Shown one piece after another: positions 1-64,000 of a stretch of 64,000 bases of DNA. The DNA is from Candidatus Sulfomarinibacteraceae bacterium (lineage in GTDB: Bacteria; Acidobacteriota; Thermoanaerobaculia; Thermoanaerobaculales; Sulfomarinibacteraceae). The notes below the pieces were generated by a model. It made no database searches, was not told the DNA's origin, and was given only the letters and a program-made list of their open reading frames with translations. The stretch spans positions 828,214 to 892,213 of the forward strand of contig CAVTEP010000001.1 of assembly GCA_963733915.1 (NCBI GenBank). Reading direction: 5' to 3'. Position 1 is the first letter of the stretch. Each line of letters starts with the position of its first letter. The translations under genes were made by a program, and so were the position numbers.

Positions 1-2
1 AA

Positions 3-1004
3 CATCCCTTCTACGACAAAGGGCGCGGTGCGGAGATCGAGCTTTTTGCCGCATGGGAGGGTCGCGATGTGGTTGGTCGGGTTGCCGCCATCCTCAATCA
101 CGTCAACAACAAGATTCATGAGGAGAAGGTCGTCTTTTTCGGTTTTTTTGAAACCATCGATCGGCCCGATGTAGCGCGCGGGCTGTTGAACGCGGTCGAG
201 AACTGGGCCGCCGAACGCGGTGCGACTGTTGTTCGCGGGCCGATGAATCCGTCGACGAATTACGAGTGCGGGTTGCTGATCGATGGCTTCGCCCGTCCAC
301 CGGCGCTGATGATGACCTACAACCCACCCTCGTATCCGCGGCTCATCGAGGGTGCGGGCTACCGAAAGGCAAAAGACCTCTACGCCTACATCTCGCCGGT
401 CCACGGCGCCAGCCTGCGCCGCCTGCAACGCCTCGCAGAACGAACCCGCGAACGCAATCCCGGCCTCACCACTCGCGGCGCCAACCTCGCGGAATTCGAC
501 GGCGAGGTCAGGCTGGTGCAGGACATCTACAACGCGGCCTGGGAGAAGAACTGGGGCTTCGTGCCGATGTCCGATGCGGAGATCAATTGGTTGGCCAAGG
601 AGCTCAAACCACTCGTTCACCCCGACCTCCTGCGATTCGCTCTCTACGATGACGAGCCGGTGGGGTTTCTGCTCACCGTGCCCGACTGGAACCCGGTGCT
701 CGCGGACCTCGACGGCTCACCGTGGCGCCACCCGTTCAAGACCCTCAAGCACGTGATGACGAGCAAGCCCGAGACAATGGAGGGCCTCCGCCTCTTCACC
801 CTCGGAGTCAAGCCCGAGCACAGAAAACGCGGTATCGAGGGCATTCTGGTTGGTGAGGGGCTCGAAAAGAGTCTCGAAATCGGTTACGCGTGGTGCGAGT
901 ACTCGTGGATCCTCGAAGACAATGAGCTCACGAAGCGGGCCGTTCGACTCATGGACGGTGAGCTGTACAAGATCTATCGGATCTACGAGAAATCACTGTC
1001 GTGA
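3..1004 (+). CDS. GNAT-fold N-acetyltransferase-like protein (YghO-like), 5' end outside window
   Basis: Frame is open from position 3 (HPFY...GRVAA). Family motifs FGFFE, RGPMNPS, YNPPSYP, NWGFVP, SWILEDN and KIYRIYEK are present. Confidence 0.75.
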   Translation, partial: HPFYDKGRGAEIELFAAWEGRDVVGRVAAILNHVNNKIHEEKVVFFGFFETIDRPDVARGLLNAVENWAAERGATVVRGPMNPSTNYECGLLIDGFARPPALMMTYNPPSYPRLIEGAGYRKAKDLYAYISPVHGASLRRLQRLAERTRERNPGLTTRGANLAEFDGEVRLVQDIYNAAWEKNWGFVPMSDAEINWLAKELKPLVHPDLLRFALYDDEPVGFLLTVPDWNPVLADLDGSPWRHPFKTLKHVMTSKPETMEGLRLFTLGVKPEHRKRGIEGILVGEGLEKSLEIGYAWCEYSWILEDNELTKRAVRLMDGELYKIYRIYEKSLS

Positions 1005-1113
1005 TTTCGAATTTTGAATTCTGAATTCTGAATTTTCAATTCCCGCCCATCCCTCCCCGGTGTCATTGGGGTGGGTGGGGGCATTCCTAATTCCTAATTC
1101 CTAATTCCGAATT
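1005..1113. repeat. Composite intergenic repeat: (GAATTCT)n - CCCGCCCATCCC..GGGGTGGGTGGGG hairpin - (ATTCCTA)n
   Basis: Heptamer tandem repeats on both sides of a C-rich/G-rich inverted core, between convergent genes. Confidence 0.9.
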
Positions 1114-1126
1114 GGGTGGCCGGTGT

Positions 1127-2164
1127 TTACCTACAGAGCGGCTCTCCCGGCTCGCCCGCATTGCCCGTCGCGCGCAGAAAACGTCTCGTTACCTCGCGAA
1201 CCATCCTCCTGACGGGCCTGTCGTTACCGTTTCGGTTGACAAGCGGAATCTGCGCTGCCGCAAGCGCCTGGTGGCCGCCGCCGAAACCGCTGCGGCCTCC
1301 AAGGTTGCGGGCGACGCGGCCCGCGTGGCGCTCCCGGTCCATGGTGCGGAGACTGAGATGGAGCCAGCCGTCGATCTCACCCAGGCACATGGTCCAACGC
1401 ACCTCTTCGGCGCGCAGGAGCAGGTCGGCCGCCTCGGCAACCATCTCCGGCGACTCGAGTCGTCCGAGGAAGGAAACGATACGATCACCGTAGACGGTTG
1501 CCTGGTCGAGTGCGGTGCGGAGCTTCGAAAAATAGCTTCGGGGTAGCGGCGCCTGGACGATGCGCCCGAGCGCACGTGCGTTGGCGTTGGGGTAGAGATC
1601 GAGAAACGCCTCGAGGTCGGCCTTGGTGCTCTCGCGCCCGAGATCCTGAGTGTCGGATCGGATACCGTAGACCATCGCGGTGGCCACCGGGGTCGGGATG
1701 CTGATCTCTGCCGCCCGAAGGTACTCGTACAGGATTGTCGACGTGGCGCCGTATCGGCTGCGGATGTCTGTAAATCGCGCGGAACGGGTTTCACGCCGAA
1801 TCGGGTGGTGGTCGATGACCACATCAAGGCGAACCGCTGAGTCAAAGCTGACATTTCCGGCGCCCGGTTGGGCGTCGACCATGCTCAGGCGGTCGAATCG
1901 ACTGAGGTCGAGATCGGTGAGCGCGCGCGTGTGGAGACCGAGGTATTTCAGCAGGGCGAGATTCTCAGCCCTCCAGATACCTCCGGAATGGCCGATCGAG
2001 CAGGAGATATCATGACGTACGTTCGCCAGCTCGCGGAGCGCGGCGGCAGCAGCGATGGCATCGGGGTCGGGTGTGTTCTGGACAATGATGAGCATGCTGC
2101 GGGCGCCATCGAGCACCGCAGACAGCCTCTCGAGTCTCGTCTCAACGGTCAGGGTTCTACCCAC
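1127..2164 (-). CDS. DHH/DHHA1 family phosphoesterase (NrnA-like)
   Basis: Motifs PDPDA, VIDHH, GIRSDT and GGGH. Confidence 0.9.
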   Translation of the reverse strand: MGRTLTVETRLERLSAVLDGARSMLIIVQNTPDPDAIAAAAALRELANVRHDISCSIGHSGGIWRAENLALLKYLGLHTRALTDLDLSRFDRLSMVDAQPGAGNVSFDSAVRLDVVIDHHPIRRETRSARFTDIRSRYGATSTILYEYLRAAEISIPTPVATAMVYGIRSDTQDLGRESTKADLEAFLDLYPNANARALGRIVQAPLPRSYFSKLRTALDQATVYGDRIVSFLGRLESPEMVAEAADLLLRAEEVRWTMCLGEIDGWLHLSLRTMDRERHAGRVARNLGGRSGFGGGHQALAAAQIPLVNRNGNDRPVRRMVREVTRRFLRATGNAGEPGEPLCR

Positions 2165-2314
2165 CTGTCCCCCTTGTGTGGTTGCGGCGCGATCGAGTGC
2201 ATTTCAACTCCGGCGCGCAAGTATAGCGTTCCTGGCCGCGCTTCGCTCAATCCGACAATTTGTTTTGGATGATGCGTCGTCGAGCACGGGTAGAATGTCC
2301 GTCCGGAGGCGTGG

Positions 2315-4687
2315 ATGATCCGAAGAGGGTGGTTTGTCGTGCTGATGTTGGCGGTGCTGCCACTGGTCGTCACCGTGCTTGGACTCACCCACCTCCGAGC
2401 GCGGTCGGCCTCGAGCCGATTACCCGAACGCGGTTTGATCACCGAGATTGCGCCTCGCTGTCCCGCTCGATCGCAGGTGCTTTTCGATGATCGCGGCATA
2501 CCCCACGTCTTCGCGTCGAGCGAGGCAGCGGTGTGGTTCAGTCAGGGGTACCTTCACGCGCAGGACAGGTTCTTCCAGATGGAAATGATGCGGCGAACGG
2601 CGGCAGGCCGCCTGGCCGGGCTTTTGGGCTCGTCCGGGTTGGAATCCGATCGCAAGATGCGGATCCTGCGCCTCGCCGCCTCGGCGAGACGGCAGCGTGC
2701 GCAGCTTTCGGCTGACGAGAGTGCGGTGCTCGAGGCATACGCCGCCGGCGTCAATGCCGCGCTCGAACGGTACGGACGGTGGATCGCTCCCGAAATCTGG
2801 TTGCTCGGTCTGGATCCGGAGCCGTGGCAGATCGAGGACTCACTCTCCATAGGCCTCCTGTTGCAGCTCGACCTGAGCTGGGCGATGGGTGAGGAGCTCA
2901 AGCGGGCGGTGGAGCTGGCCAGTCTCGGCCGCGAGCGGGCGATCTCACTGTGGGGATGGACGTCAGATCAGGCTCGGGATTGGATCCCTCCGGGTGATGG
3001 CATCCGCCAGCCCCGGCGTGATCACGAAGCGATCACCCCGGCGATGGGAGGCGTCGGCTCCAACAGTTGGGTTGTGGGTCCGGAACTGAGCGCCACCGGA
3101 CGGCCGTTGCTTGCCAATGATCCGCACCTCGGTGTTCAGATACCGGGCACCTTCTTTGCCATCCATCTGCAGGGGCCGAGAACCGATGTGGCCGGTGGCT
3201 CGATGGCCGGGCTGCCGGGGGTCATCATCGGTCACACCAAACACGTGGCCTGGGGGCTGACCCTGGCGATGCTCGACGATCAAGATCTTTTTGTTCTCAC
3301 GCTTGACGATTCGGGGGACCGCGAGTTGATTGACGGCCGGTGGAGTCACCTGCGGACGGTCACCGAGAATATCGTTGTCCGATGGCAGCCTGAACCGGTG
3401 CTGCTCAAAATCCGACTTTCGGTCAACGGTCCTTTGGTCCGCGAGGGCGGGGGAGAATCGCTCGCACTGTCGTGGGCGGCGTTTAACGGACCGAGCATGC
3501 TGCCGGCAATTCTGGGGATGAACCGGGCATCGTCCGTAGAGGACGTGGCCTCGGCGTGGAACGACGTCCTGAGTCCGTCGCTTTGTCTGGTGGCGGCCGA
3601 TACCTCCGGGCACATCCTGCACCAGGTCGTCGGCAGGGCGCCGGAACGCAGGCGGGGCGGAGGCCGGTTGCCCGCACCCGGCTCCGATTCGCGATGGGCG
3701 TGGAGGGGATTCCGGCCTCTGTCGTCGAAGTTGAGGCGTCTCGATCCAAGCGACGGCATCCTCGCCACGGCAAACCACGATCTCTTTGCCGAGGGGGACT
3801 TTCCGGAAAGGGACCGCCTCCCGGGTGATTTTGCTCCTCCCTGGCGGGTCCGACGGATCCGCAGCGTTCTAGCGTCGCGGTCGGAATGGACCGTGGATGG
3901 CTTCGCCGAGCTGCAGGGTGATGTGCAGTCGGGACGCGCAATCGCGATCCTCAAACAACTGTGGACCGATTTCGAGAATCATGGCGGGCGAAGCGCGCAG
4001 GAACTCATGTCGTGGGACGCGAGGATGGACGCGAATTCGACGGCCGCGGCCCTTTTCTCCACGTTCATGATCGAGCTGGGGGAGGCGGTCGCTGGTGATG
4101 AGGCGCGCCGCGACCGTCTCGACTGGAATCCACTTGGTTCGGACGGGTTGCTCAGGCTCCTCGCCGGCGGTCTGGAGGAGGCGTGGTGGGATGACGTGGG
4201 GGCGGATGGTCAGCAGTCCCGGGCGGAGATCGTGGGTCAGGTTCTCGATCGTATGGATCGGGCCGCACCGGGACCGACTTGGGGGGCGGTCCACAAAGTC
4301 GCGTTCGAGCACCCGCTGGCGCAAGCCCCCGGTGTCGGCCGATTGGTGGCCAACTCTTGGAGCCGTGGTCCGTTCGCCGTTGGAGGCGACAACGTCACAG
4401 TCAACGCTACCTGCTGGGACGTCGACCGGCCCTTCACCGTCACATCACTGCCGGCCATGCGTTTCGTCACCGAGGTCGGCGACTGGGACGAGACCATTCT
4501 CATACTGCCGGTGGGGGAGAGCGGTCGGCCGTGGTCGCCGCACTACGCCGACCAGATCGACAGCTGGCTCAACATCGGAACCGATCGTTTTCCTTTTTCC
4601 CGCGAGGCGGTTGAGGCTGTCGCGGTCGCGGAGCTCGAGTTAGTGCCGGTGGACGCCGAAGCGACTCGCGAGGTCACAGCGCGGTGA
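2315..4687 (+). CDS. Penicillin acylase family (Ntn hydrolase, S45)
   Basis: Motifs DDRGIPHV, GYLHAQDRFFQM, beta-chain start GSNSW, LANDPHL and GESG..SPHY.DQ. N-terminal signal anchor. Confidence 0.92.
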   Translation: MIRRGWFVVLMLAVLPLVVTVLGLTHLRARSASSRLPERGLITEIAPRCPARSQVLFDDRGIPHVFASSEAAVWFSQGYLHAQDRFFQMEMMRRTAAGRLAGLLGSSGLESDRKMRILRLAASARRQRAQLSADESAVLEAYAAGVNAALERYGRWIAPEIWLLGLDPEPWQIEDSLSIGLLLQLDLSWAMGEELKRAVELASLGRERAISLWGWTSDQARDWIPPGDGIRQPRRDHEAITPAMGGVGSNSWVVGPELSATGRPLLANDPHLGVQIPGTFFAIHLQGPRTDVAGGSMAGLPGVIIGHTKHVAWGLTLAMLDDQDLFVLTLDDSGDRELIDGRWSHLRTVTENIVVRWQPEPVLLKIRLSVNGPLVREGGGESLALSWAAFNGPSMLPAILGMNRASSVEDVASAWNDVLSPSLCLVAADTSGHILHQVVGRAPERRRGGGRLPAPGSDSRWAWRGFRPLSSKLRRLDPSDGILATANHDLFAEGDFPERDRLPGDFAPPWRVRRIRSVLASRSEWTVDGFAELQGDVQSGRAIAILKQLWTDFENHGGRSAQELMSWDARMDANSTAAALFSTFMIELGEAVAGDEARRDRLDWNPLGSDGLLRLLAGGLEEAWWDDVGADGQQSRAEIVGQVLDRMDRAAPGPTWGAVHKVAFEHPLAQAPGVGRLVANSWSRGPFAVGGDNVTVNATCWDVDRPFTVTSLPAMRFVTEVGDWDETILILPVGESGRPWSPHYADQIDSWLNIGTDRFPFSREAVEAVAVAELELVPVDAEATREVTAR

Positions 4688-5340
4688 GCGGACAGTCGAG
4701 CGTCGCCGATAGGGCCTTGGTTCGCGGCGGCCGTCTCGCGCTCGTGACCTGCGGGCCGCAGCTGGAAGTGGCCCTGGTGACCGCCTCCTCTCGTGCGGTC
4801 TCCATGGTGCGGTTGGCTGGAGTGGCGCCACGCTCGACCCTCGTGTTGGCGGCAGTCGATCTTCTGGTTGAGGACGCCGGCCTCGCGCCCGATGAAGTGA
4901 CCGAGATTGTGGTTTCCCGCGGGCCGGGCTCCTTTACCGGAATCCGGGCCGGGCTCGCGACCGCGGCCGGGCTGGTCGCCGCCACCAGCGCCGTTTGCCT
5001 CGCCTATGACTCGTTGCTCATGCTCGCCGCGAGGTGCGGCGGATCGAGCCGAGTCTGGAGTGCTCAACCGGGTCGCCGGGGCGAATTCTATGCCCGCCGC
5101 TTCAAGCTCGACGATGGTGTTGCGCCGCGCACTGACAGCGAGATCGAGATCGTGCCCTTTGCGGACTTGGGCCTGCGTGGGCCCTGGGTGGCCGCCGAAG
5201 CACTCGACCTCGGCGCCGCCGAACGAGCGACCACCGTCCGCGGAGCGGCGGAAGCCCTCCTCCATCTCGCAGCGTTGGAGACCCCCTCCGACCCGTTGGA
5301 AGCGCTCTACATTGAGGGACCCCCGATTGCCGAGCGCTGA
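4684..5340 (+). CDS. tsaB: tRNA threonylcarbamoyladenosine biosynthesis protein TsaB
   Basis: GPGSFTGIR motif; lies directly upstream of rimI. Confidence 0.85.
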   Translation: MSGQSSVADRALVRGGRLALVTCGPQLEVALVTASSRAVSMVRLAGVAPRSTLVLAAVDLLVEDAGLAPDEVTEIVVSRGPGSFTGIRAGLATAAGLVAATSAVCLAYDSLLMLAARCGGSSRVWSAQPGRRGEFYARRFKLDDGVAPRTDSEIEIVPFADLGLRGPWVAAEALDLGAAERATTVRGAAEALLHLAALETPSDPLEALYIEGPPIAER

Positions 5341-5803
5341 GACGGGCGAGCGGTTGTCGGTGCGACCGCCCCAACTGGGCGACTCGCGGGCGCTGGCCGA
5401 GGCGGAGGTTGTCTGTTTTTCGGACCCGTGGCCGGCCCAATTCTTTGTCTCAGAGATCCTGGCGGACGGACGCTTCAACCGACTCCTTGTTGATCCTGCC
5501 GGACACATGGTGGCCTACCTCTTCTGCGCCTGGCAGTATCTGGATCTGCACGTGCTCAAGGTCGCCACCATGCCGTCGCACCGACGCAAAGGTCTCGCAC
5601 TGCGCCTGATGGCGATCGCCGAAGCCCACGCGGTCGAAGCCGGCGGCGAGTCTCTGACTCTCGAAGTGCGGGCGTCCAACGACGGCGCCATCGCCCTTTA
5701 TGAAACGCTCCGCTACTACCAGGCAGGCGTGCGCCGAGGCTACTACCAGGACGGCGAGGACGCGGTCGTCATGACAAAACGAATTCAGAATTCGGAATTC
5801 TGA
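5327..5803 (+). CDS. rimI: Ribosomal protein S18 alanine N-acetyltransferase
   Basis: Motifs FSDPW, RRKGLA, LEVRASN..AI.LY and GVRRGYY..GEDA. Probable TTG start at 5327. The C-terminal IQNSEF* is encoded by a heptamer repeat. Confidence 0.9.
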   Translation: MPSAETGERLSVRPPQLGDSRALAEAEVVCFSDPWPAQFFVSEILADGRFNRLLVDPAGHMVAYLFCAWQYLDLHVLKVATMPSHRRKGLALRLMAIAEAHAVEAGGESLTLEVRASNDGAIALYETLRYYQAGVRRGYYQDGEDAVVMTKRIQNSEF

Positions 5804-5997
5804 ATTCTGAAAAGGGGAAAAGGGGAAAAGGAGACCAACCGCCCTCCGACTGTGCCCCACCGCCAACGCTCTCCTGCTCCTCTGCCCCTCCGCTCCTTTT
5901 CTCCTTTTCACGGCAGGGTGGGCGGAAACTCGAAATTCGAAATCCGAAATCCGAAATGGAGGGGAGGGCGGGAATTCCTAATTCCTAATTCCTAATT
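5781..5997. repeat. Composite intergenic repeat: (GAATTCN)n, (AAAAGGGG)n...(CTCCTTTT)n, GGGTGGGCGG, (AAATCCG)n, (AATTCCT)n
   Basis: Several tandem-repeat blocks between convergent rimI and fumC, overlapping both stop codons. Confidence 0.9.
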
Positions 5998-7383
5998 TGA
6001 AGGTCGTGCCATCTCTTCCGGTCGGACCAGCCTGTCGAACTCCTCGGCGGTCAGGAATCCGAGCGCGACGGCGGCCTCCTTGAGCGTGATGTTATCCGCG
6101 TGGGCCTTCTTCGCCACCTTGGCGGCGTTGTCGTAGCCGATTTTCGGATTGAGGGCCGTCACCAGCATCAGGCTGCGTTCGAGGTGGTCCGCGATGTGAT
6201 CGCGGTCAGGCTCGATGCCAGCCACGCAGTTGTCGGCAAAACTGCGGCAGGAGTCGCCGAGCAGACGAATCGACTGCAGAAGGTTGAAGATCATCAGTGG
6301 CTTGAAGACGTTGAGTTCCAGGTAGCCGCCCGAGCCACCGAAGGAGATCGCGACATCGTTGCCAACGACCTGTGCGGCGACCATCGTCAACGCCTCGCAC
6401 TGGGTCGGGTTCACCTTTCCGGGCATGATCGATGAGCCGGGCTCATTCGCCGGAAGGATGAGCTCCGCCAGCCCGCTTCGGGGCCCGGATGCGAGGAGGC
6501 GGATGTCGTTGGCGATCTTGATCAGCGATACCGCCACCGTTTTCAGGGCACCGCTGGCCTGAACCACCGCATCGTGTGCGGACAGAGCCTCGAATTTGTT
6601 CGGTGCCGTCACGAATGGCAGCCCCGTGATGTCGGCGATCTCGGCCGCAGCGCAAACCGCGAACTCCGGGTGGGTGTTGAGCCCGGTCCCGACCGCGGTG
6701 CCGCCGAGCGCGAGCTCGTAAAGGTCCGGAAGTGCGGCCCGGACCCGCTCGATGCCCTTGGAAATCTGATGCGCCCAGGCCGAAAACTCGTCGCCCAGGG
6801 CCAGGGGTACAGCGTCCATCAGGTGGGTGCGCCCGATCTTGACGACGGAGTCGAAGTCCACGGCCTTGGCGGCGAGGGAGTCGCGGAGATGATCAAGCGC
6901 CGGCAGCAGGTGATGGACTATGCGTTCGGCGGCCGCGATGTGCATCGCCGTGGGAAAGGTGTCGTTGGAAGACTGGCCACGGTTGACGTGGTCATTCGGG
7001 TGGATCGGGTCCTTGCTGCCGATGACGCCGCCGGCCAACTCGATTGCGCGATTGGCGATGACCTCATTGGCATTCATGTTTGTCTGGGTCCCGCTGCCTG
7101 TCTGCCAGACCACGAGCGGAAAGTGGTCGTCGAGGTCGCCGTCGATGACCTCCTGCGCGGCTCGCGCGATGAGCTCGGCCGTCGGCTCGGGAAGGACTCC
7201 GAGTGCGGCATTGGATCGGGATGCAGCCAGCTTGAGGACGCCGAGGGCCCGGATCAGCTCGCGCGGCATGCGCTCGTCGCCGATCTTGAAATTTTCGAGG
7301 GAACGGGCGGTTTGTGCGCCCCAATAGCGGTTGGCGGGCACCTCGACTTTGCCCATGGTGTCCTCCTCGATGCGGGTTTTCAT
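5992..7383 (-). CDS. fumC: Class II fumarate hydratase
   Basis: Motifs [22 protein letters not shown] and [12 protein letters not shown]. Confidence 0.97.
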
Positions 7384-7467
7384 GGTCTCGTCCTCCTCAC
7401 TAGAGGTGATCGCCGCCGGAGGCGGATTATTCCTGAATTAGCTGAGATTGTGCAAAAGTTGTAAAAT

Positions 7468-8586
7468 ATGGACATGGGACTGTTGGGCGAGATGCTCGTC
7501 GAGCGCGGGGCGATTTCGGTTGAGCAGCTGCACGCCGGGCTTGCCGCCTGTCGCAAGGGTGGTGCACGACTGGGCACCTATCTTGTGGACTACGGCTATA
7601 TCGACGAACGCAAACTGCTCGAAGCGCTCGCCGAGCAGCACGGCGTGCCGTTCATCTCCGAGCCGACACTGATTGAATTCCTGAGTGCGCTCGATTATGG
7701 CGTGATGCCGCGATCCATGCTCCGCCGCCTGCGAGTTGTCCCTTTTCGGAAGGTCAAGGACCGAATGCAGGTGGCGATGAGCAACCCCGCCGACGCCAAA
7801 GCCATTGACCGCATCGCCAACTACACCCAACTGCACGTGGAGCCGTTCGTTGCAACCGACCGCACGATTGAGCTTGCCCTCGACAAAGCCAAGGAGGCGG
7901 CGCCCGACATCGCGGTGGAAGAAGACCTGCTGACCGACGTCGTGGCCGCGGACAGCGGTTTTGGTTGGGACAACCTCTGGCAGCCACAACTCGACCCCGA
8001 GGTCCTGCTCAAGATGCACAGCCGCCCGCGTGCAGCCAACATGGTGCTGGTGGCGAGCTTTCCCAATTTGGTGCCGGTGGGCTCGTCGGACGGCAAGGCG
8101 CGCGGCATCGTGGTCGGCAGCAGGGAGTTGATGCAGCAGTTCGGAAGCACGACCAACGCCGGCGAGATTGGCGAGATTCTGGTCCATTTTGCAGCGCAAC
8201 GGCTCGATCGCGTCTGTCTTTTCGCGGTCCATCACGGCAAGATCTCGGGATGGATGGGCAAGGGTCTGCCCCTGGACGCCGCCGAGGTCCGCTCGTTCTC
8301 GGTGCTTGCCGAGATACCGTCAATCTTCTGGGAGCTCTCGGAGAACGATCGCTTCGTAGGCCCGGTTCCCGGCGGTCCAGTCGACGACGGCATCCTGAAG
8401 ATCCTCGGCCAGCCGCCACCGAACGAAGTACTGATGGTCCCGATGAAGATGAAGGGTCGGACGAAGGGCTTCCTTCTCGGTGATATTCCGAGCCAGTCAA
8501 TTCCGGATGCCGTGGTCGACGATTTGGTTTCGGCGGCGCGTGCGGCAGGAGAGGCCCTGGCCGCGGTACTGCGCGGCAGGGTCTGA
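7468..8586 (+). CDS. MshEN/T2SSE_N-domain protein with C-terminal GAF-like region, no ATPase
   Basis: Tandem LGxxLxxxGxI motifs (LLGEMLVERGAIS / RLGTYLVDYGYID) and VAMSNP; no Walker motifs. Confidence 0.75.
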   Translation: MDMGLLGEMLVERGAISVEQLHAGLAACRKGGARLGTYLVDYGYIDERKLLEALAEQHGVPFISEPTLIEFLSALDYGVMPRSMLRRLRVVPFRKVKDRMQVAMSNPADAKAIDRIANYTQLHVEPFVATDRTIELALDKAKEAAPDIAVEEDLLTDVVAADSGFGWDNLWQPQLDPEVLLKMHSRPRAANMVLVASFPNLVPVGSSDGKARGIVVGSRELMQQFGSTTNAGEIGEILVHFAAQRLDRVCLFAVHHGKISGWMGKGLPLDAAEVRSFSVLAEIPSIFWELSENDRFVGPVPGGPVDDGILKILGQPPPNEVLMVPMKMKGRTKGFLLGDIPSQSIPDAVVDDLVSAARAAGEALAAVLRGRV

Positions 8587-8655
8587 CGGCCGTGGCCACT
8601 CGCTTTTTAGGTGAGCGGAGATCCACCTGACCATCACCGCGAATTCCGATAGGAT

Positions 8656-9774
8656 GTGTCCATGAAACGGCTGGGCGAGATTCTGCTCGAGCGGGGCGCG
8701 ATTGCGATCGCCGAGCTGCACACCGGGCTGGAAGCATGCCATTACAGCGGCGGCCGGCTCGGGACCCAGCTGCTGAAGTTCGGCTTCGTCGACGAACACG
8801 CCCTCCTCGAGGCGCTGTCAGAACAGCTCAACGTGCCGACCGTCGCAGCGGCGGTCCTCCGTCGTGCGCCGGACACCCTTCGGCGCCTGATTCCCCTCAA
8901 CGTCGCCCGTCGCCTGCAGGTTGTGGTCTTTGACAAAAAGGAGGGAAAACTGAGTGTGGCGATGACGACACCGAGGAGCCCATCCGCGATCGAGGAGGTG
9001 GTCAGTTACGTGGGCCTCGATATTGCGACCTACGTGGCGACCGAGGTCGGCATCCTGACGGCGCTGTCCGAGGTCAGGGAGGCGTCCGACGGCGCCTCGG
9101 TGCGGTCCGCCGATGCCGCTCTCCGCGATGTGGAGGACGAGTGGCAGCGGTTGTGGAGGCCACCGCTTCTTCGCGCTACCGATCTGCTGCAACCAAGGCG
9201 TCCACGAAACCACGAGCAGATGCCTTTAGCAGCAACATTTCCGGGTCTCGCTCCGGTTCCGGACGGTGGAGTTGTCGCGGCCATTGGAGCTCTCGACGAC
9301 GAGGCTTTCAATCACCTCCTGCGCGACGTGGATCACCGGGACGAGGTTGGTGAGCTGCTCCTGCGTCGTGCATCGGCAGCCCTCGAGCGCTGCTATCTGC
9401 TTGCCATTCACTCCGGCCACATCGTCGGGTGGCTCGCGAAGGGGCCCGGGATGGTCGTCGACGACGTGCAGTCGTTCATAGCCCCGGCCGAGGCGCCATC
9501 GATCCTCTCCAAGCTCAACGGGGCTGAGAGCTTCTGCGGCCAGATTCCGGCCGGCCAGGTCAACGACGAGCTGGTAAAGATCTTTGGCGAACCGAAGCCG
9601 CTCGATGTCGGCATCTTCCCGATCCTCGTCAAGAACCGGGTGGTGGCGTATCTGGTTGGTGACATTCTCGGCTACGGCCTGCCAAAGGACGATCAGAAAC
9701 GGCTCCTGGCGGCGGCCCAAAAGGCAGGTATCGCGCTCGAAATCCTGATCATGAAGAAGAAAATCCTCTCCTGA
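8656..9774 (+). CDS. MshEN/T2SSE_N-domain protein, paralog of the upstream gene
   Basis: RLGEILLERGAI / RLGTQLLKFGFVD; same architecture as 7468..8586. Alternative ATG at 8662. Confidence 0.75.
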   Translation: MSMKRLGEILLERGAIAIAELHTGLEACHYSGGRLGTQLLKFGFVDEHALLEALSEQLNVPTVAAAVLRRAPDTLRRLIPLNVARRLQVVVFDKKEGKLSVAMTTPRSPSAIEEVVSYVGLDIATYVATEVGILTALSEVREASDGASVRSADAALRDVEDEWQRLWRPPLLRATDLLQPRRPRNHEQMPLAATFPGLAPVPDGGVVAAIGALDDEAFNHLLRDVDHRDEVGELLLRRASAALERCYLLAIHSGHIVGWLAKGPGMVVDDVQSFIAPAEAPSILSKLNGAESFCGQIPAGQVNDELVKIFGEPKPLDVGIFPILVKNRVVAYLVGDILGYGLPKDDQKRLLAAAQKAGIALEILIMKKKILS

Positions 9775-9777
9775 CGC

Positions 9778-9899
9778 TCCCTCCCGACCCACCCCTCCGT
9801 GAAAAGGAGAAAAGGCGCAGAGGAGCAGAGGGGTGGGCGCGGTCTCCTTTTCCCCTTTTCTCCTTTTCCCCTTTTCACACACTGCATCCTGCATCCTGG
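9778..9899. repeat. Composite intergenic repeat: CCCACCC, (AAAAGGAG)n, GGGTGGG, (CTCCTTTT/CCCCTTTT)n, (TGCATCC)2
   Basis: Inverted octamer arms, same family as 5810-5910 and 25220-25384. Confidence 0.85.
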
Positions 9900-9921
9900 A
9901 CCGAGCGTCTCGAAGCGGGCG

Positions 9922-9941
9922 TATAATCGCCGCCCAGGAGG
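9922..9941 (+). promoter_or_regulatory. Putative sigma70 -10 box (TATAAT) and SD (AGGAGG) of the class I fumarase operon
   Basis: Perfect TATAAT at 9922-9927 in GC-rich DNA; AGGAGG 7 nt before ATG 9949. No clear -35. Confidence 0.55.
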
Positions 9942-9948
9942 TGCCTGC

Positions 9949-10833
9949 ATGGACGTTTCTCAAAGCTATACAGAAACCTTTGTCGAGCTGATCAGGAGAG
10001 CCTCGACCGAGCTTCCCGGCGAGGTCATCGGCGCGATCGAAAAGGGGCGGGATTCCGAGCGCGAGGGAGGTCTGGCTTCGATAGCTTTCGAGACGATCCT
10101 CAACAACATCGAGCTCGCTCGCGAGAGCTCGGCACCGATCTGCCAGGACACCGGAACTCCGGTGGTCTGGATCCATCACCCGGTCGGGGTCAGCACCCGT
10201 GTTCTCACGGGCAACTTCAACGCCGCCGTGCGCGAAGCCACCGCCCGCAAGTACCTCCGTCCGAACGCCGTCAACACGCTCACCGGGGGAAACACCGGCG
10301 ACGGCGCGGGCCGTGGCATCCCGTTTCTCCACTTCGAAGAGTGGGACGAGCCGCGGGTCGAGGTGCGGATGATCCTCAAAGGCGGCGGCAGCGAGAATGT
10401 CGGCGCACAGTACAAGCTGCCCGACGGGCGTCTCAAGGCGGGCCGCGACCTCGAGGGCGTACGCCGGGTGGTGCTCGACGCAGTGGTCGATGCACAGGGG
10501 AAGGGGTGCGCGCCGGGGGTGCTCGGCGTGTGCGTCGGCGGCGACCGGGTGTCGGGCTTCGAGCATTCCAAGCGACAGCTGCTGCGGCCTCTGGAGGACG
10601 TCAACCCGATCGCCGAGCTGGCGGAGCTCGAGGAGCGGCTGTTGCGCGAGGGCAATGAGCTCGGCATCGGCCCGATGGGGTTTGGCGGCAACACCACCCT
10701 GCTCGGCGTCAAGGTCGGAGTTCTCGACCGATTGCCGGCGTGCTACTTCGTGACCGTGTCGTACATGTGCTGGGCCGCCCGCAAGGCTGCCGTGAGCATC
10801 GACGAGGGGGGAGTGCCGACATGGCTGAGCTGA
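9949..10833 (+). CDS. Class I Fe-S fumarate hydratase / tartrate dehydratase, alpha subunit
   Basis: Motifs PICQDTG, KGGGSEN, GCAP and GIGPMGFGG. Confidence 0.92.
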   Translation: MDVSQSYTETFVELIRRASTELPGEVIGAIEKGRDSEREGGLASIAFETILNNIELARESSAPICQDTGTPVVWIHHPVGVSTRVLTGNFNAAVREATARKYLRPNAVNTLTGGNTGDGAGRGIPFLHFEEWDEPRVEVRMILKGGGSENVGAQYKLPDGRLKAGRDLEGVRRVVLDAVVDAQGKGCAPGVLGVCVGGDRVSGFEHSKRQLLRPLEDVNPIAELAELEERLLREGNELGIGPMGFGGNTTLLGVKVGVLDRLPACYFVTVSYMCWAARKAAVSIDEGGVPTWLS

Positions 10834-11408
10834 AGCTTCCGGTCGACGAAGAGACCATCCGCAACCTCAAGGTTGGTGACTTTGTCGAGCTGTCGGGCCG
10901 CATGATCACCGGCCGTGACGCAGCCCACAAATGGCTCATCGAGGAGTTCCGCGAGGACGTGGCGCCCTTTCTGGAGGGCTCCGTGATCTACCACTGCGGC
11001 CCTGTCGTGTCGAAGAACGATGATGGCAGCTATGACTTCGTGGCCGCCGGGCCGACCACCTCGATCCGTGAGGAACCCTACCAGGCGGATGTCATCGGTC
11101 GCTACGGCCTGCGCGGCGTGATCGGCAAGGGCGGCATGGGTGCGAAGACCCTCGCCGGTCTCGGCGAGCACGGTGCCGTTTACCTGCACGCGGTCGGCGG
11201 CGCCGCCCAGGTGCTGGCGCGCGCAATCCCCCGCGTCGAACGGGTGTTCATGCTCGAGGAGTTCGGCGTGCCCGAGGCGCTGTGGGTGATCGAGGTCGAT
11301 CACTTCCCGGTGATGGTCACCATGGACTCCCACGGAGGCTCGCTGCACGTGGAGGTGGAGGAACGGTCCCAGGCCAAGCTCAGGGAGCTGCTCGGCTTCG
11401 CGGTGTAG
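10821..11408 (+). CDS. Class I Fe-S fumarate hydratase, beta subunit
   Basis: Motifs TGRDAAH, YHCGP, AGPTTS, IGKGG and DSHGGSLH; overlaps the alpha gene. Confidence 0.92.
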   Translation: MAELKLPVDEETIRNLKVGDFVELSGRMITGRDAAHKWLIEEFREDVAPFLEGSVIYHCGPVVSKNDDGSYDFVAAGPTTSIREEPYQADVIGRYGLRGVIGKGGMGAKTLAGLGEHGAVYLHAVGGAAQVLARAIPRVERVFMLEEFGVPEALWVIEVDHFPVMVTMDSHGGSLHVEVEERSQAKLRELLGFAV

Positions 11409-11489
11409 CCCGCCCTTTGGCGGTGGCGTCGAAGAGCATGCCCGGAGCGAGTCATGGCAACACCTGACGAACTGAAGTAGTGTCATCCG

Positions 11490-11879
11490 ATGGCGTGCGA
11501 GGCAAAGAACCGCGAGCGTGGCTTCAGCCTCGTCGAGGCGATCGCGGCGCTCACGATCTTCGGGCTCGCCGTCATCGTCGCTGCCGGCTTTCTCGATGTC
11601 CAGATGAGCGCCACCCGGCGGCTCGAGGCGCGGGCGGACCTGGTGCGGGCGGCCGAGACCGTTCTCGAAAGCGTGCGCGGCGGTGCCTTGCCGCTGGTCT
11701 CGGGCACTATCGACCTCAGGGACGAGTTCCAGCCGCTTTCGGCCATCACGGTGAGAATCGACCTGGTCGTGCGCCCGCGATCGATTCCCGGTCTGTACGA
11801 GGTCGAGGTCAGGGCGCAGGCGATGGTGCGCAGCGAAGACATGGTGGTGTCCATCACCACCGGGGTGTGGCGGCCGTGA
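11490..11879 (+). CDS. Type IV pilin / T2SS pseudopilin
   Basis: Class III signal ERG|FSLVEA followed by a hydrophobic helix. Confidence 0.8.
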   Translation: MACEAKNRERGFSLVEAIAALTIFGLAVIVAAGFLDVQMSATRRLEARADLVRAAETVLESVRGGALPLVSGTIDLRDEFQPLSAITVRIDLVVRPRSIPGLYEVEVRAQAMVRSEDMVVSITTGVWRP

Positions 11880-12404
11880 AGGGGAACCGGGGCACGTCGC
11901 TGGTCGAGCTCCTGGTCGTGCTCGCGCTGATGAGCACGATGGTGCTGGTGGCAGCGGACCTGGTGGTGCACTCGATGAAGCTGCTCGCCGCTACCGGCCG
12001 CTCGGTGCACAATCCGATGCTGGTGCACGTCAACGCCCGCCTGCGCCGCGATGTCCAGGAGGCTTCCAGACTCCTGACCGAGGAGTGGGTGTGGAGTCGA
12101 AGACCCTCTCGTGCTGGTGCGCAACGACGGCTCGCTGGTTCACATTTGGCTCGAGGATGGGGCTCTCGTGCGGGCAACCGACGGCGGGCCCGGTGGGGGG
12201 GCCGAAGAACGGGTGCTGCTCCGCGGGGTCTCCTCGTGGTGGTGGCGTTCGCCGGTCACGGGTGTGGTCGATCTCAACATCGGCTACCTCGTCAACCCCG
12301 AGCCCGAACAACAGACGGCGCGCGACGCCGTCTCCACGCTCGAGCACCGGCAGGAGAGCCTCCGTTTCGCCATCCGCGGCTCCGGCGGCGGGAGGCGCTG
12401 GTGA
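11876..12404 (+). CDS. Minor pseudopilin (PulJ/PilW-like), apparent frameshift near 12100
   Basis: RG|TSLVELLVV at GTG 11876. The reading frame continues in ORF 12111..12404. Confidence 0.65.
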
Positions 12405-12806
12405 ACGCGCGGTCGTCCGAGCGCGGCGTCGCCCTGGTTTTCGCCCTCGCCACGCTGACGCTGGTGGCGATCACCATCGCCGCCGTCGCCTCCCAGATCC
12501 AGTCGCGCGGCGCCGGGGTCGTGATCGGGGAACGCTCGGTGCGTCTGGTTGCTCTGTCGGACGCCGCGATGGCCGAGACCCTGGCCGAGCTCGCCGACCG
12601 CGGTGCGGCGTTTGGCGGCATCTCCGAACGTTCCGTTCCGGGCGGCTCGATTGACGAGCTCTGTGCGGCCGCTCGGCGAGTGGGAGGCGGAGGTGATTGC
12701 CGTCGGTGTCCGCGACGGCTGGCAGTCGGTCATCACCGCCCAGGTGAGTCTCCATGGCGCTCCGCGAGTCGTGTGGTGGCAACGCACCCAGAACCCGGTC
12801 CCCTGA
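12401..12806 (+). CDS. Minor pseudopilin (GspK/PilX-like), apparent frameshift near 12650
   Basis: ERG|VALVFAL lacking E5. The C-terminus continues in ORF 12549..12806. Confidence 0.6.
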
Positions 12807-12825
12807 TCCCGTCTCGGTGCGCGAG

Positions 12826-12887
12826 CCCGCCCACCCACCCTCGGAAACCCGCGCACGATGTGCTGCGGCTTTCCGAGGGGAGGGGGG
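12826..12887. repeat. CCCACCCTCGGAAA...TTTCCGAGGGG hairpin element
   Basis: Inverted repeat; a second copy lies at 53278-53350. Confidence 0.75.
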
Positions 12888-13029
12888 AAAATCCACAAAT
12901 CCGAGTATCTTTCGAAACTCTCAGAGTTGGCTCGGGACGAGACGTTTCAGGTTTCCGTCTTCCGAAAACCGAACTTATCGGCTGTGGAAACAGAGCTGCG
13001 ATACCATGGGCGCGCCAGGAACCCGGACA

Positions 13030-15756
13030 ATGCGAAACCTGATCGGTAGCACCCTTAGCCACTACCGCATCGTCGAGCAGATCGGCGCGGGCGGGATGGG
13101 AGTCGTCTACCGCGCGCACGACGAGCGGCTCGATCGCGATGTGGCGGTCAAGGTGCTGCCGGAGAACGTCGCGCAGGACCGGGACCGTCTCGCCCGCTTC
13201 GAACGCGAGGCGAAGGCCGTGGCCGCCCTGTCGCATCCCAACATCCTCGAGATCTTCGACTTCGACACCGAGGCAAACGTCAGCTTTGCGGTGACCGAGC
13301 TCCTCGAGGGCGAGACCTTGCAGGAGCACCTGCAGAAATCACGCGGTCCGCTGCCCTGGAGGCAGGTACGGGAGATTGGTGCAGCGGTGGCGGATGGTCT
13401 CGGTGCGGCCCACGGCAGGGGAGTGGTCCACCGGGACATCAAACCGTCCAACATCTTTCTGTGCTCGGACGGGCGGGTGAAAATCCTCGACTTCGGCCTC
13501 GCCGCCACCCCCGGGGTGGTGGCCAGCGAGGCTGAGACAGGTTCACTCGAGGCGCCTCTGACTCGCAAGGGCTCGGTGATGGGGACGGTCGGGTACATGG
13601 CGCCTGAGCAGGTGCGAGGCGAGCCGGCCGACCATCGTTCCGACATCTTTGCCCTCGGTTGTGTGCTCTACGAAATGCTCACCGGAGTACGAGCATTCAA
13701 GCGGGAAACCACCGCCGAGATCATGACCGCCATCCTCCGGGAGGAGCCACCGTCGTTTGCCGAGTTGGGCGCGAAGGTACCACCGGAGCTCGCCAATACG
13801 GTCAGCCACTGTCTGGAGAAGAAACCGGACACGCCGCTACCAGTCGGCACGGGACCTGGCTTTTGCATTGGAATCGATGTCGGGCAGCACGGCACCCGTC
13901 GCACCGCTCGCTGCCGAGCCCGTCACATCGCCGCGAAGGTGGCCCGTTATCGCGGCCATCCTGGCCACCCTGTCGGTGTTGCTGGCCGTTCTGCTCTGGA
14001 TGCAACCTCCCCGTGTCGATCTCGGCAGCTACCGTTTCACGCCCTTCGCCACCGACGCTGAGAACGAATATCGGGCGGCGTGGTCCCCCGATGGCCGGAG
14101 CATCGCATACACAAAGACGGTGGATGGCCGGGCGCAAGTTGTCGTCCGCGGCCTCGATGCCGACTCACCGGTCCAAATCACCGATCTACCCGGCGGAGCA
14201 TGGGAGCCGTTCTGGTCGCCGGATGGGGGCCGCGTATGGTTTCGATCCGACTCCGGGGTCTGGTCCGTCGGGCGTGCGGGCGGCGAGCCAGAGCTGGCTC
14301 AGGAGGGACCCGTGAATGCAGCGGCTCTGTCGCCGGACGGCCGCACCCTGGCCACCTGGCGGTTGACGATAACGGACGACGGGACAATCGGCAGCGTCTG
14401 GCTTGCCTCTCCGCCCACGGCGAAGCCACGGACGTACACGCCCTCACCGTTCGAGGTCCATGGCAAGCTCGTCCCGGTTTACCTGCGTTTCTCACCCAAC
14501 GGTACGCAGATCCTCGCCTCGATTACAGGCACCGAGGGCCCAGAGGTTTGGCTGCTCCCGTTTCCCGATGGCGCCGAGGCCCGAGGCACGCCCCGCCAGG
14601 TCCATTCGGACCATCGTTGGCCTTAGCACGCCGGCCATTTCGTGGATGCCGGACAGCCGGCACATCGTCATGACGGTCAGAGAAACGCCCGCATCGCGAC
14701 AACAAGCTCGTGATGGCGGACCTCCGGGCCCAGACTCTCAGATCGCTTACGGCTGGGGTCGCAGATGAAACTCAGCCGGATGTTTCACCGGACGGCTCGA
14801 AGATTGTCTTCACCTCTGGCGGGCCTGATTGCGACATCGTCGATGTGCCTCTGAATGGAACGCCATTGCGGGACATGCTCTCTACCAGCCGCGACGAGCA
14901 CTCCGCCGCGTGGGTGCCAGGCCAGCATCGCTTCGTCTACATGACGGACCGGAGCGGACAGGTGGAGATCCGGGTGCGCAGCAGCACCGAGGACTGGGAC
15001 CGTCCGGTCGTCACGCAGGAGGACTTTCCGGAGGACGTGACGAGCATCATGCGGGGCCCGACCGTCTCCCCGGATGGCGAATCGGTCGCCTACGACCGTC
15101 AGCCGGAACGCGGGCGGGCCGCGATTTGGATCTCGCCCATCATCGGTGGGCCTCCCACAAGGCTCATCGAAACCGCGGGTTCGCAGTACGCGCCCGACTG
15201 GTCGCCCGACGGCAAGTGGTTGTCGTTTATCTGGAGCGAAGGTGGCGCGTACAAGCTCGTCAAGAGCCGCGTAGGTGCCAACAATGTGCCTCAGATACTC
15301 GTTGACGACTGTCTGAGCCCTGCGATCATTCCAGCCTGGTCGCCGACGGGAGAGTGGATTGTTTATCACTGTCACGAAGAACCCGGGGACGGCATCAAGC
15401 TCGTCTCGCCCGATGGAGGGCAATCGCGATTCCTCGCTCGGGTTGGTTATCCAAAGGGCTTCGTCTGGTCACCCGATGGCACGACGATCTATGTCATCAA
15501 GACCCGACCGGGAAACCCAGAGCTCCTCGCGGTGGATGTCGGGACCGGCGACGTCACCACGATCCGGGAATTCAGTTCCGAGGTCATTTTCTCCACTCCC
15601 TTTTCTCCTGGCACTCGATTCACCCTGGCTCCGGACGCCAGGAGCTTCTCGGCTACGGTATTCCACGTTCGCATGGACCTGTGGCTCCTCGAGGGATTCA
15701 ACCAGCGCACGAGTCTCCTCAACCGGTTTCGCCAAAAGAAGGTGCCCCAACCATAA
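13030..15756 (+). CDS. Hanks-type Ser/Thr kinase with TM helix and TolB-like (PD40) beta-propeller repeats; three apparent frameshifts (~13830, ~14600, ~14700)
   Basis: Kinase motifs GAGGMG, VAVK, HRDIKPSN, DFG and YMAPE, followed by many WSPDG repeats split over three ORFs. Confidence 0.85.
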
Positions 15757-15851
15757 CAGGGTCACAGCGTCTCCTTTTCGAGGTGACTGTCAGGGTCGGG
15801 TTGTCATCGAACGCCTTGCATTTTTATGCGTTAGGGATTATGTTTTGATGT

Positions 15852-16088
15852 ATGAGAACGACGATCGAAATCAGCGATGAGTTGTTGCGGCAGGCGAAGA
15901 GGCGGGCGGCGGACGAGGGCGGTCCCTTGCGGGCCGTGGTCGAGGCGGCGCTCCGGGCCTATCTGGGCAGGGGTCGGCAGCGACGCGGCTATCGGCTGAA
16001 GTGGAACACCGAGAAGGGCCTGCTCCGACCCGGCGTCCGTCTCCACGATCGTGCGGCGCTCCTCGATCTGATGGACGGGCGCGAGTGA
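15852..16088 (+). CDS. vapB: VapB-like antitoxin (RHH)
   Basis: [14 protein letters not shown]; overlaps a PIN-domain gene by GTGA. Confidence 0.8.
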
Positions 16089-16519
16089 TCGCTCTAGATA
16101 CGAACGTCCTGGTTTATGCCCGGCGCCGGGAGACGGCTCAGCACCGCGAGGCGTTGAAGATCCTGAAGCTGCTTGCCGAGGGAGAAGCGCCGTGGGCGTT
16201 GCCGTGGCCGTGCGTGTACGAGTTCCTGCGGGTCGTCACCCACCCGCGGGTCTTCGACCCGCCGACCGATCTCGAGGAAGCAATCACCGGCCTCGAGTCT
16301 CTGCTCGCCTCGCCATCGCTCGTCCTCCTCGGCGAGGGCCCCGCACATCTCGAGCACTTCCGCCGTGCGGTGCTCGACGCCCAGGCGGTGGGTAACCTGG
16401 TTCACGACGCGCACATCGCGGCGTTGTGCGTCGAGCACGGGGTACGGGAGCTCTATACCGCGGATCGTGACTTCCGCCGGTTCCAAGGTCTCCTCGTCAC
16501 CAATCCCTTTGCCGATTGA
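16085..16519 (+). CDS. vapC: VapC PIN-domain toxin
   Basis: Motifs [22 protein letters not shown] and TADRDF. Confidence 0.9.
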
Positions 16520-16566
16520 AAGCCCGAGCTGCTGCAACAGGGCAACCACTAAACATTTGCCTAGTT

Positions 16567-16852
16567 CGGAAATGCGTGAGATCGAGGGTTGGAAGTTTCG
16601 GTCAGCAGCGACAGGGACAGAGACAGACGGCAGAGGCAGGGTCAGAGGGCAGCGGCCGGGGCAGCGCTCAAGGGTCGTGACGCGCTGGACCGTCCGGGCG
16701 CTGCCGCCGTCCCTGCCCGAAGTTGCAACGGATAGAACCAACGACTTCGTGGGGGGGGGCTCCCCTTTTCCCCTTTTCCCCTTTTCTCCTCTCCGTCCTC
16801 GGGACGGCCGGGCGGAACGTTCAAACGTTCTAACGTTCTAACGTTCTAACGT
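16567..16852 (+). mobile_element. Gene-less (MITE-like) internal-deletion derivative of the four-helix-bundle element
   Basis: 16567-16682 matches leader 39232-39358. 16700-16852 matches the trailer end plus the (CCCCTTTT)n-GGGCGG-(AACGTTCT)n tail at 40048-40125. Mobility is inferred. Confidence 0.7.
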
Positions 16853-18335
16853 TGGTGCGCTGCAGCATCCGATTCCTGGGATCGCGGCTCTCGCCGACCG
16901 CGGAAACGCGGATCGCGGCCTGCTCGCCGACCGGACAGCGGTTCTCGCACAGTCCGCAGCCGGTGCAGAGGTCGGGGGTGACGGAGGGGCGCTGCAGGAT
17001 GACGGCTTTGCCGTCGCGGCGGGTCACCTCGACGGTCTCGAGCCAGACCGCTTTGGGCGAGGTGGGGCACATCTCCTCGCAGACGATGCAGGGCGTTTCC
17101 ATGCCCCAGGGCAGGCAGCGGCCGCGGTCGACAAAGGCGGTGCCGATGGTGACCTCGGCCGGTCCGCCGATCGCCTGTTTGGCGTTGGGGTCGACGGTGG
17201 CGATGGCGGCGGTCGGGCAGACCTCGCCGCAGCGGATACACGACGGCTCGCACCAGCCGCGGCGCATGTCGAGGATCGGCGTGAACAGCCCCTCGACCCC
17301 GGTCTTGCCGAGGTCGGCGCGGATCACCCCGGTGGGACAGGAGGCCGAGCAGGCGCCACAGGTGATGCAGCGGGCGAGGAAGGCCTCCTCGTCGAGCGCG
17401 CCCGGCGGGCGGATTCCATCGTGGGCGCGGCCTTCGAGGCCGTTGCCGGCCGCGCGCAGCACCGGCGCAAAGGCGGCCGAACCGGCGACGGTGAGCAGGA
17501 AACGGCGGCGGCCGACATCGAGGGCCGGCACGGGCTGTGCGGTTTGGGCTGACGGCAGACCGTAGTGCAGGCTCTCCTCGGAGCAGGTGCCGAGACAGTT
17601 GAGGCAGACGTGGCACTCGCTGACGCGGTGCTTCTCGAGCGGCTCGTCGGCCCCCTGGCAGGCGAATACGCACAGCGTGCAGCCGGTGCAGGAACCCGAC
17701 TGGTCGCGACGGATGCGCAACGGGGCGAGACGGGCGACGACACCCATCAGGGCTCCCAGGGGACACACTGCGCGACAGAAGAAGCGGGGGATCATCGCCG
17801 ACAACAGGAGAATCGTGGCCAGCAGGCCAAAGCTGACCCAGCCGCCGGGGGAAAGGCCGCCGTGCCACAGTGGGCGGATGCCGCCGGCAAAGGCGCGGTG
17901 GAGCAGGGGGATGGGGTCGAGCCAGCCGATGTGGTTGGCGCCAAGCGCGGCCCACACCAGGAGCACCGTGAGCACGATGTACTTGATCGAGAACCAGCGG
18001 TGGTAGCGGTTGATCTTGGGCCGCTTGCGGCGCTCGGGGCCGGCGATCCAGGAGACGATTTGCTGGAGGGTGCCGAGCGGACACACCCAGCCGCAGAAGA
18101 TACGGCCGAGGACCGCGGTGAGGGCCAGGACCGCGAGGCCGATCCAGGTCCAGCGGGGAATGGTCCAGTCGGACAGCGCCGTGCCGATGGCGGTCAAGGG
18201 ATCGAGGGCGAGCAGGATTGAAGCCGCCGCCGCGGGCACCCGCGGCTCGGCAAGCCCCCAGAAAAGCGCCACGAACGCAAGCAGGAAGAGCGCCTGGGAG
18301 AGTATCCGATAGTGCCGCGCGCGAGGCAGCTTCAT
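16830..18335 (-). CDS. Membrane 4Fe-4S protein (NapH/MauN-like fused to MauM/NapG-like)
   Basis: Motifs GRIFCGWVCPLG, FFCRAVCPLG, IRPPGA and multiple CxxCxxCxxxCP. Start taken at ATG 18335 because the upstream part of the ORF is repeat-derived. Confidence 0.88.
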   Translation of the reverse strand: MKLPRARHYRILSQALFLLAFVALFWGLAEPRVPAAAASILLALDPLTAIGTALSDWTIPRWTWIGLAVLALTAVLGRIFCGWVCPLGTLQQIVSWIAGPERRKRPKINRYHRWFSIKYIVLTVLLVWAALGANHIGWLDPIPLLHRAFAGGIRPLWHGGLSPGGWVSFGLLATILLLSAMIPRFFCRAVCPLGALMGVVARLAPLRIRRDQSGSCTGCTLCVFACQGADEPLEKHRVSECHVCLNCLGTCSEESLHYGLPSAQTAQPVPALDVGRRRFLLTVAGSAAFAPVLRAAGNGLEGRAHDGIRPPGALDEEAFLARCITCGACSASCPTGVIRADLGKTGVEGLFTPILDMRRGWCEPSCIRCGEVCPTAAIATVDPNAKQAIGGPAEVTIGTAFVDRGRCLPWGMETPCIVCEEMCPTSPKAVWLETVEVTRRDGKAVILQRPSVTPDLCTGCGLCENRCPVGEQAAIRVSAVGESRDPRNRMLQRTNVRTLER

Positions 18336-18361
18336 CGACACGATCCCATGAAAAGACCAGT

Positions 18362-18465
18362 GTTGAGTTTTGAGTTTTGAGTTTTGAGTTTCCACCCAAC
18401 CAACCGTGGGTGCCGGTGGGTGGGTGGGGGCAACTCAAAACTCAAAACTGAAAACTCAAAACTCA
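18362..18465. repeat. Inverted composite repeat (TTTTGAG)n - CCACCC..GGGTGGGTGGGGG - (CTCAAAA)n
   Basis: The whole unit is an imperfect palindrome. Confidence 0.92.
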
Positions 18466-18475
18466 CGGTCTTGCC

Positions 18476-19471
18476 TCAAGTCCCGATCGAGATCGACTTC
18501 CAGTCGGTGGTGCCGAGTCCAAGACGCGCGGCGATGGCGATGTGCGGCAGGTCTTCCGGACCGAGGTCGAGGAGCGAGGCGCCCCAGGCGTCGGCTGCCA
18601 CCGGGTCGGTCGCGACCGCGATCGTGTCGTCGGGCCGCACCAGCGCCAACGAGCCGCCCGTCGGGCCGCCGCCGGTGAGGACCCTGGTGGCGTCGATCAC
18701 CGTCAGAGTCGGACGGAAGGCCGCGCCGAGCTCGGCGCAGACCTGGCCGATCCGCTGGTGGAGGTTGGAGCGGCGGCCGACCACGGCGCCAAACCAGTTC
18801 TTCATGCCCAGCGTCGCGCGTGACAGCGAGTGGTGCTTGACCACCGGCACGTTGATGACCCGGTCGGCGCGGACGATGGGCTCGAGCACCTCCCATGGGC
18901 CAAGCACCGTGCCGCCGAGGTCGAGACGCACGGTGCCGGCGCTGCGCTGATGGCTGATCGATCCGCCGGCGTCACGAGCGGCGACGGCGATGCCCGAGCG
19001 CTCGAAAGAGCGGCCGGGATCGTGGCACGAGTTGTCGACCACGATCACAGACACCGCGCCGGCCGCGAGACACTGGCGGGCGAGCTCGCCGATCAGCTCT
19101 GGATCGGTGTTGGCGGCCTGTTCGGGTGAGCGGTCCCAGGCGCAGTTGGGCTTGATGGCGACCCGTTCGCCCGGTTTGACAAAGCTCTCGATGCCGCCCA
19201 TCGCCGCCAGCGCGAGGCGCAGGTTGGCCACCGGGCCACCACCCGCGGCGATCGCCAGACGGCCCGCCGCCTCGGGGTCGAGGCGCCAATCTTTCGGTCG
19301 CGGGAGTGATTCCACCGATGCCGGCTGGTGGCGACCCGGCCGGCCGCTGAAGCCGAGACCGAGCCCGGCGAGGGCGACGCCGGCGATGGCGGGTGGTCCC
19401 CACTGCCGGAGCAGATCGCGCCGGCCGATGGCGTGGTAAGGGTCGACGACAGGGAGCTTGTTGTTATCCAT
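18476..19471 (-). CDS. DUF362 domain protein (Tat-like leader)
   Basis: Motifs VAIKPN, ANTDP, INVPVVKHH, MKNWFG and DPVAADA; GRRDLL leader. Confidence 0.85.
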   Translation of the reverse strand: MDNNKLPVVDPYHAIGRRDLLRQWGPPAIAGVALAGLGLGFSGRPGRHQPASVESLPRPKDWRLDPEAAGRLAIAAGGGPVANLRLALAAMGGIESFVKPGERVAIKPNCAWDRSPEQAANTDPELIGELARQCLAAGAVSVIVVDNSCHDPGRSFERSGIAVAARDAGGSISHQRSAGTVRLDLGGTVLGPWEVLEPIVRADRVINVPVVKHHSLSRATLGMKNWFGAVVGRRSNLHQRIGQVCAELGAAFRPTLTVIDATRVLTGGGPTGGSLALVRPDDTIAVATDPVAADAWGASLLDLGPEDLPHIAIAARLGLGTTDWKSISIGT

Positions 19472-19504
19472 GTGGCCCTCAGCGCTCCAAGTGTACAGCG
19501 GCCT

Positions 19505-19742
19505 TCCCCCCACCCGTCCGAGAAAAGGAGAAAAGGAGAAAAGGAGAAAAGGAGCAGAGGAGCAGGACGTTAGAACGTTAGAACGTTTAACGTTGAAACG
19601 TTTTCCGCCCGCCCAACCTGATGTACCGGTGACGGGGGAGGGTGGCAACGTTCTAACGTGCCAACGTTCTAACGTGCCAACGTTCTCCCCGTTTCACAAC
19701 GACGTCCACCCGTGCCAACGATAAGACGTGCCAAAGTTCGAA
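19505..19742. repeat. Composite repeat (AAAAGGAG)n, (AACGTTAG)n, CCGCCCGCCC..GGGGGAGGGTGG, (AACGTTCT/AACGTGCC)n
   Basis: Octamer tandem blocks in a divergent intergenic region. Confidence 0.9.
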
Positions 19743-19838
19743 CGCGTCGTGCGATTCGAGGCAGACGGCCTCCTCTGCGGCCCGCGCCATGTACAATATG
19801 CCGCACCGAAATCCCCGCAGGGAATTGGAGTTGAAAAA

Positions 19839-20429
19839 ATGAGCAAGGCACTGATCGGTTGTGGTCTGGCGGTCGTCGGGCTGATCGTAGTCGTTGCCGT
19901 CATGGTCAGCGGCATCTACAACAATCTCGTGGGTCTGCAGGAGGGCGTCGACGCGGCCTGGGGCCAGGTCGAAAACGTCTACCAGCGCCGCGCCGATCTG
20001 ATCCCGAACCTGGTGGCGACGGTCAAGGGCGCGGCCGAGTTCGAGCAGGAGACCTTGCAGAACGTCATCGAGGCGAGGGCAAAGATCGGGCAGATGAACA
20101 TCGAGGGCGCGCCGACGCCGGCCCAGATGGAGACCTTTCAGGCCAACCAGGACGCGCTGAGCTCGGCGTTGTCGCGGTTGCTGGTGGTGGTCGAGCGCTA
20201 CCCGGACCTCAAGGCGGTGCAGGCGTTTCGTGACCTCCAGGTCCAGCTCGAGGGCACCGAGAACCGGATCGCGGTCGAACGCAACCGCTACAACGAGGCG
20301 GCACGCGGTTACAACACCGCGCGGCGCCGGTTTCCCGCGGTCCTGTTTGCCGAGCTCATGGGCTTTGCCGACAAGGGCTACTTCGAGTCGAAACCGGGCG
20401 CGGACGAGCCTCCGCAGGTGGAGTTCTAG
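19839..20429 (+). CDS. lemA: LemA family protein
   Basis: Motifs YQRRADLIPNLV, ERYPDLKA and LEGTENRI. Confidence 0.95.
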   Translation: MSKALIGCGLAVVGLIVVVAVMVSGIYNNLVGLQEGVDAAWGQVENVYQRRADLIPNLVATVKGAAEFEQETLQNVIEARAKIGQMNIEGAPTPAQMETFQANQDALSSALSRLLVVVERYPDLKAVQAFRDLQVQLEGTENRIAVERNRYNEAARGYNTARRRFPAVLFAELMGFADKGYFESKPGADEPPQVEF

Positions 20430-20440
20430 CTCGGCGGTTC

Positions 20441-21094
20441 ATGCGAATACGGAAGCTTTTCTCCGAGGCCGATCTGGTGTCGATTCGCGAGGCGACGGCG
20501 GCGGCCGAGGCCAGAACCGGTGGTGAAATCGTTCCCTACATCGTCGAGCGGGTCGTAGACCCGGATGTCGTGCGGTGGCGGGGGGCCACCCTCGGCGCCC
20601 TCGGTGCGGCGCTGATCGCCGGTCTGGTCCACGCCATCGGCGGCCATTGGGGTGGATCCGGCGTCTGGTGGATCACCCTGCCGGCGCTGGCGGGGGCCGG
20701 GCTGGGGTTTGTACTCACGGGTCTGGATGCCGTCGGACGCCGTCTGATCCCCGATGAGGTGGTCGACCGACAGGTCAACCTCCGCGCCGAGGCGGCCTTT
20801 CTCGAGGAAGAGGTCTTCGCAACCAGGGATCGCACCGGCATCCTGGTCTTCCTGGCGCTTTTTGAACGCGAGGCGGTGATTCTCGCCGACCAGGGCATCC
20901 ACCGGGCGGTGCCGGCCGGGGAGTGGGAGCGGTTGGTCGCGGATCTGGTGATCGGCATCAAGGCCGGCCGCGCGCCCGCGGCCCTCAAGGAGACCATCGC
21001 GCGTTGCGGCGAGGTGCTCGATGCCTACGAGGTCGAGTTGCGGCCGGATGACCGGGACGAGCTCGCGAACGCGCCCCGAATCAGGGAGCGCTGA
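20441..21094 (+). CDS. TPM-domain membrane protein
   Basis: Motifs AEARTGGEI, TRDRTGIL and LADQGI; part of the lemA operon. Confidence 0.85.
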   Translation: MRIRKLFSEADLVSIREATAAAEARTGGEIVPYIVERVVDPDVVRWRGATLGALGAALIAGLVHAIGGHWGGSGVWWITLPALAGAGLGFVLTGLDAVGRRLIPDEVVDRQVNLRAEAAFLEEEVFATRDRTGILVFLALFEREAVILADQGIHRAVPAGEWERLVADLVIGIKAGRAPAALKETIARCGEVLDAYEVELRPDDRDELANAPRIRER

Positions 21095-21095
21095 A

Positions 21096-21983
21096 ATGAA
21101 ACCGGCCTCGATCCGCCGGCTCGCAGCGCTGTGCGCATTCGTGCTCGCCAGCGTTCCGGCAGTCGCCCTCGAGGTCCCGTACCTCGAGGGCAGAGTCAAC
21201 GATCAGGCCGGCATGCTGTCGGACGGCTTCGAAGCCCAGCTTGAAAACCGGCTGCGAGAGCTGGAAGAACAGACCGGCGCCCAGGTGGCGATACTGACGA
21301 TCCCGAGCCTGGAGGGTGATCCGATCGAGGACTTTTCGATCCGCGTCGTCGAAACCTGGAAGCTCGGGCGTAAGGGCATCGACGACGGGGTCCTGATCCT
21401 GATCGCCCGCGACGACCGCCGGATGCGGATCGAGGTGGGTTACGGCCTCGAGGGCGCCCTCACCGACGCCCAGGCCGGCCGCATCATCGACGGTTTGATG
21501 GCACCGCGATTCAGGGAGGGCGACTTCGATGGGGGGGTTGGCGCGGCGGTGGACGCCGTATCCGCCGCGGTCCACGGCGAAACTCTCGAGCTGCCCGAGC
21601 CGCGGCCCCGGAAGACCATGCCCGACTTCGGTACCTTTGTGTTTTTCTTCATCTTCGGTCTGCCGTTTATCAACGCGGCGTTGTCGTCACGCGGTGCCGC
21701 GGGCTGGGTCCTCTATCTCTTTCTCGCGCCGTTTTTTCTGGCGGTGCCTGCGGCGATGTTCAATGTGCGGGTCGGAGTCATAGCAGTTGCCGCCTGGTTG
21801 ATCGGCTTTCCACTGCTGCGCATGATCTGGCCGAAGGCGCCGAGCAAACGCTCCGGCGGCAGGCGGGGTGGCACCTTTTGGGGCCCGTTTATCGGCGGAG
21901 GCGGGGGAGGGGGTTACTCCGGCGGCGGGTTTTCGGGCGGTGGCGGCAGCTTTGGCGGCGGCGGCGCCAGCGGCGGCTGGTAG
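21096..21983 (+). CDS. TPM-domain protein (YgcG-like) with Gly-rich tail
   Basis: Motifs RVNDQAG, RIEVGYGLEG and GGGSFGGGGASGGW. Confidence 0.9.
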   Translation: MKPASIRRLAALCAFVLASVPAVALEVPYLEGRVNDQAGMLSDGFEAQLENRLRELEEQTGAQVAILTIPSLEGDPIEDFSIRVVETWKLGRKGIDDGVLILIARDDRRMRIEVGYGLEGALTDAQAGRIIDGLMAPRFREGDFDGGVGAAVDAVSAAVHGETLELPEPRPRKTMPDFGTFVFFFIFGLPFINAALSSRGAAGWVLYLFLAPFFLAVPAAMFNVRVGVIAVAAWLIGFPLLRMIWPKAPSKRSGGRRGGTFWGPFIGGGGGGGYSGGGFSGGGGSFGGGGASGGW

Positions 21984-22100
21984 CAAAGAGTTCTGTGGTA
22001 CGATCCGTCGGTATCTTCCTTCAAACAGGAGATCGGCCTGGTCTGGTTTCCTCATGATTCACTCGGTTGCGCGCAACCAAACACAATAAAGGAGTCTGAC

Positions 22101-22304
22101 ATGTCAGTCGCAAAAGTCACCGAAATCAGCTCGTCATCAAAAACCAGCTTCGAGGACGCCATCCAGAAGGGCATCGAACGCGCCGACAAGACCCTGGACA
22201 AGGTCAAGGGCGCGTGGATCAACGAGATGAAGGTGGAAGTGGATGACGGCAAGGTGAGCGCCTACCGCGTCAACATGAAGGTCACCTTCGTCCTCAAGGG
22301 ATGA
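22101..22304 (+). CDS. Dodecin family protein
   Basis: SVAKVTEI..S.KTSFEDAI and YRVNMKVTF; SD AAGGAG. Confidence 0.9.
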   Translation: MSVAKVTEISSSSKTSFEDAIQKGIERADKTLDKVKGAWINEMKVEVDDGKVSAYRVNMKVTFVLKG

Positions 22305-22918
22305 ATGCCATGACGGATTCATCCGATATTCTCGGTTCATTGATGCAACAGCTGGGTAGCGGCGGAGTCAGCGAGATCGCGCGCTCGGTCGGCCTCGACA
22401 GCTCGGACGTCACCAATGTGTTGGCCGGCGCGGTGCCCGCCATGCTGGCGGGCCTCACCCGCAACAGCTCGTCGAGTGCAGGAGCCGCCGGCCTTCTCGG
22501 CGCTCTCGACCGCGATCACGACGGGAGCGTCCTCGACGACGTCATGGGCTACCTCGGCGGTGGTGGAAACCTGGCGGACGGGGCGGGGATACTCGCACAC
22601 GTGCTCGGTGGTCGTCAGACAAACGTCGAGTCGGCGATCAGCCGATCGAGCGGGGTCGATCTCGCTTCGGTCGGGAAGATCCTCGCCATGGTTGCGCCAC
22701 TGCTCATGGGTGCGCTCGGGAAGGCCAAGCGACAGCATGGATTCGACGCTTCCGGTCTGGCGGCTGCACTTGGTCAGCAGGAGAAGGCCGCGCGACAGGT
22801 CTCGCCCTCGGCGGTCGATCTATTCTCGAAAATGCTCGACAGCGACGGCGATGGCGATCCCATGGACGACATCGTCAAGATGGGTTCGGGTCTGCTCGGC
22901 GGACTGTTCGGAAAGTAG
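22301..22918 (+). CDS. DUF937 family protein
   Basis: Motifs ALDRDHDGSVLDD, GILAHVLG and LDSDGDG. Confidence 0.8.
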   Translation: MNAMTDSSDILGSLMQQLGSGGVSEIARSVGLDSSDVTNVLAGAVPAMLAGLTRNSSSSAGAAGLLGALDRDHDGSVLDDVMGYLGGGGNLADGAGILAHVLGGRQTNVESAISRSSGVDLASVGKILAMVAPLLMGALGKAKRQHGFDASGLAAALGQQEKAARQVSPSAVDLFSKMLDSDGDGDPMDDIVKMGSGLLGGLFGK

Positions 22919-22932
22919 GAATTAGGAATACG

Positions 22933-22960
22933 GACTCACCCCGACGGGGGTGAGTTCAAA
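22933..22960. terminator. GC stem-loop after the DUF937 gene (possible terminator)
   Basis: GACTCACCCC-GACG-GGGGTGAGTT, preceded by (TAGGAAT)2. No U-tract on the + strand. Confidence 0.45.
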
Positions 22961-23136
22961 AGATCGGGTCCATTGGCTTCTGAGGCTTTGTCCCTTTGAG
23001 ATCAATGTGGCCCGTTTTTTCGACTTTTAGTTTCTTGGTGCCGAAGGCCCCCTGGGTAAACAGCGAGCCGCGAACACCGTAACTGACATCGTCTTTGATA
23101 GGATGGTGATCTTGATTTCGGACGGAGGAGGACTGG

Positions 23137-23319
23137 ATGGCAGCCAAGTTCGAGGTCTACAAGGGCATGAGCGGAGATTTTGGGTTCCGCCTGAAAGCGG
23201 CCAATGGCAAGGTCGTCGCCCAGGGCCAGGGTTATAAAACCAAGGAGGCCTGCCTGAAGGGGATCGAGTCGATCAAGAGGAACGCCAAAGGCGCCACGGT
23301 CGTCGATTCCAAAGACTGA
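23137..23319 (+). CDS. YegP/DUF1508 family protein
   Basis: FRLKAANGKVVA..QGY and GIESIKRNA; strong SD. Confidence 0.88.
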   Translation: MAAKFEVYKGMSGDFGFRLKAANGKVVAQGQGYKTKEACLKGIESIKRNAKGATVVDSKD

Positions 23320-23457
23320 CCCTCTGAGAAAGCCGGGCCTTGGTCGGGCATATCCGGCAGACCCGGCCCCGCCGCTCCTTCCCGGAGCTCCGCGGGCATT
23401 GATCGAAGTCAAGGACTCCTTCGCGATTGAGGCTCATGATCCTCCGTGGGAGACAAC

Positions 23458-24702
23458 ATGAGCGAGCTCTTGGACAACAATCGCCACCGCATCGAAACCC
23501 TCAAGGGAATCATCAGGAGTCTGCACGACGGCGCCGACCCGGAGGTGCTCAAACAGGAGTTCGGAGACCTCCTCGCCGAGGTCGGGCCGACCGAGATCGC
23601 GGCCATGGAAAATTCCCTCATGGCGGACGGCATGCCGCAGCAGGAGATCCAGCGGATGTGCGACGTGCACGCGGCCGTACTGGCGGGCGCTGCACCACAC
23701 GGCGCGCCGGCGCAGGTGCCACCGGGCCATCCGGTCCACACCTTCAGGCTCGAAAACCAGCGCATCCGCGAGATCGTCAAGGACTACGGGAGGGCCATCG
23801 CCAAGGCCGCCGCCGGCGCCGTTGGAGAGGCGAACGAGGACTGGCGTAGCGCCCACGAAGGGCTGGCCGGCGTCGATGTCCACTACCGGCGCAAGGAGTA
23901 CCTCGTCTTTCCCTTCCTCGAAAAGGCGGGCATCGCGGGGCCTCCCAAGGTGATGTGGGGGGTCCACGACGAGATCCGCGAGAAGATCGCCGCCGCGGGC
24001 GAGGTCCTCGACAACGTCGAGGACCTCGAAACAATCGATCTCAAACTGGTCGCCGATACGGTGCTGACGCCGATGCTCGAGCAGGTGGCGGGAATGACCG
24101 ACAAGGAGGACCGTATCCTCTGGCCCATGACCCTCGAGCACCTGTCGGTGCGTGACTGGGAGTCGGTGCGAGCCCAGTGGGACGAGTTCGGCGATGGTTT
24201 GGTGCGGCCGGCCGGGGTCTGGTTCCCGGTCCTGCCACAGCTGCCGGAGACGCCGGTCGAGCTGCCGGCCGACGATGCGATCACCCTGCCGTCGGGCCAC
24301 CTCAGCTTGCGCCAGCTGACCTCGCTCCTGAACACCCTGCCGATGGACATCACCTTTGTCGACGCCGGCGGCAGGGTGGCGTACTTCAGCGAGGGGAGCG
24401 ACCGCGTCTTCGCCCGCAACCGGGCGATCATCGGGCGGCGGGTCGAGGACTGCCACCCCCCCAAAAGCGTGCACATCGTCGAGCGGGTCGTCGACGACCT
24501 CCGTTCGGGGAAACGTGACGTCGCCGAGTTCTGGATTCAGATGGGGGACCGGTTTGTCCACATCCGTTACTTCGCGATGCGGGACGACGGGGGAGAGTTT
24601 CTCGGTACCCTCGAGGTTACCCAGGATGTCGCGCCGCTGAGGGCGCTCGAGGGTGAGCGCCGGTTGCTGGCCGAGCTTCCGTCACCAGAGGTGAAGGCAT
24701 GA
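23458..24702 (+). CDS. DUF438 / hemerythrin-like / PAS domain protein
   Basis: Motifs MCDVHA, GHPVHTF, HY.RKE..FP.LE, VMWGVHD and CHPPKS. Confidence 0.88.
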   Translation: MSELLDNNRHRIETLKGIIRSLHDGADPEVLKQEFGDLLAEVGPTEIAAMENSLMADGMPQQEIQRMCDVHAAVLAGAAPHGAPAQVPPGHPVHTFRLENQRIREIVKDYGRAIAKAAAGAVGEANEDWRSAHEGLAGVDVHYRRKEYLVFPFLEKAGIAGPPKVMWGVHDEIREKIAAAGEVLDNVEDLETIDLKLVADTVLTPMLEQVAGMTDKEDRILWPMTLEHLSVRDWESVRAQWDEFGDGLVRPAGVWFPVLPQLPETPVELPADDAITLPSGHLSLRQLTSLLNTLPMDITFVDAGGRVAYFSEGSDRVFARNRAIIGRRVEDCHPPKSVHIVERVVDDLRSGKRDVAEFWIQMGDRFVHIRYFAMRDDGGEFLGTLEVTQDVAPLRALEGERRLLAELPSPEVKA

Positions 24703-25221
24703 GTGCCGTGGTGATCGGGCCCGAGACCAAGGTCGGTGATCTGCTCGATGCCTACCCCGAGGCGGAGGAAGTCCTGATCGGGATCGCACCCCAGTTCAAG
24801 GCCCTCAAGAACCCGGTCCTGCGGCGTACGGTCGCCAGGGTGGCTACCCTGGAGCAGGCGGCGCGGGTGGCGGGGATGAGCGCCAGGGAGCTCGTGAGGG
24901 CGCTGCGGAGCGCGCTCGGAGCCGATTGCGGCGTGCTGGAGGACGGTCCCGACTCGGGCGGTGGGAAACGACGACGCTCCGGTCTGGGTGCGCGTGGATC
25001 AAGAGGCGACGATCGACGCCGGCGCGTTGCTCGACGCCGGCCAGACGCCGATCGCGATCGCGTCGAAGGCCATTTCCGAGATGGAGACCGGGGAGGTGCT
25101 GGTGGTTGCCGCGCCCTTCCAACCGGCGCCGCTCATCGACTCGCTCAGGGGCAAGGGGCACGAGGTGTATATCCGAGCCGACGATGATGGTGCGTGGAAG
25201 GTGTGGGTGAGGAAAGGCTGA
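24699..25221 (+). CDS. DUF1858 domain protein, apparent frameshift near 24960
   Basis: TKVGDLLDAYP and FKALKNP.LR. The C-terminus (PFQPAPLID) is in ORF 24961..25221. Confidence 0.75.
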
Positions 25222-25456
25222 AAAGGGGAAAAGGGGAAAAGGAGAAAAGGAGAAAAGGAGAAAAGGAGAGTGGGTGCCTTGAGCCGTTGAAACGTTAATA
25301 CGTTAGAACGTTAGAACGTTCAAACGTTTCAACGGTTTGCGGCAGACACCCGCCTCTGCGCCTTTTCTCCTTTTCCCCTTTTCAAAATGCGGTGGATCTC
25401 CTCGGGCAGGTGGGGGAATTCCTGATTCCCAATTCCTAATTCCTAATTCCTAATTC
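25220..25456. repeat. Nested composite repeat (AAAAGGRG)6 .. (AACGTTAG)n .. (CCTTTTCT)n, GGTGGGG, (AATTCCT)n
   Basis: Begins at the TGA of the upstream gene; nested inverted arms. Confidence 0.9.
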
Positions 25457-25570
25457 GGAACTCTCCATCCATGGCGGCCACGCCACGTTGTGCTACCTTT
25501 GCAGCGCTCCAATAGCGACCGGAATGTGGGACGGAATTCGCAGGTTGAACGATCGGAACGGGGTGGCGCA

Positions 25571-26431
25571 ATGTCGAGTGAAAGAATGAGACTGAGACGG
25601 ATTCGAGTCGTTCTTGCAGCGATGGCGGCGGGCGTGTGGCTTGTGGTCGGGACCGTGGCGGCGCAGCTGGTCGAAGAGGTCCCGGAAGTGCTGGAAGATG
25701 TCGGTGTCACCGAGCACCTCGACGCACAACTGCCGCTCGAGTTGCAGTTCCGTGATGAGCATGGCAACTGGGTCGAGCTCGGCAGCTTTTTTGACGGCGA
25801 GCGCCCGGTCATTCTGACCCTCAACTACTACCGATGCCCGATGTTGTGCGGTCTCATGCTCAACGGGGTGGTCGACGGGCTCGAGGCGATGGAGTGGACT
25901 CCGGGCGAGGAGTTCGAGATCGTCACCATCAGTATCAACCCGCTCGAGACTCCCGAACTGGCAACTGCGAAGAAACAGAACTATCTCAAGCGGCTCGACC
26001 GCCCCGCGGCGGCCGGAGGCTGGCATTTCATGACCGGCCGCGAGCTGGAGATCGATCGCCTGGCCGAGACTGTGGGCTTTTCCTTCTCCTATGACCCGGC
26101 GACCAAGGAGTACGCGCATGCGGCGGTGATCATGGTCTGCACCCCGGACGGCAGGGTGGCGCGCTACCTGTACGGGATCGAATACCCGCCCAAACGGCTC
26201 AAGCTCGCGTTGCTCGAAGCAGCCGAGGGGACCATCGGCACGACCCTTGACCAACTCATTCTCTACTGCTATCACTACGACCCGACAAACCGCCGCTATT
26301 CACCGGTAGCCATGAACATCATGCGCCTCGGTGGAGGCGCAACTGCACTGATACTCGGCATCTCCCTTGCTGCGTTCTGGGTCCGGGAGTGGTGGCGGAA
26401 GAAAACGATCGACAAGGGAACTGTTGCATGA
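25571..26431 (+). CDS. SCO family copper chaperone
   Basis: CPMLC motif, conserved His (YAHAA) and C-terminal TM; first gene of the cox operon. Start uncertain (25571 or 25586). Confidence 0.9.
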   Translation: MSSERMRLRRIRVVLAAMAAGVWLVVGTVAAQLVEEVPEVLEDVGVTEHLDAQLPLELQFRDEHGNWVELGSFFDGERPVILTLNYYRCPMLCGLMLNGVVDGLEAMEWTPGEEFEIVTISINPLETPELATAKKQNYLKRLDRPAAAGGWHFMTGRELEIDRLAETVGFSFSYDPATKEYAHAAVIMVCTPDGRVARYLYGIEYPPKRLKLALLEAAEGTIGTTLDQLILYCYHYDPTNRRYSPVAMNIMRLGGGATALILGISLAAFWVREWWRKKTIDKGTVA

Positions 26432-27444
26432 CGGCACTGCATCTGGCTCGCATGCTCCTGGTGCGCTCCGCGATCCTGCCCGAACCCGAGGACGGCTCCT
26501 TCTGGATGCCGCCCCAGATTTCGACGGTCGCGCAGAGCGTCGACTGGCTCTTCAACTTCATTCTCGCGATATCGGTCTTCTTTTTCGTTTTGATCGTCGT
26601 CGTGATGGTCGTCTTCGTACTCAAGTACCGACGCCGCGAGGGCCAGTCCGCCGAGGCGTCACCAAGCCACAATCTCCCGCTCGAGTTGACGTGGACGGCG
26701 ATCCCGATCGTGCTTGTCATGATCATTTTCTTTTTCGGATTCAAGGGCTTCCTCGACATGGCGACGCCCCCAGCGAACGCCTACGAGATCCTGGTCGAGG
26801 GCCAGAAGTGGAAATGGAGCTTTTCATACCCGAACGGTTATGTGGATGAAAACCTCCACGTCCCGGTGGATAGACCGGTCCGGCTCGTCATGTCATCGGC
26901 GGACGTCATCCACAGCCTCTACGTTCCGGCGTTTCGCATCAAGATGGACGTCGTCCCCGGACGCTACTCGAAGGCGTGGTTCGAGGCGACGGTGCCGGGA
27001 GAGTACGATCTCTTCTGTGCCGAGTACTGCGGCACCTCGCACTCGGACATGCTGGCGCTCGTCATCGTCCACCCGCCCGGTGAGTTCGAGACCTGGCTCG
27101 CGCAGGCCTCCGACTTCCTCGCGACCATGACCCCGGTGGACGCCGGCCGCAAACTTTTCCAGACGCGCGGTTGCACCCAGTGCCACAGCATGGATGGCTC
27201 GGCCAAAACGGGACCGACCCTGCTCGGTATCTTCGGCCACTCCCAGAAGCTGGCAAACGGAACCACAATCACGGTTGACGAAAACTACATCCGTGAGTCG
27301 ATCCTCGAGCCGGCCGCGCAGGTGGTTGCCGGATTCGAGCCGGTCATGCCCACCTTCCAGGGCCGGCTCAAGGACGAAGAAATCATGGCGATAATCGAGT
27401 ATTTGAAGGCCCCGGAAGGGGCCTCGCAGGGGGGTGGCAGCTGA
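26428..27444 (+). CDS. coxB: Cytochrome c oxidase subunit II with fused cytochrome c (caa3)
   Basis: CuA ligands DVIHS and [12 protein letters not shown]; heme motif CTQCH. Confidence 0.96.
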
Positions 27445-29147
27445 TGGCTGAATCGATCTCAGCCCCCGTGGGAGACGTCTCCGGCGGCCTCACCGCGAGC
27501 AACGACAACTACCTCACGCACGGCAAGGGTGTTCTTTCCTGGCTCTTCACCCTCGACCACAAGCGCATCGGGGTGATGTACCTGGTGGCCATCCTGTCGT
27601 CGTTTTTCCTCGGAGGCGTCTTTGCCCTGGTCCTGCGGACCGAGCTGTGGACGCCTGGACAGACCATCATCACCGCCGACACTTACAACAAGATGTTCAC
27701 CCTTCACGGCGCGGTGATGATCTTCCTCTTCATCATTCCCGGCATCCCGGCGACGCTGGGCAATTTCGTGTTGCCGCTGATGCTGGGAGCCAAGGACGTG
27801 GCGTTGCCGCGTCTCAACCTTGCCAGCTTCTGGCTGTGGCTGACCGGCGCCACGGTAGCGGTGGCCTCGATCATCATCGGCGCCGTCGACACCGGATGGA
27901 CCTTCTACACGCCATACTCGACGACCACCTCCACCGCCGTGACTGCGATGACGCTCGGAGCCTTCATCCTCGGCTTTTCGTCGATCTTCACCGGTCTGAA
28001 TTTCATCGTCACGATCCACAAGATGCGCCCCGAGGGGATGACATGGTTCCGGATGCCGCTCTTTTTGTGGGGCATCTACTCGACCGCTATCATTCAGGTG
28101 CTGGCGACGCCGGTGCTCGGTATCACGCTGTTGTTGCTGATTGCGGAAAGGACCCTCGGGGTCGGGATCTTCGATCCGGCGCTCGGCGGCGATCCTGTGC
28201 TCTACCAGCACTTCTTCTGGTTCTACTCCCACCCCGCGGTCTACATCATGATCCTGCCCGCCATGGCGATCATGAGTGAACTCATCTCGGTGTTTTCCGG
28301 CAAGCACATCTTCGGCTACCGCTTTATCGCCTGGTCGTCGATCGCCATCGCCCTCTTGAGCTTTCTGGTCTGGGGCCACCACATGTTCACCAGCGGCCAG
28401 TCGGGGCTCACCAACATGATCTTCTCGGCCCTCACGTTTTCGGTCGCGATACCGTCGGCGGTCAAGGTATTCAACTGGCTGGCGACGATGTACAAGGGCT
28501 CGATCCGGCTCGCGGCACCGATGCTCTATGCCCTGTCCTTCCTCTTTCTCTTCGCCATCGGCGGGCTGACCGGGCTCTTTCTCGGTGCGCTGTCGACCGA
28601 TATTCACCTTCACGACACCTATTTTGTCGTCGCCCACTTCCACTACGTGATGTTCGGCGGCACCGTGATCGCCTTTCTCGGCGGCATTCACTATTGGTGG
28701 CCCAAAATGTTCGGCCGCATGTATTCGGAACGCTGGGCGCAGGTGTCGGCGCTGCTCATCTTCGTCGGTTTCAATCTGACCTTTTTCACCCAGTTCGTGA
28801 TGGGCAGTCACGGCATGCCGCGGCGCTATTACAACTATCTGGAGCAGTTCACCGCCTACCACCAGGCGTCCACGGTCGGCTCGTTCATCCTCGCCCTCGG
28901 CTTCTTCGTCATGGCGGGATACCTCCTCCACTCGCTGGTTGCGGGTGAGAGGGCGCCGGCGAACCCGTGGGGTGGGGCGACCCTGGAGTGGGAAACCTCC
29001 TCGCCGCCGCCGTACTACAACTTCAAAGAGGACATGCGGGCCGGCGACCCCTACGACCTGGATGCCTTGCGCTGGGATCCCGAGATCCAGGGCTATGTGC
29101 GGAAGGATCCCCGCGCGGTGCTGGCAAGCTCGGAAGGGACGAGCTGA
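27444..29147 (+). CDS. coxA: Cytochrome c oxidase subunit I (A2 type)
   Basis: Motifs [15 protein letters not shown] (YS motif), [13 protein letters not shown] and MPRRY. Confidence 0.97.
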
Positions 29148-30070
29148 TGGCCGATCACGCGCAGGTCTCCAGCGACGGCCTCGCCGTCGACCACCACTTC
29201 GAAAACGCCGACCAGCAGTACCAGTCGGCGAAGCTCGGTATGTGGATCTTTCTCTCCACCGAGATCCTTTTCTTCGGTGGTCTCTTCGTCGCCTACTCGG
29301 TGTACCGCGCCAACCATCCCGAGGTCTTCGTCTTCGGCCACCACTTTCTCGACAAAAACCTTGGCGCCCTCAACACGGTCATCCTGATCTGCAGCTCGCT
29401 GACCGCAGCCTGGGCGGTGCGTGCGGCGCAGCTGAAGCAGATCGGGATGCTCAAGCTGATGATCGTCGTCACCACGGTTTTCGCCTTCGGCTTCCTGGGC
29501 GTCAAGGGGGTCGAGTACAACGCCAAGTGGAAGCACGGATTGCTGTGGGCGGGCAGCTATAACCCGCACCTGGAACACGATGAGGAAATCACCGAGATCA
29601 ATACCGATGAGAGCGTTCACGAGGACGGAGCCGAAGAAACCGTCGAAGTGGTTTCGGAGGCGCAGCGCGTGGGCGATGCCGTACTTGAGGAGCCTGAGGG
29701 GTTCACCGTCGCGGTGACCGAGGATTCTCAGGCCGCTCCTCCGGCCGACCCCGACCGCTCGGCCATCGCTCCCGCGGCCGAGGGGCCGGTCGGCCTCGCC
29801 GCGCCGGACGATGGAGCTGCGGACGAACCGGCGATCGAGGTGGAGCCGGCCAACGCCCAGATCTACTTTTCGATCTATTTCCTGATGACCGGCCTCCACG
29901 GAATTCACGTGATCGGCGGGATCGGCGCCTTCATCTGGCTCTTGGTATGTGCCCGCCGGGGTGATTTCGATTCTGGCCATTTCACGCGCGTCGACATGGT
30001 CGCGCTCTACTGGCACCTGGTGGATCTGATCTGGATCTACCTCTTCCTGCTCCTGTACCTGATCGATTAG
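29147..30070 (+). CDS. coxC: Cytochrome c oxidase subunit III with acidic insertion
   Basis: Motifs GMWIFLSTEILFF, TGLHGIHV and LYWHLVD. Confidence 0.92.
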   Translation: MADHAQVSSDGLAVDHHFENADQQYQSAKLGMWIFLSTEILFFGGLFVAYSVYRANHPEVFVFGHHFLDKNLGALNTVILICSSLTAAWAVRAAQLKQIGMLKLMIVVTTVFAFGFLGVKGVEYNAKWKHGLLWAGSYNPHLEHDEEITEINTDESVHEDGAEETVEVVSEAQRVGDAVLEEPEGFTVAVTEDSQAAPPADPDRSAIAPAAEGPVGLAAPDDGAADEPAIEVEPANAQIYFSIYFLMTGLHGIHVIGGIGAFIWLLVCARRGDFDSGHFTRVDMVALYWHLVDLIWIYLFLLLYLID

Positions 30071-30078
30071 GAGACGCT

Positions 30079-30414
30079 ATGAGTGAGCACGATTCAACTG
30101 CGGTCCACGTCGCCTCGGTCAAGCTGCTGGTGATTGTCTGGATCGGCCTCATGTTTGGCACCTGGTTGACGGTTTCGGCCTCCAACATCGATCTCGGTGC
30201 CCTCAATATCTGGGTTGGCCTCGCGATCGCCACCGCCAAGGCGCTGCTCGTCGGCCTTTACTACATGCACTTGCGCTGGGACAAGCCGTTCAACTCCTTC
30301 GTGTTCTTGAGCGCCTTTTTCTTCCTTTTCCTGTTCATCGGCTTCGCCCTCATGGACACCGCCCACTACCAGCCACAGCTCATTCCCGGCTACTCGCCGG
30401 GCATTGGTGGCTGA
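30079..30414 (+). CDS. coxD: Cytochrome c oxidase subunit IV (caa3 type)
   Basis: IATAKALLVGLYYMHL; three TM segments. Confidence 0.88.
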   Translation: MSEHDSTAVHVASVKLLVIVWIGLMFGTWLTVSASNIDLGALNIWVGLAIATAKALLVGLYYMHLRWDKPFNSFVFLSAFFFLFLFIGFALMDTAHYQPQLIPGYSPGIGG

Positions 30415-30424
30415 TCGCACTCTC

Positions 30425-31051
30425 ATGAGCGACCGAGCTGCAGGGGATACGTACCGCACTGAGCGGATTCCAACGCGGTCGGCTGATTCGGTCGGCGGCG
30501 GCCGGCCGGGATCGTCCGTCGGCCGTATGGGGATGTGGCTGCTGCTTGCCTCCCTCGGCGTGCTCTTTACCGCCTGCCTGGTCGGCTTCCTGGTGGTTCG
30601 GATGCGCGCACCCGTGTGGCCGCCACCGGGCTCGCCCTCTTTGCCGGGCGGGCTGTGGGTCAGCACCATGCTCCTGGTGGTGCTCAGCCTCTCGCTGGTA
30701 CTCGCCGAACGCGCGGTCCGCGCCGGTCGCGAAGCGTCTCTCGTTCGCTGGCTCTCGGTCTCGGTACTGCTGTCGCTCGCCTTTCTCGGCGCCCAGGTCT
30801 CGAACTGGATGAGGATGGCGGCGGGCGAAACGCTGCCGGCGCAGAGCCTCTTCGTGTGGGGTTTCTACGTCCTGACCTTTCTCCACGCGGCGCACGTGAT
30901 CTTCGGCCTCGTGCCCCTGGTCCTGGTCACCCTCCGCGCCCGCCGCGGCGCTTACACCGCCGACAGTAGCGAGGGCATCCACCTCGTCGCCCTGTACTGG
31001 CACTTCCTGCTCGTAACCTGGATCGCGGTTTTCGCAGTTATGAGTTTTTAG
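30425..31051 (+). CDS. Second heme-copper oxidase subunit III-like protein
   Basis: Motifs GMWLLLAS, LHAAHV and LYWHF. Start uncertain (30404 or 30425). Confidence 0.85.
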   Translation: MSDRAAGDTYRTERIPTRSADSVGGGRPGSSVGRMGMWLLLASLGVLFTACLVGFLVVRMRAPVWPPPGSPSLPGGLWVSTMLLVVLSLSLVLAERAVRAGREASLVRWLSVSVLLSLAFLGAQVSNWMRMAAGETLPAQSLFVWGFYVLTFLHAAHVIFGLVPLVLVTLRARRGAYTADSSEGIHLVALYWHFLLVTWIAVFAVMSF

Positions 31052-31155
31052 TTTTGAGTTGGCCCCCGCCCACCCTGGAAATCCCATGGGAGGGTGGATG
31101 GGAACTCAAAACTCAAAACTCAAAACTCAAAACTCAAAACTCAAAACTCAAAACT
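31041..31155. repeat. Inverted composite repeat (TTTTGAG)n - CCCGCCCACCC..GGGAGGGTGG - (AACTCAA)7
   Basis: Same heptamer as 18362-18465; supplies the stop codon of the upstream gene. Confidence 0.92.
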
Positions 31156-31175
31156 AACGAGCGAGCAGCTACGGG

Positions 31176-32318
31176 TCAGAGCGTTGGTAGCCCGAGCTGC
31201 CTTGCGTTGACGATGCTCGGCGCGGCCTCGGGCGGGTTGCTCCCGAGGAACTCCGGAAGCCTGCCCGGATCCGTCGAGACGGGCCAGCCCCGCAGAATGG
31301 CCGCCATGTTTGACGCCGCAAGCGTGGCCATCGCCTCGCGGCTCCATTGTGTGGCCGATGCGATGTGGGGGACGACCACCACGTTTGCCAATCGATTCAG
31401 GCCCGGCTTCATCTTCGGCTCGTCCTCGAAAACGTCCAACCCGGCCTTGAAGTCCGGGATCATTGAGCAGTGCGCCACCAGGGCCGCCTCGTCGATCACG
31501 GGTCCCCGGGCCGTGTTGACCAGGACCGCGTTCTTCTTCATCAGGCGGAGCCGCTCTTTGTTGATCAGGTGATGCGACCTTTCGTCGAGCAGCGGATGGA
31601 GGCTGACGATGTCGGCCTTCTCGAGCACCCCTTCCACATCCGGAGCACGGGTCACCTTGACTGGCGCCAGGCCCTGAGTGATCAGGAAATCCGAGTATGC
31701 GCGAATGTGGGTTTCGAGTTCCCGGTTTTGGTGAATGTCGAAATAGATGAGGTCCATCTTGAAGCCTTCGACCATGGTCTTCGCGTACGCGGCCCCGATG
31801 CGCCCTGCGCCGATCACGCCGACCGTCTTGCCGGCGAGCATCTCTCCCAGGAAAAGCGTTGGCAGCCAGCCCTCGTAACGTCCGCCGCGCATGTAGACGT
31901 CGGCCTCCGGGATTCTCCTGGCGGCGGCAAGACTGAGTGCAACGGCCATTTCAGCAGTGGCCTCGGTGAGCACGCCGGGCGTGTTTCCGACCGGAATCCC
32001 TCGGCTCGTCGCGGCGTCGACGTCTACGTTGTCGTAGCCCACGGCGTAGTTGCTGTAGACCGATCCTCCCGCGCGGTGCAGGGTCGAGAACAAAGCGTCA
32101 TGCCAGGTCTCGGTCAGCTGTCCAATGACTCCGTCGCAACGCTCGCCGATGGCAGAGACGATGTCGTCGCCGCCGAGAATCCGGGTCTCGGTTCCATACT
32201 CGACCCTCGCGTCCGCGCGGGCAAGGATCTCCAGCCAACGTTTTCCAGGCAGCTCCTTTGTGACCACCACCCGCCGTCGGCCCGAGGGGTTGAAGACCTT
32301 CCAGTTCTCTGCACTCAA
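31176..32318 (-). CDS. D-glycerate dehydrogenase / hydroxypyruvate reductase
   Basis: Motifs GVIGAGRIG, NTARG, GLDVFEDEP and PHIASA. TTG start at 32318 with SD GAGGAGG. Confidence 0.9.
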   Translation of the reverse strand: MSAENWKVFNPSGRRRVVVTKELPGKRWLEILARADARVEYGTETRILGGDDIVSAIGERCDGVIGQLTETWHDALFSTLHRAGGSVYSNYAVGYDNVDVDAATSRGIPVGNTPGVLTEATAEMAVALSLAAARRIPEADVYMRGGRYEGWLPTLFLGEMLAGKTVGVIGAGRIGAAYAKTMVEGFKMDLIYFDIHQNRELETHIRAYSDFLITQGLAPVKVTRAPDVEGVLEKADIVSLHPLLDERSHHLINKERLRLMKKNAVLVNTARGPVIDEAALVAHCSMIPDFKAGLDVFEDEPKMKPGLNRLANVVVVPHIASATQWSREAMATLAASNMAAILRGWPVSTDPGRLPEFLGSNPPEAAPSIVNARQLGLPTL

Positions 32319-34471
32319 TGTCGTGCCTCCTCGTGGCGAGCGGTCATGAGCACCGCGGGAATGGCGGCGAGGATGAGGACGCCGAGACCCAAAGATGTGG
32401 ACGTCAGCCCCGCCCACGGAATGGCGATGATACCGACCACGACCGCGCCGATCGCCGCGCCGACCTCGTCGGCTGCAAAGGCGATGCCGGCACCGCGGCG
32501 GTTGGCGTCGCCGGAGAGGGAGGCCAGACCGGGAAACGCGGCCCCGGTCAATACGCCAGCCGAAACCAAGAGCATGGGCACCACGGCCAACGGGACTTCG
32601 ATCGCGATCCCGGTCGCGATCAGTGCCGACAGCGCCGCGCCCATTGCAAGCACCACCGGTAGACGACGCGCGGGATCCGGCCACCGGCAAGCGATTCCAG
32701 CCCCACCGGCGATACCGGCCATGAAACCCGCGGTGAGAGCGCCGACCTCCGAGTAAACCGAACCTCGGGTCGCCTGCCAGGTGGCGATGAGGAGCAGCCA
32801 CCAGCCCATCGAAGCAAACCCGACGACGGCCGCTGTTGTTGCCGCGGGCGGTCGTCGTCGGAGGGCCGTTGCGAGTACTGCGAGCACGACGATGCCGAAA
32901 GCCGCCGCCAGCGGCTTTGCGCTGCGATGCTCGAGGGCCAGCACGAGGCGCAGCAGGGAGGGCATGACCCGCGCCTCGTGCAATCCGCCGGCCAGAAGGA
33001 CCGCCCGCGGATGATCGATGGTATTGACGGGCGCCGCCGGGTCGAGTGATTTTCTGAGGGCGCCGGCCCGTTCGCGATCGATGAGCAGCGGGATCATCTC
33101 CGGAATCATCTCCGATCCGTCGATCTCGCGGGTTTTCAGGCGGTGGGCGAGAGTATTGGGATCGAGATCGATCGCGGCGTGTTCGCCGCCGGCAATGAGC
33201 AGGATCTCCTCGCCGGGAATCACCTCGAGCACGGGAAACACCTCACGGACCGTAGCCGCCAGAACGGAGACCAGTCGGCCGCCGGCGCCGCCGAGGTAGG
33301 TGTCGGTCACGCCGATTCGAAGAACCAGGACCCCGTCGTCACTCATGTTCGCGCGGCAGCGACGGAAGAAATCGAGGGTCCGCGTCCGGTTGAGGCGGAT
33401 ATTGGTGGGGTCGCCGTCGCGGAGGATCACCAGGTCCCATGGCCCGCCGTTCGAGATCGCCCGCGTCGGGTCGCCGGCGAGGGCGAGGGTCCGCGGTCCC
33501 GCGAGGGCGGCGGCCATCTCCGGTCCGTACCAACCCGGAAGGCGACGCAGGAGCAACGGGTCTTCCTCGACGACCACGAGGCGAGCGACGGGGTGATGAG
33601 CCATCGCCTCGACCGATCCATCAGCGACGCATCCAACGGCGTACACGCGCCGGGGATCCTCGTGGAGAAGCATCGTCAGGTGGGCCCTCGGCAGGACCAC
33701 ATAGGGATCGGGGTAGGAGGAGAGAAGTGTGCCGTCCGCGTAGACGGCCAACGGCGGTCCCCCGCTCAGTTCCAGACGTTGAAGGCGGGTTTCCTGCCAG
33801 TTTTGCAGGGCCCCTGGATGACCGGACCAGCTCCAGGCGGCCCGTTCCAGAAGGCCGGCCGCCGGTGCCGCGAGTACGACCCCGGCGATCGCCGCCAGCG
33901 CCGCGAGCCACCGGCTCCGCGGCCAGGAGACGACGGCGGTCACGCATCCGAGACCGAGACAGACCGCCGGGGCGGCGCCAAGGCCCACCAGGGCCGCGGT
34001 GACGAGCACACCGCCGACCAACGCGCCGGCCGCCTCGAGCGCATATGTCCGGCCGCCGCCACCCTCGCCGAGAACGCCCGCGAGAATCGGGAACGCGAGA
34101 CCGCCGGCAAACGCCGCCGGAAAAACGGCGGCGACCCACAACCAAACCGCACTGGCGGTGGCCAGCGTTTCACCGGAGGCAGCCCCGATCATGGCGGGCG
34201 CGGCCCGGAACAGCACCGCGCCGCATCCGGTGAACACCAGCACCACCACCGGAACGGCCCGCGCCAGCCTCGCGGAGCCGGCGACCGCGCCGACCCTCGC
34301 CCCGGTCCCCATACCCACCAGCCAGAGAGCCATCACCGCCCCCCAGGCCAGCTCCGATCCGCCCATCGCCGCCATGGCTTCGCGCAGCAGCAGCGTCTGG
34401 GCAACCACCGTCGCCACCCCGAGCAAGAAGACCGTAATTCTCGGGTCGGAGCCATGCCGGGTGGAGGTCAC
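32315..34471 (-). CDS. Membrane-fused spermidine synthase-like (SAM-dependent) protein
   Basis: N- and C-terminal TM bundles around a degenerate aminopropyltransferase core (PRRVYAVG, VEEDP, WDLVI). Confidence 0.7.
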   Translation of the reverse strand: MTSTRHGSDPRITVFLLGVATVVAQTLLLREAMAAMGGSELAWGAVMALWLVGMGTGARVGAVAGSARLARAVPVVVLVFTGCGAVLFRAAPAMIGAASGETLATASAVWLWVAAVFPAAFAGGLAFPILAGVLGEGGGGRTYALEAAGALVGGVLVTAALVGLGAAPAVCLGLGCVTAVVSWPRSRWLAALAAIAGVVLAAPAAGLLERAAWSWSGHPGALQNWQETRLQRLELSGGPPLAVYADGTLLSSYPDPYVVLPRAHLTMLLHEDPRRVYAVGCVADGSVEAMAHHPVARLVVVEEDPLLLRRLPGWYGPEMAAALAGPRTLALAGDPTRAISNGGPWDLVILRDGDPTNIRLNRTRTLDFFRRCRANMSDDGVLVLRIGVTDTYLGGAGGRLVSVLAATVREVFPVLEVIPGEEILLIAGGEHAAIDLDPNTLAHRLKTREIDGSEMIPEMIPLLIDRERAGALRKSLDPAAPVNTIDHPRAVLLAGGLHEARVMPSLLRLVLALEHRSAKPLAAAFGIVVLAVLATALRRRPPAATTAAVVGFASMGWWLLLIATWQATRGSVYSEVGALTAGFMAGIAGGAGIACRWPDPARRLPVVLAMGAALSALIATGIAIEVPLAVVPMLLVSAGVLTGAAFPGLASLSGDANRRGAGIAFAADEVGAAIGAVVVGIIAIPWAGLTSTSLGLGVLILAAIPAVLMTARHEEARH

Positions 34472-34506
34472 GCGTGCATTATGGCGCACGCCGCCATGGC
34501 GAACCA

Positions 34507-34620
34507 GAATTCTCAATTCTCAATTCTCAATTTTGAATTCCCTCTCGTTTCCCAATGCTTGGTGGGGGCGGGTGGGAATTGAGAATTGAGAACTGAGAAT
34601 TGAAAACTGAGAATTCCCTA
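34507..34620. repeat. Inverted composite repeat (AATTCTC)n - CCC..GGGGGCGGGTGGG - (AATTGAG)n
   Basis: Palindromic heptamer arms abutting the pepD stop codon. Confidence 0.92.
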
Positions 34621-36084
34621 CGCGAGGTCCTCGAGCAACGCTGCGAGGTGCTTGTAAAACTTCTGCACCGAGGAGATCTGGACCCGTTCCTCGGGAGAGT
34701 GGGCGTTCTCGATCTGCGGACCGATGGATACGACGTCCATGCCGGGGACCTTTTCGATCAGGAGCCCGCACTCGAGTCCGGCGTGGATCGCCTTGATCGC
34801 CGGTTTGGAACCGAACAGGCGCTCATAAACGTCGCTCGTCTTCTGCAGGATCGGGGAGCTGGGGTTTGGTTTCCAGCCGGGGTATGCGTCGTCGATGTGG
34901 ACCGACGCGCCGGCCTGACGGAAAATGGAGTCCACCTGGCTCCGCACGGCGTAGAGCGCCGGCATGATCGACGATCGGTAGGAAACCGTGACCCGGGCGG
35001 TTTCGTCCTCGGTGGAAACGGTCGCCAGGTTGTTCGAGGTCTCGACAAGACCCGGAACGTCGCGAGACATGGCGATCACACCGTGGGGGAGCCCATCGAG
35101 GATCCTCAGCAGCCGGTCGCGCGCGTGAACATTGAGCACCTTACGGCGCGACTCGTCGTCGTCGAGCTCGTCGATCGCTACCGCGAGGTCGGGATCGGAG
35201 GCCAGAAACTCCTCGCGGAAATCATCGGTGAGCCTTGCGGCGACGGCCTTGAGCGAGTCGACCTTGGTCTTGTCCACCCGGCAGACCACAAAGCATTCGC
35301 GGGGAATGGCGTTGTGCTTGGAACCGCCGACCATGGAAACGAGGTCGAGATCGATGCCGTCCTGGATGGCCGCGAGCAGGACCCTGGTGGCGAACTTGAT
35401 GGCGTTGCCGCGGTTTTCGATGATGTTGAGCCCCGAGTGGCCGCCGCGCAGACCCGTCACCGAGACCTTTACCGGCACGGACCCGAGCGATGCTGCCCGC
35501 CGTGCGGTCGTAAGCGTTGCGAGCGAATCGGCCCCACCCGCACAGCCGATGTAGATGGAGCCGTCCTCCTCGGTGTCGAGGTTGAGCATGATGCGACCCG
35601 TGACGATCGCCGGATCGAGATCCTTGGCGCCCGTGAGGCCAGTCTCCTCGTCCACCGTGCAGAGCAGCTCCAGCGGTCCGTGGACGACGTCCGGGTCGTC
35701 CGCGACGGCCATTCCGGCGGCGACACCGATGCCGTTGTCGGCGCCGAGGGTGGTGCCCTTGGCCTGCACCCAATCACCGACGACCTCGACCTCGATGCCC
35801 TGGGTCATGAAATCGAGCTCGATGTTCGAGTTCTTTTCGCAGACCATGTCGAGGTGGCCCTGGAGGATCACTGTGGGCGCATCTTCATGACCGGGGGTGG
35901 CCGGGACCTTGATCGTCATGCTGCCGGCCGCATCCTGGAGGACTTCGAAGCCGCGGTCGGCGGCCCAGCTCTTGACGCCCGCGATGATCTTCTCTTCGTG
36001 CTTCGATGGCCGGGGGATTCGACGAATGGTGTCGAAGTGTTGCCAGAGGAGCTTCGGCTCGAGAGATTCCAGGGGACTGCTCAT
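34618..36084 (-). CDS. pepD: Aminoacyl-histidine dipeptidase (M20C)
   Basis: Motifs LQGHLDMVCEK, GADNGIG, TVDEETG, GGHSG and HAGLECG. Confidence 0.95.
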   Translation of the reverse strand: MSSPLESLEPKLLWQHFDTIRRIPRPSKHEEKIIAGVKSWAADRGFEVLQDAAGSMTIKVPATPGHEDAPTVILQGHLDMVCEKNSNIELDFMTQGIEVEVVGDWVQAKGTTLGADNGIGVAAGMAVADDPDVVHGPLELLCTVDEETGLTGAKDLDPAIVTGRIMLNLDTEEDGSIYIGCAGGADSLATLTTARRAASLGSVPVKVSVTGLRGGHSGLNIIENRGNAIKFATRVLLAAIQDGIDLDLVSMVGGSKHNAIPRECFVVCRVDKTKVDSLKAVAARLTDDFREEFLASDPDLAVAIDELDDDESRRKVLNVHARDRLLRILDGLPHGVIAMSRDVPGLVETSNNLATVSTEDETARVTVSYRSSIMPALYAVRSQVDSIFRQAGASVHIDDAYPGWKPNPSSPILQKTSDVYERLFGSKPAIKAIHAGLECGLLIEKVPGMDVVSIGPQIENAHSPEERVQISSVQKFYKHLAALLEDLA

Positions 36085-36193
36085 GACGGGCCTCCATCTT
36101 TTGGATGAACCGACCTTGCGGACCGGCCCGGACATGATACCCGATCTCGCTGCGATGCGTGTTCTGCGGCTCGAAAAAAGACCAGGCAACCGT

Positions 36194-37129
36194 TCAGAGA
36201 AGTGAGTCTAAAATGTCGATCGCGGTCAGTGCGCCGCCGATGCGAAGACCGTCGACCATCAGGGTCAGCGCCAGTTGGACGCCGTCTGCCGACAACGCGG
36301 GCGGGCCGACGAGCAGCTCATCCCGGTCGGGCACCGTATCCAGACCCAAGGGGTAATCTGAGTTTTTCACTCCATCGGCCTGCGACAGAGCGTCGACGAC
36401 ATCAGCCGGTGTGAGCGGACGCGGGAGGCTCAGCCCGAGATGTGCAAAATTGCCGTGAAAACAACCGGCGTAGGTGTGGCTCACCGCCAGCGGCACGTCG
36501 GGCAGGAGGACCGCCGACTCTTTCTGGAGCGCGCCGTTGTCGGTCGCCACGAGGTTGAATGCGAGGATGTGGCCGAGGATCCGATCTTCGACCGGCTCGC
36601 CGATCATTCTCTGGCGTGCCTGGCTTGCGAGAAGCTCGATCGCCTCGCGGCCTAAGACGGACACCGGGTCGATCGCCGCCAACGATCCACGCAGCGCGCC
36701 GAAGGGTGCCAGGACCTCCACCACCCTCGATGTGGCAATCAACGCCGGGTGAGCTACCCGCAACTGGCGCGACTCTTCGTCCGCGCGGCCAACCGACGGG
36801 TGAGTGCGGTCCCACAGTTGGTCGAGCCGGGACAGGTCGACGAGCGCGACATCCGGATTGGCATCGAGGTGGGCGAGCAGATGCTCGTGGCGGGACGACC
36901 AGCCGTCCGAAGCGACCAGGATCGTGTCGACTCCGTCAAGATCGTCGCTCCCGGCGAGCGGAGGCACCAATGCCGGCCCCACCGCGGTGTCGGCGATCTG
37001 GTGCTCGTCATCGAGATCGGTGTGGAGAAATGCGATGTCGCCGACCCGATCTTCGAGCCGATCGAGGCTGCTCAGGAGTTCGCGTCCGCGCAATGTGAGT
37101 GGGTCAAGAATCAGGATCGGCGTCGGCAA
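36194..37129 (-). CDS. Aspartate-semialdehyde dehydrogenase-like (Usg-type, probably non-catalytic)
   Basis: LAFNL and DGLRIGGA are Asd C-terminal-like; catalytic Cys not evident. Confidence 0.65.
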   Translation of the reverse strand: MPTPILILDPLTLRGRELLSSLDRLEDRVGDIAFLHTDLDDEHQIADTAVGPALVPPLAGSDDLDGVDTILVASDGWSSRHEHLLAHLDANPDVALVDLSRLDQLWDRTHPSVGRADEESRQLRVAHPALIATSRVVEVLAPFGALRGSLAAIDPVSVLGREAIELLASQARQRMIGEPVEDRILGHILAFNLVATDNGALQKESAVLLPDVPLAVSHTYAGCFHGNFAHLGLSLPRPLTPADVVDALSQADGVKNSDYPLGLDTVPDRDELLVGPPALSADGVQLALTLMVDGLRIGGALTAIDILDSLL

Positions 37130-37904
37130 TGGATGAATCTCCGGAGGTGGTCGCCACGACCTTGGACGAACCGCGCCGCCGGCGGGTCCAGCGGGTGAGG
37201 ACGATCACTGGCGCTGAGAGGATGTAGACCGCAGCCAGAAACGACAGGACGTGCGGCGTGAGGGTCACGAGAGAGAACACCAGGGCGATGAGAAAGAGGG
37301 TCGGTGCGGGCCACTTGCGCCGCAGGTTGACACCCTTGAACGATGGATAGGGGAGGTTTGACACCATCAGCAAGGCCAACCCGAGCACGAAGGCCACCAC
37401 CACCGGAACGAAGCCCGGGTGGGTGACCGGAGAGGGAGAAATCAACACAAACATCGAAATGGCGCCGGCGCCGGCTGGAATCGGCAGGCCCGAGAAATCG
37501 AGCGACTCGTGGTGGGTGCTCGAGAATCGCGCGAGGCGAATCGACCCGGCGATCAGAAACAGGAAGACAACTGCCATTCCGACCCTCGGGACCTCCCACA
37601 GGCCCCACTGGAATGCGAGCAGGGCGGGAGCGACGCCGAACGACACCACGTCGGCGAGCGAGTCGAACTCCTCACCGAACTCAGTCACGGTGCCGGTGAG
37701 CCGGGCGATGCGGCCGTCCAGGACGTCGGCAAAGATCGCAACGAGCACCAGGATTGCCGCTCGCTCGAACTGGCCCCGGCAGGAGGCGACGACGGAAAGG
37801 AATCCACAGAAGATGTTGGCAACGGTGAAGAGGGAGGGTATGACGTAGAACCCCCGGCGCATGCGGGAATCTCCCCGGCGACGTTTGATGCGAGGCATCC
37901 TCAC
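37104..37904 (-). CDS. pssA: CDP-diacylglycerol--serine O-phosphatidyltransferase
   Basis: DGRIAR..GEEFDSLAD.VSFG motif; lies next to psd. Confidence 0.93.
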   Translation of the reverse strand: MRMPRIKRRRGDSRMRRGFYVIPSLFTVANIFCGFLSVVASCRGQFERAAILVLVAIFADVLDGRIARLTGTVTEFGEEFDSLADVVSFGVAPALLAFQWGLWEVPRVGMAVVFLFLIAGSIRLARFSSTHHESLDFSGLPIPAGAGAISMFVLISPSPVTHPGFVPVVVAFVLGLALLMVSNLPYPSFKGVNLRRKWPAPTLFLIALVFSLVTLTPHVLSFLAAVYILSAPVIVLTRWTRRRRGSSKVVATTSGDSSIADADPDS

Positions 37905-38539
37905 TGTTTGTCTGCTTTCCCGAGGATGGCGATCGCCGACTCGCCGGCCCGCACCCGGTCACCCTGTCCGACGAGAATCGTCGCATCTTGCGGCAGAAAG
38001 ATATCCACCCGCGAACCATATCGGATCAAACCGATCCGGTCACCTCGCTCGACGGTGTCTCCCGGGCGGTGGTCGAAGACGATACGGCGAGCCACAAGGC
38101 CTGCGATCTGTTTGAGAGCGACCCGGCCGGCCGGACCCTCCCAGATTGAGAGGTTTTGTTCGTTCTCGACCGATGCCTTTTCCTTGAACGCCGAAATCTT
38201 GCGTCCGCGGTTGTATCGGTACTCGGTGAGCTTGCCGGCGGTCACGGCGCGGTTGACATGGACATCGAACACCGACATGAAGACGCTCACCTGTTGCGGC
38301 AGCCCGAGCCGGACGATCTCTTCGGGGGCCTTCCCGATCTTCACGATCTTTCCGTCCGCCGGCGAACAGGCAGTTGCGGCATCGAAGGCACAGCTCCGCG
38401 CGGGATTTCGAAAAAAGAAGAGGGCGAAGATGCCGAGCGCCCCCAGGACGCCACCCACGAGCGGTAAACCGGCGAACCAGATCACCCCGCCCGCACACAG
38501 CGGAACCGCGACGAAGGGCCATCCCTCCGGAGCAATCAT
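37901..38539 (-). CDS. psd: Phosphatidylserine decarboxylase proenzyme
   Basis: Motifs FFRNP, SPADG, DVHVNR and YGSRVD. Confidence 0.93.
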   Translation of the reverse strand: MIAPEGWPFVAVPLCAGGVIWFAGLPLVGGVLGALGIFALFFFRNPARSCAFDAATACSPADGKIVKIGKAPEEIVRLGLPQQVSVFMSVFDVHVNRAVTAGKLTEYRYNRGRKISAFKEKASVENEQNLSIWEGPAGRVALKQIAGLVARRIVFDHRPGDTVERGDRIGLIRYGSRVDIFLPQDATILVGQGDRVRAGESAIAILGKADKQ

Positions 38540-38560
38540 TCTTTGATCTCGATCAAGAAC

Positions 38561-38767
38561 TCAGGAGTCCGTCCGGCGGAGGCGCTCCATCTCGTCCTTG
38601 AGGTGCAGTTTGAGTTTCTTGAGTCGTTTCTCCTCGACCTCTTCATCGGGAGTCAGCCAGGGCCGACTCTGCAGCTCCTCGAGCCTTCGCTCATGGTCCT
38701 GATGCTGGTGCTCGAGTTCCTTGATGGTCGGAGACCTCCGCTCAACCTGCTCCGGGTTTGGGCTCAT
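38561..38767 (-). CDS. YdcH/DUF465 family small protein
   Basis: LKKLKLHLKDEM; SD GAGGAGG. Confidence 0.8.
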   Translation of the reverse strand: MSPNPEQVERRSPTIKELEHQHQDHERRLEELQSRPWLTPDEEVEEKRLKKLKLHLKDEMERLRRTDS

Positions 38768-38852
38768 GCCGATCCTCCTCTTTGGATGGCCTACACGGTC
38801 CATCGTATCACTCTGGGTACCGCGCCACAAATGGGAAAAATTCCTCCATTTT

Positions 38853-39225
38853 CCGTGCCCATACCCGTCTCCGTATCCGTGCCCGAACGTGGTCTTGGGC
38901 CCTCAAAGACCAGGGAAATCCCAGAGTCGGCAGCGTAACTCCCGCCCCTTCAATTTTTACTTCTCGTGCTTCCGAGCACGGAGACAGAGACGGGCGCAGC
39001 GGCTTCGCAGCGAAAACGGATCGTTACGACGACGTGGGCACCTTCGGGCATTGTGGCTGTGGACTGCCCCTGGCGCGGTCTCCGGCCGCTGCCGCCGCAC
39101 CTGCCGCCGTTCGATTGAAGGGAACCACAGGCCGGAGGAGGGGGCGGGGAAAAATTCCGAATTCTGAGGTGCTTCCTTTTCCCTTTTTCCCCCGCCTTTT
39201 CAGGGAAGGTGAGCGGAACGTTCGG
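38853..39225. repeat. 6-nt-period repeat block plus an extra copy of the element trailer module
   Basis: CCGTGC-period repeats at 38853-38888 with a complementary arm near 38974-38997. 39056-39190 is a diverged direct repeat of ~39902-40066. Confidence 0.8.
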
Positions 39226-39363
39226 TTCACCCGGAATTGCGTGAGATCGAGGTTTGGAAGTTCCGATTGGCATTTGCAGCGACAGGAACAGCGACCGACC
39301 GCAGGGGCAGCGAACAGCGTCCGCGGCAGCGGCCGGGGCAGCGAGCAGGGGTCGTGACGACGG

Positions 39364-39515
39364 CATGGCCACCTCCGGGTCGTTCAGTGCGAGAAGTAGC
39401 CGGTGGCCGGCCGATGTCAAGGGCAAGCCGGGCCGGGGGCCCGGTGCGATGCACCCTTGACATCGGCCGCCTCACCGGCTCGAGGAAGGGCATGAACGAC
39501 CCGGAGGTGAACATG
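39364..39515 (+). promoter_or_regulatory. Long 5'-leader hairpin sequestering the SD and AUG of the four-helix gene
   Basis: Stems 39364-39386/39493-39515 (21 of 23 bp), 39398-39405/39473-39480 (8 bp) and 39408-39423/39454-39469 (16 bp). Confidence 0.8.
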
Positions 39516-39866
39516 TCCGACGCGCTCACGAAACCCAACCTCGTTGCCCACTCGAAAGCCCTTGACGCGGCTGGCATCGCCATCAGGCTTGTGATGAGGG
39601 TGCCAGCCCCTTTGAAATCGATCGCCGATCAGGTGATCCGGTCGGCAAGCTCGGTCCCCGCCAACCTGGCGGAAGGGCACGGCCGGGCCGGAAGAGACCG
39701 GCATCACTTCTGGAGGATCGCCTACGGCTCAGCCAAGGAGGTCGACAGCCACCTTCGCCTCCTGGTTCAGGCGGGTGCCATTGATGGACGAAGCGCCACG
39801 ACAGCGCTCAATACCTTCGATGAAGTTCGCGCCATGACCTGGCGCTTGCTCAACCCACAAACCTGA
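39513..39866 (+). CDS. Four-helix-bundle protein (23S rRNA IVP / TIGR02436 family), 117 aa
   Basis: DQVIRSASSVPANLAEGHGR..F.RIAYGSAKE motif; SD GGAGG 5 nt before ATG 39513. Confidence 0.92.
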   Translation: MSDALTKPNLVAHSKALDAAGIAIRLVMRVPAPLKSIADQVIRSASSVPANLAEGHGRAGRDRHHFWRIAYGSAKEVDSHLRLLVQAGAIDGRSATTALNTFDEVRAMTWRLLNPQT

Positions 39867-40006
39867 TCGACCTTCTCCGCGCCGGTGCGTCGGGGCGCTG
39901 TCGCTGTGGACTGCCCCTGACGCGGATTCCTGCCCCTGCCGCAGTCCCTGCCGCCTGCCGCCCATAGATCGGGCAGAACCACAGGCCCGAGAGGGGGTAG
40001 GGGGAA

Positions 40007-40039
<33 letters not shown>

Positions 40040-40130
40040 TGAGGTGCCTCCTTTTCCCCTTTTCTCCTCTGCCAAACCGGGACGGCTGGGCGGAACGTTC
40101 TAACGTTCTAACGTTCCAACGTGCCAACGC

Positions 40131-40661
40131 CTAGTAATATGGTCGATACCCCAGGTCCTCGTCCTCGATCGGGCCCTTCTGTTTCAGCTGTTCGATGCCC
40201 ACGACGGCCTGTTCGCGGGTCGTGTAGGCGAACGCGTGCTTCCGGCTCATGATCAGCGCCTGCTTGGGACAGGCATCGACGCAATAACCGCAGAATACGC
40301 AGCGCAACAGGTCAATTTCGAACGACAACGGTAGCTTTTCCCACTCGACCGTCGCCTCCGGGTCCTCCTCGGCGACGATCGTGATGCAGTCCGCCGGGCA
40401 CACCGTCTCGCACATATAGCAGGCGACGCAACGCAGCGAGCCGTCGTCTTTCGTGGTCAAGATGTGGCGCCCGCGCATTCTCTCCGAGTACTCGCGCACC
40501 TCTTCGGGGTATTGGATCGTCGCCACATCCCGTTGGCCAAAGAGGTTGCGAAGAAAGTGGCGGAGCGTCACCGCCAGGCCCTTGACGATCGAACCCAGGT
40601 AGAGCCGTTCACCGAGACCGCGGCGCCGCGGATCGACGTTGACGGTGGTGACCGGTTTCAT
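40131..40661 (-). CDS. nuoI: NADH-quinone oxidoreductase subunit I
   Basis: Motifs TIQYPE, RCVACYMCETVCP and RCVFCGYCVDACP. Confidence 0.93.
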   Translation of the reverse strand: MKPVTTVNVDPRRRGLGERLYLGSIVKGLAVTLRHFLRNLFGQRDVATIQYPEEVREYSERMRGRHILTTKDDGSLRCVACYMCETVCPADCITIVAEEDPEATVEWEKLPLSFEIDLLRCVFCGYCVDACPKQALIMSRKHAFAYTTREQAVVGIEQLKQKGPIEDEDLGYRPYY

Positions 40662-42367
40662 CGGTCGAGTTCCCCGGCAATAATGTTGAGGCTGCCGAGG
40701 ATTGCGATCGAATCGGCGACGAGATGACCCTCGAGCATGTGTGGATAGGCCTGGAAGATCGCAAAACACGGCGGGCGAACCTTGATCCGATAGGGCTTGC
40801 CGCCTCCGTCGGAGACGATGTAGTAACCGAGCTCGCCGTTGGCGCCCTCAGTCGAAGAGTAGGCCGCCCCGGCCGGCACCTTGATGCCCTCGTAGATCAG
40901 CTTGAAATGCCAGATCAGGGCCTCCATCTCCGAGTAGACCTTGTCCTTTGGCGGCAGCGCGACGTGATGGTTGTCCGTGATCACAGCACCGTCGGGCAGG
41001 TTGTCGATCGCCTGTCTGATAATCGCGAGACTCTGCCGCATCTCCTCGAGACGTACGAGATAGCGCGCATAACAGTCGCCGGCGCTGGCGATCGGGACCG
41101 CAAAATCGTAGTTCTCATAGCCGAGGTAGGGTCGAGCGCGGCGCAGGTCGAAGGGCACACCACTCGCCCGCAGGCAGGGCCCGGTCCAGCCCCAGGCTAT
41201 TGCCTCTTCGGCCGACATCACCCCGATGCCCTCGGTGCGGTCGCGAAAGATGCGATTCGTGGTGACGAGCTTGTCGACATCGTCAATGAACTTGGGGATG
41301 TAGCCGAGCAGATAGCGGACCCGTTCCTCAAAGTCGCCGGGCACATCGTGGGCGAGACCGCCGACCCGGGCGTAGGACACGGTCAGACGCCCACCCGCGC
41401 AAGCTTCGAGCAGCGAATAGATCTCCTCCCGCGGCTGGAAGAAGTACCAAAAATTGGTCAGGGCACCGAGGTCCACGAGATTGGCTCCGAGGCACACGGC
41501 GTGATCCATCAGGCGCGAGAACTCGGAGAGGATCACCCGCACAGCCTGCGCCCTCGGGGGCGCCTCGATACCCAGCATCTGCTCGACGCCGAGCGCGTAG
41601 CCGACTCCGTTGATCATGCTCGAGCAGTAGTTGAGGCGGTCGGTGTAGGGGATCACCTCGTTCCAACCGTGGGTCTCGGACATCTTTTCGAAGCACCGGT
41701 GCAGGTAGCCGATTTCGGTCTCGGCCTTGGTGATGACCTCTCCTTCGAGCCGGACCACGGTGCGGATCGTGCCGTGGGTCGCCGGGTGGGAGGGTCCGAG
41801 GTTGAGGATTTGGGTTTCGAACTGGTCGTCGTCTTTTTCTTCGGTGTCGATCGCCCAGGCGGGAACCATGCTCTCGGCTTCGGTCAGGATCCAACGTTGA
41901 GCGGGATCGTAATCCTTGCGCAGCGCGTGGCCCTGAAAGGCGTCGTGGGTGAGAATGCGGCGCAGATTGGGGTGGCCGTCAAAACGGATACCCATGAGGT
42001 CCCAGGCCTCGCGCTCGAACCAATCAGCCGCCTTCCAGATGCCGTATGCGGAGGGCAGTCGGGGATCGTCCTCCGAGAGTGGGACGCGCACCCGCACCCG
42101 GCGCCCCTTGTCGAGGCTCGCGAGGTGGTAGACCACTTCGAATCGCTTGTCGCGCTCGGGATAGTCGACGCCGCACACGTCGAGGAGCAGGTTGCAGTCG
42201 AATTCGGGCTGGTCGCGGAGAGCGCGCAGCACTTCGACCAGCCGGCTCCGATCAGACGTGATCTCGGTGAAACCGTCGGCCGTCGTTACGACCTGCAGGT
42301 CGTCGCCGCCCGGTAGGAACTTGGCCAGCGGGTTTGGCGTCACCACGTCACGACTCGAGGCGGTCAT
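40658..42367 (-). CDS. nuoCD: NADH-quinone oxidoreductase fused subunit C/D
   Basis: Motifs [27 protein letters not shown] and C-terminal GELDR. Confidence 0.95.
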
Positions 42368-42833
42368 AATGTGTCTCTCCGCGCTGGATCAGCTCCTGGA
42401 GCATGAAAACCCCCTCCATCAGGGCCTCGGGAGTCGGGGGGCAGCCCGGCACGTAGACGTCGACAGGGATGAATTCGTCGACGCCCTGGACAACGTGGTA
42501 GGCGCGATAGAACCCGCCGGTGCAAGCGCAGGCGCCCATCGATATCACGTACTTCGGCTCCGCCATCTGGTCATAGATCCGCTTGACCACCGGCGCCATC
42601 TTGTCGGTAATGGTCCCGGCGACGATCAACATGTCGGATTGGCGCGGGGAGAAGCGAACGACCTCGGCGCCGAACCGCGCGAGATCGTAGTGCGAGGAAA
42701 CCGTTGACATGAACTCGATCGCGCAGCAGGCGGTACCGAAAGGGAGGGGCCACAAGCTGTTTTTTCGCGCCCACGCGAGCATTGTTTCGAGCCGGGTCGT
42801 GAGCAGCGAAGAGCTGCCGTCGGGTTGACGCAT
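42348..42833 (-). CDS. nuoB: NADH-quinone oxidoreductase subunit B
   Basis: Motifs [14 protein letters not shown] and VPGCPP. Confidence 0.96.
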
Positions 42834-43054
42834 TCGGCCTCCTAGGACGACGTTGCGGCCGCATTATACAGCCGCCGACGGCCAACGGTCGGACATCTGA
42901 AACAACCCCCATCGAGCCGGAAAATATTGCGTTTCGAAGCTTTGCGTGATAATTATTTTGATGTGACGGTCTCGCTGTCGCCGCCCTGAACAAATGGAGC
43001 ATTCTGTCCAGGCGGCTTCGGTAAGGCCGGTTTGAGAGATCAAGGAGTGGGCGG

Positions 43055-43345
43055 ATGGAGAAGAGACTGTTTGTCGGAAACCTGGCCTACGATGTCGGCG
43101 AGAGCGAACTCGAGACCGCATTTGCGGACCACGGCACAGTCGTAAGTGCGGTTGTCATCCGGGACCGTGAGACGGGTCGTTCGCGTGGCTTCGGCTTTGT
43201 CGAGATGGAGACCGAGGAGGAGGCCGAGAGCGCGGCGGGCGCGCTGGACGGTTTCGAATTGGATGGCCGACGCCTGCGGGTCAATGAAGCTCAACCGAAA
43301 AAAGATGATCGCCAGCGGCGCTCGGACTTTGGAGAGCGCTGGTAG
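43055..43345 (+). CDS. RRM RNA-binding protein
   Basis: RNP2 LFVGNL and RNP1 RGFGFVEM. Confidence 0.95.
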   Translation: MEKRLFVGNLAYDVGESELETAFADHGTVVSAVVIRDRETGRSRGFGFVEMETEEEAESAAGALDGFELDGRRLRVNEAQPKKDDRQRRSDFGERW

Positions 43346-43365
43346 TTTCAAGAGGGCGCTGAACG

Positions 43366-43393
43366 AAAAAGCCCCGCTTGCGCGGGGCTTTTT
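43366..43393. terminator. Bidirectional Rho-independent terminator
   Basis: AAAAA-GCCCCGC-TTGC-GCGGGGC-TTTTT between convergent genes. Confidence 0.92.
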
Positions 43394-43405
43394 CATTACT
43401 GCGGG

Positions 43406-44113
43406 CTAGAAATTGTACGAAAATCCTCCGACCACCTGAAGGCCGGAGAGATCGATGGTACCGAATCCCGCGAAATCGCCATTGAGCTCGTCCTCCGCCC
43501 ACCGGTATCGGCCCTCGAAAAAGAAGCTCCACTGACGGCTGAGCCGGAAGTCGATTCCGGCGAGCGCGAGCAGTTCCCAGGTCACCTGGTCGGCCTGGTA
43601 GGTGGCAAACACGATCGGAAGATCGTCGTCGGCGAAATCGATGAAGTAGCCCTCCTCGCGCAGCCTCCACCACACAAAACCGCCGCCGGCGCCGACGTAC
43701 GGTCGCACGGTGGCGCTGCCAAACCGCACCACGTAGGCCGCCGTGAGGTCGGCGAGTCCGAGTGAGGTTGTGTGACTGATGTCCCCGCCGTCGCCATCCA
43801 CGTAATCGATATAGGCCTGAGTTGCCGTGCCTTCGTAGAAGCTGACCCCAAAGAGCACCCCCCCGTAGCGCGAGGTGCGCCACAGGTAATCGGTGCCGAA
43901 GACGAGATCGTCGAAGCTCGAGGCCGAGCCCGTAAAGGTATCGAAATCCTCGTCCCAGAACTGCGAATCGGCGGCCGGTTGAAACATCCCGCCATAGAAC
44001 CGCCAGGAACCGAAGTCGCCGGGCTGCCAGTTGCCCTGAGCCTCGGCGTGGACGGTCCACAGGCAGGCGAGGGCAAGACCGATGGTAATCACGAGGGATG
44101 GTTGACGGTGCAT
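43406..44113 (-). CDS. Outer-membrane beta-barrel protein
   Basis: Signal peptide (AEA), PYVGAGGG and terminal GFSYNF; SD GGAGG. Confidence 0.8.
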   Translation of the reverse strand: MHRQPSLVITIGLALACLWTVHAEAQGNWQPGDFGSWRFYGGMFQPAADSQFWDEDFDTFTGSASSFDDLVFGTDYLWRTSRYGGVLFGVSFYEGTATQAYIDYVDGDGGDISHTTSLGLADLTAAYVVRFGSATVRPYVGAGGGFVWWRLREEGYFIDFADDDLPIVFATYQADQVTWELLALAGIDFRLSRQWSFFFEGRYRWAEDELNGDFAGFGTIDLSGLQVVGGFSYNF

Positions 44114-44286
44114 CTGAACCTCCTTCTGCCCGGCCGATATCGGCGCTCCGGACACTGTACCTCGATATTTAGCAACATCGGTGCCATGCTGCGAAACGTT
44201 GAGCGCCAGAACTCGGTGAGTGATTCCGTTGGGCGCTCCGTCTCGTCCAGGTTTCGAAGTGTAACCGGGAGGAGACACTAGGAGGG

Positions 44287-44553
44287 CGTTAGAACGTTCA
44301 ACGTTCGAACGTTAGAACGTTCCACCCACCCACCCCGAAGCCGTTGGTCGCATTCGTTGAATCGGCAGTCAGGGACAGCGGCGGGAACAGCGTCGGCGGC
44401 CGGAGACCGCGTCAGGGGCGGCCCACAGCGACGGCACCCGGAGGACCGGCACTGAAATCGTCGATCGACAGTCACGCGGCTTCTCACAGACGGGGGAGGG
44501 TGTGATGGGAACGTTTAACGTTCTAACGTTCTAACGTTCTAACGATCCAACGG
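44287..44553 (-). repeat. Trailer-module unit flanked by inverted (AACGTT..) octamer arms and CCCACCC/GGGAGGG brackets
   Basis: Core CGGAGACCGCGTCAGGGGCGGCCCACAGC is the reverse complement of the trailer at 39056 and 39902; closely similar to 45410-45585. Confidence 0.85.
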
Positions 44554-44610
44554 TTGGTCTACCCCTGGCCACCGATGAGCTTTCCCGGCTAGGATGAGTG
44601 AGGGGTACCC

Positions 44611-45372
44611 ATGATCAACCGGCTCATCCACGGAGACGTGCACGTGTTGCGGCTGAACCGGCCACCGGTGAACGCACTGTCGCCCGAACTCCTGCGGCTG
44701 CTGGCGGAGGAGGTCCGCTGTGCTCCGGAACGCGGCGCCAGGGCCCTGATCCTCACGGGAGGCGAGGGAATGTTCTCGGCGGGTCTCGACGTGCCGCTCC
44801 TGATGACGCTCGATCGGAAGTCTCTGGCTGAGGCGTTGGTCACCTTCTTCGACGCCATCGAATCACTGGCAGCATCGACGGTGCCGTTGGCGGCCGCCAT
44901 CACCGGTCACAGCCCGGCCGGCGGAGCAGTCCTCGCGTTGTGTTGCGATTGGCGGGTGATGGCCGCCGGCGAGTACACGATCGGCCTCAACGAGGTGCGG
45001 ATCGGCATCCCGGTCCCCGACATCTTGGCGGTGCTGGCGACGCGCGCCGTCGGTCCGCGAGTCGCCGAGTCGCTGTGCGTGTCGGGTCGTCTCGTGGCGG
45101 CTGAGGAGGCGCTGAGGATCGGGTTGATCGACGAGGTCGCGCCGATGAAGCACGTGGTCGATACGGCCCTTGCGTGGTGCGAGCGAATCATCGAGGCCCC
45201 GGTGAAGGCTCTATCCGACACCAGGTTGGTCATGCGCCGCGACCTCGTCGAGGCGATTCGATCGTGCCGCGAGGAGGACACCCGGCGCCTCGCAGATCTC
45301 TGGTTCCAGCCCGAACTCCAGGCCGCGATGCGAGCCCTGGTCGAGCGCCTCAAAGGCGAGCTGAATTCTTAA
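44611..45372 (+). CDS. Enoyl-CoA hydratase/isomerase family (delta3,delta2-isomerase-like)
   Basis: Motifs NRPPVNAL, FSAGLD, GHSPAGG and IGLNE. Confidence 0.9.
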   Translation: MINRLIHGDVHVLRLNRPPVNALSPELLRLLAEEVRCAPERGARALILTGGEGMFSAGLDVPLLMTLDRKSLAEALVTFFDAIESLAASTVPLAAAITGHSPAGGAVLALCCDWRVMAAGEYTIGLNEVRIGIPVPDILAVLATRAVGPRVAESLCVSGRLVAAEEALRIGLIDEVAPMKHVVDTALAWCERIIEAPVKALSDTRLVMRRDLVEAIRSCREEDTRRLADLWFQPELQAAMRALVERLKGELNS

Positions 45373-45858
45373 TTCTCAATTCTCGAATTCTCAATTTTGA
45401 ATTCCCACCCGCCCCTCCACGAAGCTGTGGATCCCATCAGTTGCAACGGCGTACAGGGACAGCGGCAGGAACAGCGCCAGCGGCCGGAGATCGCGTTAAG
45501 GGCAGTCCACAGCGACGGCACCAGGACGGACCGGTACTGAAACTGTCGACAGCCACGCAGCCTCTGAAAAACCGGGGAGGGTGGGAACGTTGAACGTTCT
45601 AACGTTTGAACGCTGCACCCACCCCCCACGAAGCCGTCGTCACGATTCCTGTTCGCTGCCCCGGTCGCTGCTCTCTGATTCTGACCCTGCCTCTGCGGAC
45701 TGTCGCTGCCGCTGCTGACCAAAAGTCGCGATCTTGAATCTCTCCCAATTTCGGGTGAGCCCCATTCGTACTTCCAATCTTCTTTGCCTGCCCGGTTATC
45801 TGCGGGAGGGGAGGGTGGAATTCAAAATTGAGAATTGAGAATTCAGAATTGGGAATTC
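45364..45858 (-). mobile_element. Gene-less derivative of the four-helix element: trailer and leader modules inside (AATTCTC)n/(GAGAATT)n arms
   Basis: 45410-45585 is the trailer (reverse complement). 45620-45760 is the leader (reverse complement of ...GGGGCAGCGA..TCGTGACGACGG). Same order as copy 2 but without hairpin or gene. Confidence 0.7.
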
Positions 45859-45931
45859 GCCCTTGCGGGGCGCTACCGAGATTCTCTTGAGTCGGATACA
45901 ATGCGCGGGCCTATCGTCCTGGAGGACTCGC

Positions 45932-47470
45932 GTGAAGATACCGTCGCTCGTTCTGAAGCAGCTCTATACCCTCGGAAGTCTGGAAAACACGTCCGATGGG
46001 GTGGTCTTCGGGCTCAAGAATCGCCTCAGCGACGCGGTGGTCACCGGCGTCGAGGAGATCTCAGTCGACAAGAAGACCGTTCGATTCGACGCCCTCCAGT
46101 TCACGATCGGCGACAAGACCTTTGCGCCGGCCGACGTGAGCGCCGAAAACCCGATCGTTTTCCCCCTCGGCAAAATCATGACCGTGCTGTGGAAGGGGGA
46201 GAGGTTGGGAATCGGGAAGCACGCGATCGCGGTGAGTGTCGACTCCACCCCCTTCGGCAAGCTCTCGTTTTCGGTCAAGGACTCAATTCGCGAGACCAGG
46301 GAAGAGCGGGTCAAGGTCCCCTACGACCGCGAGGACGACTACAGCGGTGAAATCATCGGCCGACGGCAGAAATTCGCCCGTACGTTTTCCGGCGTCGACT
46401 TCAAGCACGTTTCGAAGTACTCCTTCGATCCCGCCGGAACCAAGGGCAATATCGAGAGCTTCGTCGGCGTGGCGCAGGTGCCGATCGGACTTGCCGGACC
46501 GATCAAGGTCAACGGCGAGTACGCGCAGGGTGAGTTTTTGGTGCCGTTGGCGACCACCGAGGGGACTCTTGTTGCATCGTACAATCGGGGTATCAAGGTG
46601 CTCAATCTCTCCGGGGGCGTCACCTGTACGGTGTCGGATGACCGGATGCAGCGGGCGCCGGTTTTTGTCTTTGCCTCGGCGAGGGAGGCGCGGGAGTTTC
46701 GCAACTGGGTCGCCGAGCACCTGGACGGCATCGCCCAGGCCGCGGAGGCAACCTCGAGCGTGGCCAAGCTCCTCGACATCGATACGTTTCTGGCGAGCCG
46801 TTTTGCCTATCTCCGTTTCAATTACTCGACCGGCGACGCCGCCGGCCAGAACATGGTCGGACGCGCTACCTTCGCCGCCTGTTCGTGGATCCTGGACAAC
46901 GTCGGCAACATCGAACGTTTCTACCTCGAGTCGAACCTCGCCACCGACAAGAAGCACTCGCAGATCAACATCATGCGCACCCGTGGCAAACGGGTGATCG
47001 CCGAGGCGGTGGTCAGCCGCGATGTTCTCGTGCAGCACATGCGGGTCGAACCCGAGAGCCTTCAGTACCACTCCCAGATCTCCAACGTCGGCTCCTTCCT
47101 GTCGGGCGCCAATAACAACGGGGCCCATTCGCCGAACGGCATTACGGCGATGTTCATCGCCACCGGGCAGGACGTCGCCAACGTCGCCGAGTCATCGGCG
47201 GGAATCCTGTATACCGAGCTCAGACCGGACGGCGATCTCTACATGTCCCTGACCATTCCGTCGTTGATCGTCGCGACCTTTGGCGGCGGTACCGGCCTGC
47301 CGACCCAGCGTGAGTGTCTGGAGCTGATGGGTTGCGTGGGCAAGGGGAAGGTCAAGAAACTGGCCGAGATCATCGCCGGTGTCGCGTTGGCGGGCGAGAT
47401 CTCCCTGGGTTCGGCCATCTCTTCGCTCGACTGGGTGTCGAGCCACGAGAAGTACGGCCGGAACAGGTGA
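45932..47470 (+). CDS. Class I HMG-CoA reductase with an extra N-terminal domain
   Basis: Motifs PLATTEGTLVAS, GDAAGQNM, ATGQDVA, GGGTGLP and GEIS. GTG start with SD GGAGG. Confidence 0.9.
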   Translation: MKIPSLVLKQLYTLGSLENTSDGVVFGLKNRLSDAVVTGVEEISVDKKTVRFDALQFTIGDKTFAPADVSAENPIVFPLGKIMTVLWKGERLGIGKHAIAVSVDSTPFGKLSFSVKDSIRETREERVKVPYDREDDYSGEIIGRRQKFARTFSGVDFKHVSKYSFDPAGTKGNIESFVGVAQVPIGLAGPIKVNGEYAQGEFLVPLATTEGTLVASYNRGIKVLNLSGGVTCTVSDDRMQRAPVFVFASAREAREFRNWVAEHLDGIAQAAEATSSVAKLLDIDTFLASRFAYLRFNYSTGDAAGQNMVGRATFAACSWILDNVGNIERFYLESNLATDKKHSQINIMRTRGKRVIAEAVVSRDVLVQHMRVEPESLQYHSQISNVGSFLSGANNNGAHSPNGITAMFIATGQDVANVAESSAGILYTELRPDGDLYMSLTIPSLIVATFGGGTGLPTQRECLELMGCVGKGKVKKLAEIIAGVALAGEISLGSAISSLDWVSSHEKYGRNR

Positions 47471-47492
47471 AGCGGCGCCGGCGGGCACGGTG

Positions 47493-49187
47493 ATGGAGGA
47501 GAACCCGCCCTCGGCTCCGGTCGGCACGACAGGCCCTGTGGCTGAAGAGCGCAGACGGGTCTCTCGCCGAGCGTACATCAACATTCCGGGCCTCGCCCGT
47601 CGTGGGCGGGCGACGCTGCGACAGGTCATCTCGCTGCTCTTCGGCGGCTATGTGGCGTCGGTCGAGGCGAGCCGTCGACGCGGCGGGCGTGGCGTGCTTT
47701 TCCGGCTGCGGGCGATGGTCGCGTGGATATTCCGCAGGTTTCTCGATCCGAAAATCGCCAATCAACCGTTTCCGGTCCAGCTCCGGCTGCGTCTGGAAAT
47801 GCTCGGGCCGACCTACGTCAAGCTCGGCCAGATCCTGAGCCTGCGGCAGGACATTCTGCCGCCGTCGGTCACCGGCGAGCTGCGCAATCTCCTCTCGGAT
47901 TTGCCGCCGGTCGATTTTGACCAGATTCGGAACATCGTCGAGCTCGAGCTCGGGCGGCCGATCGACGAGATCTTCGCCGAGGTCGATCCGCAGCCCTTGG
48001 GGTCGGCCTCGATCGCGCAGAGCCACTGGGCGCGGCTCGCCTCGGGCGAACAGGTGATCCTCAAGGTGGTCAAGCCGGGCATCCGCGATCTGCTCTATCG
48101 CGACGCGACTCTGCTGCGAACCACCGGCAGGTTCCTGCAACTGATCATTCCCCGCTACCAGCCGCGGCGCGTGGTCGACGAGTTCTGCGAGTACACCCTT
48201 CGCGAAGTGGAGATGAAACTCGAAGCGGAGAACGCCGAGACCTTCGCCAGCAACTTCGCCGATGAGCCGGACATCGTGTTCCCGCGCATCTACCGCGAAT
48301 ACTCCGGCAACAGCGTCCTCTGCATGGAGTATCTGCACGGCGTGCGGCCGGACGACGAGAGAGCGCGGTCGATGCCCCTGGAGGAGCGGCAGCGCCTGAT
48401 CGACCTCGGAGCGGGGGCGATCATTCGCATGCTGTACCAGGACGGCTTTTTCCACGCCGACCTTCACCCCGCCAACATGCTGGTCCTGCCGGGCGTCAGG
48501 ATCGGCTTCCTCGATCTCGGGATGGTCGGCCACTTCGACCCGGTGCTGCGCCACAGCCTGCTCGAGCTCTTCTACGCCATGGTCATGGAGGACTTCGATG
48601 GCGCGGCACGCCACCTGGCCGCCGTCTCCCAGACCGAACCGCGGTCCGACGTGGTGGGTTTTCGAAACGCGGTGCGCGAGCTGGCCCGCAGGTGGCGGCG
48701 GCAGGCGAAGTTCGAGGAGTTTTCGCTCGCATACCTGATTCTCGAGTGCATCCAGCTCGGCGCCCGCTACCACCTCTACTTCCCGGTCGACATGGTCCTC
48801 ATGGTGAAGGCGCTGGTCACCTACGAAGGTGTCGGCTATCTGCTCGACCCGGACTTCAACGTGGCCGAGGTCTCGGAGCATTTTCTCGCTCGGATCCTTC
48901 GCCAGGAATACTCGCCCTCCCGTCTGTGGAGGGAGGCCCTGCGCATGGCGCCGGACATTTTTGACGCGCTCATGAAAACGCCGCTCCTGGTTTCGGAGGG
49001 TCTCAGCGCGCTCGAAGGGAGGACGCGGCGGCGCCCACAGCGTCCGTTGACGGGGGTGCGGGCGACCCTCTTCGGCGGCGCCTGTCTGGTGGCCGGAGCG
49101 ATCCTGATCGGCCTCGACGGCCCCTGGGTGTTGTCCGCGTTGCTCCTCACCATCGGCCTGCTCTTACCGCTGCGGCGCGGCGACTGA
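47493..49187 (+). CDS. ABC1/UbiB family kinase-like protein
   Basis: Motifs GPTYVKLGQ, SASIAQ and FHADLHPAN; C-terminal TMs. Confidence 0.9.
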   Translation: MEENPPSAPVGTTGPVAEERRRVSRRAYINIPGLARRGRATLRQVISLLFGGYVASVEASRRRGGRGVLFRLRAMVAWIFRRFLDPKIANQPFPVQLRLRLEMLGPTYVKLGQILSLRQDILPPSVTGELRNLLSDLPPVDFDQIRNIVELELGRPIDEIFAEVDPQPLGSASIAQSHWARLASGEQVILKVVKPGIRDLLYRDATLLRTTGRFLQLIIPRYQPRRVVDEFCEYTLREVEMKLEAENAETFASNFADEPDIVFPRIYREYSGNSVLCMEYLHGVRPDDERARSMPLEERQRLIDLGAGAIIRMLYQDGFFHADLHPANMLVLPGVRIGFLDLGMVGHFDPVLRHSLLELFYAMVMEDFDGAARHLAAVSQTEPRSDVVGFRNAVRELARRWRRQAKFEEFSLAYLILECIQLGARYHLYFPVDMVLMVKALVTYEGVGYLLDPDFNVAEVSEHFLARILRQEYSPSRLWREALRMAPDIFDALMKTPLLVSEGLSALEGRTRRRPQRPLTGVRATLFGGACLVAGAILIGLDGPWVLSALLLTIGLLLPLRRGD

Positions 49188-49338
49188 TTGGTAACAGGGC
49201 TTCACGATTGGTCGCGGTTGACAGGATCCTTTACCGCTTCCCGTCTTGTGAATTTTTTGGCCGGTGATATCCTCCGCGCGTGCGGGTTCGAAGATCGCCA
49301 TCGGGCCCGGACCAGTGGCCCCAAACAGGAGGTAACTC

Positions 49339-50784
49339 ATGCGATACCAGAATATTGCACGGCTCGTAGTGGCAGCGGTCACGGTCGTGATCGGGACCGC
49401 GGAAGCAACCGACGTGACCCTCCAACAGGTCACCTACCCTGAACGGAACGAGATCGAGATCGGTTTTTCGCGCGACCAAAGGGCACCCGAGGCGACGCTG
49501 ATCGCCGAGGTCGAGTATCGCGAGGGACAGGCCAACATGAACATTCGGTTTCGGGACATGAAACCGGCGATCCTGTTTGGCGGTGACGTCACCTGCTACG
49601 TGCTGTGGGCGGTGACGCCCGAAGGCTCGACCGAGAACCTCGGCGAGTTGTGGGTGCGGAACGACACCGATACCGTGGAGTACTCCACGGGGCTCAAGTC
49701 ATTCGCGATGATGGTGACGGCAGAATCCCATCCGCGGGTTTCGTCGCCCTCCGAGCTGGTGATGTTCCTGTCCGAGGCCGCGAAGGCAAAGATGGCGCCG
49801 TCGGTCGCATTCACCTTTTCAGCCTTCGCGCCAGCGCCGATGATCGAGTATCCCTCGGTGGCGCGGGTCATCTGGGACAAGGGCCAGCCACTCGACCTTC
49901 GCCAGGCCGAAAAGGCCTACGAGCTGGCGGTCGCGGCCGGCGCCGAGGAGTACGCTCCGAGCGTGCTGCGGAGGGCCTTCACCGCGCTCACGCAGGCCCG
50001 CAATTACACCGCGGTCAAGAAGGACAAGGCGGCGGTGGATTACAGCGATCGCTCGCTCGCTCTCAGCGCCGAGGCGTTGCAGGTAACGGCGCAGAGCAAG
50101 GAGGCGGAGGCGGTCGAGGCGGAAATCGCCCGCCGCACGGCGGAGATGGACGCTCTGCTGGCGCGGGCCGGTGAGGCGGAGGCCAGCGCGGCTGCCGCGG
50201 CCGCCGCCTTTACCGAGGCCCAGCGTCAACGGCAAGAGGCGGACGCCGCGGTGTCGATGGCCCAACGCGAGCTGGCGCGCATCGAGGCGGAACGCCTCGA
50301 GCTCCAGGGCGCGGTGACGGCCCTCCAGGAACAGGCGGCCAGCCTCGCCCGCGAGAAAGAAGATCTCTCGGCACGGCTCCAGGGCGCGCTGTCGGCGGTT
50401 GCCGACACCCAGTCCACCGCCCGCGGCATGATCGTCAGCTTGCCTGACATCCTTTTCGACACCAATGAGGCGACCCTCAAAAACGATGCCAAGGTGGTGA
50501 TCGCCAAGCTTGCCGGCATCCTGCTCATCATGCCCGAGCTCAATCTCCGGATTGAGGGCCACACCGATTCGACCGGCAGCCCCGAGTACAACCAGGGTCT
50601 GTCCGAGCGGCGGGCGGCATCGGTCCGCGACTTCCTGGCCCAGCAGGGGATCGCGTGGCAGCGGATGATGTCGATCGGCTATGGCCTGACCCGGCCGGTC
50701 GCCGACAACGCGACCGGCGAGGGCCGCGCCAAGAACCGACGGGTCGAAATCGTCATCGCCGAAGGTGTTGTCGCGGAGAATTAG
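49339..50784 (+). CDS. OmpA-family peptidoglycan-binding protein with coiled coil
   Basis: Motifs IEGHTD, LSERRA and NRRVEI; signal peptide. Confidence 0.9.
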   Translation: MRYQNIARLVVAAVTVVIGTAEATDVTLQQVTYPERNEIEIGFSRDQRAPEATLIAEVEYREGQANMNIRFRDMKPAILFGGDVTCYVLWAVTPEGSTENLGELWVRNDTDTVEYSTGLKSFAMMVTAESHPRVSSPSELVMFLSEAAKAKMAPSVAFTFSAFAPAPMIEYPSVARVIWDKGQPLDLRQAEKAYELAVAAGAEEYAPSVLRRAFTALTQARNYTAVKKDKAAVDYSDRSLALSAEALQVTAQSKEAEAVEAEIARRTAEMDALLARAGEAEASAAAAAAAFTEAQRQRQEADAAVSMAQRELARIEAERLELQGAVTALQEQAASLAREKEDLSARLQGALSAVADTQSTARGMIVSLPDILFDTNEATLKNDAKVVIAKLAGILLIMPELNLRIEGHTDSTGSPEYNQGLSERRAASVRDFLAQQGIAWQRMMSIGYGLTRPVADNATGEGRAKNRRVEIVIAEGVVAEN

Positions 50785-51015
50785 CCCCCACAATTCTCCA
50801 GGTTGATTCCTGTCAACCTGGAGAATTGTCATGCCACATTTTCGCCACATTCTGCCTCGAGATTTCCTTGCTTCGGGACCACCCGCGTCGGATTTGCGGA
50901 TTGGAATGAAAACGCGTCGGTGACGGCTTGGCGAATCGCTGCGAGTAGTCTAGGATGCGAAGCGACAACTGTGGCCGGTCGTGGACCGCACCGATGCTGA
51001 ACGGAGGCCGAAATC

Positions 51016-51126
51016 GTGCAAGAGATCGAAACCCAGGCAAACCAGTCCTCGAACCACATCCTGTTTCCGATGGCGGTCGGCATTCTTTTTATCGCGGTCC
51101 TGGTGGTCGGCGCCCTCCTCGGGTGA
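51016..51126 (+). CDS. Putative 36-aa single-TM small protein
   Basis: GGAGG at 51003-51007, then GTG start: MQEIETQANQSSNHILFPMAVGILFIAVLVVGALLG*. Confidence 0.5.
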   Translation: MQEIETQANQSSNHILFPMAVGILFIAVLVVGALLG

Positions 51127-51174
51127 GACCGGCGCGTTTGCGGGAGACAGCCTCTCTGCCGCGTCATATTTCAA

Positions 51175-52332
51175 TCAAAAACTGATGACGTATTCCCCGT
51201 CGCGGATGAGGTCGAAAGTCGATCCGTCGCTTCGCTCGAGGATCACCCGCGCGGCGTTCACTCTGGGCTGGAGCTCTCGAAGGTAGACATGGTCCTGATG
51301 CATGACTGCCTCGGGCCGTGAGAACTGCGCCGGACCGACCTGGCCGCCAAAGTGCTCGCTGCGTCCGAAGGCGAGGTGGAGACCGAGCTTCTCGTCCAAC
51401 AACACCTCGCCGATCGGTTGAATCCCGAATGCGGCCAGGACGCCGAGGCCGAGCTCGGCGATGTTGCCGCGGGCCGGTTCGTCGGCGAGGCGGGCCGCCT
51501 CGGCGGCCGACTCGGGCCCTGAAGTCATGATCCTCTGCGCGCGGTTGTTCTCGATTTCGAAGACGACGACCTCTTCCCCGAACTGCACCGGCATCCGGCC
51601 GCGGCTCGTGGTGGGGTCGCCTTCGATCTCGCCCTCGTAGGGCACGATGTATGCCTCGCCGGAGGGCAGGTTGCCGGCAGTCCCCGGCTCCGGAAGAAGG
51701 CCCCCGGAGGCGTGGGCCCTACGGTGGCGGAGGTCGAGGTGGAGCGGGTGCTCCTCCGCGCCGTCGACCACGAAGTTGAAATCCGCACCGACGCAGTCGT
51801 CGAGGAGTTCCTTGAGGTACCCGACACGGCGGTTGACCTCGGTGTAATCGAGGCGCAGGGCGGGGATCATCGCGCGCGAGAACCCCGGCATGGTGGCGGC
51901 GCGAAAGCCGAGCCGCGGGGCCATCGTTTTCAGCGGTGCGGTGGTCGAAAACCGGGTCGGGGCGATGACCAGTCGGTTGCTCGAAAGCACCGAGTCCATC
52001 GGCTCCTCGAGGTGGCCCGCGAGCTGTTTCGAATGATCCGGAATCCTTGGATCCGTCCAGCGCCACGCCGCCGGTGGCAGCTCGGCGTTGTTCGAATGGA
52101 CGTTGCGATACAGGTAGAGCGAAACCTCGAGGCCGTGGGCCGATCGCGCCCCGGCCAGCTCCCGCGCCCAAGCGGCAGCGATCGCCCGCCGCTCCCGCCA
52201 GCTCTCGGTGTCCGGAACGAGGTCATCGGGGAGATCCACGATCACCGCCAACGTACGATCCTCTTCTCTGGGCTGGAACACTCGCTGAACCAGGGCGGTC
52301 AGCTCTTCGGCAGTCAGTCGGTCATCGCTCAT
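51175..52332 (-). CDS. Aminopeptidase-like protein (thermophilic metalloprotease M29-like)
   Basis: Motifs GNLPSGEAY, NIAELGLG and LLDEKLGLHLAFG. Confidence 0.75.
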   Translation of the reverse strand: MSDDRLTAEELTALVQRVFQPREEDRTLAVIVDLPDDLVPDTESWRERRAIAAAWARELAGARSAHGLEVSLYLYRNVHSNNAELPPAAWRWTDPRIPDHSKQLAGHLEEPMDSVLSSNRLVIAPTRFSTTAPLKTMAPRLGFRAATMPGFSRAMIPALRLDYTEVNRRVGYLKELLDDCVGADFNFVVDGAEEHPLHLDLRHRRAHASGGLLPEPGTAGNLPSGEAYIVPYEGEIEGDPTTSRGRMPVQFGEEVVVFEIENNRAQRIMTSGPESAAEAARLADEPARGNIAELGLGVLAAFGIQPIGEVLLDEKLGLHLAFGRSEHFGGQVGPAQFSRPEAVMHQDHVYLRELQPRVNAARVILERSDGSTFDLIRDGEYVISF

Positions 52333-52460
52333 AGTGTCCCTCTGTCCCGCCATCCTAACGGCGCGCCGAACGGTAACGCAAAGAGATAATGTCATGCTAG
52401 AATCCTGCATGAAGAGTGAAGATGTCTTTGAAGTCGACTCGCCAATCATAGCAATCTTGG

Positions 52461-53175
52461 TTGCTTAACTTAGAAGCTTCGGCCAAAGAATACGGCGCGA
52501 TGACACGCCGACGATCGGTGGATTCGGCTGAGACTCTACTAAGGTTAGCTCTTGTTTATGCTGTCTGCGACATTCGCTGCGTGAAACCGCGATGTGGGCT
52601 GAGACGGCGAACGTGGCCTCGTTTCAGATGTGGCTCTCTTGAAACGGTTTAGACGCTGTGGCCAGTGGCTAGGTCACCTCGTGTTGAGGAAAATCGCAGA
52701 GCGAAGCGATTTCGATCTGTCCATCCAAGAAAACCTGAGAGTCGAGTGGTCGATGCCACCATCTCAGTAGTCCGGGGGCGAAGGGAACAACTGAGATTGC
52801 ACCTCGGGCTCGACTTGGGCTTCTTAATGCTTGACGACGTCGAGTTCGTGCGACTGGCGAGTTGGAGAGTCATTCGACTGCTTTGCAATAGCCCCAGGCG
52901 AACTGCTGGTCGGAGATCGAGGCTATGCCCATCGTGATCCCATAGCTCGAGTAGCGCGAGCCGGGGGCTTTTTTGTGGTCCGCATTCCGTGGAGTATGTG
53001 CCTTTGAACACTCCGGATGGAGAGAAGTTTGAGTTATTCGGATTCCTAAGATTGATCCCTGAGGCCGCCGCCTGGGAGGCTCCGGTTTCTTTTACAACGA
53101 GCAGCGGCGACTCGGTAAAGTGTCGACTCGTTGCCTTACGGAAAAGTGCTGCGTGCGCAATTGAAAGTTTGTAAG
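52461..53175 (+). pseudogene. Degraded IS4-family transposase remnant
   Basis: Fragments in different frames: GAMTRRR..SAETLLRLALVY, RVVDAT, LRLHLGLDL and PGELLVGDRGY (DDE aspartates). Lower GC; many stops and shifts. Confidence 0.7.
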
Positions 53176-53277
53176 CCAAGTGCAGTATAGCCACACAGTG
53201 ATAGTAAATTTTAAAATTATATGAATTATTATATATATTTAATTAATATAATATACGCCCGCCCAATGCGTCTCCGC

Positions 53278-53534
53278 GCCCGCCCACCCTCGGAAATCCA
53301 TGACAACCGGCGCCGGGCGCCGGCTGACGCGAATTTCCGAGGAGAGGGGGTGTTTTTGAACCGGCGCCGGACTCATCTCCGAGTTTCCACGACTCATGTC
53401 TCAAAAGACCTTCGTGATTCCTTTGTGACCTTTGAGTCTTTGTGGTTAGGGGTGGGTGGGTGGCCCCATAGCCCATAGCCCCATAGCCCGGGCGGGTGGC
53501 CGGAATTCCTAATTCCTACTCGAATTCCGAATTC
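53278..53534. repeat. Composite repeat: CCCACCCTCGGAAA hairpin, ~9-nt CTTTGTG repeats, GGGTGGGTGGG, (CCCATAG)3, (AATTCCN)n
   Basis: Seen directly; ends at the stop codon of the gene at 53533. Confidence 0.85.
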
Positions 53535-54141
53535 ACTCCACGATCTCCACCGTGATCTCGTCATACCAGTCCAACGAGCCGGGGAGGCCGACGCTGACGA
53601 TTCCGGAGTGGTTGCGGCGAATAGGGTCGAAGGGTAGCGCGCGGACCGACTGGACCTGCCCGCCGTCCCGCCAGCCGGTGATTTCGAACATCAATTCCCG
53701 GGTGGCGATGTTTCGGTTGCACCGGTTCACGGCGGTGATCTCGGTCAGGACCTGCGCCGAAGGGTTGAATATCTGAACGGTGGTCCAACGGTAGCTGACG
53801 CAGTCGGCGACGGCGGGCGTCGGTGTGGGTACTCGCGGGACCGGCGGCGGCGAGGTGGGCCATGGCGTCGCGGTCGCCTCTGGGCTCGAGGCGACAACCC
53901 ACTCCGAGCTGTGCTCGACTGGAACTGTCGGGGTCGCGGTCGCGGTCGGGTCCGGCGAGGGTGGTGCCGCTTCGGTCGGCTCGGGCGGCAGCACCACCAC
54001 CTCGGGATCGGGTTCGCGATTCAGCACCGCGAGGATCGCCACCAGAACCACCACCGCCACCGCCGCGAGCAGCACCCGGGACGAGCCCGGGCCTCCTCGG
54101 CGCGCGCTGGACAGGCGAAAGCCGGCCGGTGTCTCGGTCAT
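53533..54141 (-). CDS. Hypothetical membrane-anchored Pro/Thr-rich protein
   Basis: TM helix, P/T linker and a small Cys-containing beta domain. Confidence 0.7.
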
Positions 54142-54357
54142 GAACCGGTTATATCACTTGACCCGCTTGTCTCACCCGGTGTCTACTGCGGACGGCGAAT
54201 CGCGGCGTCCCGCCGTGCCTGTCGTGAATCGTGCTTCCCTGATCGACGCAGCTCGACTCCGGCTGCGGCGGCCGATTCACGCCAAAGCCAAGGGATTCTT
54301 GCGCTACGCCGCCCGCAGCAGAAAGCTGGTGAGATACGCGGGCTATCGGGGAGGTCG

Positions 54358-55128
54358 ATGATGCGGTGGGCGGTGTTCAACCAAAAAGGAGGGGTGGGCA
54401 AGTCCACCATCGCCTGCAACCTGGCCGCGGTGAGCGCGAGCGGCGGACGTCGCACGCTGGTCGTCGACCTGGATCCGCAAGCCAACTCGAGCCACTACCT
54501 CCTCGGGTCGGATGTCGAGGCCGCACGGCCCAACCTGGTCCAGTTCTTCGAGGGGACTCTCGGCTTCAAGCTGTTTCGCGAAGGCGCCAAGGCGTTCATT
54601 CACCATACCCGTTTTGAGGACCTCCACATCATGCCGGCCGACGCCGGTCTCGAGGAGCTGCAGGCGAAGCTCGAGGCCAAATACAAGATTTACAAGCTGC
54701 GGGATGCGCTCGACGAGCTCGACGGCTACGACGCGGTCTTTCTCGACACCCCGCCCGCCTTTGGCTTTTTCACGTTGTCGGCCTTGATCGCGGCCGACCG
54801 CTGTCTGATTCCTTTCGATTGTGATGATTTCTCGCGGCTTGCTCTTTACGGATTGCTCGAGAGCGTCGACGAGGTCCGTGAGGACCACAACGCAAAGCTC
54901 AGAGTCGGCGGGGTCATCGTCAATCAGTTTCAGGCCCGTGCCCGGCTCCCGCGGCGACTGGTGGAAGAGCTCCAGTCGGAAGGGCTTCCAGTCCTCGAGC
55001 CGTTCATCTCGTCGTCGGTCAAAGTGCGCGAATCCCATCAGGCGGCGAAACCGCTGCCGTACATGGCTCGATCGCACAAGCTCACGGGGCAGTTCGAAGA
55101 GTTGTTTGCCACAATCCAGCAGCTCTGA
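54358..55128 (+). CDS. Orphan ParA family ATPase
   Basis: Deviant Walker A KGGVGKST, plus DLDPQAN and DTPP; no parB nearby. Confidence 0.92.
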
Positions 55129-55245
55129 GAACGAGCTATTAGCCGAGCGCGCGAGAAGGGAAATGAGTCTCGTGCAGGCCCTGAAGGACCTGCCTTCAAA
55201 CGCGAACGGCAGTTTTGCAAGAGGCTCAAGCTAACAGCTTCCTTC

Positions 55246-56268
55246 CTACTTCACCGGGAAGTACACCTCCGTGATCAACTCCTCCTCGGGCGTGTTCCCG
55301 GGGTCGCTGACAAAAACCTCCCAGCTGCGCCCGTTGGCCTCGAGCGAGTGCGCCGCCATGAAGGCGTCGATGACGTCGTAGGTTTCCGGGAGGTTCATGT
55401 AGGGACCGACGTGAACGGTGCGCACCACGCGACCTCCGTAGGTCTCACCCATGCGTACCGGCGAGTCCGGGCCGACGCCGCGGGATGGCGCCCCACTGAC
55501 GGGCAGGGCTGCGTCGAAACCGTAGCCGCGCTCGTCCCAGTAGTTGGTGATGGCCATCGGTTGGCCGGCGAGCTGAAGACCGTTGGTCGACACAAAGCCC
55601 ACCACCCGGCCGTAGGCCGCGCCGAGGGCTGCCCCGATCTCGTCGGGCTCGCCGCCGGAGCTGCCCGTGAAGTAGGCAATGGTGGTCGATGGGACCTCGG
55701 TGATGCCGATATCGATGTCCGACCAGTCGACCGCGGGCAGCGCCTCCGCGATCCTCTTCAGGTTGGCGAGACCCTGGGCGTAGAGCGGGCCGAGCTGACG
55801 GTCGAGGATGAGACCAAAGTAACGGCCGACGATGTTGAGTCCGAAATCGGTGTCAAAGGTCCACGTGAGATTCGTGCCGGTTCCCTCCGGCCCCAACAGC
55901 ATGGCTGATTGGGCGGTCCCCTGGTCGCCGAAATCGAGCTCGAAGTCCACTCGCTCGTAGGGCGTGCTGGCGATGATGGTCTGGCTTCCAATCTCGGGTT
56001 TCGGTTCGGTGACGGTCCACATCATCTTTGCGCCGACCCCGAAGTCCGGCCCCTCGTAGCTGTACTCGGCGCCGGGCGTCACGGCTACGAAGGGCGACCA
56101 CTCGTTGAAGTTCGTGAATCCGTTGACCTGGGAAAAGACAACGCTGGCCGGTGCGTCGATGAAAATCGACCGCTCGACGTGCCGCTCCTTTGGGAGCACG
56201 AACCCGACCACGACCACGACCAGCGCCAGGACAGCGATGGCGATCAATACCCTCTTCAGAAATTTCAT
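55246..56268 (-). CDS. SRPBCC + GyrI-like domain protein
   Basis: VERSIFIDAP, WSPF, HVGPY..L and TEVYFPV. Confidence 0.85.
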   Translation of the reverse strand: MKFLKRVLIAIAVLALVVVVVGFVLPKERHVERSIFIDAPASVVFSQVNGFTNFNEWSPFVAVTPGAEYSYEGPDFGVGAKMMWTVTEPKPEIGSQTIIASTPYERVDFELDFGDQGTAQSAMLLGPEGTGTNLTWTFDTDFGLNIVGRYFGLILDRQLGPLYAQGLANLKRIAEALPAVDWSDIDIGITEVPSTTIAYFTGSSGGEPDEIGAALGAAYGRVVGFVSTNGLQLAGQPMAITNYWDERGYGFDAALPVSGAPSRGVGPDSPVRMGETYGGRVVRTVHVGPYMNLPETYDVIDAFMAAHSLEANGRSWEVFVSDPGNTPEEELITEVYFPVK

Positions 56269-56454
56269 GGCGAATTCCTCCTGTCTGTTTCCCGCGGCGA
56301 TCGGACAGACTCCTCGCCGGCGCGGGCTGTTCCTCGATGATTCCGCCGCAGGATATCACTGAAAAAGTGGTCACGCGTGATCCCGGGCACCAAGTTGAGC
56401 TCGTCGATCGACTAACATGAGAGCTGAGCTCACAGGCAACCGAGGGAGGTTGAG

Positions 56455-56952
56455 ATGTTCAAAAAGGACCCGAACGATACGTCGCCGCCGCAGCCGCGTG
56501 CGGCTCAGGGTGGTGTGGCTGCGAGGAACCCGCCGCCGCGGACCGGCACCGGTTCGGCCATCATCGGCCCGTCGATCACCATCAAGGGTGACGTGTCGGG
56601 CGACGAGGATCTGCTGATCCAGGGGAGGGTCGACGGCAAGGTCAACCTCGCAAAGCACAACGTCACCATCGGCTCCGACGGGAGGGTGAAGGCGGACGTG
56701 CAGGCGCGGACTGTGGTTGTCGAGGGCGAGGTCGAGGGCGATTTGCGCGCCCAGGAGCAGATCATTCTCCGCCACACGGCAAAGGTTGAAGGCAGCATCA
56801 CCGCGCCGCGGGTTGTTCTCGAGGATGGCGCCGTGTTTCGCGGAGGGATCGAAATGGACGCGGGCAAAGGCGCGGCGACCGGCTTCTCCAAGCCTTCAGG
56901 GCGCCGTCCGCGACAGCGCCGCCGAAAAAAACCCTTCGGACAAGGCAGATAA
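56455..56952 (+). CDS. Bactofilin (polymer-forming cytoskeletal protein); tail possibly frameshifted, true end ~56995
   Basis: IGPSITIKGDV, L.I.G.V.G repeats and GAVFRG. Confidence 0.9.
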   Translation: MFKKDPNDTSPPQPRAAQGGVAARNPPPRTGTGSAIIGPSITIKGDVSGDEDLLIQGRVDGKVNLAKHNVTIGSDGRVKADVQARTVVVEGEVEGDLRAQEQIILRHTAKVEGSITAPRVVLEDGAVFRGGIEMDAGKGAATGFSKPSGRRPRQRRRKKPFGQGR

Positions 56953-57003
56953 GGCCGCCGCTGACGAGAACAAGGGAAAGAGCCTTCAGGCATAATCTTC
57001 GAC

Positions 57004-57667
57004 ATGATATGGCCGTGGCGCTCCAAGGCCGAGCCAACCGTGAGCGTTGAGGAGGATCCACCGACCCTCCAGGGGCCGCTGACTGAGACTCACAACTCGC
57101 CCGGTTTCGAGGAGGCTCTGCGTGCGATCCCGACCGATGGTTCCTGCAGCGTCCTCGACCTCGGACCGTCGGTGGCGGACAACGTCGAGTTCGTGTCGTC
57201 GTTCGCGTCCCGACTCCAGGTCGTCGATGTCCTCGGCCCCGTCGGCTCGGCTGGCGGTGAGGTCGGTGGAGTGGGCGCTCGCATCGCATCGATGGAGGGC
57301 ATCGTAGGCGATCACCGCCGGTCCTTTCACCTCGTCCTCGCCTGGGATGTTTTCAATTACCTGTCGGAGGCCGAGTCGACGCGTTTGTTGCAGACAGTGG
57401 CGGAACTCTGTCTTCCGGGCGCGCGCCTGCACGCGATCGTGTTCGCCCGCGACACGATGCCGACCGCGCCCAACCGGTACCGGGTCATTGATCCCGCCCG
57501 GCTTGCGTACGAGCCGACGACCGCCGAGCTGCGCGGCGCGCCGCACCTTCCGCCGGCGGCGGTCGAGAAGCTCCTGACAGGGTTTCCGGATCGAGCACTC
57601 CTTCGTCCTCCAGCACGGCGTCCACGAGTACGTGGCGTCGCGCAAACGCTGGTACGTCAAGAAGTAA
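57004..57667 (+). CDS. Class I SAM-methyltransferase-like protein, apparent frameshift near 57585
   Basis: VLDLG and FHLVLAWDVFNYL. The alternative frame gives FVLQHGVHEY..KK* ending at 57667. Confidence 0.65.
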
Positions 57668-57838
57668 TCCCACCCACCTCGGCCAGTAGAATTTCGGATT
57701 TCGAATTTCGGATTTCGGATCCCACCAGCATCCCCTGACATTACAGACTGACAAAAGCAAGCATTCCGCAACATCCGCATCCAGCATCCAGCATCTGGGG
57801 CGGGTGGACGGCAAATCCGAAATCCGAAATCCAAATTA
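57668..57838. repeat. Composite repeat CCCACCC, (ATTTCGG)n .. (CATCCAG)n, GGGCGGGTGG, (AAATCCG)n
   Basis: Inverted heptamer arms between convergent genes. Confidence 0.9.
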
Positions 57839-58526
57839 AAAAGGTTGTCCCACCGCCTCGGTCAGAAACCGGACGAGCGGAGCGGCCGCCTGAAACGAAT
57901 CGGCGACGGTGTCGATGAACCCCGCCGAACAGGCGTTTTTCTGGCTGAAATTCTCGACCGAGATGAAGTCTTTTCGCTTGATGTCCTCGATCAGCGGGTC
58001 TTCCGGATCGAAGCCGCGCGGCGCGCGGCTCAGGCTGTCGCCGACGAGCTGGTGGCGCTTGGCAAAGCGCGGTTCCTCGAGCACCGACCGCCAGCGCTTG
58101 GGGTGCTCGGCGATAGCGGTGCGGGTTTTTTCGAGGAACTCGCGGCCGGGGTGCCACGAGCCCGCGCCGACAAAAACGTTGCCGGGCTCGAGGTGGAGAT
58201 AGAAGCCCGGGGCGTGGGCGTCGCGGCCGGCGCGGTGGCGGAATTGGGCCGCTGCGTGGGTCTTGTACGGGCGCTTGTCTTTCGAAAACCTGACATCGCG
58301 ATAGATCCGGAACATCGAACCCCCGGACGGCCGGGGATCGGCGACGAACTGGGAGCTGATCGCGTGGAGCGGTGCGGCGAAATCGGAGATGAACCGCAGC
58401 AACGGCTCCTGGATCGTGGTCTGGTATCGCTCCTTGTTGGCCGTGAACCAGTCACGGGTAGTTGTTGTCACTGAGCTCGGTCAAAAATTCGAAGAATGCC
58501 GCATCGAAGTGTCGTTTCCCTGCCAT
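57836..58526 (-). CDS. DUF2461 (TIGR02453) family protein, apparent frameshift near 58470
   Basis: RIYRDVRFSKDK.PYK motif. The N-terminus MAGKRHF..FLTELSDNN starts at ATG 58526 in another frame. Confidence 0.85.
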
Positions 58527-58545
58527 CGATTCCTCCCGCATTGCA

Positions 58546-58585
58546 ATCGTTCAAACGTTATAACGTTCAAACGTTAAAACGTTCG
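58546..58585. repeat. (AACGTTNN)n octamer block
   Basis: About five degenerate units in a divergent promoter region. Confidence 0.75.
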
Positions 58586-58625
58586 TAATGTTCCTCTGCT
58601 AAGCTGTGGACTGCGAGAAGGGAGC

Positions 58626-59174
58626 ATGATGAAGACCGGAATTCGAACTCTGACGGCGAGCGGTTGCCTGCTTGCGCTGTGCGCGAGTTATGCGTGGGCG
58701 AAGGTGGTCTTTGATTTCGACCCCAATGCCGACTTTTCCAGCTACAAGACCTATGGTTGGATCGAGCGGGACAAATCGGTGGAGGAGACGCTGCCGGAGC
58801 ACCTCCAGATTCGACTGCGGCGGGTCACCGAGGATGTGCTCGCCGAAAAAGGGCTCGAGCCTGCTCCTGCGCCACCGCAGACCGATTTGCTGCTGACCTA
58901 TTACTTCAACGACAAGGATGAGGTGCGGATCAATCAGGTTTCGTGGGGAGCGTACTCACCCTGGGGCTACGGCTACTGGAGTGGCTACAGCTACGGATAT
59001 ACCCAGGTCAGGAGCTACAAGCAGGGCACGCTGGTGCTGGACATCGTCGATGCCCATACCCATCAGCTGGTTTGGACAGGGACCCTGGAGGGAGAAGTCA
59101 AGAGCGCCAACCCGCCCGGGGATCGCGTCGAAAAGTCGGTCGCAAAGCTGCTCAAGAATTTCCCGCCCAAGTGA
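58626..59174 (+). CDS. DUF4136 family exported protein
   Basis: DFSSYKTY and YKQGTLVLDIVDA..LVW.G. Confidence 0.85.
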   Translation: MMKTGIRTLTASGCLLALCASYAWAKVVFDFDPNADFSSYKTYGWIERDKSVEETLPEHLQIRLRRVTEDVLAEKGLEPAPAPPQTDLLLTYYFNDKDEVRINQVSWGAYSPWGYGYWSGYSYGYTQVRSYKQGTLVLDIVDAHTHQLVWTGTLEGEVKSANPPGDRVEKSVAKLLKNFPPK

Positions 59175-59205
59175 CATGACGCGGCTCGTGACAGGCCACC
59201 GGGCG

Positions 59206-59531
59206 TCATGTCATCCCGAACGAACGGCGCAAAGCGGCGTGAGGAGGGATCTGCATCGGTAGTCGCTGCCGGTTCGTTCGAACCCGCCCACCCAGACCCT
59301 TCGGTCGGCTGCGCCTTCCTCAGGGTGACATTCAGACTCGGCTGCCAAGGCCAGCCGGTCTTCATGTCATCCCGAACGAACGGCGCAAAGCGGCGTGAGG
59401 AGGGATCTGCATCGGTAGTCGCTGCCGGTTTGTTGGAACCCGCCCACCCAGACCCTTCGGTCGGCTGCGCCTTCCTCAGGGTGACATGTCGACTCGGCTG
59501 CCAAGGTCAGCCGGTCTTCATGTCATCCCGA
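59206..59531. repeat. 156-bp tandem repeat of a REP-like palindrome (TGTCATCC...GGGTGACA), two full units plus the start of a third
   Basis: TGTCATCCCGA begins at 59209, 59365 and 59521. Confidence 0.92.
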
Positions 59532-60109
59532 GCCGAGGACGCGCTTCTTCGCGTCCGAGATTCGACGCAGCATCTCTGCGTCGACCGGGTTGCCGTGTGC
59601 CTCGATTTCGTCTGCGAGCTTCGAGATCGTCTTGAGATCTTCCTGCGCCTGCCGGCGCAGGTTGGCGACCATCTTGTTGAACGGGTCTTCCATGGCCCGA
59701 ATGTTGTCGTCGTTGCGGAGACGTAGGATGACATCGTAGTTGCCGCCGGCGACCTCATCGAGGCACATCGAGATCTTGTGGACGGCGCCGGCGGTGCGAT
59801 GAGTGAGCATGATCGACCGCACCACGACCATGGCCAGAATGATGAGGATCCCGGCGGTGATCGCGATGTTGCGAATGTCGGTGGCCCGCATCTTCTCACC
59901 GATGGATGGGTTCGTGGCCATGACCGATTGCGTCGTGCTGTAGGCCTGCCAGCCGAGGACAAAGTTGAGGAGGATCAACAGGATCAGGACCAGACCCGCA
60001 ATCCGGACGGTGGCCGCGAGCTGACGGCGGCGGTCGACGAGGTATTGGCGTCGCCTGAAGACGCCTTTTCGGCTGCGTCCGTGGCGTCGTTTGCAGTCTT
60101 CGTGCTCAT
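59523..60109 (-). CDS. Two-TM HAMP-domain protein, apparent frameshift near 60065
   Basis: RRQYLVD..Q, THRTAG.V and LRNDD HAMP-like segment; ATG 60109 with SD AAGGAG. Confidence 0.7.
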
Positions 60110-60367
60110 CGGGACTCCTTCGGTCGCTCGTCGTGCCCTCCGATGCTCCTTTACAGACTATTGTATCCGATGGCGGCGAAAAACATCGAGTATCATCGCA
60201 ACACGACCATCGTGCGGTCTAACCCGCATATCTCGGGCGAGAAGAAGCGCCGGTGGAATGGCTTCGCGTAGGCCGCCGGTTTCCTGATCGATGGTCGCGC
60301 GCGGTTTGGCGGTCGGGCCACTCCGGATTCGGGTCAGGGGTCGGTGAAACGGAGCTGAGAGGAGCAC

Positions 60368-62125
60368 ATGGACGAGAGCGTCATTCGGTTGATCGAGAAA
60401 ATCCGCACCGGCATCATCGGCGACGACCTGGCGGTCAGAGGTCCGTTCGGGGTGCGGCGAGTCATCTACGCCGATTACACCGCCTCGGGAAGGTCCCTCG
60501 ATTTCATCGAGGATTTCATCCGCAACGAGGTCATGCCGTTATATGCAAACACCCACAGCGAGCTCTCGACCACCGGGCTGCAGACGACGCGCTTTCGCGA
60601 GGACGCGCGCCGCGCCGTCCGAGACGCCGTGCACGGGACCGAGGATGACGTCGTCATCTTCTGCGGTTCGGGGGCCACGGGCGCTATCAACAAGCTGATC
60701 GACATCCTCAACCTTCGCCTTCCCGCGGACCTCGACGAGCGCTATCGACTGAGCGACAGGATCCCTCTCGAGGATCGCCCGGTCGTATTCATCGGGCCCT
60801 ACGAGCACCACTCCAACGAGCTCCCGTGGCGCGAGACCATAGCCGACGTGGTCGTCATCGACGAGGATCGGAACGGCCGCATCGACGAAGCCCACCTCGA
60901 GCGCGAGCTCGTCGCCTATCGTGAGAGGCCTCTGAAGATCGGTAGTTTTTCGGCTGCCTCGAACGTCACCGGTATTGTCTCGAACACCTATGCCCTGTCT
61001 GTATTGCTGCACCGCCACGGTGCGCTCGCTTTCTGGGATTTTGCGGCTGCCGCACCCTACGTCAGCATCGAGATGAACCCTGTCGGCGAAAACCAGGACC
61101 CGATGGCAACCAAGGACGCGATCTTTTTGTCACCGCACAAGTTCGTGGGTGGTCCGGGGACGCCGGGTGTGTTGGTGGTGAAGCGGGAGCTGGTTCGCAA
61201 CACCGTGCCCACGGTGCCCGGGGGTGGCACTGTCAGCTATGTCAGCGCGGACAATCACAGCTATCTCAGCGACCCCGCGATTCGCGAGGAGGGCGGAACG
61301 CCGGCAATTGTGGAGTCGATTCGTGCCGGTCTGGTCTTCAAGCTCAAGGCGGCCGTCGGCGAAGCCACAATCGAGGAGCTCGAGCACTCATTCGTGACCC
61401 GCGCGATCGCCTCCTGGTCGTCCAACTCGAGGATTCGAATCCTCGGCAACCTGGAGGCCAAGCGCCTCTCGATTGTCTCCTTCCTGGTCCTGCGCGAAGA
61501 CCGCTACCTCCACCACAATTTCGTGGTAGCACTGCTCAACGATCTCTTCGGGATCCAGGCTCGCGGTGGGTGTTCGTGCGCGGGTCCTTACGGGCACCGC
61601 CTGCTGGGGATCGATATTGACCGGTCGTCGCGCTTCCGCCGCGCGATCACGAGTGGTTGCGAGGGAATCAAACCGGGCTGGGTTCGAGTCAACTTCAATT
61701 ATTTCATCTCCGAGACCGTCTTTCGTTACATTGTCGAGGCCGTCCACCTGGTGTCGACGGAAGGATGGAAGCTGTTGCCGTACTACCAGTTTTCGATGGA
61801 CACCGGTCATTGGCGGCACCGGGACTATCGTCCGGGCTCCGAGCTCGGGCTCGATGAGCTGCGCTTCGATTCGGGTCGGCTCCAGTATCCCAGTCACCAG
61901 TTGACCGAGCCCGAGAGCGCCCTCGACCGCCACCTCGAGGAGGCGCGCCGGATCATCGCCGAGGCCGAGAACGAGTTCGGTCGGTGGGAAACCGTCACTT
62001 TGCCGGAAGATCTGGAAGGCCTGCGGTGGTTTCCCTTGTCGAACGCGCCGTTCCTCGGGCAGCGCTCGCCGGCGACGAGGTGCGCTGATGACGGTCCTGT
62101 AACCCAGGACGACCCTCCCACGTAG
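60368..62125 (+). CDS. Class V PLP-dependent aminotransferase (cysteine desulfurase-like)
   Basis: Motifs YADYTASGR, EHHSN, SPHKF and RGGCSCAG. Confidence 0.9.
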   Translation: MDESVIRLIEKIRTGIIGDDLAVRGPFGVRRVIYADYTASGRSLDFIEDFIRNEVMPLYANTHSELSTTGLQTTRFREDARRAVRDAVHGTEDDVVIFCGSGATGAINKLIDILNLRLPADLDERYRLSDRIPLEDRPVVFIGPYEHHSNELPWRETIADVVVIDEDRNGRIDEAHLERELVAYRERPLKIGSFSAASNVTGIVSNTYALSVLLHRHGALAFWDFAAAAPYVSIEMNPVGENQDPMATKDAIFLSPHKFVGGPGTPGVLVVKRELVRNTVPTVPGGGTVSYVSADNHSYLSDPAIREEGGTPAIVESIRAGLVFKLKAAVGEATIEELEHSFVTRAIASWSSNSRIRILGNLEAKRLSIVSFLVLREDRYLHHNFVVALLNDLFGIQARGGCSCAGPYGHRLLGIDIDRSSRFRRAITSGCEGIKPGWVRVNFNYFISETVFRYIVEAVHLVSTEGWKLLPYYQFSMDTGHWRHRDYRPGSELGLDELRFDSGRLQYPSHQLTEPESALDRHLEEARRIIAEAENEFGRWETVTLPEDLEGLRWFPLSNAPFLGQRSPATRCADDGPVTQDDPPT

Positions 62126-62171
62126 CTAGGTGGTGAGTGGGGCCCCGCGGTGGGGACGGAGCTTTGTGACG

Positions 62172-62912
62172 ATGCGGATTGGAGAAAGCAGACTGGTGCG
62201 GGCGCGCGAGCAACGCTGGAGTCGGCCGTACAACGCGCTCGACCCGGTGGTGCTGCGTCTCGAGCAAGAGGACACACCAGGGCGGCGACGGGCGGTCAGG
62301 CTGGCGATCGCGTTGGCCGTTGTGTTGCACGTCGTGCTTTTCATCGTCGTGTTCCCATCGTACTACGAGGAAACCATCCTCAAGGTCGGCAGCACGCCGC
62401 GAGTGTACCGGCTGCAGTCGGTGAAGTTCGAGCCGCCGCCTAAGCCTCGGGCCCGGCAGACGGTGACCAGGCCGAAGGCGCGGATGGTACCCGTCCCGGA
62501 CGCGACGCCGGACGACCCGGAGCCTCTGATCCTTGATGAGTCGGTGGACGTTTCGGACCTCGATTTTCCCGACGTCGGCGACTCGGTGGCGATTCCCAAA
62601 GGCCCGGCCGGTCCCGCCATAGGACCGATGCAAATCAGCGGCAACGTCCTGGCGCCGGTCCGAATTCATTCGCCCGACCCGCATTACCCCGAGGAGGCGC
62701 GGCATGCCCGGATCCAGGGGGTCGTGATCCTGCAGACCGTCATCGACACCCTCGGCAACGTGACCAACGTCAAGGTGCTCAAGGGGCTCCCCTCGGGGCT
62801 CACCGAGGCCGCGGTGGAAGCGGTCTCGTCGTGGCGCTTCAAACCCGCCACTTTGGAAGGCAAACCGGTGGCGGTCTACTATCTCGTAACGGTCAGTTTT
62901 TCGGTGCAGTAG
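62172..62912 (+). CDS. tonB: Energy transducer TonB
   Basis: TM helix with His, Pro-rich linker, P.YP..AR and WRFKPA. Start uncertain (62130 or 62172). Confidence 0.88.
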   Translation: MRIGESRLVRAREQRWSRPYNALDPVVLRLEQEDTPGRRRAVRLAIALAVVLHVVLFIVVFPSYYEETILKVGSTPRVYRLQSVKFEPPPKPRARQTVTRPKARMVPVPDATPDDPEPLILDESVDVSDLDFPDVGDSVAIPKGPAGPAIGPMQISGNVLAPVRIHSPDPHYPEEARHARIQGVVILQTVIDTLGNVTNVKVLKGLPSGLTEAAVEAVSSWRFKPATLEGKPVAVYYLVTVSFSVQ

Positions 62913-63175
62913 GCGAACGCTCCCACCGTTGAAACGTTTGAACGTTAGAACGTTCCGCCCGCCCTCCCTGAAAAGGCAGTGGGGAAAAGGTGAAAAGGGG
63001 AAAAGGAGCCATCGCAGATTTCGGATTTCGGATTTTCCACCCACCCGTCCCCGACGAGTTTGGTCGCATCCGTTGGACGGGCGGTCAGGGGCGGCGGCAG
63101 GGACAGCGGCCGGGGACCGCGTCAGGGACAGTTGACAGCGGCAGCACCCGGCCGGACCGGCGCGGAGAACGCCGA

Positions 63176-63529
63176 TCAGGTGTTTGGGTTGAGCAAACGC
63201 CAGGTCATGGCGCGGACTTGATCGAAGGTATCGAGCACGATCATGGCGCTTCGTCCATCAACGGCACCAGCCTGAACCAGGAGGCGAAGGTGGCTGTCGA
63301 CCTCCTTGGCTGAGCCGTAGGCGATCCTCCAGAAGTGCTGCCGGTCTCGTCCGGACCGGCCGTGGCCTTCCGCCAGGTTGGCCGGGACCGAGCTAGCCGA
63401 CCGGATCACCTGATCGGCGATCGACTTCAAAGGGGCTGGAACCCTCATCACGAGCTTGATGGCGATGCCAGCCGCGTCAAGGGCTTTCGAGTGGGCAACG
63501 AGGTTGGGGTTCGTGAGCGCGTCGGACAT
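63176..63529 (-). CDS. Four-helix-bundle protein (23S rRNA IVP / TIGR02436 family), 117 aa
   Basis: 11 of 117 residues differ from copy 1 (manual count); same SD and start. Confidence 0.92.
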   Translation of the reverse strand: MSDALTNPNLVAHSKALDAAGIAIKLVMRVPAPLKSIADQVIRSASSVPANLAEGHGRSGRDRQHFWRIAYGSAKEVDSHLRLLVQAGAVDGRSAMIVLDTFDQVRAMTWRLLNPNT

Positions 63530-63678
63530 GTTCACCTCCGGGTCGTTCATGCCCTTCCTCGAGCCGGTGAGGCGGCCGATGTCAAGGGTGCATCGCACCG
63601 GGCCCCTGGCCCGGCTTGCCCTTGACATCGGGTGCCCACCGGCTACCTCTCGCACTGAACGACCCGGAGGTGAACATG
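63527..63678 (-). promoter_or_regulatory. Leader hairpin occluding SD and AUG (copy 2)
   Basis: Perfect 23-bp inverted repeat 63527-63549/63656-63678 (TGAACGACCCGGAGGTGAACATG). Confidence 0.82.
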
Positions 63679-63930
63679 CCCTCGTCACGACCCCTGCTCA
63701 CTGCCCCGGTCGCTGCCGCGGTCGCTGCCGCGGACGCTGTTCACTGCCCCTGCGGTGTGTCGCTGTTCCTGTCGCTGGATTAGCTGATCGGAACTTCCAA
63801 AACTCGATCCCATCAAATTCCGGATGAGCCGAACGTTTCACTCATCCCTTCCAGGGACCTCGGACGGTCACTCCACCCAGGTGGGCGGTTGGTAACGTTC
63901 TAACGTTCCAACGTTTTAACGTTTGTGCCC

Positions 63931-64000
63931 TCAGCTGGCGATCAGCCGCCAGATCGCGACCCACGCCGGCAACGCGACGGTGCACACGAGATAGGACAGG
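63931..64000 (-). CDS. 3' end of a membrane protein (possibly AEC-family transporter), truncated by the window
   Basis: Reads ..LSYLVCTVALPAWVAIWRLIAS*. Confidence 0.4.
   Translation of the reverse strand, partial: LSYLVCTVALPAWVAIWRLIAS

What the first reader, a model, noticed from the sequence alone, without database searches (positions are those of the whole stretch)
1005..63924. Window-wide intergenic grammar: interchangeable 7-8-nt tandem repeats as inverted arms around CCCACCC/GGGTGGG brackets
Seen at about 19 loci (1005, 5781, 9778, 12826, 16760, 18362, 19505, 22916, 25220, 31041, 34507, 39150, 40005, 44287, 45364, 53278, 57668, 58546, 62926/63893). Units are AATTCCT, GAATTCT, AATTCTC, AAATCCG, TTTTGAG, CATCCAG, CCCATAG, AAAAGGAG and AACGTTCT. 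Arms are often reverse complements (18362, 31041, 34507, 45364, 57690), giving long slip-register hairpins, and different units substitute for one another and nest. They are absent inside tight operons (cox, nuo, lemA). Known: reminiscent of cyanobacterial STRR heptamers and REP/BIME mosaics, but with different motifs. Inference: one mechanism, possibly template-directed repeat addition, generates these, and the four-helix cassette is the largest cargo.
Basis: partly seen in the sequence, partly recalled or inferred. Interest (0 to 1): 0.8.

Follow-up and report, generated by a model that had tools for sequence, protein, structure and literature searches.

The report
Tandem-repeat-armed hairpins at gene ends
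The gaps after genes in this sediment acidobacterium are filled with stereotyped hairpins whose two arms are runs of 7-8-base repeats, and the same design wraps a small four-helix-bundle gene across the phylum, so this is a real, poorly understood class of bacterial non-coding DNA.

Summary
TRF finds arrays at 16 of the 19 listed loci. The 4.65-Mb genome holds 1,186 AT-rich period-7/8 arrays, against 2-8 per period in shuffled intergenic DNA. The arms are stereotyped: about 33 nt whatever the period, fixed phase at the clamp, and fixed polarity (C-rich clamp 5', G-rich clamp 3'). They sit next to stop codons.

Sites are conserved between species of the genus, but the unit usually is not (4 of 25 shared), and 12 units cover 80% of arrays.

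The four-helix (PF05635/TIGR02436) gene is a true cargo. One 825-bp cassette with about 22-bp terminal inverted repeats occurs 12 times. In 23 of 28 loci across Acidobacteriota this gene lies between inverted tandem arrays.

Best reading: insertion elements like rRNA intervening sequences (IVS) and REP repeats, mostly without an ORF, tolerated because a roughly 45-bp stem loops them out of the mRNA. The arms change by unit slippage and by module swapping.

Template-directed addition has no support: the only reverse transcriptases found are group II intron type, and the Y1 transposases are not flanked by arrays. No RNA or read data could be obtained.

This scan has already reported the same element class on other windows of this genome and in another acidobacterium.

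The parts
1004..1113 (.). Hairpin island between converging genes: left arm of GAATTYT units, C-rich/G-rich clamp, right arm of ATTCCTA units
5781..5997 (.). Composite nested island: GAATTCT, GAAAAGGG ... CTCCTTTT, CGAAATC and AATTCCT arrays with clamps
9805..9898 (.). Island with AGGAGCAG, CCTTTTCC and CTGCATC arrays
12826..12905 (.). Clamp-only hairpin (conserved core 'module B', 16 copies in the genome) with a degenerate right arm; TRF finds no array
16761..16853 (.). TCCCCTTT and AACGTTCT arrays
18359..18465 (.). Near-perfect hairpin: (GAGTTTT)n, C clamp, loop, G clamp, (AAAACTC)n. It lies between the DUF362 stop and the Fer4 gene start. The orthologous site is occupied in 10 of 10 genus genomes, with different units
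19520..19686 (.). GAGAAAAG array followed by an AACGTT-type hairpin in a divergent spacer
22916..22965 (.). Weak instance: two AGGAATT units and a short GC hairpin
25211..25456 (.). Composite island upstream of the cox operon: GAAAAGGA, CGTTAAAA, CCTTTTCC and AATTCCT arrays
31036..31155 (.). (AGTTTTG)n / (AACTCAA)n hairpin after the cox operon, between converging genes
34508..34615 (.). (AATTCTC)n / (GAATTGA)n hairpin
38830..39214 (+). ORF-less remnant of a four-helix cassette. Its right-end modules are repeated at 39980-40130
39215..40039 (+). 825-bp four-helix cassette, one of 12 copies. From left to right: left terminal inverted repeat, GC-rich (CAGCGR)n arm, structured leader (39366-39520), PF05635/TIGR02436 ORF (39513-39866), inverted GC-rich arm, G clamp, (AATTCCG)n
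40040..40129 (.). CCTTTTCC array, G clamp and outer (AACGTTCT)n arm closing the cassette
44287..44552 (.). AACGTT-type arrays flanking the end of the nuo operon
45364..45857 (.). ORF-less cassette-like cargo inside (AATTCTC)n / (GAATTGA)n arms, with an inner AACGTT array. The orthologous spacers in two relatives are 95-101 nt and have no array
53262..53518 (.). Module-B clamp hairpin, then G clamp with CCCATAG and AATTCCT arrays
57691..57836 (.). Nested hairpin: (ATTTCGG)n ... (CATCCAG)n ... (AAATCCG)n
58548..58584 (.). CGTTAAAA / 16-mer array
62933..63923 (-). Second copy of the four-helix cassette, with ORF 63176-63529 on the minus strand. It lies inside outer AACGTT arms, with inner GGGGAAAA and GATTTCG arrays

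Best explanation
These are palindromic insertion elements of the kind seen in rRNA intervening sequences (IVS) and REP repeats.

Each element has two arms of about 33 nt, built from four to five copies of a 7-8-nt AT-rich unit. The arms enclose one of two things. One is a short apical stem (C-rich 5' half, G-rich 3' half, about 42 nt). The other is a cargo: the PF05635/TIGR02436 four-helix gene cassette, or another conserved module.

The ORF-bearing form occurs across Acidobacteriota. In this genus, ORF-less forms have multiplied to about 760 islands.

The elements sit directly after stop codons or between cistrons. I infer that they are transcribed with their neighbours. I infer that the arms then pair into a stem of roughly 45 bp that loops the insert out of the mRNA. 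That stem is a likely substrate for double-strand-specific processing, as RNase III cuts the stem of S23p-bearing rRNA IVSs. This would explain why they are tolerated only at gene ends.

Shown here: the anatomy, polarity, length rule and gene-end position; conservation of site with change of unit; whole-unit copy-number change between identical strains; module replacement; and the link to PF05635.

Inferred, not shown: RNA folding in vivo, cleavage, selfish origin and the way the elements spread.
For: Abundance and non-coding location.

Stereotypy:
- Arm length has a median of 33 nt for both period 7 (IQR 30-34) and period 8. It is 28-33 nt in five relatives and 33 nt around PF05635 genes across the phylum.
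- The phase at the clamp is fixed, for example 67 of 106 AAAACTC arrays and 37 of 54 AACGTTCT arrays.
- Unit orientation is fixed in 110 of 110 same-unit inverted pairs, against only 6 direct pairs.
- The clamp is C-rich first and G-rich second in 87 of those pairs, against 3 the other way. Across all arrays, 723 are clamp-adjacent in that polarity (697 with one clamp, 26 with both), against 63 and 78 in the opposite one.

Hairpin potential: 106 same-unit pairs have a median MFE of -52 against -24 kcal/mol when shuffled (z -9.1). Of the 269 mixed-unit pairs, 51% still pair arm to arm.

Gene-end position:
- Islands occupy 190 of 399 convergent, 337 of 1259 tandem and 94 of 439 divergent spacers of at least 50 bp.
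- The median distance to a stop codon is 10 nt, with a mode at -2. The median distance to a start codon is 57 nt.

Insertion:
- The DUF362-Fer4 junction carries arrays in 41 of 68 loci. The other 27, mostly the more distant homologues, have none, and there the next gene mostly abuts the stop.
- Spacers of 465 and 149 nt in this genome correspond to spacers of 6 and 10 nt in two relatives.

Turnover:
- Sites are conserved: tandem spacers 13 of 22 against 4 of 59, divergent spacers 5 of 11 against 0 of 34.
- Units are shared in only 4 of 25 sites occupied in both species.
- The same left arm occurs with different right parts.
- Arrays of 3 and 4 units lie beside a gene that is 100% identical over 993 nt.

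Cargo link.

The family expands in a lineage-specific way. The (GAATTNN)4 pattern is found in 24 of 24 genomes of the genus, 4 of 8 of genus g20 and 0 of 42 of the sister family. Other genomes use other units.

IVS precedent: an S23p ORF lies in the loop of a 28-bp terminal-repeat stem cut by RNase III (PMC4990558, passages read).
Against: No RNA or read data could be obtained, so transcription, folding and cleavage are untested.

No mobility enzyme is linked to the elements. None of the 9 Y1-transposase-like genes is flanked by matching arrays, and the RTs typed are group II intron type.

The short cores are not copies of a master element. Only 59 of 381 resemble another core, and then mainly in the clamp. 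This argues against MITE-like copy-and-paste of whole short elements.

Some arms are more conserved than the adjacent coding sequence. An identical left arm is kept at 75-89% gene identity. At one site, relatives carry an ordinary perfect palindrome instead. Both observations suggest a function selected by the host rather than a merely tolerated parasite.

The link to PF05635 is imperfect.
- One 95%-complete genome has 102 pattern matches and no PF05635 hit.
- 0 of 80 (GGGAATC)4 loci from other phyla have a PF05635-like ORF within 1 kb. This test has low power, because only about 2% of islands here carry the gene.

About half of the mixed-unit pairs do not pair arm to arm.
Confidence: 0.55

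Rival explanations
1. Host-selected gene-end hairpins. On this view they are non-canonical transcription terminators, 3'-end protectors or insulators between converging transcripts. They arise in place and are kept perfect by slippage and selection. The four-helix cassettes merely insert into them.
For: Occupancy is strongly conserved at orthologous sites. An identical arm is kept at 75-89% gene identity. At the site orthologous to C3:24506, two relatives carry perfect non-repeat palindromes instead. Islands are enriched in convergent spacers and hug stop codons. Because the hairpins are palindromic, both strands give the same RNA.
Against: Canonical terminator-like sites are not enriched in 20 kb of the window (15 against 13.6 +/- 4.0 expected), and only one overlaps an island. 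The most frequent unit puts the U-rich arm before the stem and the A-rich arm after it. Hairpins also sit between genes of one operon-like pair and in 94 divergent spacers. The restricted, species-specific set of units and the patchy spread within a genus are not expected of a purely structural host signal. The four-helix cassettes across the phylum carry their own arms where no ORF-less hairpins abound.
Confidence: 0.25
2. Template-directed repeat addition. A dedicated enzyme would synthesise the arms from a small set of templates. Candidates are a reverse transcriptase working with the Avd-like four-helix protein, or a telomerase-like activity.
For: The unit set is restricted: 75 units in all, and the top 12 cover 80% of 1,186 arrays. 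Arm length is fixed at about 33 nt whatever the period, and the phase at both ends is fixed. Orientation is fixed per unit. The unit changes at conserved sites. The elements are associated with an Avd-family protein (PF05635-Avd homology from PMC10053308, passages read).
Against: PF00078 gives only 3 matches in the genome. The two typed are group II intron RT/maturases (375 and 340 bits against a cut-off of 300), and none is near a PF05635 gene. No template RNA was found, and Rfam gives nothing. The one strain-level change seen is a single-unit gain or loss. The arms carry independent variants and their lengths are uncorrelated (r = 0.03). Arrays persist in a genome with no PF05635 hit.
Confidence: 0.1
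3. DNA-level structural sites: cruciforms, G-quadruplex/i-motif pairs, or BIME-like binding sites for nucleoid proteins or gyrase. These would act on chromosome topology rather than on RNA.
For: The tracts are AT-rich in a 64% GC genome. The clamps are G-run and C-run motifs. Rehm et al. 2015 showed G4 formation by related G-rich heptamer arrays in vitro (PMC4692102, abstract and passages read).
Against: Only 29 of 381 cores hold a canonical four-run G4 motif. The units are AT-rich, not G-rich. Placement flush with stop codons, and the arrangement around an expressed-looking ORF with its own Shine-Dalgarno leader, point to the RNA level.
Confidence: 0.07
4. Assembly artefact of low-complexity sequence.
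Against: The same architecture and units occur in 24 of 24 other assemblies of the genus. They also occur at the orthologous junction in metagenome contigs. The arrays have precise, gene-respecting boundaries.
Confidence: 0.01

Closest known systems
23S rRNA intervening sequences carrying an S23p (PF05635) ORF, as in Coxiella burnetii and Leptospira (PMC4990558, passages read)
   Same: A PF05635-family ORF sits in the loop of a long stem formed by terminal inverted repeats. The element is an insertion that is excised or looped out at the RNA level. Its origin and mobility are unknown.
   Different: Here the elements lie between protein-coding genes, not in rRNA helices. Their stems are tandem 7-8-nt repeats. 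ORF-less versions number in the hundreds. Cleavage by RNase III is untested.
GGGAATC heptamer repeats of Xanthomonas and GGGGAYT repeats of Nostoc (Rehm et al. 2015, PMC4692102, abstract and passages read)
   Same: These are intergenic heptamer arrays with a preference for about four units. They sit close to or overlap stop codons and are under-represented in divergent spacers. There are 70-75 convergent inverted pairs per Xanthomonas genome. Repeats are not kept at the same genes between species. The nearest solved structure to the window's four-helix protein is a Xanthomonas campestris protein (2GSC).
   Different: Those units are G-rich and were interpreted as G-quadruplex formers. There is a single unit family per genome. 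No clamp, cargo or PF05635 link is reported: the words S23, intervening and xcc0516 do not occur in the text. Here there are about a dozen AT-rich units and a polar C/G clamp.
REP/BIME mosaics of enterobacteria and REPINs of pseudomonads (from my own knowledge)
   Same: They are abundant imperfect palindromes at gene ends, combined into mosaics, and enriched between converging genes.
   Different: REPs have a conserved family sequence and a cognate RAYT transposase. Here only the clamp motif and the unit set are shared, the cores differ, and the Y1-transposase-like genes are not flanked by arrays.
Cyanobacterial STRR heptamers and TAACTGA repeats of Beggiatoaceae, cyanobacteria and Bacteroidetes (MacGregor 2015, PMC4679880, abstract read; STRR from my own knowledge)
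   Same: They are intergenic tandem heptamers of unknown origin. The same heptamer is found in distant phyla.
   Different: Those are mostly direct repeats: 169 direct sets and one indirect set in the Maribeggiatoa genome. They lie upstream of start codons, not as inverted arms after stop codons.
Avd, the accessory variability determinant of diversity-generating retroelements (PMC10053308, passages read)
   Same: It belongs to the same protein superfamily as the cargo, according to that paper's comparison of PDB 4DWL and 2GSC.
   Different: No DGR reverse transcriptase or template/variable repeat pair lies next to the cassettes here.

Membership tests
S23p-bearing IVS-type element | A PF05635-family ORF enclosed by terminal inverted repeats that can form a stem | tested here: met
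   TIGR02436 scores 64 and 60 bits against a cut-off of 24. PF05635 matches. The cassette has about 22-bp terminal inverted repeats plus outer AACGTT arms. Three ORFs lie inside inverted arms. 23 of 28 phylum loci have inverted flanks.
S23p-bearing IVS-type element | Located in helix 25 or 45 of the 23S rRNA gene | tested here: not met
   Rfam finds no rRNA in the window or at the two best PF05635 loci. The flanks are protein-coding genes.
S23p-bearing IVS-type element | The stem is cleaved by RNase III | not testable with these tools
REP/BIME (REPIN) | Abundant imperfect palindromes at gene ends, combined into mosaics | tested here: met
REP/BIME (REPIN) | A conserved family consensus sequence across copies | tested here: not met
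   Only 59 of 381 cores resemble another core, and mainly in the clamp. The arms use 75 different units.
REP/BIME (REPIN) | A cognate RAYT (Y1 transposase) gene flanked by the repeats | tested here: not met
   There are 9 PF01797 matches, and none has matching arrays on both sides.
Xanthomonas/Nostoc quadruplex-forming heptamer repeats | Intergenic heptamer arrays of about four units near stop codons, with inverted pairs | tested here: met
   The median is 4.7 copies, and 386 of 681 period-7 arrays have 4.x copies. For position and pairing.
Xanthomonas/Nostoc quadruplex-forming heptamer repeats | A G-rich unit giving four G-tracts (G4 potential) | tested here: not met
   The period-7 arrays have a mean GC of 0.38. 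A canonical G4 motif is found in only 29 of 381 cores.
MITE / small transposon | Terminal inverted repeats and many near-identical copies | tested here: inconclusive
   Met for the 825-bp cassette, which has 12 copies at 85.5-91% identity and terminal inverted repeats. Not met for the short hairpins. No target-site duplication could be defined, because the flanks are themselves arrays.
Intrinsic (Rho-independent) terminator | A GC-rich stem-loop followed directly by a U-tract | tested here: not met
   15 sites found against 13.6 +/- 4.0 expected in 20 kb, with one overlapping an island. The arm polarity differs by unit, and for the commonest unit the A-rich arm follows the stem.
Diversity-generating retroelement | An Avd-like gene next to a DGR-type reverse transcriptase and a template/variable repeat pair | tested here: not met
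   There are 3 RT matches. The two typed are group II intron RT/maturases, and none is near a PF05635 gene.
Cyanobacterial STRR | Tandem heptamers in non-coding DNA | tested here: met
Cyanobacterial STRR | The specific STRR units, in heterocystous cyanobacteria | not tested
   The STRR units are recalled only and were not compared. Earlier scan notes and the search at phylum level place the host in Acidobacteriota.

The most novel reading that the evidence does not exclude
The four-helix (Avd-family) cassette and its ORF-less derivatives form a widespread, undescribed class of mobile element. In this reading the tandem-repeat arms are not a by-product of slippage. They are made or measured by the element itself. 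For example, the oligomeric four-helix protein might bind one roughly 33-nt arm as a ruler, or a templated process might draw on a small set of units. This would explain the period-independent arm length, the fixed phase and polarity, the restricted unit set and the replacement of units at conserved sites.
Probability: 0.15. Interest if true: 0.85.

Novelty: new variant of a known kind. Interest (0 to 1): 0.6.

Why it matters
Over-represented heptamer repeats in bacterial intergenic DNA have been noted but not explained (Rehm et al. 2015, introduction passages read). The role and origin of the S23p/four-helix proteins of rRNA intervening sequences are also unclear (PMC4990558, discussion passages read).

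This genome ties the two together and gives rules that can be tested:
- a 33-nt arm whatever the unit length;
- a fixed polarity, pyrimidine-rich 5' and purine-rich 3';
- a small set of units;
- conserved sites with changing units.

If the stems are processed, these elements shape mRNA ends and operon expression at hundreds of genes in a common sediment lineage. If the arms are made by the element, that would be a new mechanism for generating repeats.

In my five literature searches I found no paper that links PF05635 genes to tandem-repeat arms. Subscription journals, and supplements I did not open, may hold such a report.

Tried and rejected
- RAYT/REPtron link: 9 Y1_Tnp matches, none flanked by matching arrays.
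- Dedicated reverse transcriptase: only group II intron RT/maturases were found.
- Canonical terminators: not enriched.
- G-quadruplex as a general feature: 29 of 381 cores.
- Master-copy MITE model for the short hairpins: the cores are not homologous.
- Palindrome formation by copying one arm onto the other. Mirrored variant words occur in 26 of 87 pairs, against 36-44 of about 87 when arms are taken from other loci. Arm lengths are uncorrelated.
- Rfam: no match in the window or at two PF05635 loci.
- Covariation in the cassette leader: 59 of 62 pairs are invariant and none is compensatory, so there is no evidence either way.
- Read-level variation and RNA ends.
- The search for related loci with a five-protein alignment was rejected as too divergent. 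I used a Pfam search across the phylum instead.
- Cross-phylum test from the array side: 0 of 80 (GGGAATC)4 loci hold a PF05635-like ORF within 1 kb. Power is low.
- A clean split into repeat-positive and repeat-negative genomes within genus g20 does not hold. A pattern-negative genome still has 13 period-7 arrays per 100 kb, built from other units.
- No near-identical strains were found in metagenome contigs: the best has 82% protein identity.
Full report
**What is there**

The window is part of contig C1 of a 4.65-Mb, 64% GC genome in 14 contigs. Earlier notes of this scan call it an uncultured sediment acidobacterium.

- 12826 and 22916 are clamp hairpins with at most two units.
- 39150 is a degenerate copy.
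- 53278 is only approximate.

By my island definition the window holds 19 islands, 1,704 nt in all. They lie in 13 of its 38 spacers of at least 50 bp.

Pfam annotation places the islands at the ends of the cox and nuo operons and between other transcription units. All gene-context figures rest on a crude gene caller of my own: 3,539 genes, 83% coding.

**More than chance, and genome-wide**

The genome holds 1,186 non-redundant AT-rich period-7/8 arrays in 761 islands.

Intergenic DNA has 608 period-7 and 485 period-8 arrays. Three dinucleotide shuffles give 2-8 per period. Periods 5, 9, 10 and 11 have 1-18 arrays.

Period-7/8 arrays are about 0.2 coding. Periods 3, 6 and 9 are 0.73-0.79 coding.

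**Grammar**

Of 409 adjacent array pairs:
- 110 use the same unit in inverted orientation;
- 6 use the same unit in direct orientation;
- 293 use different units.

Every unit has one fixed orientation relative to the centre. This holds for all 110 inverted pairs, for example 40 of 40 for GAGTTTT...AAAACTC.

The core between inverted arms has a median of 42 nt. It is C-rich in its first half and G-rich in its second in 87 cases, against 3 the other way.

Across all arrays, 358 have a G clamp just 5', 339 have a C clamp just 3', and 26 have both. The opposite polarity occurs in 63 and 78 arrays.

CCCACCC and GGGTGGG are about 35-40 times enriched in the cores.

Because the element is palindromic, either strand reads pyrimidine-rich arm, C clamp, loop, G clamp, purine-rich arm.

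**A length rule**

Arm length has a median of 33 nt for period 7 (IQR 30-34; 386 of 681 arrays have 4.x copies). It is also 33 nt for period 8.

The phase is fixed at the clamp side and non-random at the distal side. A typical arm is four units plus the A/T block of a fifth.

The same length holds elsewhere: 33 nt in G005 and G001, 28-31 nt in three other genomes, and 33 nt around PF05635 genes across the phylum.

The distribution is peaked, not geometric. Slippage alone does not explain it.

**Folding**

All 106 same-unit pairs that were folded give long hairpins. The median MFE is -52 kcal/mol, against -24 when shuffled (z -9.1).

Of the 269 mixed-unit pairs, 51% still pair at least half of the shorter arm with the other arm.

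The two arms are not detailed copies of each other.
- Their lengths are uncorrelated (r = 0.03).
- Mirrored variants are no commoner than with arms taken from other loci: 26 of 87, against 36-44 of about 87.

**Position**

Islands occupy 190 of 399 convergent, 337 of 1259 tandem and 94 of 439 divergent spacers of at least 50 bp.

They start a median of 10 nt from the neighbouring stop codon, with a mode at -2, where the stop codon is part of the array. They lie a median of 57 nt from a start codon.

Canonical terminator-like sites are not enriched in 20 kb of the window: 15 found, against 13.6 +/- 4.0 expected.

**Evolution**

Eighteen genomes of the genus, at about 75-81% nucleotide identity in genes, were first examined.

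At the DUF362-Fer4 junction (window 18395-18476), all 10 genus genomes fetched carry a tandem-armed hairpin. The units differ: GAGTTTT, CGGATTT, CGGAATT, GAATTCT and GAATTTT, sometimes different on the two sides.

I compared 203 orthologous neighbour-gene pairs against two relatives.
- The relative is occupied in 25 of 52 cases where this genome is occupied.
- It is occupied in 7 of 151 cases where this genome is not.
- Only 4 of the 25 doubly occupied sites share a unit.

Split by spacer type, the figures are 13 of 22 against 4 of 59 for tandem, 5 of 11 against 0 of 34 for divergent, and 7 of 19 against 3 of 16 for convergent spacers. The two relatives are not independent of each other.

The unit set is small: 75 units, with the top 12 covering 80% of arrays. 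It is partly shared within the genus.

Eighty metagenome loci with the same gene give a natural history of one junction.
- Of the 68 loci with enough flank, 41 have arrays after the stop.
- The other 27, mostly the more distant homologues, have none. In most of these the next gene starts within a few bases of the stop.
- Two contigs whose gene is 100% identical over 993 nt differ by exactly one unit (3 against 4).
- Four lineages at 75-89% gene identity keep an identical, internally heterogeneous left arm. Their right parts differ.
- Two lineages at 84% gene identity keep both arms but have unrelated cores.

Empty-site comparisons show whole elements of 149 and 465 nt where two relatives have spacers of 10 and 6 nt. 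At another site, the relatives carry an ordinary perfect palindrome instead.

**The four-helix cargo**

The genome has 17 PF05635 matches. Ten have arrays within 600 bp on both sides, against 39 of 946 control small genes.

Outside the window, three consecutive spacers of one gene string each hold a PF05635 gene inside inverted arms of a different unit.

Twelve of the 17 matches belong to one cassette of about 825 bp, at 85.5-91% identity to the window copy. It has terminal inverted repeats of about 22 bp set within AACGTT-type arrays. Inside these lie, in order:
- a GC-rich inverted hexamer arm;
- a strongly structured leader that pairs the Shine-Dalgarno sequence;
- the 117-aa ORF;
- an inner G clamp with an AATTCCG or AAATCCG array.

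The window holds two intact copies (39215-40039 on the plus strand, 62933-63923 on the minus strand). It also holds two ORF-less remnants (38830-39214 and 45364-45857).

The protein meets TIGR02436 at 64 bits against a cut-off of 24. Its nearest solved relative is 2GSC from Xanthomonas campestris. One paper compares that structure with the DGR protein Avd (PMC10053308, passages read).

**Beyond the genus**

The (GAATTNN)4 pattern is present in:
- 24 of 24 other genomes of the genus;
- 4 of 8 of genus g20, 11 of 12 of g24 and 3 of 7 of g19;
- 0 of 42 genomes of the sister family.

The reversed-pattern control stays near zero.

Pattern-negative genomes can still hold heptamer arrays built from other units.

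In g20 the four pattern-positive genomes have 15 to at least 53 PF05635 matches, and the four negative ones have 1-4. There are exceptions elsewhere in the family, in both directions. Related genomes are not independent samples.

Across the phylum, 79 of 151 genomes have PF05635. This tally includes two genomes flagged as unpublished, G142 and G167. No other claim in this report rests on them.

In 30 loci from 30 genomes, with GC from 29 to 70%:
- 23 of 28 evaluable loci have tandem arrays on both sides within 400 nt;
- 23 of 28 have a flank-to-flank inverted repeat at z >= 5;
- array density is 2.4 per kb near the gene, against 0.27 per kb further out;
- the units differ in nearly every genome.

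In the eight loci whose flanks I printed, the arms lie close to the upstream stop and the downstream start, and no C/G clamp is seen.

Random 60-kb samples hold 1-2 period-7/8 arrays in three PF05635-negative genomes. They hold 1-7 in three low-copy positive genomes. The mass of ORF-less hairpins is therefore lineage-specific, while the armed cassette is phylum-wide.

The heptamer array of Xanthomonas occurs in many phyla. None of 80 such loci holds a PF05635-like ORF within 1 kb. The test has low power, and the HMM does detect the window's two genes.

**Mechanism**

I rank an IVS/REP-like insertion element first, at about 0.55.
- The armed cassette is the full form.
- ORF-less hairpins and other cargo modules are derivatives. 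One such module has 34 copies and another has 16.
- The elements persist at gene ends because the stem loops them out of the transcript.
- The arms change by slippage and by module exchange, under a length constraint.

The host-selected gene-end hairpin is a serious rival, at 0.25. It is supported by arms that are better conserved than the coding sequence and by the replacement palindromes.

Template-directed addition gets 0.1. It would explain the ruler, the phase and the small unit set, but it has no enzyme.
- The RTs typed are group II intron type.
- The Y1 transposase-like genes are not flanked by arrays.

DNA-level roles (0.07) and assembly artefact (0.01) are unlikely.

**What stays open**

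Transcription, cleavage, read-level variation and the mode of spread were not tested.

**Relation to earlier work**

Rehm et al. 2015 described heptamer arrays in Xanthomonas with a four-unit preference, proximity to stop codons and 70-75 inverted pairs. They made no link to S23p genes.

MacGregor 2015 described mainly direct TAACTGA repeats (abstract read).

The Coxiella IVS paper describes the S23p ORF in a stem cut by RNase III, and says its origin is unclear.

Earlier agents of this scan reported the same element class on other windows of this genome and in a Pyrinomonadaceae genome. The present work agrees with them. It adds the length and phase rule, the polarity counts, the contrast between unit set and site, the cassette termini and the phylum-wide flank test.

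Noticed in passing
window 39366-39520 (and 63510-63680 on the minus strand): A leader of about 150 nt lies upstream of the four-helix ORF. Its outer stem pairs CCUCC... with the Shine-Dalgarno GGAGG, and there is an inner hairpin. It is nearly invariant among 8 paralogous copies (alifold -102 kcal/mol; 59 of 62 pairs invariant; no compensatory changes). It has no Rfam match.
   Followed up: partly
window 53190-53255: A stretch of about 65 nt made almost entirely of A and T, in a 64% GC genome. It lies directly before a module-B clamp hairpin. The 52-54 kb bin has the lowest GC of the window (0.585).
   Followed up: no
window 59193-59531: A 156-nt tandem repeat of 2.2 copies with 95% matches. 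It overlaps open reading frames on both strands and is unrelated to the heptamer arrays.
   Followed up: no
genome-wide, e.g. G000:C1:803344 and C1:911164; also in loci of G001 and G005: A conserved GC-rich core module: a hairpin followed by CCCCACAA and a downstream complementary TTGTGGGG segment. It has 34 copies at up to 3 mismatches. Some copies lie inside tandem-repeat arms, and it is shared by three species. It could be a small RNA or a MITE-like cargo.
   Followed up: partly
window 12826-12900 and 53262-53345; 16 copies genome-wide: A second conserved core (module B): a long C-run clamp followed by a CUCGGAAA...UUUCCGAG stem. It occurs without tandem arms.
   Followed up: partly
window 16606-16664, 39911-39962, 63081-63131 and 63701-63739: GC-rich arrays of period 6/12/19 (CAGCGG/CAGGGA type). 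They form the inner inverted arms of the four-helix cassette. One such array stands alone next to a PIN-domain gene.
   Followed up: no
G000:C6:657600-663100: Three weakly matching Y1-transposase-like genes lie within 6 kb, and five more are scattered elsewhere. None is flanked by heptamer arrays. Their role is unknown.
   Followed up: partly
L184-L263 (genome-contig scan): The exact (GGGAATC)4 array occurs in Xanthomonadales, Gemmatimonadaceae, several filamentous cyanobacteria, Thermoanaerobaculia, Elusimicrobia, Pirellulales, a Vibrio and a Thermoplasmata MAG.
   Followed up: partly
G005 and G001 loci orthologous to G000:C3:24506-24615: Where this genome has a GAGCTATG array after a stop codon, two relatives have perfect non-repeat palindromes. 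Their stems are about 20 bp, AT-rich on the outside and GC-rich on the inside.
   Followed up: no
L056 compared with L052, L066 and L085: One lineage has no hairpin at the DUF362-Fer4 junction. Its stop/start overlap reads like one copy of the heptamer unit that forms the arms in sister lineages. This could be an excision footprint, or the unit could have been seeded from local sequence.
   Followed up: no

Follow-up and report, generated by a model that had tools for sequence, protein, structure and literature searches.

A covarying leader hairpin pairs with the ribosome-binding site and start codon of a mobile four-helix-bundle gene in Acidobacteriota

A multi-copy mobile cassette found in soil and sediment Acidobacteriota carries a hairpin of about 150 nt together with a gene for a four-helix-bundle protein of the PF05635 family, and the 3' arm of this hairpin holds the Shine-Dalgarno sequence (SD) and start codon of the gene. 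The structure is conserved, its helices covary, its register on the SD and AUG is kept across the family, and both hairpin and protein are under purifying selection. We think it somewhat probable that the hairpin is a cis-acting 5' leader RNA structure that gates translation initiation of the four-helix-bundle gene; its action as RNA, its block on ribosomes and the means of its opening are parts of this reading that we infer.

PF05635 proteins are widespread and often multi-copy, and are known from rRNA intervening sequences (IVSs) and, as Avd, from diversity-generating retroelements. We know of no function for PF05635 proteins outside diversity-generating retroelements. In the literature on PF05635/TIGR02436 and rRNA intervening sequence proteins, we found no description of such a leader, hairpin or cassette.

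Results

Two copies of a long nested hairpin precede the four-helix-bundle genes

The initial annotation of the window (the whole 64,000-nt stretch of DNA that was analysed) had proposed that a leader hairpin of about 150 nt buries the SD and AUG of the four-helix-bundle gene in both of its copies. Both sequences do fold in this way, with z scores of about -11.4 (Table 1). Dinucleotide shuffles gave -73.6 +/- 3.9 kcal/mol for copy 1 and -71.1 +/- 4.5 kcal/mol for copy 2, and none of them folded as well as the native sequence (0/200 for either copy). The nested stems and apex described at the outset were recovered as well. In copy 1, a 23-nt outer stem (39364-39386 with 39493-39515; inverted repeat I3, 91% complementary) is followed by a 9-bp helix (GCCGGTGG with CACCGGC), a perfect 16-bp middle stem, and an apex reading CCGGGCC-GGG-GGCCCGG. 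The fold and the inverted repeats agree with the claim that the outer arms match at 21/23 positions in copy 1 and perfectly in copy 2, where the minimum free energy (MFE) fold has 28 consecutive outer pairs. The 3' outer arm of copy 1, TGAACGACCCGGAGGTGAACATG, contains both the SD and the start codon, as claimed, and continues directly into the ORF. A TTGACA hexamer lies inside the 3' arm of the middle stem, at 39457-39462.

The hairpin has no counterpart among known RNA families: a search of Rfam, which had been suggested together with the hairpin, returned no match at the gathering threshold in the window, and at E<=1 it returned microRNA-precursor (generic hairpin) models alone, all far below threshold. 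No terminator-like site, defined as a G+C-rich stem followed by a T run, was found in 39000-40200.

Table 1. Positions of the hairpins, genes and cassette elements in the window
Feature	Position	Strand	Details
Leader hairpin copy 1, whole structure	39364..39515	+	MFE -118.3 kcal/mol, z -11.43; inverted repeats I3 and I6
Leader hairpin copy 2	63527..63678	-	MFE -122.3 kcal/mol, z -11.45
5' outer arm, copy 1, CATGGCCACCTCCGGGTCGTTCA	39364..39386	+	anti-SD mimic; complement of SD and ATG
Middle stem (39408-39423/39454-39469) and apical hairpin (39428-39446)	39408..39469	+	16/16 complementary (I6)
3' outer arm, copy 1	39493..39515	+	holds SD GGAGGTG (39503-39509) and ATG (39513-39515)
Four-helix-bundle gene copy 1, 117 aa	39513..39866	+	PF05635 61.6 bits; TIGR02436 64 bits
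Four-helix-bundle gene copy 2, 117 aa	63176..63529	-	PF05635 58.8 bits; TIGR02436 59.9 bits
Left ISL3-type tip of cassette copy 1, GGTTCACCCGGAA, preceded by AACGTTC	39224..39236	+	census of terminal inverted repeats (TIRs)
ISL3-type end of cassette copy 2, AATTCCGGATGAGCCGAACGTT on + strand	63816..63837	-	exact 22-mer, G000:C1:892029-892050
G-rich GGCAGCG-type repeats upstream of hairpin; possible outer arm pairing with 39911-39959	39301..39341	+	I1, I2, I4, I7
C-rich CTGCC-type repeats downstream of gene, complementary to 39301-39341	39911..39959	+	inverted repeats, whole-cassette fold

The hairpin is in register with the SD and start codon

Both gene copies score above the curated cut-offs of PF05635 (33.8 bits) and TIGR02436 (24 bits), and the closest solved chain to the four-helix-bundle protein is 2gsc_A (E 1.6e-4). 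The palindrome terminates on the G of the ATG. A second in-frame ATG is present at 39492-39494, 21 nt upstream of 39513, but a -1 indel in one related locus (L008) and a +1 indel in another (L036) fall between the two ATGs and change the frame, which rules out the upstream codon and leaves 39513 as the real start. Among the 105 distinct copies with letters at the start codon, its A is paired in 102, its U in 103 (34 of these being G.U pairs), and its G in 77.

The sequence CACCTCC in the 5' arm is also that of the 3' tail of the genome's own 16S rRNA (...GGATCACCTCCTTTCT), and the 5' arm of copy 2 and of many family copies contains TCACCTCC, likewise a 16S 3' tail sequence. From its sequence, the leader therefore appears to carry an intramolecular anti-SD that would contend with the ribosome for an exceptionally long SD (GGAGGTGA).

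An antisense ORF that starts at the mirror ATG (MPSSRPLL...) was also considered; across the 12 copies its length varies from 23 to 137 aa and its ends are ragged, and we do not count it as a gene.

The pairing is conserved by compensatory change

The two copies that were first recognised are both real, but they belong to a much larger family, with 12 full copies in the host genome and more than 100 in its relatives. The host genome (4.65 Mb, 14 contigs) holds the 12 full hairpins at 91-100% identity, one truncated hairpin, and seven fragments with the 5' arm only. A DNA search recovered the hairpin from 18 of 24 congeneric genomes, with matches frequently running to dozens, and from one of 16 in the sister family. 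A protein-seeded scan found at least 376 related stretches, the best 80 of which were kept. When 116 leader windows were folded, 98 had an MFE below -95 kcal/mol.

Covariation was assessed in a MAFFT alignment of 109 copies (106 distinct), which was not fitted to the structure. Eight of the 80 related loci were left out, two of them because they lie too near a contig end and six because the hairpin is deleted, interrupted or replaced (L063, L065, L067, L069, L115 and L137). In the 109 copies, 89.6% of stem cells pair, compared with 27-44% when the partners are slid. Changes on both sides of a pair occur in 36 of 60 pairs, compared with 16.5 +/- 2.0 in column shuffles (0/500 as high) and 11-22 after the partners are slid, and the number of double-change cells is 182, against 42.7 in shuffles. 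A set of 38 copies behaves in the same way (24 of 63 pairs changed on both sides, compared with 9.3). Thus, the compensatory changes for which the initial annotation had suggested looking are present.

Individual replacements illustrate the pattern. For example, CCGATG/CATCGG becomes CCGGAG/CTCCGG, AGCCGGT/CACCGGC becomes AGCTGCC/CTGGCAGC, and GGGCAG/GCTGCC becomes GAGTCGG/GCCGACTC. In the host genome's allele at C3:63739, CACCTCCGGG/CCCGGAGGTG is replaced by CA-AGCCGGG/CCCGGC(G)TTG, which destroys the SD and retains the pairing; the two halves of this allele occur singly at C6:748331 and C6:1088297. The internal loops are non-complementary in all copies across the family, and the complementarity of the stems thus does not come from copying of one arm onto the other.

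Conservation is uneven along the hairpin. A 14-bp outer block (CCTCCGGGTCGTTC, 39372-39385, with GAACGACCCGGAGG, 39494-39507) is nearly invariant in the 109 copies, and an inner block, the 8-bp core of the middle stem (TGTCAAGG, 39415-39422, with CCTTGACA, 39455-39462), is invariant in sequence on both arms, while the pairs that flank this core covary. The sequence GAACGACCC, upstream of the SD, is also constant. Relatives show either covariation or deletion at the apex. In L044 and L058 the inner part is shortened, in L115 and L137 it is swapped for an unrelated palindrome of about 220 nt, and all four retain the outer SD/AUG stem. Across the 12 full copies, the mean p-distance of the hairpin is 0.072 while the dS of the gene is 0.19 and its dN/dS is 0.23, indicating that hairpin and protein are both constrained; the cassette ends differ by 0.14-0.16.

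The hairpin and gene travel together between different cassette ends

In the host genome, the hairpin and gene lie in a unit of about 855 bp (843-878 bp in the eight full copies bounded by TIRs), and a 414-bp deletion derivative of this cassette is present twice with an identical junction. The cassette contains no transposase. Its 13-nt tips read GGCTCATCCGGAA, with 8-bp flanks NAACGTTC, and are bordered by NAACGTTN units. In the nine TIR-bounded copies the 8-bp flanks match at 8/8 positions in three, 7/8 in five, and 5/8 in one; the target itself consists of arrayed NAACGTTN units, so that such matches are expected and are not independent evidence for target duplication. Inside the tips, the G-rich and C-rich repeats on either side of the hairpin and gene (39301-39341 and 39911-39959) are 71-79% complementary and form a candidate terminal stem around the ORF, and a fold of the whole cassette closes these flanking repeats on each other (z -8.6).

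A search for PF01610, the ISL3 transposase domain, gave no match in the host genome (96.75% completeness), and 6 of 24 congeners have such a transposase. In one congener, a 403-aa PF01610 ORF at locus L172 is bracketed by TIRs (935-974 and 2224-2263) and adjoins a cassette. The TIRs of this autonomous ISL3 element have the same 13-nt tip and AACGTT flanks as the cassettes, and its transposase leader has modest structure (z -3.35). ISL3 tips are present on both sides at 15 of the 80 related loci and on neither side at 44. In 14 of these 44 tipless loci, taken as a sample, the hairpin and gene are flanked by (CAGCGN)n arrays on one side and complementary (NCGCTG)n arrays on the other; the repeats at 39301-39341 and 39911-39959 are a weaker version of this arrangement. 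Since hairpin and gene stay together while the cassette ends differ, the hairpin is a property of the gene rather than of a single transposition machinery.

The cassettes are mostly located after gene ends, in a genome whose intergenic regions are full of hairpin-forming tandem-repeat arrays. Of the 12 copies, 10 were determinable, and in 7 of these a co-directional host gene ends directly upstream. For relatives, a crude GC3-based call covered 75 loci; it gave a co-directional left neighbour in 24 of 36 determinable cases and left 39 undetermined.

No such leader at sampled PF05635 genes outside the hairpin family

PF05635 matches were found in 44 of 81 Acidobacteriota genomes sampled. The host genome has five other PF05635 paralogues, none with a comparable leader hairpin. 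For distant loci in the phylum, 30 were fetched, one per genome, and two were dropped (one for an N, one for a contig end); in the 28 that were scored against 40 mononucleotide shuffles each, one had z < -4 and none had a comparable SD/AUG stem. One of the distant loci (L164) comes from an unpublished genome (G089), and the result does not depend on it. Within the hairpin family, the ORF can stay intact when the structure is lost, as in L067, which lacks the whole hairpin, and L063, which lacks its 5' half.

Transcripts and strand preference

If the hairpin gates translation, a transcript with both arms would fold a G+C-rich closing stem of about 17-23 bp. The copy of the 16S anti-SD (CACCUCC...) would pair with the very strong SD of the gene (GGAGGUGA) and CAU with AUG, and the inner helices would both nucleate the fold and clamp it. 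By default the gate would be OFF, and protein would be made only from RNAs whose 5' arm is absent or has been cut away, which could come about through cleavage of the long duplex by RNase III or through transcription that starts inside the hairpin. Were every transcript to carry both arms, no protein could be made, and yet the dN/dS of 0.23 says that it is.

A switch of the IS10 type depends on an internal promoter, from which the element would transcribe an mRNA without the 5' arm. A search of both strands of 39000-40200 gave no sigma-70-like promoter, and no -10-like hexamer lies 16-18 nt downstream of TTGACA on either strand (TCGAGG, TTGTGA, TTGTGG, ACTTCT and ACCCCT are the hexamers there). 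The 5' arm with its upstream sequence (39308-39433), the 3' arm and the gene are all covered by short RNA-library contigs from relatives, in which DNA carry-over is possible. These contigs, from four metatranscriptome runs (0.05-0.08 of sampled words, 85% likeness), show no starts, ends or strand, and they give a faint hint that both arms can occur in RNA.

The two strands of the hairpin are nearly equivalent. In 98 copies the sense strand folds at -112.2 kcal/mol and the antisense strand at -114.2 kcal/mol, the antisense strand being the more stable in 67 copies and the sense strand in 28. Among stem cells, G.U occurs 229 times and A.C 174 times, while 23 pairs contain any G.U and 29 any A.C. 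What is conserved is Watson-Crick complementarity, and a role at the level of DNA would give an identical pattern. With no strand bias in either wobble or folding, the sense RNA cannot be named as the functional strand.

Discussion

The initial annotation had read the hairpin as a translational off-switch against read-through transcription from host genes, with an RNase III-type processing stem or an RNA ligand of the protein as alternatives. Several observations agree with the off-switch: the pairing is selected, as seen from the covariation, the low divergence of the hairpin relative to gene dS, and the compensated allele that lacks an SD, and the unit is mobile and in most determinable copies sits directly downstream of a co-directional host gene. 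The accompanying likeness to sequestration of the RBS of IS transposases holds less well, given that the gene is a passenger, that no promoter was found in 39000-40200, and that the sense strand shows no G.U bias. Moreover, simple occlusion does not explain the invariant blocks TGTCAAGG/CCTTGACA and CCTCCGGGTCGTTC/GAACGACCCGGAGG or the constant GAACGACCC.

A second way to understand the long duplex is as a processing stem for RNase III, whose cut would separate the gene's mRNA from the read-through RNA and then either free the SD and AUG or start decay. We consider this fairly unlikely as the main explanation, and it overlaps with the gating hypothesis, for which RNase III would be the opener. 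The outer stem has the length (23 bp, perfect in copy 2), its 14-bp core hardly varies in 109 copies, and the genome encodes the enzyme (PF14622, 94.5 bits, C1:821204-821587). The missing promoter makes expression from processed read-through RNA attractive, and in rRNA intervening sequences PF05635 genes sit inside a 28-bp stem cut by RNase III, according to PMC4990558. Against this, no sequence signature reliably marks RNase III sites, the whole hairpin is 5' of the ORF, which it does not enclose as an IVS would, and some 10-12 bp of duplex would remain on the SD after cleavage.

The equivalence of the strands raises the question of whether the palindrome acts as DNA, forming a cruciform or single-strand hairpin for replication, recombination or the insertion of palindromic modules, with the cover over SD and AUG being secondary. 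The missing sense-strand wobble bias would fit such a role. So would the abundance of hairpin-forming arrays between genes and the insertion of further palindromes, which sit at the apex in L047 and within the 3' arm in L065 and L069 and take the place of the inner part in L115 and L137. We nevertheless regard a DNA-level function as quite doubtful: the palindrome stops precisely at the start codon and includes both the SD and an anti-SD mimic, its asymmetric internal loops persist and its arms are not homogenised, and the hairpin is found with differing cassette ends (both ISL3 tips at 15 of 80 loci, neither at 44).

The invariant duplex blocks could also be recognised by a protein, most simply the four-helix-bundle protein itself, in autoregulation or in packaging of its own RNA. 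This protein is a relative of Avd, and Avd binds nucleic acid. Two blocks that are invariant on both arms, separated by helices that covary, are what such a binding site would look like, and hairpin and gene always occur together. Part of the outer block is accounted for by the need for an SD, however, and neither the five other paralogues nor any of the 28 distant genes in the phylum has a comparable leader hairpin, and we consider a binding site for this protein improbable as the main explanation. Finally, it is scarcely credible that the TTGACA at 39457-39462 and its mirror image, invariant as both are in the family, are outward -35 boxes of a divergent promoter, such that no RNA carries both arms, given that no -10-like hexamer follows at 16-18 nt on either strand, that the antisense ORF is ragged with variable ends (23-137 aa), and that a shared promoter function cannot yield the compensatory changes observed.

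Gating of translation by the leader, which we continue to favour, has precedents of several kinds. Davis, Simons and Kleckner (1985) reportedly described fold-back inhibition of read-through transcripts in IS10 and IS50. In lambda N and E. coli adhE, cleavage of the leader by RNase III activates translation; the leader studied here resembles these by analogy, in that an RBS locked in a long duplex would be a plausible RNase III substrate, but it has no sequence relation to them. In IS200, a stem-loop occludes the RBS of the insertion sequence, as described in PMC3196728. The cassettes share with IS200 and IS10 a mobile element in which the start of a gene is paired with an upstream complement, the 3' arm of the stem covering both RBS and start codon, and by analogy host read-through transcripts would go untranslated. 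They differ in that the gene encodes a passenger four-helix-bundle protein and not a transposase, that the hairpin, with three nested helices over 150 nt and -118 kcal/mol, exceeds theirs in stability about tenfold, and that an internal promoter was not found, and the module also occurs outside ISL3-type cassettes.

As a unit of about 855 bp without a transposase, whose 13-nt tips (GGCTCATCCGGAA) are shared with the autonomous ISL3 element of a congener, the cassette resembles mobile insertion cassettes (MICs) and cargo-bearing MITEs. Unlike a MIC or MITE moved in trans by a cognate IS, it is found in a genome with no ISL3 transposase, and in many relatives the hairpin and gene lack the tips.

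The rRNA intervening sequences offer a parallel in protein family. In Coxiella burnetii, PMC4990558 places a PF05635 gene (S23p) of the 23S IVS within a 28-bp stem, with the RNase III cut at the middle of that stem, and reports that translation of S23p in vivo is doubtful. The cassettes have the same family, a long near-perfect stem beside the start codon, and complementary outer arms around the gene. In contrast to an IVS, the conserved hairpin here lies upstream of the ORF and does not enclose it, there are dozens of copies per genome, and the 23S gene of the host (C11:1006602-1009621) holds none of the 17 PF05635 matches.

These likenesses allow a wider and rather unlikely interpretation, in which the hairpin, gene and outer repeat arms together make up a self-contained, IVS-like RNA module, a free-living ancestor of ORF-bearing rRNA intervening sequences. 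Such a module would be transcribed passively by read-through from host genes and cut by RNase III at the invariant outer duplex. The Avd-like protein would then bind the invariant duplex blocks of its own RNA, and the module would hitch-hike on different transposon ends, here those of ISL3. If true, this would provide the first cognate nucleic-acid ligand for PF05635 proteins.

For PF05635 proteins, the covarying leader over the start codon offers experiments a concrete handle and points to tight gating of expression. As an RNA or DNA element, it is a candidate substrate of RNase III and a candidate binding site for the protein, and through it the free-standing cassettes are linked to the rRNA intervening sequences, which likewise combine a stem with an ORF. 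With more than 100 natural copies and no match in Rfam, the hairpin also makes a clean candidate for a new family of structured RNAs.

Tandem arrays around the cassettes

Intergenic regions of the window hold tandem arrays of the 8-nt units GAAAAGGR, AACGTTNN and AATTCCKA, which are frequently arranged as mirror-image arms (for example, 25310-25383 is 77% complementary to 25236-25309). The ends of the cassette, the ~855-bp transposase-less unit that carries the leader hairpin and the four-helix-bundle gene, directly adjoin AACGTTNN arrays. Cassette copy 1 lacks the right-hand ISL3 tip, and the sequence immediately 5' of this copy (39046-39167) recurs as a direct repeat in the module 3' of the gene (39893-40021) with 78-83% identity, the repeated module reading GTGGACTGCCCCTG...GAAAAATTCCGAATTC. 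Elsewhere in the window, a 156-nt unit is tandemly duplicated at 59199-59510 (95% identical). Outside the window, some 63 kb ahead of its start, a stretch of no more than 5 kb (C1:760721-765319 of the same genome, G000) holds three further PF05635 paralogues; each adjoins 8-nt tandem arrays, and none of the three carries the leader hairpin.

Variation within the hairpin

Palindromic modules are nested in the hairpin in three modes among the related loci. In L047 (1480-1860) the apex carries a 170-nt palindrome; in L115 and L137 (780-1212) the inner part has been swapped for a different palindrome of ~220 nt; and the leaders of L065 and L069 bear an insertion of ~110 nt in the 3' arm, at the site GAAC^GACCC.

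The 5' arm also contains a mirror ATG (window 39366, reading leftwards on the - strand) that starts an Ala-rich antisense frame, MPSSRPLLAAP...CPCG.SLFLSL. This frame is present likewise in all 12 hairpin copies of G000, where 12-nt repeat indels keep it in register. Because the frame stops at differing points and ranges over 23-137 aa among the copies, it is probably not a gene.

An autonomous element and deleted cassettes

At L172, from a congener, a single AACGTT array hosts both a complete ISL3 element, whose 40-nt inverted repeats are 85% complementary, and an adjacent hairpin cassette.

Positions of the ISL3 element, cassette forms and 8-nt arrays
Feature	Location	Positions	Remark
Complete ISL3 element	L172 (G017:C613)	935-2263	403-aa transposase
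Hairpin cassette adjoining ISL3 element	L172 (G017:C613)	2330-3198	
Deletion derivatives, ~414 bp (two)	G000 C4	91293-91720; 51607-51995	Outside window
8-nt tandem arrays	Window	5793-5849, 9785-9841, 16764-16860, 19506-19691, 25204-25462, 40000-40130, 44272-44556, 62914-63024, 63875-63933	Intergenic

Both deletion derivatives in G000 retain the cassette ends and, of the hairpin, the 5' arm only, which is fused to the final ~50 nt of the gene at an identical junction, GTCGTTCAG|TTCGAT. Thus, the deleted form of the cassette multiplied once the deletion had occurred.
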